Assembly: GCF_947568905.1 (NCBI RefSeq) | Contig: NC_079170.1 | Span: 14,446,001-14,510,000 of the forward strand | Length of the DNA: 64,000 nt | Reading direction: 5' to 3' | Source: Ostrea edulis | Taxonomy: Eukaryota | Shown: piece after piece, positions 1-64,000 of the stretch | How positions within the stretch are numbered: the stretch's first letter is position 1 | Layout of the letters: each line of letters opens with the position of its first letter | Notes under the pieces: model-generated | Seen by the model: the letters and a program-made list of their open reading frames with translations, nothing else | Databases searched by the model: none | What the model was told of the DNA's origin: nothing | Made by a program: the position numbers and the translations under genes

Positions 1-819
1 GTCAAATAAACAAACACTACATGAAGATACGGACTCAAAGTTCTAAGTCAAATAAACAAACACTACATGGAGAATCTTCCGGTAAAGTTAAGAGTTAAAT
101 CACACACACCATCCAAAGACAATTTGTTATCATATATGATCTTGACCTATTGATCTCAAAAGTAATATGCCATCCTTTTCTGATAAAGACCTGAATCAAG
201 GGAAAATATCATCTATACATATGATTTATTACCATGTGAACACTTGTCCTAAAATCCAAGATTTTCCATGTTAGTTTCAATGCTAATTAGCTCAGTTTGT
301 ACCTGAGATACCATCAAGATACCAATTTTCACCATTTGTAACTTGTACACCTTAAGGGTCATGGAAATCCTTATGTGGAGTTCCACTGCTAAGTCTGAAA
401 TAGTATTTGAGACATCATCCTGAAACTATTCATATCCATATGTGACCCAGTGACCTCAGATCTAAAACAAAAGGTCAAATACAGTTTTTAATTTAGCAAT
501 GAAACATCATATGAAAAGTCTCCAAGGACTCTTTATGGGAAGTTTCAATGCTAAATCACAAACAATATTTGAGATATTATTGAGAAACAATTTCCGTTCT
601 ATATCCCTTGAGGCACTCATACTTGTACTATAATTAAACAGTTGTAGATATTCTTGAAAACCCAGAGCCAGAAATGGCTCATATAGGAACTACTTCCATT
701 ATGAAAATCCACTCAATGATTTTTATGATTGACAAACATTATAAGAACCTACTCCTTCGTTAACATGACATCGCTCCAACAATCCTCACCTACTGGCCGT
801 CTTCCCCTAGTTTTCTTAC

Positions 820-1016
820 CCATGTTGTCGATATACTGCCATCCTTGCATTTGTCTGCAAGGGCCCGGGCACTGATGGTCACTTCTGCCAGCATGTTATT
901 GGGCTTTTCATTGATGATCATGTTGATAACTCTGCCATCATAAATATGAGCATCAAAACAAGTGTTCCACTCCGGGTATATCGTTCTCTTCTTCTGTACA
1001 TATTGAGGTTTCTGAC
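820..1016 (-). CDS. PRKCD: Novel PKC delta-like kinase, coding exon 2 (C2-like domain)
   Basis: Translates (G)QKPQYVQKKRTIYPEWNTCFDAHIYDGRVINMIINEKPNNMLAEVTISARALADKCKDGSISTTW, matching the nPKC delta/theta C2-like signature QKK.T.YPEW...FDAHIY.GRVI. Acceptor atttcAG|, donor TGG|GTAAGA. Phase 1 entry fits the exon at 6491-6614. Confidence 0.93.
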
Positions 1017-2344
1017 CTGAAATATTTACAGTCATTTAGTGGCATACACTGTGATTGGAACCCAAGAGGATCACGATTTTAAAACTGCTTCAAGCATAAT
1101 ATGGTTCTGTTGATTTGTTGTGAAGCATAACTGTAAAGACTTCACAGTCATATTTAAGTAATACTGTAGAATCGTTTAAATTCGTGGGGGACAATTTTCG
1201 TGGATTGCTGAATTTTTACGAGTTCGAGGGTACGTAATTTCGTGGATTTATTTATTTGTAAGAAAGATAACTCTGGAATGTCTTTATTCGTTGAGGATGT
1301 AAATTTGTGGGTGAGGGGTACCCACGAATTCCACGAAAATTGAGCCACCACGAATTCTAGTGATTCCACAGTATTCTTCAAAACAGCTAAATCATGGAAG
1401 AACTACACACGCAAATTTGTATCAGAAAAATTCAAAGTGACACACGTAATACAAAGAATGACAAAAACAACAAAAACAATATGTCCCCGATCTTCGATCT
1501 TTGGGCATAATAACATATAACAGATAAAGGTTTGTCCATAACACAAGAACAGCTCAGAGAACGTACAGGATGGAATAAGACCCATGAATGATCCCCATTT
1601 TTCGATCAAATTCATGTTAAAACCAGTAAAATGAAAATGATGCTTTAGTAGTAATGTATTGTCAAGAATGTGACTAATGCCACAGGATTGTCAAACAATT
1701 TGAACAATTAAATTATCCAAATTTTTTTTTTTAAATTTACTTACATTTTGCTTTGAAAAACAATTGAGCACGTTTGCCTACATACCATTTTTACATACGA
1801 AAGTAGCAGAGGACACTGGTGTACAACCTATGAAGATCGAAAGGTAAGCAAGTATGTGTTCTGTACTTTCAAAAGTAGTTAACAACTGCTTCCAATTTGT
1901 CAATTTTGGGGGGAAAAACAGGAAATTCAAAATTACCATTAACTTTGTGACCTTCCTGTGAACTTTGAATACCGTGATGATGTCGGATATATTTTAAAAC
2001 TGATAGTTATTTTGAAATAAACACAATCTGGTTTTATACAGTTTTATAATGATCTACTGATTTGTCCACACCGACTTCTAAAAATGGGGATCATATAAAC
2101 GTCCCACTTTCTCCTTTTGGTTATAAAATTAAACTGACCGATTTTACTTTACCTTATCATTACAATGTCACCTGAGAGAGATTCTTGTCTCTGAAAAACA
2201 TTTCAGATTTATGGATTGCTAAATGCATCATGGTAATGAATCGCACTATATTTTTGATAAAACATTGAGCTATCTATAGCCAGAATTTGAACAATTTCCA
2301 TTGTCCCCTTTCTCAGTTTTTAGGCTGTTTCAGTTCTCATGATC

Positions 2345-2940
2345 ACAGAAATGAGTATATGGCTGCAGTTAAGGCTTAACGCATGGCCTGGACTCGTTCT
2401 GATGAACACAGTATATATATGGCTGCAGTTAAGCGTGGCCTGGACTCGTTCTGTCATGAACACAGTATATATATGGCTGCAGTTAAGCGTGGCCTGGACT
2501 CGTTCTGATGAACACAGTATATATATGGCTGCAGTTAAGCGTGGCCTGGACTCGTTCTGATGAACAGAGGTGAGTATATGGCTGTGCAGTTAAGCGTGGC
2601 CTGGATTCGTTCTGATGAACACAGTATATATATGGCTGCAGTTAAGCGTGGCCTGGACTCGTTCTGATGAACACAGTATATATATGGCTGCAGTTAAGCG
2701 TGGCCTGGACTCGTTCTGATGAACAGAGGTGAGTATATGGCTGTGCAGTTAAGCGTGGCCTGGATTCGTTCTGATGAACACAGTATATATATGGCTGCAG
2801 TTAAGCGTGGCCTGGACTCGTTCTGATGAACAGAGGTGAGTATATGGCTGTGCAGTTAAGCGTGGCCTGGATTCGTTCTGATGAACACAGTATATATATG
2901 GCTGCAGTTAAGCGTGGCCTGGACTCGTTCTGATGAACAC
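2345..2940. repeat. 52-54 bp minisatellite, about 11 copies
   Basis: Unit atggctgcagttaagcgtggcctggactcgttctgatgaacacagtatatat, with recurrent variant units. Confidence 0.95.
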
Positions 2941-4326
2941 TGAGGAGAACGCGACTACACTGCTTTCCTGTGACACAGGCGAATGTTTGATGAATAATTA
3001 CTGATCACACATAGCAAACCCGGGGAATATTCACTAAGCTGTTATTTTAACACCATGAAAGGCCATATATATTGCATTGTGTGTCAATTTATATTGATAT
3101 CTTCACTGAAAGGGGGCTTTATGTTAAAATTTTTAAAAGTAGATTTGATTTTAATCAATGTGACTTCCTTTGCTGCCCAAGTTGAAGAGATGTTTTACAT
3201 ATTAAGATATCTAAGGGGTAGTAATGAAACGATTGTCGCCGACAATCGATTGTCGATCTTTTTTGGCTGTTCGATTCCAATTATCGATTCTATTTTTCAT
3301 AATCGATTGTCGCCTGCATGTACACCAATTAGTATCTAATTTGAGATTCATCTGACTGTTAATCCCGCTTTTATATCCAATTCAAGACATACGAAGGGGA
3401 GAGTCAGGGTGGACTCCATATTGAAGAGTGGGAATTCAGTGACACCAGCTAGTGTGTATGCTGCACATATCCATAAAACTAAATAGAAAAAAAAACCAAA
3501 ATAAGAAACATTTATTACCTACATGTAAATACCGATTACTATATTGATCATTGATCGATACAGTTCTTCCGATTATGACTGATTATCGATTATGAAATTT
3601 TCCCGATTTTTAAACACTCTGCAGTATGATAGAGATATTTTTTCTAGGTTCCATTGTGTTCACTGATCTTACATATAAGTTCACACAATGACATAAGGCA
3701 GTCTTGGAATCAGCACATATATAAAAACTTGGTCGTTGTCGCAATTCCACAGTGATACTAACTTACCACATGATGGCTAAAAGGTATATTTGGTAGCACT
3801 TAAATTTACACCTTGGCTTGGATTGGCTGCACTTTTTAAATTTTTGTAATCATTACATAAAATTATTGTTATATATACAATCCCCACAAATTATGAATGA
3901 CCTTGAATATTTTGGTGGATGGCATCTAACCAATGCCCACTTCATGATTACAATATTATTTTGTGGTTTCAATATTTCCATTCTATTCTACAAAATTGAA
4001 CAAAATTATAAAACAGTGTTTTCTATTTACCAAATGATACATTGCAAAATTGTGTTTCTGTATTTTACAATTACCACTGCACAGGCGGAAAAGATTATCA
4101 CAATAAAGACACCAATGCTCAGGATGTTAAAGTGATATCACCATTCCATTCAGTAGGTTTAGATTTCTTTGAATAATTCATGAGTGTAGTATAGTATGTT
4201 TACAAAATGGCAAGCAGATCACATAGAGAATCACTACCACCAAATAAACCAGCAAATAAACGAAACAGAAGAAGTCTAGGTTCCACGTTAACAATGATAC
4301 AAATAGTAACCTACTGAGGAATAGAC

Positions 4327-4740
4327 TGCTCAGGTAACTTATATAGGTTTACACTGTTCATAATAATAATCTATACAGGCTTAGGTGTTCAGGTAACTTA
4401 TATAGGTTTACACTGTTCATAATAATAACCTATACAGGCTTAGGTGTTCAGGTAACTTATATAGGTTTACACTGTTCATAATAATAACCTATACAGGCTT
4501 AGGTGTTCAGGTAACTTATATAGGTTTACACTGTTCATAATAATAACCTATACAGGCTTAGGTGTTCAGGTAACTTATATAGGTTTACACTGTTCATAAT
4601 AATAACCTATACAGGCTTAGGTGTTCAGGTAACTTATATAGGTTTACATTGTTCATAATAATAACCTATACAGGCTTAGGTGTTCAGGTAACTTATATAG
4701 GTTTACACTGTTCATAATAATAACCTATACAGGCTTAGGT
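4327..4740. repeat. 59-bp tandem repeat, 7 copies
   Basis: Unit gttcaggtaacttatataggtttacactgttcataataataacctatacaggcttaggt, nearly identical copies. Confidence 0.95.
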
Positions 4741-5290
4741 GTTCAGGTAACCTATTAAGGATTAAACTGTTCAGGTAACCTACAGAGGATTAAACTGTTC
4801 AGGTAATCTACAGAGGATTAAACTGTTCAGGTAACCTACAGAGGATTAAACTGTTCAGGTAATCTACAGAGGATTAAGCTGTTCAGGTAATCTACAGAGA
4901 ATTAAACTGTTCAGGTAACCTACAGAGGATTAGACTGTTCAGGTAATTTACCAAGGATTAAACTGTTCAGGTAACCTACAGAGGATTAGACTGTTCAGGT
5001 AATCTACAGAGGATTAAACTGTTCAGGTAAACTACTGAGGATTAGACTGTTCAGGTAATCTACAGAGGATTAAACTGTTCAGGTAACATACAGAGGATTA
5101 AACTGTTCAGGTAATCTAAGAGGATTAAACTGTTCAGGTAACATACAGAGGATTAAACTGTTCAGGTAACCTACAGAGGATTAGACTGTTCAGGTAACCT
5201 ACAGAGGATTAAACTGTTCAGGTAACCTACAGAGGATTAAACTGTTTAGGTAACCTACAGAGAATTAAACTGTTCAGATAACCTACTGAA
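4741..5290. repeat. 28-bp tandem repeat, about 19 copies
   Basis: Unit gttcaggtaacctacagaggattaaact, directly abutting the 59-bp array. Confidence 0.95.
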
Positions 5291-6490
5291 GATAAGCTGC
5301 TAAGTTAAGTTCAAATTGTTCAGGAGAGCTTACAAGGAAGTAAAAGTAGTTTGGAAAAATATATAATGAAAGGTGTTATCCGTTAGGACTTGCTAGATAT
5401 GCACTCTACTTAAAACAAAAAAGGCAGAAAATTATCAATCTCTGCAAATCAATGGCATAGGTTTTATGGTTTCCATAAAATAATTCCCAAAGGGCAGAAC
5501 TCCATTAAATAACAATTAAACAAACACAGTATATTACCCGACTGCACGTATGTTACACAGCCTCAGCAAATATTTAGAAAGCTTTTCCTCATGCTGACAT
5601 TTCCATCTGGATAATCATAATTCCTTTCAAGGAAGAGGATGGTACAGAGTCTTTAATTGGGATTTTGTAAAATTCCTAGCCATTTATAAAGTACTTAATA
5701 TATCTTGTTTATATTTCATATGAACATACTATTTATCTTTCATGGAGTAAGGCAACTATTTTCTATCAGCATCAATCTGACTTATTAGCTTTTTTCCCCT
5801 TATATAACTGGTACCAATAAACGGTACATTCCAAATGCCAAAAAACGTTGAACTTTCCCAATTTTGAGATCTTTAAAATTCCCAATTCACTTGCCGAAAA
5901 ATAGACCGCTGACATCATAATTTACTTAGTCTGAAATTTTGTACGAGTTAACTAAAATGTTCACTTCTGGTATTAAATCAAAAGTAAAAATCATGGCAGT
6001 GCACATGTTGTAGAGCTATGACAATTCTAGAACAAGCCTACGGCGATTCCTAATAGTTGAAATCATTTGCCGATACATTGGTAGAAAATTTGCAATATGT
6101 TTGATTTTGACGATATTTTTCCCAATTCAATGGGTACCGGTACCAGTACTAGTGGGTAGGGGAAAAAAACCTGTAATAATTTCAGTGCAATAGAGCCATC
6201 CTTAGGAGGTTTTATTATATCTAAATAATTTTTTAAATCCTTTTTTCTTTCAGTAACCATCATAAACTAATGCATGGGTAACATAAAAAGAAACATCCTC
6301 GACATTTTTGACAACTCCTCGCCTTATCTTTCCGCTAATTAAGTCTCTGAAATCTAGAAATATATACTTTCGATATCTGGTATCCACAATGTTGTTAGGG
6401 ATCCATATTTCTTCACACATTACTGGAGAGTTGACTCTCAAAATCTGTTGTCCACAATATTGTTAGGGATCCATATTTCCTCACACATAC

Positions 6491-6614
6491 CTGGAGAGTT
6501 AACTGTTTCCTTGACGTTGACAGCAACAAAGGGGTCAAACGGTTCCGACGTGGTGGCGTTCTGGCCTTTATCCACCTGCAGTAACTTGACCCGGATAAAC
6601 CCAACCCCCGGCAT
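6491..6614 (-). CDS. PRKCD: Novel PKC delta-like kinase, first coding exon
   Basis: gcaccATG then MPGVGFIRVKLLQVDKGQNATTSEPFDPFVAVNVKETVNSP, similar to the PKC delta N-terminus (F.R.....PF.AV..KE). Donor CAG|GTATGT. Acceptor tttcttgtAG| at 6660 with an in-frame UTR stop. 124 nt (phase 1) joins in frame to exon 1016-820. Not in the ORF track. Confidence 0.88.
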
Positions 6615-7952
6615 GGTGCTCTTATAATACTCTCAGTACTGTGATTATTTACTTTCCACCTACAAGAAAGAAAAAAACTAGTAAGGCACGTTGATTGGTC
6701 TCATTCATTTTGGTCATATTCCCATACAAATACTGGGGAGGGGGGAGGCTTAAGTTATGAACATTTGTACACCCACTTTGTAACTTAGCACAATTAACTT
6801 TCGGTATCAAACTAAAGAGTGTTCAGAGAACAAATTCACCTGCAAAGGTATCGTAAGTCAAAACTTTCTCCGTATTTTTAAATGGAGGCTTTCATTTATA
6901 CAAGTTCTCCTGGTCAGTCCTCCTGGATTTCTTTACTATTTTTCAGTTGCCACTATCGGTGGTGACCAACACATGCACAAATGGCCTCCTAGTCAACAGT
7001 AATAGACTGAAGGCCTGACAGCCTCCATCTAAAAATTGCGTATCAAGTAACCTTCATACAAGGAACAATTTTACCAATCAAAATTGAAGTCCTTTTTCTT
7101 ACAGTTTCAATTTTCTACTACTGACAGATGGACAGATAGAAGACAAAGTAAAGAGGTGACACAAAAAATAATCATGTCCAACAGGAATGTTTGACAATAG
7201 TTAAATGGAAGAATTGAATCTCTGACTTTAGTACCAGCTAAAGCAAAACCACTAGTGGAGCTGATGAATTAATTTCAGACTATAGAGACCTAACAAGTTA
7301 CAATCATTATCTGATTATGTGAACCAATAGTAAATTCACAGAGGTAAAACTATATACAGAATTTGTAACTTATTAATAATTGCATGGGTGTTCTATTTCC
7401 AAGCAATTTTTCCGTAACTTTAGAGTTTCATTGAATATAGCAGGAAGATTGCCTTGAAATTGGGCACCCAAAGTATAAGTTAGTGAATTCAGATAAACAT
7501 AATCACATTTCAAACAAGCTGGTCAAGTTTCTTTTTAATGGCAGACCATTGGACAAAGAAGATAAGGCTATCTAAAAATAAATGTCAATGGTCACCAATC
7601 GATTGTCAACTCCCTATCTTAGATCATGAAGAAGATGAGGAAGAACAAAGACTTTCATGCCATATACTAAACCTAACAAATTATAATCATTTGATGGCTG
7701 ACCAGTTAATTCAGCATTGTTAATCCAAAAGGGAATTCTGGCAGTTACCAAAATTACTGAGTTGCTTGACAATACATGCAGCACTATATAATAGTCTCTG
7801 CAATGGAAATATACTTTCTATAATTCATCTGCAGTCAATATAAACTCATTTTTGTTTTCTTAGATATTCTAATATGTCGACCCAATGATTCATCTCTGCA
7901 CCCAGCTCCAATGAGCGACTTTCTCTTTGTATAAAATTTTAATCTTCATCAC

Positions 7953-8187
7953 AAATTTCAACCATTCAAGATAGACACTTCACACTGAGTGAACAGAAAA
8001 ATTCAAGGTCAAAGTTATATATATATATATGGTACTCTTTAAGGTCAATGTCATTCATTGTTAAGGTCAAATTTCAACCATTCAAGATAGACACTTCACA
8101 CTGAGTGAACAGAAAAATTCAAGGTCAAAGTTATATATATATATATGGTACTCTTTAAGGTCAATGTCATTCATTGTTAAGGTCAAA
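7953..8187. repeat. Direct tandem duplication, about 116-bp unit, 2 copies
   Basis: aaatttcaaccattcaagatagacacttcacactgagtg...tcattgttaaggtcaaat occurs twice back to back, differing in (TA)n length. Confidence 0.9.
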
Positions 8188-9614
8188 TGTCAATCATTAA
8201 GATTATGAGGTCAAATAATTTGCTACAGTTTTTAAAACACATCTTAATTCTTATCTGCATGACTATACTTAGAAATTCATTAAAATGTATCATAAAAATA
8301 TCATGTGACCCTTTTAAAATACTAAACTAGCATCTAGCTCTGTCTGTTTCACACATTTAAACTTCAAATAACATTTAAACTTCTTCTATAACCAAAATGA
8401 AAGCAACTTACAATTGCACCTGACTTCCATGCAATGACAAGTTTTACCTGGTGTTAAGATGATAGTGTTACTTCACACACCAGCTACACTGATACTATAT
8501 AAACAACTAACAGCACAGAGGGCTCAATTTGACTATCATATGTGTAGCGCAGCACGACTACAACCAGTGTAAATCGGGGTACTCACAGGTACATATATCC
8601 ACATGGATCAAAATCTACACAGGTAATTCGATCTCCCAATCCAGGAAGTAAAACGAATAAGAACATGGAAGATATATACATATATCGCATGATAAATCTA
8701 GGTGGAATAAAAGTGTGGGCATGACTAAAGATCTTATCGCTAAAAATTAAAACAATCGTCAGGAAAATACTCTCCTGATGTGATACTGGACTAACATAAT
8801 AATCCATACAGGAAACAGGACACTTAGTACATAATATCTGTGTGTGTTGTACAATTCAATATGACTACAAATAAAACAGACAGGTGGTATTGGATGGTTT
8901 AGATACCAGATAACCATGCAGGGGATAAATTACACCTACAATTGTAAATTCAAAGTATCTATGAAAACATTCAACATTTACTCAAACAGAGAATTATAAA
9001 TACAAATGTACACGAAATCTATGACATTCACAAATGTGCATCCATCAAATTGAAATAGCTGTCTGGCCGGCTACAACTTTCAATGACATGCAATCAAATT
9101 TGTTTTTATTTGAGGTAAAATGATTATAAACAACCTGATCTCTACTATACAAATATCATTTTACATGCAACATGCATATGTTTACAGAAAAGATCAAACT
9201 CAAATCATTGCACCGATCAAGTTATGCATGTATAAACTATTTTATCCCGCGCTTCAGACAAATTTGTAGATAATTGATTGGATAAAAACTAATCACATGA
9301 TGCCTTGAAATTTTTTATATGATAATAACGTCTCGGTATGGAGGGTGTGTTAGTTCGGTACGGAGGGTGTGTTAATTAGTTCGGTACGGAAGGTGTATTA
9401 GTTCGGTACGGAGGGTGTATTAGTTCAACAACTGTGACGTCACTAACGAATCATATGATGCCCCAAAATTCCAATACACCTGGACATCTTCATGCAAGGG
9501 TATATACATGCAGGTCTGCATGCTACTGTTTCAGGGTATGTCTGTTGTCTGCATTCAGTTTCAACATACATGATTTGTTTATTCAATGTTATTGTTCATA
9601 CTTTTAACTGTGAT

Positions 9615-9867
9615 TGATTGATTGATTGAATATTGTTTACTGTCCCTTTCGAGAATATTTCACTCATATGGAGATGTCACCACTGTCGATGAAGGGCTGC
9701 AAAATTTAGGCTAGCTATGCTCAGCGCTTATGGCCATTGAGCAGAGAGGGATCTTTATCACGGGACCTCGGTTTTTGCGGTCTCATATGAAGGACCGCCC
9801 AAATTAGTAGCTCTTACAACAAGCTGGGGATACTGAGGACCTGTTGTAACCCGGATCCCCATGGGAA
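9615..9867 (-). mobile_element. SINE-like retroposon with (CAAT)n tail and 12-bp TSD
   Basis: The minus strand ends in ...aaacaatattcaatcaatcaatca. Central AAACCGAGGTCCCG..GATAAAGATCCC resembles the conserved Meta/Deu-type SINE domain (recalled, not searched). Flanked by the direct repeat tttaactgtgat at 9603-9614 and 9868-9879. Confidence 0.75.
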
Positions 9868-10025
9868 TTTAACTGTGATGTTTTCATACTGTGACTATAT
9901 GATTTTTCACTGTAATACATGTAATATGAAATTGAACTTCATACTTGAATAATATTTATCAAAGATGTTACTAAAATCTTAATAAATTTTCTAAACTTGG
10001 TCTCCGATCATCGGAATAAAATCGT

Positions 10026-10179
10026 TAATTAACACAGTCGGTTTGGGACACAATACGGCGTCATCCAGGGTGTGAAATGGAAATCCGTATTGGAACGCGG
10101 CTTTGCCTCACCCAATATGGATTTTCATTTTACACTCTTGATGACTCCGTATTACGTCCCAAACGGACTGTGTAACTAA
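10026..10179. mobile_element. Palindromic MITE-like element
   Basis: Left arm acacagtcggtttgggac..atacgg.gtcatc...gtgtgaaatggaaatccgtattgg pairs imperfectly with right arm ccaatatggattttcattttacac..gatgactccgtatt..gtcccaaacggactgtgt. Confidence 0.7.
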
Positions 10180-10977
10180 TAATATCCAGTGTACCAATGC
10201 ACCCACTCGTCTGATGGTCTTATGATTACTGGACTCGGGTAAAAACTATTTTTCCTCTCTATAGTCCATAAATAAACATTGCTGATTACAAAAAAGAAAC
10301 TAATAAGTGCACAACTGTGATCTCATCATCTCTAAGCTCCAATGTCAAGACGAATACGGGAAAGATTTAAATAAAAACCCACCATGGGCTTCTTCCTCAG
10401 TAATGAACAACTTGTGATTTATTTTCACCAGTAATGAACTATGCCCTTCCAATAATGATATTGAGAATTAATCATACCACCAAAATACGTCAACAAGTCA
10501 ACAACTGCTCAGTAAGGATATGAATTTTCTCATGGAATTAATATTTCAAAGTAACGTCTATGTAGGCTCTTAAAGACATGAAGAATATATTGCATCTCTG
10601 AAATGAATATTGCATCTCTCACATATGATGTTACCATGACAACAGAGAAAGAGAAAAATGTCTAATCAAAAAAAGAGTTAGGTTGCCACATTTCAATTAA
10701 AACTCACAAATGGCATCAAAATATATAACTGTGAATATAACAGATCTCGATCTCCCTCAAAATTAAGTGGGTGGTTTTTTTTTTATTCTTGACAGAAAAA
10801 TAAAATATACAACTCCCAGCTTCCTTGATGATCGTTTCATCCTGTAACTCCACCACGCTTGCTGAATAATCTTTCACTTCGAGGTGCTAATTATCTGATT
10901 ATACATGTAGTCCATAGAGTAATAACATCAATTATGTGTTACGAAAAATTAAAATGTTTTATTGCATGCTCAAGCGG

Positions 10978-10980
<3 letters not shown>

Positions 10981-11031
<51 letters not shown>
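10981..11031. repeat. (TC)n microsatellite
   Basis: Pure TC run. Confidence 0.97.
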
Positions 11032-11034
<3 letters not shown>

Positions 11035-11550
11035 GTGTCTTTCACTTTAGTATTCTATCAAGTTTAATATTCCTTACAAAACCTGCTATAAATATGTTAA
11101 AACAGTCTGAAAACTCTCTGCCTTAAAACAACATAGATCTGCTGAAAGAAATAGGTGTGTTAAAAGACTACTAAAATGCCTGCTGTACAGACACACCCCT
11201 CCAATCACTATTCCTCTGGGATCCACCAAATAGAATCGTAACCTGCAGACCTTGTATCACTGGTTGCAACTACACACTTCAGATTTAGCACTCTATACAG
11301 ATCTGTAAACTTTGCATATAAACGCCCCTCGCAATAATTTCTGTGTCCTCCGCTGAATACCCTACATTGCCTGTGTTAATACTTCTCCCTGTCTTGTCTG
11401 CGGAGATGACACACAAAGTGGATGTATGAATATATACACAACACAATATCATACTAATTAGTGTACAATATGAGGACAAACTACAACTTCCTGGAAAAAC
11501 GTCTACTAGCTGTTTGCTTGAAAACTTGGTATACACATCAGTCAGACACT

Positions 11551-11841
11551 GTAGGTATATAACACTCAATGCCTTCTGAAATCACTACTAGGTATATAAC
11601 ACTCAATGCCTTCTGAAATCACTACTATATAGGTATATAACATGCACACAATACCTTCTGAAATCACTACTATATAGGTATATAACACACAATGCCTTCT
11701 GAACTCACTACTATATAGGTATATAACACACAATGCCTTCTGAAATCACTACTATATAGGTAATATATATATATAACACACAATGCCTTCTGAAATCACT
11801 ACTATATAGGTATATAACACTCAATGCCTTCTGAAATCACT
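11551..11841. repeat. 37-41 bp minisatellite, about 7 copies
   Basis: Unit (ta)taggtatataacacacaatgccttctgaaatcactac. Confidence 0.92.
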
Positions 11842-38997: not shown

Positions 38998-40221
38998 AGG
39001 GTTTGACTGTAATGGTATCGGAACACATTCGATATGGAGACTTCAGAGATATCTATAAGCTGTGATGAACGTGACATCAAACACCGCTCAACGCTCCCCC
39101 AGGTTACACGACCGGCATTCATTTCAAAGGATGCGCCGCCGCATTGTGTTTACATTTGATTGCATTTGAAATGTTTACCATCAGAGTCAATGACAACTTC
39201 GTGAGAATCGTCTTTCAGTTCTTGTGATGTCAAAGCAAGGGCGATTAGTACTAATTCCTGATTACGTCGAGTCTTTGTGCGTAAATCAAGTACGTATATA
39301 TAGTATGTGACACGTGAAAGTGTAAATATCGATTGTGGTATTAATGTTTCTCCGTATTATGTGTCTGATGGACGAGGTTTAGAAATTGCGTCATTCTTGC
39401 TCTGCAGAACTACAAATATATACTACATTATTGTAAATATTTAATGTCTATATATAAACAACACGAATCAGAACAGTATAGATAAGTTTATTCCAATTTT
39501 GGGCCCAGAGGGCATAACAGTAAGACAGTTTATAAAGAAGGAAATTCAAAAAAGAAAGAAAGTTTACAACATTAACTACAGGTTACATAGACTGCAAACT
39601 GCATGCGGATGCAACATGCTGGGGAAACAAGTACATATATATGAATTGCTAATCATGTATATATAGAATTGATGTAAAAGGGATAAAATCGAGATAATTT
39701 GGTGTTTTGAGTTTTGAGTTTTGATGTTGCAATTTAAATCAAAAGATTTTGTCATTTATTTCTCCGAGAGTGGAAGAAATTATTGCTTCTTTTATCGTTC
39801 ACATTTTTCTAAACAAATGACTACTATTTACCTTAATTTTGAAAATTTTAGGGTGGTGGTGGCGCCGGCTACACCCCTTAAATCCGCTACTGGTCCTCGA
39901 CAACATTTATGATATCAATTCGTCCAGTTACAAAAGATTTACCAAATCTTTTATTATACCCAGTGAATATAATTGCACCAAAATATATATTACTAACATG
40001 CACAAAGTTTAAGGAAATAAAGATCATGCAAAATGTACAACGTTACATGAGTGTGGAGCAACCTTAGAATTTTAGAGGTTGATTTAATGCATTGCATCAA
40101 AATATGTCAAATGCAGTGTGTATCCTGAATGATTCTCTTCAAAGTATCCAGTTTCCATTCTACATGTAAATGACCGTGTATGATAGTGTAGCGAGATCGA
40201 AGTCAATTTTGTCTACTTGCC

Positions 40222-40445
40222 TGGATGGTCGAGCAATCTAACGCGCTGGTCACACATTGCTACTGGATGGTCGAACAATCTAACGCTTCTACTAGATGGT
40301 GGAGCGGTCTAACTCGCTGGTCAGACATTGCTACCAGATGGTCGAGTGATCTAACGCGCTGGTCAGCCATTTCTACTAGATGGTCAAACGGTCTAACTCG
40401 CTGGTCAGACATTTCTACTAGATGGTGGAGCGGTCTAACGCGCTA
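40222..40445. repeat. About 42-bp degenerate minisatellite
   Basis: Unit approximately ctactagatggtcgagcggtctaacgcgctggtcagacatt, 5-6 copies. Confidence 0.85.
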
Positions 40446-42396
40446 GCTGTGCACACTCTTTAGTATATTTGGTTCTGTAGGTCAGCCCCGGTTGGGGGTG
40501 GAAGTGTGTATCCACGTATAGTGACTTTCTCTAGATCTATGTATTCTATACATGTATATTGGTTAGCAGTCGCCTGGTATCCGAGGCCCTCCGATGTTCA
40601 ACGAACGACACCGGAAGGTATCGGGTACCAGGCTATGCTTAGCAGTAGAAACTCGGACTTGGATGCCTTTCTGACAGCTATTCGAATGAACAGTTTCTTT
40701 TTAACCATTTTAAATCGATATATTCGCATTAAAAACCAACTCATTTTATAAAGATAAAAATAGGTTATTTATTGAGAATAAATAACAACAAGTAAACATG
40801 AATAAAACACCAGCTGCCTAGTATATGAAACTTACCCATAATGCAACGAATAAAAATGCCCAATCAGGCAAATGATAAAAAAGAGTTGACTACCGCTACT
40901 TTATGCACTAATACAAGATTACATCATTTGTATTTTACCAACAATACTGGGACTAGTACATCAGACTAGAAAATTGAGATTTTTCAATAAAACAAAACGT
41001 GGTATGGGGCGATTGAAATCAAAATCTTTAGAAGCGTCCATTGCCTGCCTCTGTATAGGTGAAGGTTTCTATGAAAACGCTTTCCGTCTGGTCGTAAAGA
41101 AATTCTCTCGGTAGAAATGTTTATCACAGAATATTAATATTTGTATCAGCCCTCGACGGAAGGAAATTAAAATCGAGCTATGCATTATTATAGTGTATAA
41201 TACAGACGGATTCGCGAGAGTAATAATGATTTCCCCCCTACCCTATTCGTCTCAGCTTGGAATTAGATGATTGAAGTTTGAACAAATCGTAATGTTGTCG
41301 ATCCACACATGCAACATCAAATTTCAAGCCCTATACAATCTGTAATATCCAGGAGGCTCCAGGGACTTCGTCCCTGGGCCCCCATCAGGGCTTCACTCTG
41401 GACCCACTGGGGGCCTCAAGAAGGACCCAGGCCGTCTGTCTCATAAACTTGCGCCCCCTCTAACCGCAATTCCTGGATCCGCCCCTGAGGACAGTAACTG
41501 CTATGCTGGTATTTTCTCTATTGTTTGTTATTGATACAATGATTTCCTTGTTGAATCCACAATTAATTCACACATGTATATGTACACCTGAATTTATACA
41601 GTAGAGGTTTTTGTTTTGAAACTGTTGAAAATTTGTCATTTTTAAACAGTTTTTATGTATTTTTATTATGTCATTTAATGAAAATGTGCGATTTTCTGAT
41701 GTTGATATATACATCTGTTTATGTATGTCTGACATCTTCAAAAACTTGTACGTTTTCTTTGGTTATTGATTAAATGAAACTATATTCAGTGGAAATTAAT
41801 ATAATTTTCTAGATTGAACCATCCATAATGCCACTTTGTGATCTCAATGAAGAGATTTAGTTTGAAAGAGATTAAGATTATTTATAAGTCGATATAGCTG
41901 AACAAGCAACGTACATATAGGCAACAGAGAATATCACATATGGTATAATATGACAGAGTCGTTATGTGGAATCTAAGCAAGGGGCCGAACTCCCAAGAAT
42001 TATGTAGATAATCGTCACGCCGTAAGAATAAATGCAATCTTAAAATAAATCAACATGTTCATTCAATGAAATTTCCCATTCAGCTCTATCCGCTGAACCA
42101 TTTTCCTATTTTGAGTGAAACAACTTGCATCCCAATTTAATGATAATTAATGACGGTGAAAGTTGTATATAAACCTGTTAATATCACAAATGAAATTTAT
42201 GCCACCATGTGGAACTTTAATTTCATTGTTAATTTTAAATCTCATTCCTCTAATCCGCGATTTTAATTTACTACTTCTAACACTAATCTCTTTGTGGGGT
42301 CACACTTTCTTATGCTCTCGTTATTCAAGACCCTTAGTGCTGACCACAAATCAAAACTTGCTGAACATGGACGCGTAGCGTTTAATTTTCATAACC

Positions 42397-42930
42397 ATGT
42401 CTTGGTGGACGGGCGATATAAGGAATTACTCCAATGAGGAATTCCATGGTTATTTCAGTGATATCCGACTGGTTGCTTTGCGAACGTTGCCGAGAAAACC
42501 ACCAAAGGAGATATTGTCCCTTCTACGGACAACCTCTGTACACTCCCCTTACGCCCAGGCGGAGTCGGCACTCGCAACACCGTCCTCCATCCAAAGTACT
42601 CGCGAGTTTTCCTTTCTACCTGAAACTACAGAATTTGCTTATTCGCCCAACCATGACCTTCATCTTGATCTCGGAACACCGAGCACAACAGAAGAACGAT
42701 TCAGCTACTTTCCTGTCTCTGCCAGGACTCGCCTGCACAAATGGCAGCAACTCAACGATGATGAATCTCATAAATCAAGTGATGGCAGCAAGAAAAGTTC
42801 CATATTCCAGAAATTTGCTTATGGCATGGCGGTATATGTCGCCATTGCTCTATTAGCGCTTATCGTTATTGTTGGGATTTTAGTAACGTCTCTCAAAACA
42901 TTGGACAACAATATCAATGAAATGAAAAAA
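42397..42930 (+). CDS. Tandem M13 (neprilysin/ECE-like) pseudo-peptidase, exon 1: cytoplasmic tail plus type II TM helix
   Basis: accATG after an in-frame stop. 178 codons. Hydrophobic FAYGMAVYVAIALLALIVIVGILVTSL preceded by KK..K. Donor AAA|GTAAGT, phase 0. Confidence 0.85.
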
Positions 42931-43266
42931 GTAAGTATATCAAAATTCATTGATTTAATCAATCATAATGTAACATCAATCATATTGTGAATGGTGTGGA
43001 TTCAAAGAGCTAGGAGGAAATGAAAATAAATTGTTTTCTCAGCGTGTTCAGCATCATCGTTGGAAACTCGGGGCTGATTATAAACTGTGTGCCTTTCTCC
43101 CCCACACGATTCATTAATGAGCGTTACTTTCTCTTTCACTTAGTAGATGAAGCTGCATTTCTTTCTTTCGTCAATTTTTTTTTCATTACCCTGCAGGTTT
43201 TTCTCCATGTGAAAAGCCATCAAGTTGTGTTTCCCTTTTCCGTGCACGGTTCATTAAGCTCCGTTC

Positions 43267-44692
43267 CTTTCTCCCACACAGGGTTGACAAGCAATATTAC
43301 TTTCTCCCACACAGGGTTGACAAGCAATATCCCTTTCTCCCACACAGGGTTGACAAGCAATATTCCTTTCTACAGCATAGGGATGACAAGCAATATTCCT
43401 TTCTACAACACAGGGATGACAAGCAATATTCCTTTCTACAGCACAGGGTTGACAAGCAATATTCCTTTCTCTCACACAGGGTTGACAAGCAATATTCCTT
43501 TCTCCCACACAGGGATGACAAGCAATATTCCTTTCTCCCACACAGGGATGCCAAGCAATATTCTTTTCTACAGCACAGGGTTGAAAAGCAATATCCCTTT
43601 CTCCCACACAGGGTTGACAAGCAATATCCCTTTCTCCCACACAGGGATGACAAGCAATATTCCTTTCTCCAACACAGGGTTGACAAACAATATTTCTTTC
43701 TCCCATACAGGGTTGATAAGCAATATCCCTTTCTCCCACACAGGGTTGACAAGCAATATTCCTTTCTATCTCACAGGGTTGACAAGCAATATTCCTTCCT
43801 GCCACACAGGGTTGATAAGCAATATCCCTTTCTCCCACACAGGGTTGATAAGCAATATCCCTTTCTCCCACACAGGGTTGATAAGTAATATCCCTTTCTC
43901 CCACACAGGGTTGACAAGCAATATTCCTTTCTGTCTCACAGGGTTGACAAGCAATATTTCTTTCTGCCACACAGGGTTGATAAGCAATACCCCTTTCTCC
44001 CACACAGGGTTGATAAGCAATATCCCTTTCTCCCACACAGGGTTGATAAGTAATATCACTTTCTCCCACACAGGGTTGACAAGCAATATTCCTTTCTGTC
44101 TCACAGGGTTGACAAGCAATATTTCTTTCTGCCACACAGGGTTGATAAGCAATACCCCTTTCTCCCACACAGGGTTGATAAGCAATATCCCTTTCTCCCA
44201 CACAGGGTTGATAAGTAATATCACTTTCTCCCACACAGAGTTGACAAGCAATGTCCCTTTCCCCCCTACAGGGTTGACAAGCAATGTCCCTTTCCCCCAT
44301 ACAGGGTTGATAAGCAATGTCCCTTTCCCCCATACAGGGTTGATAAGCAATGTCCCTTTCTCCCACATAGGGTTGACAAGCAATATCCCTTTCTCCCATA
44401 CAGGGTTGACAAGCAATGTCCCTTTCCCCTATACAGGGTTGATAAGCAATGTCCCTTTCCCCCATACAGGGTTGATAAGCACTGTAACTTTCTCCCACAC
44501 AGGGTTGACAAGCAATATCCCTTTCTCCCATACAGGGTTGACAAGCAATGTCCCTTTCTCCCATACAGGGTTGATAAGCAATGTCCCTTTCCCCATTACA
44601 GGGTTGATAAGCAATGTCCCTTTCCCCCATACAGGGTTGATAAGCAATGTCCCTTTCCCCCATACAGGGTTGATAAGCAATATCCATTTCCC
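43267..44692. repeat. 33-bp minisatellite, about 43 copies, in intron 1 of the M13 gene
   Basis: Unit cacacagggttga(c/t)aagcaatatccctttctcc. Degenerate related units extend to about 43110 and 45130. Produces long stop-free frames on both strands. Confidence 0.95.
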
Positions 44693-45872
44693 AATGACAC
44701 TGTTGATTTTGCCGTATTCATTTCTCCACTGCAGGATTCGTTAAGCTACATTATTTTAATTTGTTCATCACAATGTTCCTTACTCCTTCACAAGTTAGAT
44801 TAAACTACACCCACCCCCAATATATTAAGCTGCATTTCTATCTCCAACACAAGGTTCAATAAGATGTGCTCTTTTCTCAACCATCTTGGTGATAAAGCTA
44901 CATTAATTTATCTGGCATGTTGTTGATTAAGTTACATTCATTTATCCATCACGTTGTTCATTAAGCTACATTTATTTATTGATCATATCGTTGATTAAGC
45001 TATATTCTTTTATCCATCATGCGGTTGATAATGCTGTGTTCCTTTAACCACCACGCGGATAATTAGAATGCATTCGTTCTTCTTCACACCGTGGATTCTG
45101 CTGTGTTCCTTAACAGACTGCGTTAATTTCACCATCATTCGGTTCATTATAATTATGCTGTGTTTTATTTTGTTTATTTACATTTTGTTTAGTTTTTTCT
45201 CACATCACTAATGTAAAAGTAATGTATTTTTTTCTCTATGTGTTGGGTTCAGCTACGTTCCCTTATTGATGACATAGCTGTATATAGCTTCTCTGTTTAC
45301 GATGTGGTTCATTGAACAGTGTTACGGTCTCGTTTGATAAAATTGCGTCCCAGATAATGTTACACCTACAACTATACATATAAACAGCGGTGATTTTTCG
45401 ACGACAGTTTAGCACGCATCTCAAAGAAACGTCATAAATGTTAGACGTTTTTGTCTATATTGTTTCAAAAGATATAATATAGAAACAATTTTATAGCGAA
45501 CTGAATTTCCGCTTGAATGTTGCAGATTGGTGGTATCTAGCTCATGGGGGAAATGATAACACAAACTTCCATGCACTTCAGTGTGCTGTGTAGGTTTTCA
45601 TAATATTTATAGACATATCTTTTAATCTTAAGCTTTATAAAGATGTATGTATCACACGAAATGCAAAGCAATAATAATGAATCTAAGCGTGAAATGGTTC
45701 GACAGAATATTATCGAATAGAACACCTTTTCTGGGTACTAACACTCGCTTATTGTTTCATTCAAACAGCGTCTTTTTTGTGTGATAAACTTGATAAGGAT
45801 GAGGCAGCAGGCTGAGTCTTTGTAAACCTTTACGTGTATCATGACTTATCTATGTCCTTTTTTATGTTTAAG

Positions 45873-46512
45873 GAGAATATGGCTCCATTAACAGGCAACG
45901 ACCCCCCTCTATATCCTACAACAACAACTAGTAGTGCAATATCAACTAAATTCCAACAACCAAAACCAAATTCTGAGGTAACAAACATGGCGACCACCAC
46001 TACATTAAAAACTACCAATCCAACACCAAAACCAACTGTTCCACAGCCAACAACATCAACAAAAACTGTAACTAAGGTCATCACGGAGTCACCAACGACA
46101 ACAAAAACATCATCAACAACACCATCTCCACCATCAACGATAGCAACTAGTACTACGAGGACGACGAGGACGCCAACAACAACGACAACAGCAAAACCTT
46201 TACCTACCACCACACAGACAACAACAAAGTCGACAACAACAGTAACGACGACACGGACAACCCAATCACCAATTACAACATCGCCACCTTCGACGGACCC
46301 AATGCTCTGTGACAGTTCATTCTGTAGTTCACTAGCGTACGAAATGTTGGGACGAATGAATACGTCGGTGGATCCATGTTCTGATTTTTACAGCTACTCT
46401 TGTGGGGCATGGATCTCAAGCAGGAGACTCTTACTCGAAATGAATGTCATAGAAACTGATAGGAATTCTGTGATGAGTGACGTCAAGTTAAACCTGAAAC
46501 AAAGACTGAAAG
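45873..46512 (+). CDS. M13 gene exon 2: Thr/Pro mucin-like stalk plus start of M13 module 1
   Basis: tttaAG|GAG in phase 0. About 150-aa T/P-rich stalk, then LCDSSFC..LGRMNTSVDPCSDFYSYSCGAW (M13 C....C...DPC.DFY...CG.W signature). Donor AAAG|GTAAAT, phase 1. Confidence 0.92.
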
Positions 46513-46770
46513 GTAAATACAATGGCTTACATTCTTTCAAGGATTTTTAAAAATCGTTTCTTCTGTTTCTTTTTTAATTCCAACACTGGTGCACGTCTTA
46601 TTTTTACCAATGGGAAGTAAAATGTCAGTATCCGCCATATTTGTTTAAGGATTATTTCAATGATTCCAAAGGAACGGGAGGGGTGTAGTATATATACTAC
46701 ATGTACTTCGTTTTCCACATAGTGGGTACTTGCTGCGTAATTTATTTCATTTAAATTATTTGTTTTTCAG

Positions 46771-46878
46771 ATATGCTAAGTGAAACAGTAATTTCAAGTG
46801 ATTCCGATTATATGAAGGCCATCAAACTTCATTTCCAGAGTTGTCTGGACTCAAATACCAGACCGGACAGCAGTCTAA
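46771..46878 (+). CDS. M13 module 1 exon (..KAIKLHFQSCLD..)
   Basis: 108 nt, phase 1/1, ttttcAG| ... |GTATGT. Matches the M13 K...fy.SCl motif. Confidence 0.85.
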
Positions 46879-47246
46879 GTATGTACAACATCCCAATGGA
46901 CTATGCTCTTCTCAATTTCCTTTTCATAAATATATGTAATTTAATATATTGAGACGCAATACATTATCGTGCAACATGTATTCTATTGTATGTAATTATC
47001 TGTAGATGGTAATAGTATTTCAAATTGGTAAACTTTGTGTAAGTATTTTTTTTCAATGTATGATGTTGACGAAAAAGAAAACTGTAATCGCGGTTTTTCC
47101 TCGATGTATGGGCATTTTTACAGTTTCAATAATTCAGATTGTTACATTTCTTACCTGATCAAGATAGAGAGCTGCTTATTCTTCCTAGGCAGCTGATCCT
47201 ACCTCTGGTGTGTCCAGAGATCCATGTTAACCCTGCTCTTAATAAG

Positions 47247-47505
47247 CCGTTCTTGGCAAACTGATTTGACTACGGATAACTCCGTTTACCTGATCAGGAT
47301 ATGGGGCTCACGGCGGGTGTGACCGGTCAACAGGGGATGCTTACTCTTCCTAGGCACCTGATCCCACCTCTCGTGTGTCCAGGGGTCCGTGTTTGCCCAA
47401 CTATCTATTTTGTATTGCTTGTAGGAGTTATGAGATTGATCACTGTTCGTTATCTTCACCTTGCATTTATGAGATTGATCACTGTTCGTTGTCTTTACTT
47501 TTCAT
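47247..47505 (+). mobile_element. Penelope-like element 3' end with partial terminal duplication
   Basis: Family 3' sequence ...gttatcttcaccttgcat followed by a second ttatgagattgatcactgttcgtt...ttttcat. Confidence 0.78.
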
Positions 47506-47509
47506 AAAG

Positions 47510-47685
47510 TAACCAAAGATGTGCAGAGTATGCTAGAGAATCTTGGGGTTGATCGCTCCATGACGTCAGTTTTGACACCATCCATGATGCAGTACTCCCT
47601 TTTCTCGGATTATGGCGCCTTTGGTTTCTTTAAGTATGAAATCACGGGAAAAGTTGTTAAAGATACAAAAAGGAGCATCCTTCAG
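47510..47685 (+). CDS. M13 module 1 exon (..MMQYSLFSDYGAFGFFKYEI..SILQ)
   Basis: 176 nt, phase 1/0. Same length as the paralogous exon 62213-62388. Confidence 0.8.
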
Positions 47686-48245
47686 GTTTGCACAAACGTT
47701 TGAGACCATAGTTCAAATTCATTATACATGTATACTTTTTTATGATTAATTCAACCGTAAAACCATCTAACATAATTGAATGTACCACTGTTATACCATG
47801 CAAACCATTTGATTCTAATAGTTCAACTTAATAAGTATTTGTAAATATCTGTTTCACTATAAACAAATTATCTACCTTTTGAACAATTTTATTTTTCGAA
47901 TATCTAATTACAAGCTCAGAATGATACTTTCTGGAAAAAGTGATATTTGAGAAATTCTTGCACATGTATATATGTAAATATTTTCAACATTTTAAATGTG
48001 TATTCCAAGTGGTCTCCCAACTAAATCTTGATTCTGAAAATTAGGTGTCTAATTTGAGAAATCCAACAATAAGGGTACTCGTTAAAACTTCTCCTAATTG
48101 TTGATAGGAATAAAATACTTTTCTATGCCACCAACCACTGAAACAATGGTAAATATCTACCGACTGGATGCTTTAATGTTGTACAACTGGTATAAATATG
48201 ACCATCAATGAACTCGTTCATGATATTTTCACACACTTTTCACAG

Positions 48246-48308
48246 CTTTCTCCACCTGATTTGTATTTACAACAGAGTGTGTATCTTCTCCCGTCTGAAG
48301 ACAACGAG
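48246..48308 (+). CDS. M13 module 1 exon (LSPPDLYLQQSVYLLPSEDNE)
   Basis: 63 nt, phase 0/0, cacAG| ... GAG|GTAAGG. Paralog at 62564-62626. Confidence 0.8.
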
Positions 48309-48384
48309 GTAAGGATATTACAAGAGTAAAGTTTAATGTTGCTAAATCAGATGGCTCTGAAGAAGGATTTCTTAATTTTGTATT

Positions 48385-48538
48385 AATCCTTGTAGGAGTT
48401 ATCCCACCTCTGGTGTGTCCAGGGGTCCGTGTTTGCCCAACTATCTATTTTGTATTGCTTGTAGGAGTTATGAGATTGATCACTGTTCGTTATCTTCACC
48501 TTGCATTGATCTCTGTTCGTTATTTTCACCTTTTCATC
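48385..48538 (+). mobile_element. Penelope-like element 3' end fragment
   Basis: Same family. Shares the variants gcttgtaggag and caccttgcat with the copy at 47247. Confidence 0.75.
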
Positions 48539-50053
48539 TGTTCACTGAAAGTATAGAACATCTGAAACAATGTTTGTCGTTAAAAATACGGTCCGCTTTG
48601 ATCCATTTTGCCCCCAAAGTTCAAGTTAAAAAAAACTTCAATGACGTCACAGTATTGCAAGAACATGGATATCGATTTAGACAGGGATCATTCAATAATT
48701 TCAAAATGTTTCTTGCTGACCCCACCATTTTCAATATCAAGCCACGGCACTGGCGTTGAATAATACATTGTTGGTTTGTTGGATAAAGATGACATTCCTT
48801 GCTTCTCCTCCTCCCTTACCAAAACTGAACCACGATGACGAGTCCGTATGATTTAACTGCCACCTGTCATATCATCTCAGCTTCTGACTTTCCGTGTCGA
48901 CGATTAGAATGAATTGTTTCATGATGTGGTTATTTTCGTACTCACCGCCTGTCATTGAAGAACACTGGTACAGGTCAAAAACCTATCGCCCATGTTCACC
49001 CATGAACAAGAACGATAATCCACGAATATGGCATAGAGGTCAGAAAGACAATGCATTTGAAAATTAGAACTACGTGTATCACATTAGGTCATACACCCTT
49101 GTTTTGCATGTTGTCGTAAATGCACGTGAATTGACTGTTTCGTATATCATGATTCGCACGTGTTGCTATTTACTGAAAGTACAACGTAGCTTGGCATCTG
49201 ATCGGACCTCTCGACTTGGGACATCCAACAGATTTGATATTCTACAAGATCTCGATCTGTCACACATGATCTACTCTTATCTACATCCACAGCATCGTAG
49301 TAGAACACGGTTGTGAGTCCCCGCATGGATACCCGTGGGTAATCAATGATACATCCACAGATAATCTGCATGTTCTTGAGAGGGTACATGTATATATTAC
49401 CTCAAACGTATACAGCACGATTTTAAATCAAGGTAGATAAGATTATGGTTTTGGGGTGCAGAGAGTATATTTTGGAATATTTTAGTGAAAGTATTAATCG
49501 AAGAAACGCATTGGTATTTTACCCCAATGTGTTAGGTACAATTTCAAATGAAGTTTGACGTTCTTTTGACAGATTCAGTAGGAATGACCTTTTTGGCACG
49601 TTTTAATGGACATTTTATTGCTAGAAATATTTCCTTAGCATACTTTAAAATGATTCATGGTCAATAAAGGTGTAGCTACAATTCCTCTGTAGACTTTCTG
49701 GCGAGTTCTGAAGGAATACGAGAGAGTATGAAGAAGGAAATTAGTTGAAACATAAAGAAACATTGCATCATCATGAGTAGATATATCTGCTATCAAACTC
49801 TGGGTCTTTTGGTTACGTTGATATTGTTGAAGACAACTTTACATGACCATGAAACAATTTTAAAACTACTCACTTTTCTAAATATTCCCGACAGGGACGT
49901 AAAACAATATTCAATCAATCAATTAATCAATCATTACTTTTCTGAACGTATTGTAACTTCATTGTCACCACTTATAGCGTCACCATGACGACACATCAAG
50001 TTGAACATGCCCAAATGTGTACGTTCTATGAGGAGATCGGCGGAAGTGATTAT

Positions 50054-50310
50054 TATTTGCTTGGTTCACGTTCTTTCCAGACTTTTTTCACTCCCATTGA
50101 GGCGTTGTAGGTGAAGTGCCACAGAAGAAGACCGCGACACTGGACCTCCATTCCAAGGTCTTATCCGAAAAAACCATGAATTAGCGAAGGAACAATCACA
50201 ACCTATGTTTACGTCTTAGGTTTGACACGGCCATATCATGAGCGGGGCCTGACCTTACAAGCTCCCTGTCACAAAGCGAACTTTCTACTACTGAGCTACC
50301 GCGACCGGTC
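50054..50310 (-). mobile_element. tRNA-derived SINE, degenerate
   Basis: Minus-strand head gaccggtcgcggtagctcagtagtaga (A-box) with a decayed B-box. 3' part gtggcacttcacctaca..gagtgaaaaa resembles the tail region of the SINE at 9615. Confidence 0.65.
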
Positions 50311-51061
50311 GGCTGAAGTGGTCGGGTAGATATGAATAAGCGTTGTTTCATGCAATTCCGCAAATTAAAAAAATGGTTGACAGTAAAACAGACGCAAATC
50401 ATATTGAGATGATCAGATGAGGAAAGGAAAACTGTGTAAAACAGTACTATTTCCGCCATATGTCTTTAGTGACACAGCACCATTACCGTGATGTCCTTGA
50501 CAGTGACCTTGGGTACTCCTTGTAGAGATTGTGATGGAAAATTACAATAGTTTTTTCATAATCCGAAGTAGTCGTAAGATATTATGTCAAATTTACCGCT
50601 TCCTACTGCATTGTCCACTAAATATCATGATATATGGAACAGCGGGGGTTCATGGTGAATAGTAGCCTTAACACGAATGTGCCAAGTTTCGATGGCTCAA
50701 GTATAAGTTCTTTGCAGTCAGAAAATTCTTATCATTCGCATCCATCGGAAAGACAGCATTCCATTGATTTGAATTAATAGTGGATATACAGTTAAAGTAT
50801 ATATTTAACAACAAATTGTTAGACTATTGATCCACATTTTTAAAGATTGAGTTGTACTTTGGGAATGAAATTTGAGAAGTAATTTTTTTTTTCATTTGGT
50901 TAACACGTTTTTATTAAACCAGAGCTATATTCGTATTCTTCATCCTAGAATTACATGGGAGATACTGCCAACGAAAAGTACACTAACTTAAAATCAATAA
51001 GTACTACAGGTGTATGTACAATAATATAATGGTAATGATACAAATGTTCAATAACTTTCAG

Positions 51062-51140
51062 ATTGCCAGGCGGTATTTTGATAGATTAGTCCCGTTGATT
51101 CAGCGTTTCAACAGTAATCTTAGACCGGTTTCTAACCTTG
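51062..51140 (+). CDS. M13 module 1 exon (IARRYFDRLVPLIQRFNSNLRPVSNL)
   Basis: 79 nt, phase 0/1, tttcAG| ... G|GTAAGT. Aligns with the paralog at 62873-62948. Confidence 0.8.
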
Positions 51141-51441
51141 GTAAGTAGGAATCGCAAAATCATGTTTTGTAATACATCACAGGATAGGAATGCGGATTCA
51201 GTTTTCCAATTCATATTCTCTCATTCTGGTGCAAGATTCAGAGTGCAAGTTAAGAAGCAAGTATGGCAAAAATACAAAGTGAAAGTATAACACCGGGGTA
51301 AAATGATCTAGAGTCGTATGACATACTTGTTTGAGCTATATCAAGGTACTATGTGTGACAACTAATCCTGACTTTTAATTATATATAAGGATACATATAT
51401 GCATTGCCTTATTAAGATATTCATACTTTTACAACTACCAG

Positions 51442-51509
51442 ATAATATAGACGGAGAGCTGCGACTGAAAGTTGCAGAAGTCTTCGAATTTGAAAGACAA
51501 ATATCACAG
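51442..51509 (+). CDS. M13 module 1 exon (DNIDGELRLKVAEVFEFERQISQ)
   Basis: 68 nt, phase 1/0. Matches the M13 v..FE..LA motif. Confidence 0.82.
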
Positions 51510-51669
51510 GTAATCTAGGCCTACATGACATTCATCAGAATATTTTTAGATCTCTTTTTCCTTTGTTAATTTTTGTTTATTAAATAAATAATATTGGTTT
51601 AGAATTTAGGTAATTTAAATTTCATAGAATTATTTGTGTTGTTACAGCATGTTAATTCGTGCATTGTAG

Positions 51670-52402
51670 GCTATTCGTGTTGCAAAGTCTTCTAATGAAG
51701 AGAAAGTATCATACTCAGTCAGTGCACTACAAAAGAATCTCCCAAACATTGACTGGACCGTAGCTCTACCGCAGCAACAGTTGTCTTATGACACACCTGT
51801 TCAACTCAACCACCCTAGCTATTTTTCATCTCTGAATGGCATGCTTGGCAGGAACCAACAATCTACACTTGTCATGTACCTTTATATTCGCGCCATTTTA
51901 ACAGGAATCCTTCCATCTGCGCCAAAATCAACTCGCCAATTCATGGATAGTATGTACGATACAGAGACTGCACAAGAATACACGTCAGTAGACTGCTTGG
52001 ATAGTACGCTGAAACTACTTCCAGAGGAAGTGCTTGTGGAGTATACAAGAACATATTCCCAAGATATCAAAAACGTACGGGACTATCTCTCCTCTTTATT
52101 TAGAAATCTAACGGATGAAAGCATCCAGTCTTTTTCTTCTTACCCTGGTTACAGCGACGAAACCAAATTCAGAATGTCCGGGATTTTGTCATCTCTCAAT
52201 CTAGTGAGTGCGCCGATACCAGTGATTCCCTGGACGGTCGTTCTATCCACAAATAACGATGTGCTTCATTTATTTAGAGCTAATTTTGCCCATCAGGCAC
52301 ATGCTTCTCGGTTGATGAACAGAATAGGAGAAGTATATACCGTTCCCGATATACCATGGTATGATGTAGATATCGTGTATGATAAAGAAATCAACACTCT
52401 AG
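51670..52402 (+). CDS. M13 module 1 large exon (LQKNLPNIDW ... DCLDST ... YDVDIVYDKEINTL)
   Basis: 733 nt open, phase 0/1. Contains the P.idW motif, a conserved Cys, and VDIVY at the VNAFY position. Confidence 0.88.
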
Positions 52403-52818
52403 GTAATTTATTTCTTTTTTCTTAATGTAGTTGTTATAGATAGAGAGTTACAATACAGCTCTACAACACATTTCATATATGCATGAACGAATATTACAAG
52501 ATTAATTCCGGACAAAATTATTACAGAAACCTCAAGGTTTTGAGGACATGGTTTTAATAGCTGCTTTTTAAAGATCACACTGTAAATGTTATTTCGATTA
52601 TTTTGATTTATAATACTAAAGTCTAACAAATTAAATGTGATTTAAAAATTTTCCTCTTCAACATTGTACTGTTTTATCAAATAAAGGGCAGATAACTTTA
52701 TATTTTCCTATGAAATACTGAGGATGTGTATAGAAAGTATAAAGTATCATGGAATAATCTTTTATGCGCAAACGGCAGAGCAATAATTATCATACCATAA
52801 TAAGATATTAAAGCTATA

Positions 52819-53310
52819 CATGAAAGGTGAAGATAACGAACAGTGATCAATCTCATAAGTCCTATAAGGAATACAAAGTAGAGAGTTGGGCAAACACGGA
52901 CCCCTGGACATACCAGGGATGGGACCAGGTGCCTAGGAGGAGTAAGCATCCCCTGTCGACCGGTCACATCCGCCGTGAGCTCTATACCTTGATCAGGTAA
53001 ATCAGTTATCCCTTGTAAACATCAGTGTGCCAAGAACGTGAAAGGCCTAAAAATCGGTATGAAAGAAGTCAGACAACATTTGACCCAATGATAGGTTATA
53101 CCGTATTGACAAGATCAATACACCTACCATATAATTTGCGAAATATTGACTTTAAACGAGAGTGTTGAATCCCATCTAACATCATTTTGTTTGTCAGTAG
53201 CCTATCTCGATTTAAAAACTGATCATAAGCAGAACAAGCTCTTGCGTATCGAATCAGTTGAAAGATATAAACACCATATGCAGGTGATAATGAAATATTT
53301 CTAATATGAT
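52819..53310 (-). mobile_element. Penelope-like element, RT C-terminus plus 3' end
   Basis: Translation NISLSPAYGVYIFQLIRYARACSAYDQFLNR..LLTNK..SRLKS.FRK.YGR, followed by the family 3' UTR. Confidence 0.82.
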
Positions 53311-53501
53311 GATGAGTAATTGGTAGATATTCGGAATAAATCACACTTTTCTACCATCACATCATGCCATTTTTGGACGGCTACTAGTACATTTAATCGT
53401 TTTCTCTGAATTTGATACTGTGATTATCGTCTAAAGTGCACCTCATCATTCGAGGAAACATTTACCACCAGAAACTAATCCACATGTTCTTGTTTTTTAA
53501 G

Positions 53502-53609
53502 GAATGGCGTATGGAATCCTAAGTTGGAAAACAAACCTGAAACCAGAGTTTCCCTTCATGTCCACTGTTGGTCTACTTCTATCAGAGAGAGTTACAGACG
53601 CAATTTATG
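53502..53609 (+). CDS. M13 module 1 active-site exon with the zinc motif replaced
   Basis: ttttaAG| GMAYGILSWKTNLKPEFPFMSTVGLLLSERVTDAIY G|GTATGT. 108 nt, phase 1/1. Aligns to FPAGIL....GGIGxVIGHEITHGFD. Confidence 0.78.
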
Positions 53610-55625
53610 GTATGTTGTCATCCGGAATTTGCATCTTTTAGGGAAACAAAAGATCACTGACTTCAGAATAAGAACTTTGAAAAATTCTAAAATTAACATT
53701 AAGTGCTGATAACAACTATTGTTGCATATGATATTTGAAAATGCCTGCACATTTGAATCGATAAATGCATTATCTGAGAGTGGTATGCAATGGATATTAA
53801 CTCTGCTCTGACACTAGAACTACCATTAGCATTGAGTAGAATTGTATTCACATTTAGAAACGTTCCTCGGAGCAGGCACTTTTTTACTCTTCATACACTG
53901 AAGGACCAAAAGTTTGAAAGGCAAACGAATGTTTTATTGGGGCAAGAATTTGTACGCTGGTTGAGGGTCTACTGACTAGATTTGATGATATAGTGTTGTA
54001 TCAGATTTCCTTGCGAATATTTTTTGCACACATCACAAATCTTTATGCATTTTTTTTATTGTATGTACATGTATGTAAAACGTCCGAACATGTGACAGAC
54101 TATATTTGGATTCAACAATATTGGTCACCCTTTTGTCTCTCTGATTGGGAATTCTGTTTGAAATGAAAAATAGATTTAATGTTTAACACTCCGTATCCTC
54201 TGATAAAACATAGGTTTGTCGCATTTTGAATATTCTATTGATATTACAAATTTGCAAACATTTTCCTTTCTTCGTTGTGTGCCACTTAATTGTCTTAAAA
54301 TACTTTTTAAGAATTGATTTTTTAAAGAAAACTTTCCTGATTTAATGTTTTCTCTCTCGAACATGCTAATCTGTTTAAATGGCTAGTATCTCGCAGCAGC
54401 AGTGAATTGCCCATTCATTATTAACCGAGGTCTTTCGGTAAATTTTGTAACCTTTTCTATTGACTTTCAATCTAACTGGGAATCGTAATGTATGTTTTAA
54501 TGGATACAGAGCAACTTTCATGCAATGATTCTAAATGTCTAATTGAAAACGATGTTTCATATACGCCGTGATGTTGAAGAGTCTTCGTTAGTGCGCTCCA
54601 CTAATATTTAGATGAGGTCTGCAATAAGAGTAAGTATTACATATATGCCGTTGAAGATGCCATATATTCATCCAAAGTACTTTATTCGCCTGATATTTCA
54701 TCTGAAAGAATCCACTAGGGAGACAAGAGGCGAAAATGCTAGAGAGAGAGGGGGAAAAAATCCAAAGGGAATAAATTCATTAAATGCTACAATTCAAATA
54801 TAACACACCTCTCATGATACAAATTTTCCCTACGAAAATGCAAATGTAACAAAAACAAAGTAAATAGATACAACCAGATAAATGAGTAGATAAATCAATC
54901 AATCATAATAGAATAATTGATAATAATGATAAATCAGCACGGCTTGTGTATTCTTTATCGTCACTCTGTGTCCATTTATAAAACTCGATCTGGATTCCTT
55001 AGGTTAATTGTTCGTCAATACGGGGCCTCATTCTGATGCTCCTGTGAATACACACTATATAACCAATTTAGATCGCGTGCAGAAGATATTTGTAAATTAC
55101 ATCGAAACTACCAACACATTTGGATATTTAGTTCAATTTATATTGAGTATGGCAGGAAAAACAGACGCAGTAATCGATCTTTAAGAATATGAGTTCTAGA
55201 TACGAGAAATTGCACGAAGGACCCTCTTTTTGAAATGTAGGCTTAGGCAGACTTTTGTTTTATCTTTGGTATCAGAGAAACGCTGAAATATACATGACTT
55301 GAATGTGTAACTATTCTCATACCGATAGTTTCAGAAAAAAGAATTATATCCCATCTGACCAAAACCACTTAATAGATTTGATTAAACCATTTACTCTATA
55401 TGAAATTAATCCACTGAGTTCCTGAAAACATCGTGCATGCATAAATAATTCGTGTGGTCGTGTGTATTCAGTCAAAGAAATGAATTGGAGAATAGATCAT
55501 ACACAATTGACCAGACGGCGATAAAGATAGCAATTATCGGATTATTCATTTCAAACAATTATCTGCATATAGGAAGTAAGACTTTGCTGATATCGACTCT
55601 CGACTATGAAATGACTACTTTGTAG

Positions 55626-55735
55626 GGTCACTCGACATTCAGTCTGCGGTCGATGGTTACTGGAGTGATGGTTCTTTGAGGCATTTTCAGGACAAACGCG
55701 ACTGCTTCATGAATCAACTGTTTGAGAAAAGAACT
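55626..55735 (+). CDS. M13 module 1 exon (..DGYWSDGSLRHFQDKRDCFMNQL..)
   Basis: Phase 1/0, tgtAG| ... ACT|GTAAGT (alternative phase-0 end at 55759). Matches the WW....F.....C...Q motif. Confidence 0.8.
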
Positions 55736-55899
55736 GTAAGTCTAACCGGTAGACCTCTAGTTAAGGAAGCTCCATACTTGCATTCTCAAGGTTCAACGTA
55801 GAAAACTATATTAATTTCATACTTTTTGTTTAATGCAATCGATGATTAAAGGAAATACCAATGTTGCTACCTTATTAAAGATTACAGACATACATATAC

Positions 55900-55948
<49 letters not shown>

Positions 55949-55951
<3 letters not shown>

Positions 55952-56525
55952 TGATCACCTGCTTTAATGCCGCACATCGCCAAAAAGTTCAAAGTCCCGT
56001 TTTCCTCGCTATGTAAAAACCCGTTATATTGCCATCCCCTGCATACCACCATCCGCCAACCTATTTACAGGTACTATTTGGTCAATTACCATTATAATCA
56101 CCACCGCTAATTATCGCCAATCAACGGCAGGACAATTTCAGTGAGCAGGCTTAGGCAATTATCCGCTATTAGTTCTCAAGGTATCAAAGTTTGGAGCAGA
56201 TAATAAGTTATGTAAATCATATTCAACTGAGTTCAAATATGCAGTATTGTTTTTGAAATCCAAGTATGGCGGATACACCGAAGTCTAAGCGTGTTGTACA
56301 TAAAACTAAAACTGGAAATCATTAAATACCCCTACCATTACGAGTCATTTACGATCACTGGACGCTGGGATTACCCAGGCATTCAAAGCACGATGTAGTA
56401 GATAAAATTTGATTGATTTCTTATGACAGCTGTACATATACCCCCTCCCCCGATATAATGCCACCCCCGTTATAATGCCAAAATTGCCGAGGTACAAATG
56501 TTGGCGTTATAACGGGGGATCACTG
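55949..56525. mobile_element. Tc1/mariner-like MITE in a (TA)n tract
   Basis: TIR CAGTGATCACCTGCTTTAATGCC / GGCGTTATAACGGGGGATCACTG, flanked by TA on both sides. Confidence 0.75.
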
Positions 56526-56535
56526 TATATATTTA

Positions 56536-56580
56536 AATCACTAACGCTTTCTGGATTTTAACATCCATCCTCAGGTGAAT
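56536..56580 (-). ncRNA. Minimal type I hammerhead ribozyme motif
   Basis: AUUCAC-CUGAGGA-UGGAU(GUUAAA)AUCCA-GAAA-GCGUUA-GUGAUU. Intact core, 5-bp stem II, stem I UCAC/GUGA, self-complementary stem III, NUH triplet UUA. Confidence 0.65.
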
Positions 56581-56734
56581 ACATGTACCTTTAAATGCTG
56601 AACACGTCTCAATATAAACTCCTCAAATAACAACAAACAACCAAATAGATTCATTTTTGATGAGTACTTGTTTATTCAATGCATATCCGAATAGATAATT
56701 TTATGTTTTGTTTCCCAAAATTCATGCCTCTAAT

Positions 56735-58426
56735 TTCACATTTGGCAACCCAACTTACACTCCAGATTCCCTTTCCACAATGAGTCTTTAATCTTCAAAA
56801 CCACGTGTCAGTTTAAAACACATTTAATATCCCAATTAATGGAGGGAATGAATATGAGTTACCAAACGTATACTGAATTCCAAAACTTTACAAAACCCTT
56901 ACGAAAAGAGATAAATTGCAGGATCCAGCAAATGATATACCAAGCCCATATCTTTACTCCTCACCAAAACATCAACTGCTATAAAGGAGAAACCTAAGAC
57001 TTATTTTGCTAGAAATGGTGTAAATCGAACGTGGATTCTGATGGTTTTCAAAGAACGTTTAGTAAAACCTTTCCAAAAACAACATCATCAAAGCGTTAAA
57101 TGTTTCCACGCTTCACACCATGTCATGATAAATTAGAGACTAGGGGCATCTTTTTGGCATCATAGAGAGATGCGTCTTGAATAAAAATGGAACTCGGAAA
57201 AATTAACATTTGTTATGAGTCATTCAAAATTAATTTGTTAAAAACCATTCAGATTCTACGAACAAGTACTCTGAAATTGATAGTAAAAAGATGTTGGATT
57301 TCCTCACTGACAATATCTACATACATTGTAGTTTTGGCGCAATCAGTTCTTTCAACAGGCTATTGAATTCAAGCGGACACGAATTGCGCTCCTTTAATAG
57401 CTGATCTATTTTTGCATTCTTATGAGGCAAAATGTACATAAAAACTCCTACATACATCTATATCCCCGTGAAATCGAACTGAACGACACCATAGAATCTT
57501 CTATATCTGTTTCGTATTTGGATGTATTAATGAACATAGATGTCATCGGCACACTAACAACTCAACTTTATGACAGACTTTATCTTCTCCGTCGTCAACT
57601 GGCTATATCTATGTAGAAATAGTCCATTATCACCTGCTTATGAAAGGTGAAGATAACCAACAGTGGTCAATCTCATAACTCCTATAAGCAATACAAAATA
57701 GATAGTTGGGCAAAAACGGACCTCTGAACACACCAGAGGTGGGATCAGGTGCCTAGGAGGAAGAGGCACCCTCTGCTGATTAGTCAAACCCGTCGTGAGC
57801 CCTATATCTTGATCAGGTAAATGGAGTTATCCGTAGTCAAAATCAGTGTGTCAAGAACGGTCTAACAATCGGTATGAAACACATCAGACAGCATTTGACC
57901 CAATGACAGGTTGTATTGGCAAACTAGATCGTTATAACGATCATAGAATTAGCGAAATGCTGACTTTAATCGAGACTGTTGAAATCCCTGAACCACTTGT
58001 TTGTCAGTAGCTTGCTTTTGTCTCTCAACTGATTTGATATGCGAGGGCATGTTATACGTATGATCAGTTTTTGAATAGAGACAATACTGGAAAATAAGTG
58101 AATGTTACAGGAGTTACAAGTATCTTGTTTAAAGTCAGCATTTCCAAAATTCTTATACAATTTATCTAATACAATCTCCCATTAGGTCGAATGCATTCTA
58201 ACGTTTTCATACCAATGGTTACGCCATTCTTTATATACTGATTTTTATTACGGATTACTCCGATTATCTGACCAAGATATAAAGGTTCAACAAGGGGATG
58301 TTTACCTTCCTAGACACCTGACCGACCTCTGATGTTTCCATGGATCTGTGTTCGTCCTATTCTGAGTGTTGTATTCTTTATGAGATTTATGAGATTGTTC
58401 ACTGTACCTTATCGTCATCATTTCAT
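56735..58426 (+). mobile_element. Old Penelope-like RT remnant interrupted by a younger antisense copy (57640-58014)
   Basis: Plus-strand remnants GNPTYT..NEYELP..IPKL..NCAPLIADLFL.SYEA..QLYD..PLSPAY | insert | SQLI.YARAC..DQFLNR, then the 3' end ...atttcat. Confidence 0.75.
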
Positions 58427-58782
58427 GTTACAAATTCACGGTGATTTATGTAGACAAAACCACAAAATAAAATTAAAAATCTATCCACAAAGCATTTGGT
58501 CATCTAGAAATTCATGAAGTTTAAACTTTTTCAATCTTTTAATGAACATGTCCCACTTTTAATGATTTAAGTAGTTAATATACAAGTTGCAAACTTTGAT
58601 TTAGAACAAGAGGACATTTTCCCCCTATGTTTGTACATTTACCTTTATTCAGAAGAAGTGGAACATGTTGCGCTACGAAAGACAATTGCACTACTAAATA
58701 AACAACATTTTGAAAATAGATATTATTTGACCTATGATTAATGTGTATATGTACTTATTATGAGTTGCCTTTCATTTATTAG

Positions 58783-58848
58783 GAGACTGGTATATACAAA
58801 ACGAAGCAAGTGATGTCAGGACATGCTGGACTATACATAGTAATGCAG
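58783..58848 (+). CDS. M13 module 1 exon (ETGIYKTKQVMSGHAGLYIVMQ; GENIAD region)
   Basis: 66 nt, phase 0/0, ttattAG| ... CAG|GTATGG. Aligns to G..TLGENIADNGGL. Confidence 0.7.
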
Positions 58849-59399
58849 GTATGGCTGACATATTCAATTAGAGTTGTTCAAATGCTTATGAGAACATACA
58901 CATATAAATGAAAGAAGGCGTTGATGCAAATAGAAGTACAAAATATAATACTACAATACATATGCATGTATTGTAAGCATATTGTATTATCAATCACTTG
59001 TATTTCGCGAGATTTTATTTCATTAATCCTAATTACTCTTACCAAATTTTTATTTGTAAGACAGTTAATTTTCCTCATACCATAAAAATAAGGTTTTAAT
59101 GGCTATATCTTAATAAATCCATAGTAATGAACCTTTTTTTTAATTAAGCGTTAGCGGAAAATCATTTCCCGACAGAATAATTATGGGAGCAGTAACAAAA
59201 ATAATTTACAGTCACAACGGAAAAGAAATAAGGACAAAAATAATGTATGCACGAGACTGAGGCAACATTTGGACAGGTTAAAACCCTCATTGCATGTCAT
59301 ATATTTCTTTATTCCAATGGTATCTCCAAATACTTAACGTTACAATCTAAACATGGCCTTGGCCATTCTCAATGACTTTCAACAATATCGCGTGTATAT

Positions 59400-59568
59400 A
59401 CATGATCAAGATATAGGGCTCACGAAGAGTGTGGCCGGTCGACAAGGGGTGCTTACTCCTGATCCCTGGTATATCCAGGGGTCCGTGTTTGCTCAACTCT
59501 CTATTTTGTATTCCTTTTGGGAATTGATGAGTGAGATTGATCACTGTGCGTTATATTCGCCTCTTATA
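59400..59568 (+). mobile_element. Penelope-like element 3' end fragment
   Basis: gatatagggctcacg...ccaggggtccgtgtttgc...gagattgatcactg, same family. Confidence 0.7.
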
Positions 59569-60051
59569 TAATGAAGCCGATCTGAGCTCGTGTAAGTCAT
59601 TAAGATCTCCCATTGTACAACCGCGCCTCTTTCATGGTAAATATGACGACATTCAAAGGTGTCAAAGTCAGACGGCACGGTGCGTGCACTCGTTACATGT
59701 AATTCTATTTTCAATTAGCGTAGAAAGTTTAGTGTATACCCATGCAATGATCTCTCCACATTTAAGGAACAATGTTCCCATGGAATGTGAAAGAGGTTTA
59801 TACTAATTAATGTAATATCTAATAAAGCATTTGATGCACATTATTTACGGAGAAAATGCTTGTCTTAATTACACATAACGCATGCGATAGATTCACTTCT
59901 TGTTTAATGATGAAGAGAACGGACACATGCAGCTTCATTAGAGTTTGTACTTTCGGTGTCTTTGGATGTGTTGTCATTTTTTAGCTTTGTCAGTTTTTTA
60001 ATCTCGGAGAGTATTACTGCATTATTTTCCTATGTTATCGATGTTTTACAG

Positions 60052-60150
60052 GAACAAAAACGTTTGCTTCAGAATAGAATGATCCAAAGATACCTATTCC
60101 CATTCCTGTCCCTTCATTCTGAACAGCTGTTTTACCTGTCGATGACTCAG
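60052..60150 (+). CDS. M13 module 1 exon (..LFPFLSLHSEQLFYLSMTQ)
   Basis: 99 nt, phase 0/0. Matches LPGL...EQLFF..fAQ. Confidence 0.85.
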
Positions 60151-60342
60151 GTACGTCAACGCAGTCCTTCTCAGATGTTGTATGGTTTCCTACTAATTAC
60201 GTTATCGGTACAGCAATAACCGAGAAGTACATCAAAGAGATGTATTAATAAAACGTAAAAAAAAACAAACAAAAAAAAAAAAAAAAAAACGTTTCATTTA
60301 TCATTTACTTGTTATTCTACATAAATATTTATAATGTTACAG

Positions 60343-60392
60343 GAGTTGTGCAAAATGAATGAAGAAGGAGACGTTTTATCCAACAAATTGAG
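60343..60392 (+). CDS. M13 module 1 exon (ELCKMNEEGDVLSNKLR)
   Basis: 50 nt, phase 0/2. Corresponds to the WC...D.HSP...R segment. Confidence 0.78.
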
Positions 60393-60590
60393 GTATTCTG
60401 ATTCTAGACAGACGCCTTTCATTGATATAAAATTACAAATACGAGTTATAGATAGTTAAAAGAATATGCATGTATACCAGTATATTGATTTTAAATATGA
60501 TAACGTCGGTTTTAAATGAATTGCTTCAAACGGTGTATAGAAAATTTGAGATCGATGGTTTAAATTTTTATATTTCAATCATTCTTCCAG

Positions 60591-61588
60591 ATGGAACACA
60601 GTTCTGATGAACGACGTGACTTTTGCAAAGGCCTTTGAATGTCCTCTTGGTTCCCACATGAACCCACCCTATAAATGTCATCTTTTCCAGCAAACGAATT
60701 ATACAATTCCACCGACGACACCGGCACTTCCTACAACTACAACAACAACAATCACCACACAAGTTACAACTCAACGAACAACGACAACATCTCCAAAACC
60801 GACGACAACGACCACTCCAAAACCAACGACGACAACGACTACTCCAAAACCGACAACTACTACTCCAAGGCCGACGACAACGACCACTTCAAAACCGACG
60901 ACAACGACTACTCCAAAACCGACAACTACTACTACTACTCCAAGGCCGACGACAACGACCACTTCAAAACCGACGACAACGACTACTCCAAAACCGACGA
61001 CAACGACTACTACTCCAAAACCAACGACAACGACAACAACTCCAAAACCGACGACAACGACAACAACTCCAAAACCGACGACAACAACGACTACTCCAAA
61101 ACCGACGACAACAACGACTACTCCAAAACCGACGACAACGACTACTCTAAAACCGACGACGACAATAACGACTACTCCAAAACCGACGACTACTCCAAAA
61201 CCGACGACGACAACTCCAAAACCGACAACAACAACTACTACTTCAATACCAACAACTCTAATTCCATCCACAACAACAACCACGACGTCAAACCCAATCC
61301 CGACGACAACAACTCAACAGAGTGTAGTCTCTACTACTATAAATACTCCGTCTACAACTTCCGATGTCAATCAACTACAAACCTGTCAATCAGAATTCTG
61401 TTTCTCTTTAGCTTTTCTGATTTCTTCCCGCTCGGACGAATATGTAGATCCTTGCAACGATTTTTACCAGTATGCATGCGGTGGATGGGTATCTGGAAGA
61501 GAAGCTTTATTGGCTTTAAACTTTTACAACGAGTCTAGAAACTCTATCATAGAAGATGTACACTTTAATTTCAGACAAGAATTAAAAG
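60591..61588 (+). CDS. Fusion exon: C-terminus of M13 module 1, (PKPTTTTT)n linker, start of M13 module 2
   Basis: cttccAG|A, phase 2. FAKAFECPLGSHMNPPYKCHLF continues stop-free through a ~230-aa T/P linker into CQSEFC..YVDPCNDFYQYACGGW. Donor AAAG|GTATGT, phase 1. Confidence 0.92.
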
Positions 61589-61913
61589 GTATGTTTTTTT
61601 CATTATCATACTCGATAATAAACTGGGGAAAATGTCAAGGCTATGGCTATGAGAGATATTCAGTGGTCAGATGACATCATGCGCGTAATTAAAACCATTC
61701 CATGGTATACCCTTTTCTAACACTCTCTCCAGATTTTCCCCTCAGTATTTAGAGGTAGCTGTTTATAACATAATCCAGTTTTTGCAAGAATACTAAAAAC
61801 AGCACTATTTTTGTTAATTGTATTCAATCCCCATGCTATCGCTTTAATCAAAATCGTTGTCAATACCACTTTGACAAAAGTATCATGGTGAAATCTCGCT
61901 CTTCCCTCTTCAG

Positions 61914-62021
61914 CAATGGTAGAAAGAAACACAACCGATGACGACAGTGAATATCTACAACTGATAAAACTTCATTACCAGAGTTGTCTATTGTCCAATA
62001 ACCCACAGCAAGTGCAATCAG
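61914..62021 (+). CDS. M13 module 2 exon (..LIKLHYQSCLLS..)
   Basis: 108 nt, phase 1/1. Paralog of 46771-46878. Confidence 0.85.
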
Positions 62022-62212
62022 GTGAAGGACAGCTACATGTATAAACTGTTCAAGTGCAAATTAACGGCTAAATAAGCAACCCACTATAGCTTCCCACAAT
62101 TTTATAGTGGACAGTATTGCACTGTATGCAATATCTTTTGATGTGTTTTTAAAATGAGTAATAATCATTCTCGGTATGCATTTTTGAAACATGCTCTACT
62201 TATTGTTGTCAG

Positions 62213-62388
62213 TCACAAACGATATGCAGCTTCTGTTGGAAATATTGGAAATGGGGAATGACCTGAAATCCTACATGGGGGCAGCCAACATGCACTTAGT
62301 AGTGAGTGCGGACATGGGTGGTTCGGGATTATTCGACTACAGGGTAATACAAACGGCAGTGGACAACACAACGACAAACATATTGCAG
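62213..62388 (+). CDS. M13 module 2 exon (..DMGGSGLFDYRV..NILQ)
   Basis: 176 nt, phase 1/0. Paralog of 47510-47685. Confidence 0.82.
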
Positions 62389-62390
62389 GT

Positions 62391-62424
<34 letters not shown>

Positions 62425-62563
62425 ATTTTTCATATATCATGCTATCTATCACATGTTGTGGTTTCATTGTTATGTATGTGTGTTACATTGCAAAGTTTAT
62501 GATGAGAATGCTGGTAACAGGGGACGTAATAATTCACTAACCATTCCTACATCACTATTTCAG

Positions 62564-62626
62564 CTCTCTCCATCGAATTTATATCTAAAGGATGATGCTT
62601 ATGTAGCGCCATTTGAAAGCAATAAG
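62564..62626 (+). CDS. M13 module 2 exon (LSPSNLYLKDDAYVAPFESNK)
   Basis: 63 nt, phase 0/0, donor AAG|GTGAGT. Confidence 0.82.
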
Positions 62627-62872
62627 GTGAGTGTAGTGCAACATGCGTAACATACACGTAAACGTGAGCATAAAAAGAAAGTTACGTACTAAACACGTTG
62701 GAGGTGACATTTTCTCTTTGATATTATTTCAAGCACTTGTTGTCTCTGCAATGAGAAGGAATTTAATTTTGACTTCAAATAATGCAGCCGAAATTGATGG
62801 AGCATACAATGAGAGTGACGCTCGATTATATACAAGACAAAGTGTGGGTTAACATATGTGTGTGTTTTGCAG

Positions 62873-62948
62873 ATAGCACAGAAGTACATTGAGAGAATTG
62901 TGCCTGTTTTGCAGAAAGTTAATCTGAATTTACGCCCACAAAATGCAG
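62873..62948 (+). CDS. M13 module 2 exon (IAQKYIERIVPVLQKVNLNLRPQNA)
   Basis: 76 nt, phase 0/1. Confidence 0.8.
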
Positions 62949-63119
62949 GTTTGGTTTGCATATACTGGAATATGACATGAATATGAAACATCATCTGTAT
63001 CAAAGTTATCGATGCATCCCAAAATGAATTAGACTATATGCATGGCCAATTTTCTATGTTTCGTTTCTTGTTTGTGAGCGAAAATTCCTGAAATTGTTGG
63101 GTTTTTTTATTTTTGGTAG

Positions 63120-63190
63120 ATGACAACATCACGGAAGCTCTGATTGAGAGACTGGAGGATGTGTTCGCGTTTGAGCAAGAATTGGCCAAG
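63120..63190 (+). CDS. M13 module 2 exon (DDNITEALIERLEDVFAFEQELAK)
   Basis: 71 nt, phase 1/0, donor AAG|GTTAGT. Confidence 0.85.
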
Positions 63191-63552
63191 GTTAGTGTTA
63201 CCTTAGATTGTGACAGACCTCGTGGAAGAGAAGCCGTGATACTTGTTTTATTTGAAATTCACATATAAAAGCCGTAAAAGATATCCACAACTATGCTTCA
63301 TCTTTTTTTGTTTTACCCCTGCGTCATTTTTATCATCTGCCCCCCCCCTTCTTTTTTTACCCCTGCACTAATTTTTACCCCTGCCCTATTTTCACCCTTG
63401 TCCTATTTATGATTACGTATACTTTATATGACTCTGTACATGGATGATCTTCCTAAGTCAAAACATCCCACAGAACGAGTTTGAAGTTTATCCACACATT
63501 TCAATAATCACACTGTCTTTGATTATCCCATTTACATATGTCTTTCTTTCAG

Positions 63553-64000
63553 GCTATTCAGTTCGGCGGATTTGAACCTGACATTGATATCAAAACTGAA
63601 GAACTGGAACAAAGATATCCAAACATTGACTGGGTGTACATGTTACCCTATCAACAGACCTTTTCCGAAACTCCCATTCGAATCGTTAATCCCTCCTTCT
63701 TTCAGACCCTCGACCAGTTATTTAACAGTACAAACGAGGATGTCATCTCCATGTACATTTACACCAAAGCTGTCCTCACAGCTCTTCTGCCTTACGCCCC
63801 ACTGGCAATACGAAAGAGTATGGATGGTATCTACAATAACGATACCAGTGAGCCGTTTTCTACTGGCCATTGTCTGGACTCTACACTTTCCATGTTAAAA
63901 GACGAATTCCACGAGGAATACAGAATAAAATACAGAGATCAAATCGACTTTCAAACATCCTACTATTCAAACCTATCTACAACCATAAAGGAAACATTAA
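63553..64000 (+). CDS. M13 module 2 large exon, truncated by the window end
   Basis: ctttcAG|AIQFGG...LEQRYPNIDWVYMLP...MYIYTKAVLTALLPYAP...GHCLDSTL..., open to base 64000. Paralog of 51670-52402. Confidence 0.88.

What the first reader, a model, noticed from the sequence alone, without database searches (positions are those of the whole stretch)
42397..64000. Tandem multi-domain pseudo-neprilysin: one membrane-anchored chain with at least two M13 modules separated by mucin linkers
Twenty GT-AG exons join in consistent phase into more than 1590 codons, open at the window end. Architecture: ~140-aa cytoplasmic tail / TM / Thr-Pro stalk / full M13 fold with the ten usual Cys / ~230-aa (PKPTTTTT)n linker / second M13 fold. 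Characterised M13 members (neprilysin, ECE, PHEX, Kell, ECEL1) have one domain and end at the KC.(V/I)W motif. Module 1 has lost its catalytic residues, so the product looks like a beads-on-a-string surface binder, decoy or adhesion protein built from peptidase cavities (inference). I do not know of a described protein with this architecture, but could not run a search.
Basis: partly seen in the sequence, partly recalled or inferred. Interest (0 to 1): 0.9.

Follow-up and report, generated by a model that had tools for sequence, protein, structure and literature searches.

The report
Two-module membrane-anchored pseudo-neprilysin gene
A bivalve gene encodes one membrane-anchored protein in which two complete-looking but catalytically dead neprilysin-type (M13) peptidase domains are strung together by a sugar-bearing Thr/Pro linker, an arrangement I could not find described or annotated for this otherwise single-domain family.

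Summary
I rebuilt the gene independently as 19 GT-AG exons (42397-64000, + strand). They splice in consistent phase into 1583 codons with no stop, still open at the window end. The order is a 141-aa tail, one TM helix, a Thr/Pro stalk, a full M13 module with exactly 10 Cys, a 230-aa (PKPTTTTT)n linker, and a second M13 module.

The key evidence needs no splicing. One uninterrupted exon (60591-61588) runs from the C-terminal end of module 1 (KCHLFQ) through the linker into the N-terminal start of module 2. Module 2 repeats module 1's exon lengths and phases, and the two are 35% identical. No second tail/TM exon exists in the window.

Both modules lack the zinc site: HExxH reads ERVTD in module 1 and KEIAS in module 2.

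The relatives are a small, very divergent bivalve clade of pseudo-neprilysins (Pecten, Mactra, Mercenaria, annotated "neprilysin-like"). All are single-module and share the cytoplasmic tail motifs. No tandem M13 protein turned up in 1.84 billion representative proteins or in the literature.

No transcript evidence was available, and the number of modules beyond two is unknown. Function is inferred: a non-catalytic, multivalent surface peptide binder or receptor. I rate it a new variant of a known kind, of moderate interest.

The parts
42397..42930 (+). Exon 1: start codon, 141-aa cytoplasmic tail and TM helix. Donor AA|GTAAGT, phase 0.
   Evidence: ORF; junction. The tail is 48% identical to the N-terminus of Mactra P0013 and aligns with an unannotated Pecten exon (A2). 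Conserved tail motifs are GY(F/I)xDIR..A.R(T/S)LPRxP and FxYFPxSAR.
42820..42888 (+). The only transmembrane segment (aa 142-164)
   Evidence: Kyte-Doolittle 19-residue maximum of 3.1 at aa 145. There is no other hydrophobic peak in the 1583 aa.
45873..46512 (+). Exon 2: Thr/Pro/Ser stalk plus the start of module 1 M13_N (the first four Cys)
   Evidence: Pfam M13_N positions 1-38. 47% identical to 61390-61605.
46771..46878 (+). Exon 3 (108 nt)
   Evidence: Paralogous to 61914-62021.
47510..47685 (+). Exon 4 (176 nt)
   Evidence: Paralogous to 62213-62388.
48246..48308 (+). Exon 5 (63 nt)
   Evidence: Paralogous to 62564-62626.
51062..51140 (+). Exon 6 (79 nt)
   Evidence: Paralogous to 62873-62948 (shared pattern IAxxYxxRxVPxxQxxNxNLRP).
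51442..51509 (+). Exon 7 (68 nt)
   Evidence: Paralogous to 63120-63190.
51670..52402 (+). Exon 8 (733 nt): the second half of M13_N up to the NAY/FY position (reads DIVY)
   Evidence: Pfam PF05649 positions 207-364, E 5.7e-11. Exon boundaries. Used as the query for the representative search.
53502..53609 (+). Exon 9 (108 nt): the pseudo-active site. The HExxH position reads ERVTD at 53585-53599.
   Evidence: Junctions. Residues mapped by transitive alignment from module 1 to the family profile to neprilysin.
55626..55735 (+). Exon 10 (110 nt)
60010..60150 (+). Exon 11. The ENIAD position has no Glu or Asp. The acceptor is the least certain boundary: 59944 and 60052 are also in phase.
60343..60392 (+). 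Exon 12 (50 nt)
60591..61588 (+). Exon 13, the junction exon. It holds the module 1 C-terminus (to KCHLFQ, 60690), the 230-aa linker (60688-61377) and the module 2 M13_N start (from 61378).
   Evidence: One continuous ORF. The linker contains 24/27-nt repeats, about 18 copies, at 60791-61239. Independent Logan contig L003 covers the end of the linker and module 2.
61914..62021 (+). Module 2 exon 3' (108 nt)
62213..62388 (+). Module 2 exon 4' (176 nt)
62564..62626 (+). Module 2 exon 5' (63 nt)
62873..62948 (+). Module 2 exon 6' (76 nt)
63120..63190 (+). Module 2 exon 7' (71 nt)
63553..64000 (+). Module 2 exon 8', cut by the window end. It continues in L003 to a phase-1 donor and is followed by a 108-nt exon 9'.
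   Evidence: Logan proteins P0019 and P0003 are 99-100% identical and carry Pfam M13_N.

Best explanation
The locus is a real protein-coding gene of a bivalve. It encodes a type II (N-terminus inside the cell) surface glycoprotein. The chain has a 141-aa cytoplasmic tail with conserved docking-type motifs, one TM helix and a mucin-like Thr/Pro stalk. A complete but zinc-less M13 (neprilysin-fold) module follows, then a 230-aa mucin linker of PKPTTTTT repeats, and then at least one more zinc-less M13 module.

Origin (inferred). The gene arose by in-frame tandem duplication of the phase-0/phase-0 block 'exon 2 to last codon' of a single-module ancestor. As a result, the old last exon now reads straight into a copy of exon 2.

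Mechanism (inferred). Neither module can hydrolyse peptides. The conserved disulfide framework and full-length fold argue that the closed M13 cavity is kept as a binding chamber. The protein would then act as a multivalent, non-catalytic binder of small peptides or other small ligands. It would hold these on extended O-glycosylated stalks above the cell surface, either sequestering them or reporting them inward through the conserved tail.

What is shown and what is inferred. Shown: the exon chain, the junction ORF, the homology, the loss of catalytic residues, and the single-module state of relatives. Inferred: a single mature transcript, O-glycosylation, ligand binding and signalling. The confidence given (0.75) is for the encoded two-module pseudo-peptidase chain; for the peptide-binder function alone it is about 0.35.
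For: Gene model
- Nineteen phase-consistent exons give 1583 codons with no stop.
- The junction is one ORF.
- There is no second copy of the tail/TM exon anywhere in the window, so module 2 has no membrane anchor or start of its own.

M13 identity
- Pfam M13_N hits exon 8 at 5.7e-11.
- Module 1 aligns to the family profile at positions 8-605 of 615, 256 bits.
- That profile hits neprilysin at 4e-18 and ECE-1 at 8e-18 in the PDB.
- The relatives carry PF05649 plus PF01431.

Constraint on both copies
- The modules are 35% identical over 514 aa, with all exon lengths and phases kept.
- All Cys sit at homologous positions and nowhere else.
- Contigs from other individuals show no exon indels, against 22 indel columns in introns.

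Dead active sites
- HEITH reads ERVTD in module 1 and KEIAS in module 2.
- The third zinc ligand Glu (ENIAD) reads Leu, and the Asp reads Val.
- NAFY reads DIVY.

Conserved tail
- The tail aligns with Pecten and Mactra (A2).

Single-module relatives
- The Pecten locus L001 has one module, a stop shortly after the C-terminal Cys motif, and no further M13 match in the 10 kb fetched downstream.
- Mactra P0013 ends at CVVFQ.
Against: - No transcript, cDNA or proteomic evidence could be reached, so one mature mRNA spanning both modules is not demonstrated.
- An acceptor-like site (catcttttccag|CAA, exon start 60691, phase 0) sits exactly at the module 1/linker boundary. It could let exon 1 splice directly to the linker plus module 2.
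- The C-terminal part of module 2, and any further modules, lie beyond the window. All three same-species contigs stop at the same point near 65.1 kb.
- Ligand binding is pure inference. The structure prediction failed (pLDDT 41), so the cavity could not be examined.
Confidence: 0.75

Rival explanations
1. The modules are used separately. The locus behaves as two alternative cassettes behind one first exon, or as two transcription units. Most mature proteins would then carry a single M13 module, for example exon 1 spliced to the acceptor-like site at 60691 to give tail-TM-linker-module 2. The two-module chain would be a minor isoform or not made at all.
For: The acceptor-like sequence sits exactly at the boundary and is in the same phase (0) as the exon 1 donor. 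All known relatives are single-module. The linker resembles the stalk that precedes module 1.
Against: Any transcript that includes module 1 has no stop codon before module 2, so it must read on. There is no second promoter-proximal tail/TM exon. No polyadenylation or termination evidence was found.
Confidence: 0.12
2. It is an assembly artefact. Two paralogous genes were collapsed or mis-joined inside the Thr/Pro repeat array (60.79-61.24 kb).
For: The array is 450 bp of near-identical 24/27-nt units. Short-read contigs break inside it: L003 starts at about 61164.
Against: About 100 nt of unique Thr-rich coding sequence follows KCHLFQ with no stop before the array begins, and relatives terminate at that point. 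The frame is kept on both sides of the array. No E1-like exon exists for a second gene. L003 independently confirms the end of the array running into module 2.
Confidence: 0.03
3. It is a decaying duplicate. The read-through is a recent accident, and module 2 (or the whole gene) is a non-functional relic.
For: The family is already catalytically dead. Function is unknown. There are no expression data.
Against: The duplication is old (35% identity). It predates the split from the sources of P0002 and P0004 on the exon 8 tree. Even so, every exon, splice site, phase and Cys is intact in both copies. Polymorphism in exons shows no indels.
Confidence: 0.05

Closest known systems
Bivalve 'neprilysin-like' pseudo-peptidases: Pecten maximus XP_033746306/08 (neprilysin-2-like), Mactra antiquata KAL4227004 (hypothetical protein), Mercenaria mercenaria XP_053377913/16 (neprilysin-1-like)
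   Same: - They belong to the same divergent clade: they are the only full-length hits to exon 8 among 1.84e9 representatives.
- They have the same Thr-rich stalk in front of M13_N and the same large exon 8.
- They have lost the zinc ligands in the same way.
- They share the cytoplasmic tail motifs and the TM helix. In Pecten these are found in an unannotated upstream exon.
   Different: - All have one module, followed by a stop at or shortly after the C-terminal Cys motif.
- The window gene reads through into a linker and a second module.
- Identity to the window modules is only about 25%.
Drosophila neprilysin-like (Nepl) proteins (PMC8223033)
   Same: They are M13 fold proteins lacking the four activity motifs (HExxH, ENIAD, NAY/FY, CxxW). 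They are proposed to bind and sequester peptides rather than cleave them.
   Different: Nepl proteins are single-module and mostly secreted through a signal peptide. Tandemly arrayed Nepl genes remain separate genes. They have no mucin stalks or conserved cytoplasmic tail. They represent an independent loss of activity in a different phylum.
Neprilysin / ECE-1 (characterised M13 ectoenzymes; PDB 1dmt, 3dwb)
   Same: They share type II topology, the two-part M13_N plus M13 fold, and the conserved cysteine framework. The family profile matches them at 4e-18 and 8e-18.
   Different: They are active zinc enzymes with one catalytic module that ends at CxxW. Here no zinc ligands remain, there are two modules, and there are long mucin segments.
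Tandem peptidase-unit proteins: somatic ACE (two M2 units) and carboxypeptidase D (three M14 units, the last inactive). From my own knowledge, not tested here.
   Same: They show the same evolutionary route: duplication of a whole peptidase unit inside one membrane-anchored chain, with inactive units tolerated.
   Different: They belong to unrelated folds and families. At least one unit stays active. They have short linkers rather than mucin linkers, and type I rather than type II topology.

Membership tests
Peptidase family M13 (fold level: Pfam PF05649 Peptidase_M13_N + PF01431 Peptidase_M13) | N-terminal M13_N domain | tested here: met
   Exon 8 scores 42.9 bits against the 32-bit cutoff, E 5.7e-11, positions 207-364. 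Exons 2 and 13 match positions 1-38 and 1-15. Module 2's exon 8' (P0019) carries PF05649.
Peptidase family M13 (fold level: Pfam PF05649 Peptidase_M13_N + PF01431 Peptidase_M13) | C-terminal Peptidase_M13 domain | tested here: met
   This is indirect, because the spliced protein could not be handed to Pfam. Module 1 aligns through to position 605 of 615 of a profile of relatives. Those relatives hit PF01431 (P0007 at 6.6e-08, P0013 at 5.3e-07). The profile aligns to the neprilysin C-terminus through to the final Cys motif. For module 2 only the first exon of this domain was seen.
Peptidase family M13 (fold level: Pfam PF05649 Peptidase_M13_N + PF01431 Peptidase_M13) | Conserved set of ten cysteines | tested here: met
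   Module 1 has exactly 10 Cys. Module 2 has 6 Cys at homologous positions in the part available. There are none elsewhere in the chain.
Peptidase family M13 (fold level: Pfam PF05649 Peptidase_M13_N + PF01431 Peptidase_M13) | Type II membrane topology (N-terminal tail, single TM helix) | tested here: met
   There is a single hydropathy peak at aa 142-164, after a 141-aa tail with no signal peptide-like start. This rests on hydropathy only.
Peptidase family M13 (fold level: Pfam PF05649 Peptidase_M13_N + PF01431 Peptidase_M13) | Three-dimensional M13 fold | tested here: inconclusive
   An AlphaFold2 model of the Mactra relative with a 4-sequence alignment gave mean pLDDT 40.7 and pTM 0.31. That is too poor for a fold search.
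Catalytically active neprilysins (Nep, criteria of PMC8223033) | HExxH zinc-binding motif | tested here: not met
   Module 1 reads ERVTD and module 2 reads KEIAS at the aligned position.
Catalytically active neprilysins (Nep, criteria of PMC8223033) | ENIAD(xGG) third zinc ligand motif | tested here: not met
   In module 1 the Glu position reads Leu and the Asp position reads Val. This part of module 2 lies outside the available sequence.
Catalytically active neprilysins (Nep, criteria of PMC8223033) | NAY/FY substrate-binding motif and C-terminal CxxW | tested here: not met
   Module 1 reads DIVY for NAFY and CHLF for CxxW, and it is not at the C-terminus.
Neprilysin-like pseudo-peptidases (non-catalytic M13 homologues) | M13 fold retained with the activity motifs lost | tested here: met
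   See the rows above. The same holds for the Pecten, Mactra and Mercenaria relatives in the profile consensus.
Neprilysin-like pseudo-peptidases (non-catalytic M13 homologues) | Single M13 module per chain (true of all described members I know of) | tested here: not met
   Two modules sit in one ORF chain. This is the point of difference.

The most novel reading that the evidence does not exclude
This would be the founding example of a multivalent 'beads-on-a-string' pseudo-peptidase receptor. Several closed M13 cavities, possibly more than two beyond the window, would be displayed on mucin stalks from one type II anchor with a conserved signalling tail. The array would have been generated by duplication of a phase-0/phase-0 exon block. 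The same symmetry could allow exon 1 to choose among modules by alternative splicing, giving one gene a repertoire of surface peptide binders.
Probability: 0.2. Interest if true: 0.7.

Novelty: new variant of a known kind. Interest (0 to 1): 0.45.

Why it matters
M13 peptidases (neprilysin, ECE, PHEX, Kell, ECEL1 and the insect Nep/Nepl proteins) are textbook single-domain ectoenzymes. Inactive homologues are common but poorly understood.

A chain carrying two or more dead M13 cavities, kept intact long after the duplication, argues that the cavity itself has a selected non-catalytic use. It also argues that valency matters for that use. This gives pseudo-enzyme biology a natural construct for asking what inactive neprilysins bind.

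The work also defines a previously unremarked bivalve clade with a conserved cytoplasmic tail. Current annotations truncate it in Pecten or label it only as 'neprilysin-like'.

The practical impact is limited until expression and ligands are known.

Tried and rejected
- **Exon 8 alone against the PDB (phmmer).** It gave only chance interleukin-2 matches at E 0.1-1. The module is too diverged for single-sequence detection, and a family profile was needed.
- **Pfam on short exons.** It gave nothing, as expected for 50-75 aa pieces.
- **The search for homologous proteins, three searches.** The Pecten module found only itself. The C-terminal side of the junction exon shared no words with any candidate. 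The M13_N side scored nothing. The tool's length window (at most 1.75 times the query) could not have seen a protein of about 1850 aa or more, so these blanks say little about tandem relatives.
- **AlphaFold2 on the Mactra module.** With a 4-sequence alignment it gave pLDDT 40.7. I made no fold search because the model is meaningless.
- **Walking 3' of the window.** The three same-species Logan contigs (L003-L005) all end at about 65.1 kb, presumably at a dispersed repeat. Only exon 8' and exon 9' could be added.
- **P0008 contig.** No DNA was available.
- **The 574-aa ORF at 43020-44744.** I rejected it as coding. It is a 33-bp minisatellite of 43 copies that is open on both strands and lies in intron 1.
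- **P0015.** This is a repeated-peptide protein matching 'YPN(I/V)DW'. I rejected it as a relative because it has only a 28-aa match and no M13 domain.
- **The spliced protein.** Whole-protein tests were therefore done locally against profiles built from retrieved relatives.

Full report
**Observation**

The window is AT-rich eukaryotic DNA (GC 30-40%, no N). I used open reading pieces, similarity between the two modules, a profile of retrieved relatives, and an enumeration of phase-compatible GT-AG junctions.

The result is 19 exons:

| Exon | Coordinates |
|---|---|
| E1 | 42397-42930 |
| E2 | 45873-46512 |
| E3 | 46771-46878 |
| E4 | 47510-47685 |
| E5 | 48246-48308 |
| E6 | 51062-51140 |
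| E7 | 51442-51509 |
| E8 | 51670-52402 |
| E9 | 53502-53609 |
| E10 | 55626-55735 |
| E11 | 60010-60150 |
| E12 | 60343-60392 |
| E13 | 60591-61588 |
| E3' | 61914-62021 |
| E4' | 62213-62388 |
| E5' | 62564-62626 |
| E6' | 62873-62948 |
| E7' | 63120-63190 |
| E8' | 63553-64000 |

They splice into 1583 codons without a stop and are open at the window end. The only soft boundary is the E11 acceptor, where 59944 and 60052 are also in phase. The 60010 acceptor fits the family profile with the fewest gaps.

**Anatomy**

- The tail is aa 1-141.
- The single hydrophobic helix is aa 142-164.
- The stalk is aa 165-322, 60% Thr/Ser/Pro.
- Module 1 is aa 323-969 and has exactly ten Cys.
- The linker is aa 970-1199, 79% Thr/Ser/Pro. 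It is encoded by about 18 copies of a 24/27-nt unit at 60791-61239.
- Module 2 starts at aa 1200 and has six Cys at the positions homologous to the first six of module 1.
- There are no Cys elsewhere in the chain.

**The junction**

The central claim does not depend on any splice prediction. The ORF 60607-61674 reads from the last M13 helix and Cys motif of module 1 (ending KCHLFQ), through the repeats, into the canonical M13_N start of module 2. Relatives stop at or shortly after that point: Mactra P0013 ends ...CVVFQ and Mercenaria P0011 ends ...CSLFL. In Pecten the stop comes 11 residues after the motif.

The modules are true paralogues. They are 35% identical over 514 aa, E 5e-119, and their exon lengths match one for one.

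No second copy of the tail/TM exon exists anywhere in the 64 kb. Module 2 therefore has no start or anchor of its own.

**Independent data**

Logan contigs from three sequencing runs (L002-L005) are 99-100% identical to the window.

L003 starts inside the linker and runs through module 2 to about 65.1 kb. It confirms the linker-to-module-2 continuity. It also adds the rest of exon 8' (phase-1 donor) and a 108-nt exon 9' with the same length and phases as exon 9.

Differences between individuals include 22 indel columns in introns and none in exons. The substitution counts are too small to say more.

**What it is**

- Exon 8 passes the Pfam Peptidase_M13_N threshold.
- A search of 1.84 billion representative proteins with exon 8 found only 15 matches.
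- Most of the 15 are single-exon ORFs from short genomic contigs. The full-length or spliced hits are Pecten maximus 'neprilysin-2-like', Mactra antiquata 'hypothetical protein', Mercenaria mercenaria 'neprilysin-1-like', and one unnamed 614-aa product on a 2.8-kb ENA contig.
- Three of these four carry both PF05649 and PF01431. The ENA product (P0014) carries PF05649 only.
- A profile of these four (A1) aligns module 1 from position 8 to 605 of 615 at 256 bits. It aligns the available part of module 2 to position 462.
- The same profile finds neprilysin (4e-18) and ECE-1 (8e-18) in the PDB.

This is therefore a small, very divergent, bivalve-restricted branch of the M13 family, as far as these data go.

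**Dead active sites**

I chained the profile-to-neprilysin alignment with the module-to-profile alignments.

| Neprilysin feature | Module 1 | Module 2 |
|---|---|---|
| HEITH | ERVTD | KEIAS |
| Glu of ENIAD | Leu | outside available sequence |
| Asp of ENIAD | Val | outside available sequence |
| NAFY | DIVY | not mapped |
| CxxW | CHLF, internal rather than terminal | outside available sequence |

One substrate-binding Arg (the 'NFR' arginine) appears to be kept in module 1; I read this by eye from the printed alignments, not from a dedicated computation. The relatives also lack the His ligands (profile consensus). By the four-motif criterion used for Drosophila Nep versus Nepl proteins (PMC8223033), both modules are neprilysin-like pseudo-enzymes.

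**Relatives are single-module**

The Pecten locus (L001, 53 kb) contains one module, a stop shortly after the C-terminal Cys motif, and no further M13 similarity in the 10 kb fetched downstream.

The Pecten locus does contain an unannotated exon 5 kb upstream of the annotated start. That exon encodes the same tail motifs and a TM helix with a phase-0 donor, so the family architecture is tail, TM, stalk and module.

The tail motifs are conserved across the window species, Pecten and Mactra. They are GY(F/I)xDIR..A.R(T/S)LPRxP and FxYFPxSAR. The first fits the class I SH3-ligand pattern RxxPxxP. That reading rests on my own knowledge and was not tested.

**Age and origin of the duplication**

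On a tree of exon 8 sequences, module 1, module 2 and three anonymous fragments (P0002, P0004, P0008) form a clade with 97/98 support. That clade excludes Pecten, Mactra and Mercenaria. Module 1 groups with P0002 and P0004 rather than with module 2.

The duplication is therefore younger than the split from those three genera. It is older than the split from the unknown sources of P0002 and P0004.

The exon 1 donor, the exon 2 acceptor and the last family codon are all in phase 0. The block 'exon 2 to last codon' is therefore a symmetric cassette whose tandem duplication is automatically in frame.

The DNA at the boundary reads catcttttccag|CAA, an acceptor-like site. This fits a breakpoint at an ancestral exon 2 acceptor. 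It also leaves open a module-2-only isoform. Both ideas are inference.

**Surroundings**

The 42 kb upstream holds no convincing coding sequence and no tRNA. It is full of mini- and macrosatellites. The introns carry dispersed repeats.

**Mechanism**

Shown:
- A membrane-anchored chain is encoded.
- It has two M13 folds.
- It has no zinc site.
- Cysteines and exon structure have been conserved since an old duplication.

Inferred:
- The Thr/Pro segments are O-glycosylated rigid spacers.
- The closed M13 chamber is retained as a binding site for small peptides or ligands.
- Duplication increases valency or ligand range.
- The conserved tail couples binding to trafficking or signalling.

My confidence is about 0.75-0.8 that the genome truly encodes the two-module chain. 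It is about 0.35 for the peptide-binder function.

**Novelty**

- No hit in the representative library had two matched stretches from a real relative, and none was longer than 992 aa.
- Three word-indexed searches gave nothing further. Their length window limits what they could see.
- Literature searches for tandem or duplicated M13 domains returned nothing.
- I could not query domain-architecture databases. Unpublished predicted tandem M13 proteins elsewhere are therefore not excluded.

I rate this a new variant of a known kind, namely pseudo-neprilysins. It is of moderate interest until transcripts and ligands are known.

Noticed in passing
window 43266-44690 (intron 1): A 33-bp minisatellite of about 43 copies at 90% identity. 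It is open in several frames on both strands (574-aa and 477-aa ORFs), which mimics a repeat protein. It is not part of the gene model.
   Followed up: partly
window 47361-47470, 48401-48510, 58320-58429; also 52820-53002 and 57640-57822: Two families of dispersed repeats sit inside introns of the gene. One pair is 98% identical and another 85%. A related reading appears at about 30.3-30.7 kb on the minus strand. These are probably short mobile elements.
   Followed up: no
L001:4714-5199 (Pecten maximus LR736844.1): The NCBI model of the Pecten relative (XP_033746306/08) starts inside the Thr-rich stalk. An unannotated upstream exon encodes the conserved cytoplasmic tail and the TM helix with a phase-0 donor. 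The annotated protein therefore appears to be truncated at its N-terminus.
   Followed up: partly
P0015 (578 aa, from the representative search): This protein is made of about nine repeats of a roughly 55-aa unit. Each unit contains KKKYPNVDW and ends in GKR or KR sites, like a multi-copy peptide precursor. It matches only the YPNIDW stretch of exon 8. Its Pfam hits are spurious repeat artefacts, and its source was not looked up.
   Followed up: no
L006 (ENA ERZ23498523 scaffold, 9.8 kb): [quoted passage not shown] It has a (TTTTP[EK]P)n stalk, an M13_N start and an exon 8-like exon. It is probably animal DNA in a 'microbial' metagenome.
   Followed up: partly
window 1-42000: The upstream 42 kb has no convincing gene or tRNA, but it is dense in tandem arrays. 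Examples are a 52-bp unit x10.6 at 2376-2940, a 28-bp unit x20 at 4740-5293, a 435-bp unit x2.4 at 24890-25946, and a 26-bp unit x9 at 38420-38654.
   Followed up: partly
about 1.1 kb beyond the window end (L003, L004 and L005 3' ends): Three independent short-read contigs of the same species all stop at the same position, about 65.1 kb in window-equivalent coordinates. This suggests a dispersed repeat in the intron after exon 9' of module 2.
   Followed up: no
window 60791-61239 compared with L003:1-200: The end of the linker repeat differs between the window and contig L003 in several residues. This hints that the Thr/Pro array varies between individuals.
   Followed up: no

What the first reader, a model, noticed from the sequence alone, without database searches (positions are those of the whole stretch)
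53502..53609. Zinc-binding HExxH replaced by ERVTD; other catalytic determinants of module 1 also lost
The exon reads AYGIL...STVGLLLS-ERVTD-AIY, aligning to PAGIL...GGIGxVIG-HEITH-GFD (ERVTD at 53585-53599). Elsewhere VNAFY becomes VDIVY (exon 51670-52402), GENIAD with the third Zn ligand becomes KQVMSG (58783-58848), and the transition-state His of D.HSP becomes DVLS (60343-60392). Structural Cys, frames and splice sites are intact. Combined loss of chemistry with a preserved fold suggests a functional pseudoenzyme rather than a decaying pseudogene.
Basis: partly seen in the sequence, partly recalled or inferred. Interest (0 to 1): 0.75.

Follow-up and report, generated by a model that had tools for sequence, protein, structure and literature searches.

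The report
Inactive neprilysin-like module in bivalve gene
This bivalve gene encodes a membrane-anchored, mucin-stalked protein with at least two neprilysin-like (M13) modules that have lost the zinc-binding and catalytic residues yet are kept by selection, so it is a non-cutting relative of a peptidase, a kind already known from insects.

Summary
Exon 53502-53609 reads as quoted, with ERVTD at 53585-53599. Aligned through a profile of bivalve relatives to solved neprilysin, E, R and D sit where the two zinc-binding histidines and the catalytic glutamate belong. VDIVY replaces the substrate-binding Asn motif. No His remains where the transition-state His belongs. The third zinc ligand appears replaced by Q, placed by position only.

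Fourteen exons (42397-61588) join with GT-AG sites and consistent phases. No HExxH occurs in any + frame of 42000-64000.

Contigs from other species carry the same exons at 55-74% protein identity with unalignable introns. They read EKITD, and dN/dS is about 0.12-0.19.

The loss is not special to module 1. Module 2 reads KEIAS on same-species contigs that run past the window end. Relatives in Pecten, Mactra and Mercenaria also lack both histidines.

So this is a selected pseudo-peptidase of an old bivalve M13 lineage, not a decaying pseudogene. Inactive M13 homologues are well known in Drosophila. What is new is the bivalve lineage and the layout: membrane anchor, Thr/Pro-rich stalk, module 1, Thr/Pro-rich linker, module 2. 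The last exon of module 1, the linker and the start of module 2 lie in one open exon. Function is inferred (peptide binding without cleavage), and no transcript evidence was available.

The parts
42397..42930 (+). Exon 1: predicted start codon, about 144-aa cytoplasmic tail and the signal-anchor helix (42829-42885)
   Evidence: Matches the N-terminus of the Mactra relative P0019. The best 19-aa window has mean Kyte-Doolittle 3.14. Strong donor at 42930 with phase 0.
43266..44690 (.). 33-bp x 43 minisatellite inside predicted intron 1; whether it is coding is unresolved
   Evidence: Tandem Repeats Finder reports 90% matches. It is open in several frames on both strands, and no relative has a match to it.
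45873..46512 (+). Exon 2: Thr/Ser/Pro-rich stalk (45873-46307, 64% T+S+P), then the start of M13-like module 1 with four conserved Cys
   Evidence: Pfam Peptidase_M13_N positions 1-38. Profile A2 positions 76-265, E 6.5e-15. Splice sites; composition.
46771..46878 (+). Exon 3
   Evidence: 74% protein identity to L001; phases 2/1.
47510..47685 (+). Exon 4
   Evidence: Conserved in L001 and L003; phases 2/0.
48246..48308 (+). Exon 5
   Evidence: tblastx blocks in L001 and L003. The module 2 counterpart, 62564-62626, has the same length.
51062..51140 (+). Exon 6
   Evidence: tblastx blocks in L001, L002 and L003; phases 0/1.
51442..51509 (+). Exon 7
   Evidence: Conserved in L001-L003; phases 2/0.
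51670..52402 (+). Exon 8: second half of the M13 N-domain and entry into the catalytic-type domain; VDIVY stands where neprilysin has its Asn542 motif
   Evidence: Pfam PF05649, E 5.7e-11, 42.9 bits. 60-66% identical fragments from other species all keep VDIVY. Alignment to the profile.
53502..53609 (+). Exon 9: former zinc-motif exon; ERVTD at 53585-53599 in place of HExxH
   Evidence: Orthologous exons L001 4588-4692 and L002 1639-1743 are 71% identical and read EKITD.
55626..55735 (+). Exon 10, with a conserved Cys
   Evidence: Profile positions 749-780; conserved in L001 and L002.
58783..58848 (+). Exon 11: KQVMSG where the third zinc ligand motif belongs (placed by position)
   Evidence: The L002 4141-4209 ortholog is 55-57% identical (55% over all 22 codons) and reads RRVMSA.
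60052..60150 (+). Exon 12, not quoted in the finding; the acceptor could instead be 60010 or 60073, all in the same phase
   Evidence: Weak profile hit at 809-838. The donor at 60150 and the phases fit the neighbouring exons. No ortholog contig reaches this far.
60343..60392 (+). Exon 13: conserved Cys, then DVLS where the transition-state His motif belongs; the exon has no His
60591..61588 (+). Exon 14, one open frame: C-terminal end of module 1 (to about 60705, ending C-H-L-F instead of CxxW), a 226-aa Thr/Pro linker (60706-61383, 80% T+S+P), then the start of module 2
   Evidence: Pfam Peptidase_M13 positions 172-205 and Peptidase_M13_N positions 1-15 in one ORF. Profile hits; splice sites; composition.
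61914..64000 (+). Module 2 exons 61914-62021, about 62233-62394, 62564-62626, 62873-62948, 63120-63190 and 63553 to the window end (cut); intron positions and phases match module 1
   Evidence: Pfam PF05649, E 1.3e-8, for 63523-63999.

Best explanation
Window 42.4-64 kb (+) holds the 5' part of one bivalve gene. It encodes a type II membrane protein: a cytoplasmic tail, one anchor helix, a Thr/Ser/Pro-rich (mucin-like) stalk, an M13 (neprilysin-like) module, a second Thr/Pro linker, and a second M13-like module that continues beyond the window. SHOWN: module 1 is homologous to neprilysin along its length. It has lost both zinc-binding histidines, the catalytic glutamate, the substrate-binding asparagine and the transition-state histidine. 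It has very probably also lost the third zinc ligand and the C-terminal Trp. Its exons and splice sites are intact. Orthologous exons in other species are under purifying selection and keep the degenerate motif. Module 2 and the relatives in three other bivalve genera also lack both zinc-binding histidines. INFERRED: the protein cannot act as a zinc peptidase. It most likely uses the retained two-domain M13 shell as a binding module, holding or presenting peptides or other ligands at the cell surface on extended glycosylated stalks without cutting them, as proposed for Drosophila Nepl15 and shown for PHEX. In module 1 the E, R/K and D side chains at the former metal site may pair with each other and replace the metal structurally. 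That last point is speculative.
For: Homology: Pfam hits, and colinear profile hits for positions 13-891. The profile of relatives matches neprilysin at E 1e-31 and ECE-1 at E 1e-28. Residue losses. No HExxH occurs in any + frame of 42000-64000. Intact model: 13 GT-AG introns with chained phases. Selection: the same exons occur in L001, L002 and L003 at 55-74% protein identity, and only exon blocks align. Window against L002 gives pN 0.22 and pS 0.71 over 336 codons, with omega about 0.12 and dS saturated. L001 against L002 gives omega 0.14 over 314 codons. The zinc-motif exon shows 4 synonymous and 0 non-synonymous differences. Lineage-wide loss: Pecten XP_033746308, Mactra KAL4227004 and Mercenaria XP_053377916. 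Module 2 reads KEIAS on contigs L004/L005, which overlap window 61164-64000 at 98.4%. Anchor and stalks. Precedent for binding without cleavage: PMC7822871.
Against: There is no transcript or protein evidence for this gene, so expression, the skipping of the minisatellite and the read-through from module 1 into module 2 are all predicted from DNA only. The third-ligand assignment rests on position, not on a scored alignment. No usable 3D model was obtained: AlphaFold2 on the Mactra relative gave mean pLDDT 38. The binding function is an analogy, not a result. The substrate-backbone Asn is also lost, which weakens the case for canonical peptide binding. dS to the more distant orthologs is saturated, so those omega values are only approximate upper-range estimates.
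Confidence: 0.72

Rival explanations
1. Decaying pseudogene: a dead copy of a neprilysin gene that is drifting.
For: All catalytic motifs are gone. The short C-domain exons fail Pfam one by one. Introns are long and full of repeats.
Against: There are no stops or frame breaks in 14 exons, and all splice sites are canonical with chained phases. Exons are conserved across species while introns are not. Omega is 0.12-0.19. The same loss is kept in annotated genes of three other bivalve genera.
Confidence: 0.04
2. Still an enzyme: the carboxylates E and D at the two histidine positions bind a different metal, and the module catalyses hydrolysis or another reaction.
For: E and D are possible metal ligands, and both are conserved between the window and L001/L002.
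Against: The general-base Glu is Arg or Lys in module 1 orthologs. The third ligand position is Q or R. No His is present for transition-state stabilisation. The residues at these positions differ freely across the lineage: E/N, E/K, S/I, K/S and S/L.
Confidence: 0.07
3. Annotation artefact: the true transcript uses another exon that supplies HExxH, or the quoted exon is not an exon.
For: No RNA data were available. Exons 11-13 are short, and exon 12's acceptor is ambiguous.
Against: There is no HExxH in any + frame across 42000-64000, against 0.66 expected from shuffles. The exon is conserved with sharp boundaries and the same splice phase in L001 and L002. The annotated relatives also have no HExxH.
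Confidence: 0.03
4. Two neighbouring genes rather than one two-module protein: module 1 ends and module 2 starts as a separate transcript, and the open frame across the linker is a by-product of the stop-free Thr/Pro repeat.
For: The repeat is open in three frames. The known relatives with full models are single-module and end just after the last Cys motif. No RNA evidence exists.
Against: There is no stop between the last Cys motif of module 1 and the linker, which follows it directly. Module 2 has no anchor or signal exon of its own between 60.7 and 61.4 kb. Its stalk-plus-start segment is the counterpart of exon 2, which in module 1 is an internal exon.
Confidence: 0.2

Closest known systems
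Drosophila neprilysin-like (Nepl) proteins, e.g. Nepl15 (PMC8223033, PMC7822871, PMC2259306)
   Same: They are M13 homologues that lack HExxH, ENIAD, NAY/FY and/or CxxW. The changes at the catalytic site are conserved among species. They are expressed, and they are proposed to bind rather than cut peptides. In Nepl15, zinc ligands are replaced by Arg and the catalytic Glu by Gln, much as here.
   Different: [quoted passage not shown] This protein is membrane-anchored, has mucin-like stalks and carries at least two modules. The loss is almost certainly independent: this is a bivalve lineage, and only 15 related proteins were found in 1.84 billion. Orthology was not tested.
Human neprilysin and ECE-1 (PDB 4cth, 1dmt, 3dwb)
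   Same: Both have type II membrane topology, the two-domain M13 architecture and ten aligned Cys. The profile of the bivalve lineage matches them at E 1e-31 and E 1e-28 over both domains.
   Different: All catalytic and zinc-binding residues are replaced. The sequence is so diverged that single exons do not hit any PDB chain. It also has a long Thr/Pro stalk and tandem modules.
Predicted bivalve proteins XP_033746308 (Pecten maximus, 'neprilysin-2-like'), KAL4227004 (Mactra antiquata, hypothetical) and XP_053377916 (Mercenaria mercenaria, 'neprilysin-1-like')
   Same: They belong to the same divergent lineage, at 21-27% identity in exon 8. The full-length Pecten and Mactra models have a Thr/Ser/Pro stalk before the M13 modules; the Mercenaria model (519 aa) is N-terminally truncated and shows no stalk. 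Pecten and Mactra pass both Pfam M13 thresholds; Mercenaria passes the N-domain threshold only (C-domain 19.6 bits against a cut-off of 24.5). None has the two histidines.
   Different: Their models are single-module and end soon after the last Cys motif. Several keep the catalytic Glu, which module 1 has replaced. They are machine-named as neprilysins, with no note that the active site is missing.
PHEX (mammalian M13 member), as cited in PMC7822871
   Same: It has been shown to bind substrates and protect them from other peptidases, a role that needs no catalytic residues. This is the model for a binding function.
   Different: PHEX keeps its zinc site. No relationship beyond family membership is implied.

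Membership tests
Peptidase family M13 (neprilysin family), as homologue | Peptidase_M13_N domain (PF05649) | tested here: met
   Exon 8 scores 42.9 bits against a cut-off of 32, E 5.7e-11. The module 2 exon scores 35.1 bits. Exon 2 covers profile positions 1-38.
Peptidase family M13 (neprilysin family), as homologue | Peptidase_M13 C-terminal domain (PF01431) | tested here: inconclusive
   Searched exon by exon, only exon 14 hits (19 bits against a cut-off of 24.5, positions 172-205). Exons 9-13 give nothing alone. The relatives P0013 and P0019 pass (32.9 and 29.9 bits), and window exons 9, 10, 12, 13 and 14 are colinear with their profile. The joined protein was not searched.
Peptidase family M13 (neprilysin family), as homologue | Conserved disulfide Cys pattern | tested here: met
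   Ten Cys in exons 2 (four), 3, 8, 10, 13 and 14 (two) fall on columns where neprilysin has Cys.
Peptidase family M13 (neprilysin family), as homologue | Type II membrane anchor near the N-terminus | tested here: met
   There is a single strongly hydrophobic 19-aa window (mean KD 3.14) at 42829-42885, after a roughly 144-aa tail. No dedicated topology predictor was available.
Active M13 peptidase (the 'Nep' class of PMC8223033) | HExxH zinc-binding and catalytic motif | tested here: not met
   ERVTD stands at the aligned columns. No HExxH occurs in any + frame of the gene region.
Active M13 peptidase (the 'Nep' class of PMC8223033) | ENIAD(xGG) motif carrying the third zinc ligand | tested here: not met
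   Q-V-M-S-G sits at the expected place in exon 11, and the ortholog has R there. Placement is by position and a G-L anchor, not by a scored alignment.
Active M13 peptidase (the 'Nep' class of PMC8223033) | NAY/FY substrate-binding motif | tested here: not met
   D-I-V-Y stands at the aligned columns and is invariant in seven related fragments.
Active M13 peptidase (the 'Nep' class of PMC8223033) | C-terminal CxxW | tested here: not met
   Module 1 reads C-H-L-F and then runs on into the linker instead of ending.
Catalytically inactive M13 homologues ('neprilysin-like', non-peptidase homologues) | M13 homology with one or more of the four motifs missing, and the gene maintained | tested here: met
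   Homology and motif losses are as in the rows above. Maintenance is shown by intact exons, omega 0.12-0.19 and lineage-wide retention.
Catalytically inactive M13 homologues ('neprilysin-like', non-peptidase homologues) | Expression of the gene | not testable with these tools
   No transcript collection could be searched. The related contigs found are genomic, because they contain the introns.
Catalytically inactive M13 homologues ('neprilysin-like', non-peptidase homologues) | Orthology to the Drosophila Nepl genes | not tested
   No tree was built. The big search returned only bivalve-type sequences, which argues for an independent origin.

The most novel reading that the evidence does not exclude
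Bivalves carry an old, lineage-specific class of cell-surface proteins in which two or more catalytically dead neprilysin shells are strung on mucin-like stalks from a single membrane anchor. Such a protein would act as a multivalent peptide trap or presenter at epithelial surfaces such as gill, mantle or gut. It might buffer neuropeptides or capture foreign or antimicrobial peptides. Tandem M13 modules in one polypeptide have not, to my knowledge, been described.
Probability: 0.25. Interest if true: 0.6.

Novelty: new member of a known kind. Interest (0 to 1): 0.42.

Why it matters
Catalytically dead relatives of peptidases are common but poorly understood. For the M13 family the only studied cases are in flies. 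This adds an independent, apparently ancient case: it is shared by scallop, clam and mussel lineages, with clear purifying selection. It also has a different layout (membrane-anchored, mucin-stalked, tandem modules). It shows that database names such as 'neprilysin-2-like' for these bivalve genes imply an activity the proteins cannot have. If the tandem layout is confirmed by transcripts, it would be a natural system for asking what an M13 shell does when it no longer cuts.

Tried and rejected
1. phmmer of exon 8 against PDB sequences gave only chance interleukin-2 hits (E > 0.1). The lineage is too diverged for single-sequence detection, so I used a profile of relatives instead.

2. Pfam on the short C-domain exons one by one gave nothing except exon 14.

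3. tblastn with the distant full-length relatives found only the large exons. The closer contigs L001-L003 defined the small ones.

4. A MAFFT alignment mixing full-length proteins with the short window exons (A3) scattered the short pieces and was discarded. Nothing rests on it.

5. AlphaFold2 on the Mactra relative with a 15-row alignment gave mean pLDDT 38 and pTM 0.29. I ran no fold search on it because matches would be meaningless. The second word search found no further relatives to deepen the alignment.

6. A literature search for these proteins in bivalves found nothing specific. Sample accessions traced only L007/L008, to South China Sea cold-seep metagenomes (PMC9357000). The species of the window was not identified.

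7. The whole window was scanned on both strands with the lineage profile. No further M13-like gene lies in 1-42 kb, and the ten longest ORFs there have no Pfam family.

8. Left out: joining the predicted exons into one protein for Pfam, PDB, homology or structure tools.

Full report
**1. The observation**

The interval 53502-53609 is preceded by AG (53500-01) and followed by GT (53610-11). Read from 53504, it gives a 35-codon open stretch ending in S-E-R-V-T-D-A-I-Y, with ERVTD at 53585-53599. The other three quoted stretches are also present as written:
- VDIVY at the end of 51670-52402
- KQVMSG in 58783-58848
- DVLS in 60343-60392

**2. What the gene is**

Pfam places exon 8 (51670-52402) in Peptidase_M13_N at positions 207-364 (E 5.7e-11, 42.9 bits, above the cut-off of 32). 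It also finds three further pieces:
- the start of that domain in 45816-46547
- its middle again in 63523-63999
- inside one 374-codon open frame (60550-61671), both the last 34 positions of the catalytic-type Peptidase_M13 domain and the first 15 positions of a new M13_N domain

So two M13-like modules follow each other on the + strand. A scan of the whole window on both strands finds no others.

**3. Relatives**

The word search with exon 8 returned only short gene calls on small contigs, 60-66% identical.

The exhaustive HMMER search found just 15 proteins at E <= 0.001 among 1.84 billion representatives. The named ones are:
- Pecten maximus XP_033746308, 'neprilysin-2-like'
- Mactra antiquata KAL4227004, hypothetical protein
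- Mercenaria mercenaria XP_053377916, 'neprilysin-1-like'

The Pecten and Mactra models carry both Pfam M13 domains above threshold; the Mercenaria model passes only for the N-domain, its C-domain scoring 19.6 bits against a cut-off of 24.5. A profile of four of these relatives matches solved neprilysin (4cth, 1dmt and others) at E 1e-31 and ECE-1 (3dwb) at 1e-28, across both domains.

This is therefore a very divergent, bivalve-restricted branch of the M13 family. No canonical M13 enzyme was close enough to be hit by the single exon.

**4. Gene model**

I combined three sources: profile hits, protein-level matches to three contigs from other species (L001, L002, L003), and a listing of AG/GT sites with their phases. 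This gave 14 exons:

| Exon | Coordinates |
|---|---|
| 1 | 42397-42930 |
| 2 | 45873-46512 |
| 3 | 46771-46878 |
| 4 | 47510-47685 |
| 5 | 48246-48308 |
| 6 | 51062-51140 |
| 7 | 51442-51509 |
| 8 | 51670-52402 |
| 9 | 53502-53609 |
| 10 | 55626-55735 |
| 11 | 58783-58848 |
| 12 | 60052-60150 |
| 13 | 60343-60392 |
| 14 | 60591-61588 |

- Every junction is GT-AG, and the leftover bases of each exon add up with the next.
- Exon 12 is an addition. It has only a weak profile hit, and its acceptor could be 60010 or 60073 in the same phase.
- Exon 1 matches the N-terminus of the Mactra protein. It carries one strongly hydrophobic helix at 42829-42885 with mean hydropathy 3.14. That is the type II anchor expected of the family.
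- Exon 2 opens with 145 residues that are 64% Thr+Ser+Pro.
- Exon 14 contains a 226-residue linker that is 80% Thr+Ser+Pro, lying between the end of module 1 and the start of module 2.
- Module 2's exons have the same order and phases as module 1's, and in one case the same length, but much shorter introns. The modules therefore arose by duplication of a whole module. They are about 34% identical in exon 8, so the duplication is old.

**5. The catalytic positions**

I used only letters printed by the tools. One search aligns the lineage profile to neprilysin, and one search aligns the window exons to the same profile. Positions are numbered as in PMC2259306.

| Neprilysin position | Role | Module 1 | Basis |
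|---|---|---|---|
| Asn542 | substrate binding | D | scored alignment |
| His583 | zinc ligand | E | scored alignment |
| Glu584 | catalytic Glu | R | scored alignment |
| His587 | zinc ligand | D | scored alignment |
| Glu646 | third zinc ligand | Q | position only |
| Asp650 | third-ligand motif | G | position only |
| His711 | transition-state His | absent | no His in exon 13 or early exon 14 |
| C-terminal CxxW | folding and maturation | C-H-L-F | profile alignment |

- Exon 11 gave no scored alignment of its own. Its residues are placed by their position between exons 10 and 12 and by a shared G-L pair. No Glu lies within three residues of the expected place, and the ortholog has R there.
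- The transition-state His is absent in any register.
- After C-H-L-F the frame continues into the linker.
- All four motifs that PMC8223033 uses to define an active neprilysin are therefore missing.
- Ten Cys align with neprilysin Cys.
- No H-E-x-x-H occurs in any + frame between 42000 and 64000, so no hidden alternative exon in the window could restore the site.

**6. Alive or decaying**

Contigs L001 and L002 are about 90% identical to each other at the DNA level. L003 comes from a further species. All carry the same exons in the same order, at 55-74% protein identity to the window. Only exon blocks can be aligned between them and the window.
- All seven related fragments keep VDIVY.
- The zinc-motif exon is 71% identical and reads EKITD.
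- Window against L002 (336 codons, counted exon by exon): pN 0.22 against pS 0.71, omega about 0.12 with dS saturated.
- L001 against L002, the unsaturated pair (314 codons): dS 0.082, dN 0.012, omega 0.14.
- The zinc-motif exon between L001 and L002 has 4 synonymous and no non-synonymous differences.

This is purifying selection, including on the remnants of the catalytic domain.

**7. The loss is lineage-wide**

The five columns of the former HExxH read as follows:

| Sequence | Reading |
|---|---|
| Window module 1 | ERVTD |
| Orthologs L001/L002 | EKITD |
| Mactra | EEILN |
| Mercenaria | EEFIK |
| Pecten | SELVI |
| Paralog from cold-seep metagenomes (L007) | SNVIL |
| Module 2 | KEIAS |

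It does not.
- Contigs L004/L005 overlap window 61164-64000 at 98.4% and extend 1.1 kb further. Their counterpart of exon 9 gives the module 2 reading.
- Both histidines are absent everywhere. The middle Glu survives in several members but not in module 1.
- Pecten belongs to Pteriomorphia, and Mactra and Mercenaria to Imparidentia (my own taxonomic knowledge). The loss therefore most likely predates the split of the main bivalve groups. I did not build a tree, so a single origin is inferred, not shown.

**8. How it probably works**

*Shown:* the protein cannot bind zinc or activate water in the way of an M13 peptidase, and it is nevertheless conserved.

*Inferred:* the M13 shell is retained as a binding module. 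It is held away from the membrane on extended stalks that are probably O-glycosylated, and it is present at least twice per chain.

The nearest functional precedents are the Drosophila neprilysin-like proteins and PHEX:
- Twenty-one of the 28 fly M13 genes lack these motifs, and all are expressed (PMC8223033).
- In Nepl15, zinc ligands have become Arg and the catalytic Glu has become Gln. These changes are conserved across the genus, and modelling suggests that it binds and sequesters peptides (PMC7822871).
- PHEX is cited in the same paper as binding substrates and shielding them from cleavage.

In module 1 the former metal site now holds an acid, a base and an acid (E, R/K, D), all conserved in the orthologs. 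A salt-bridge cluster replacing the metal is an attractive reading, but it is untested.

**9. Limits and steps left out**

- I found no transcript evidence. Expression, the skipping of the 33-bp minisatellite in intron 1 and the read-through from module 1 to module 2 are predictions from DNA.
- The structure test failed. AlphaFold2 on the Mactra relative with 15 aligned rows gave mean pLDDT 38, so I ran no fold search.
As a result, the C-terminal Pfam domain could not be scored as a whole for the window's own protein.
- No contig looked human, and the window has no N stretches.
- One slip: early in my reasoning I recalled a few letters around the neprilysin zinc motif from memory.

**10. Verdict**

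The thing itself is a new, independently evolved member of a known kind: catalytically inactive M13 homologues. Its less ordinary features are its age and restriction to bivalves, its extreme divergence, and the predicted tandem, mucin-linked layout. The interest is moderate, not high.

Noticed in passing
window 43266-44690: A 33-bp unit repeated about 43 times (90% matches). It is open in several frames on both strands and lies in predicted intron 1, between the anchor exon and the stalk exon. Whether any of it is coding is unknown, and no relative matches it.
   Followed up: partly
window 30583-30766, 36479-36696, 47200-47560, 48401-48537, 52816-53038, 57640-57860, 58287-58417, 59399-59562: An interspersed repeat of roughly 220 bp, with at least eight copies in both orientations at 76-90% identity, mostly in introns of the gene. 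It looks like a SINE or MITE.
   Followed up: partly
window 60791-61239: The linker between the two modules is itself a tandem array. The period is about 27 nt with about 18 copies, encoding Thr-rich units ending in P-K-P or P-R-P. Length variation between individuals would be expected.
   Followed up: no
window 61588-63553 against 46512-51670: Exons 2 to 8 span about 5.2 kb in module 1 but about 2 kb in module 2. In the orthologous contig L001 the intron after exon 8 is about 160 bp, against 1.1 kb in the window. Intron size in this gene is very labile, largely through repeat insertions.
   Followed up: no
L004/L005/L006 against window 61164-64000: Contigs from three sequencing runs of apparently the same species differ from the window by about 1.6% at the DNA level. 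All three end about 810 bp after module 2's large exon, which suggests a repeat or assembly break there.
   Followed up: no
window 1-42000: No M13-like sequence was found on either strand, and the ten longest open frames have no Pfam family. Tandem repeats with periods 71/42/21 lie at 40224-40444. The upstream 42 kb looks gene-poor.
   Followed up: partly
L007 and L008 (ENA ERZ23498523, ERZ23498860): A paralog or ortholog of this lineage, 27% identical in exon 8, sits on contigs from South China Sea cold-seep metagenomes (PMC9357000). It presumably comes from host DNA of seep bivalves in the samples, and it also lacks the zinc motif.
   Followed up: partly
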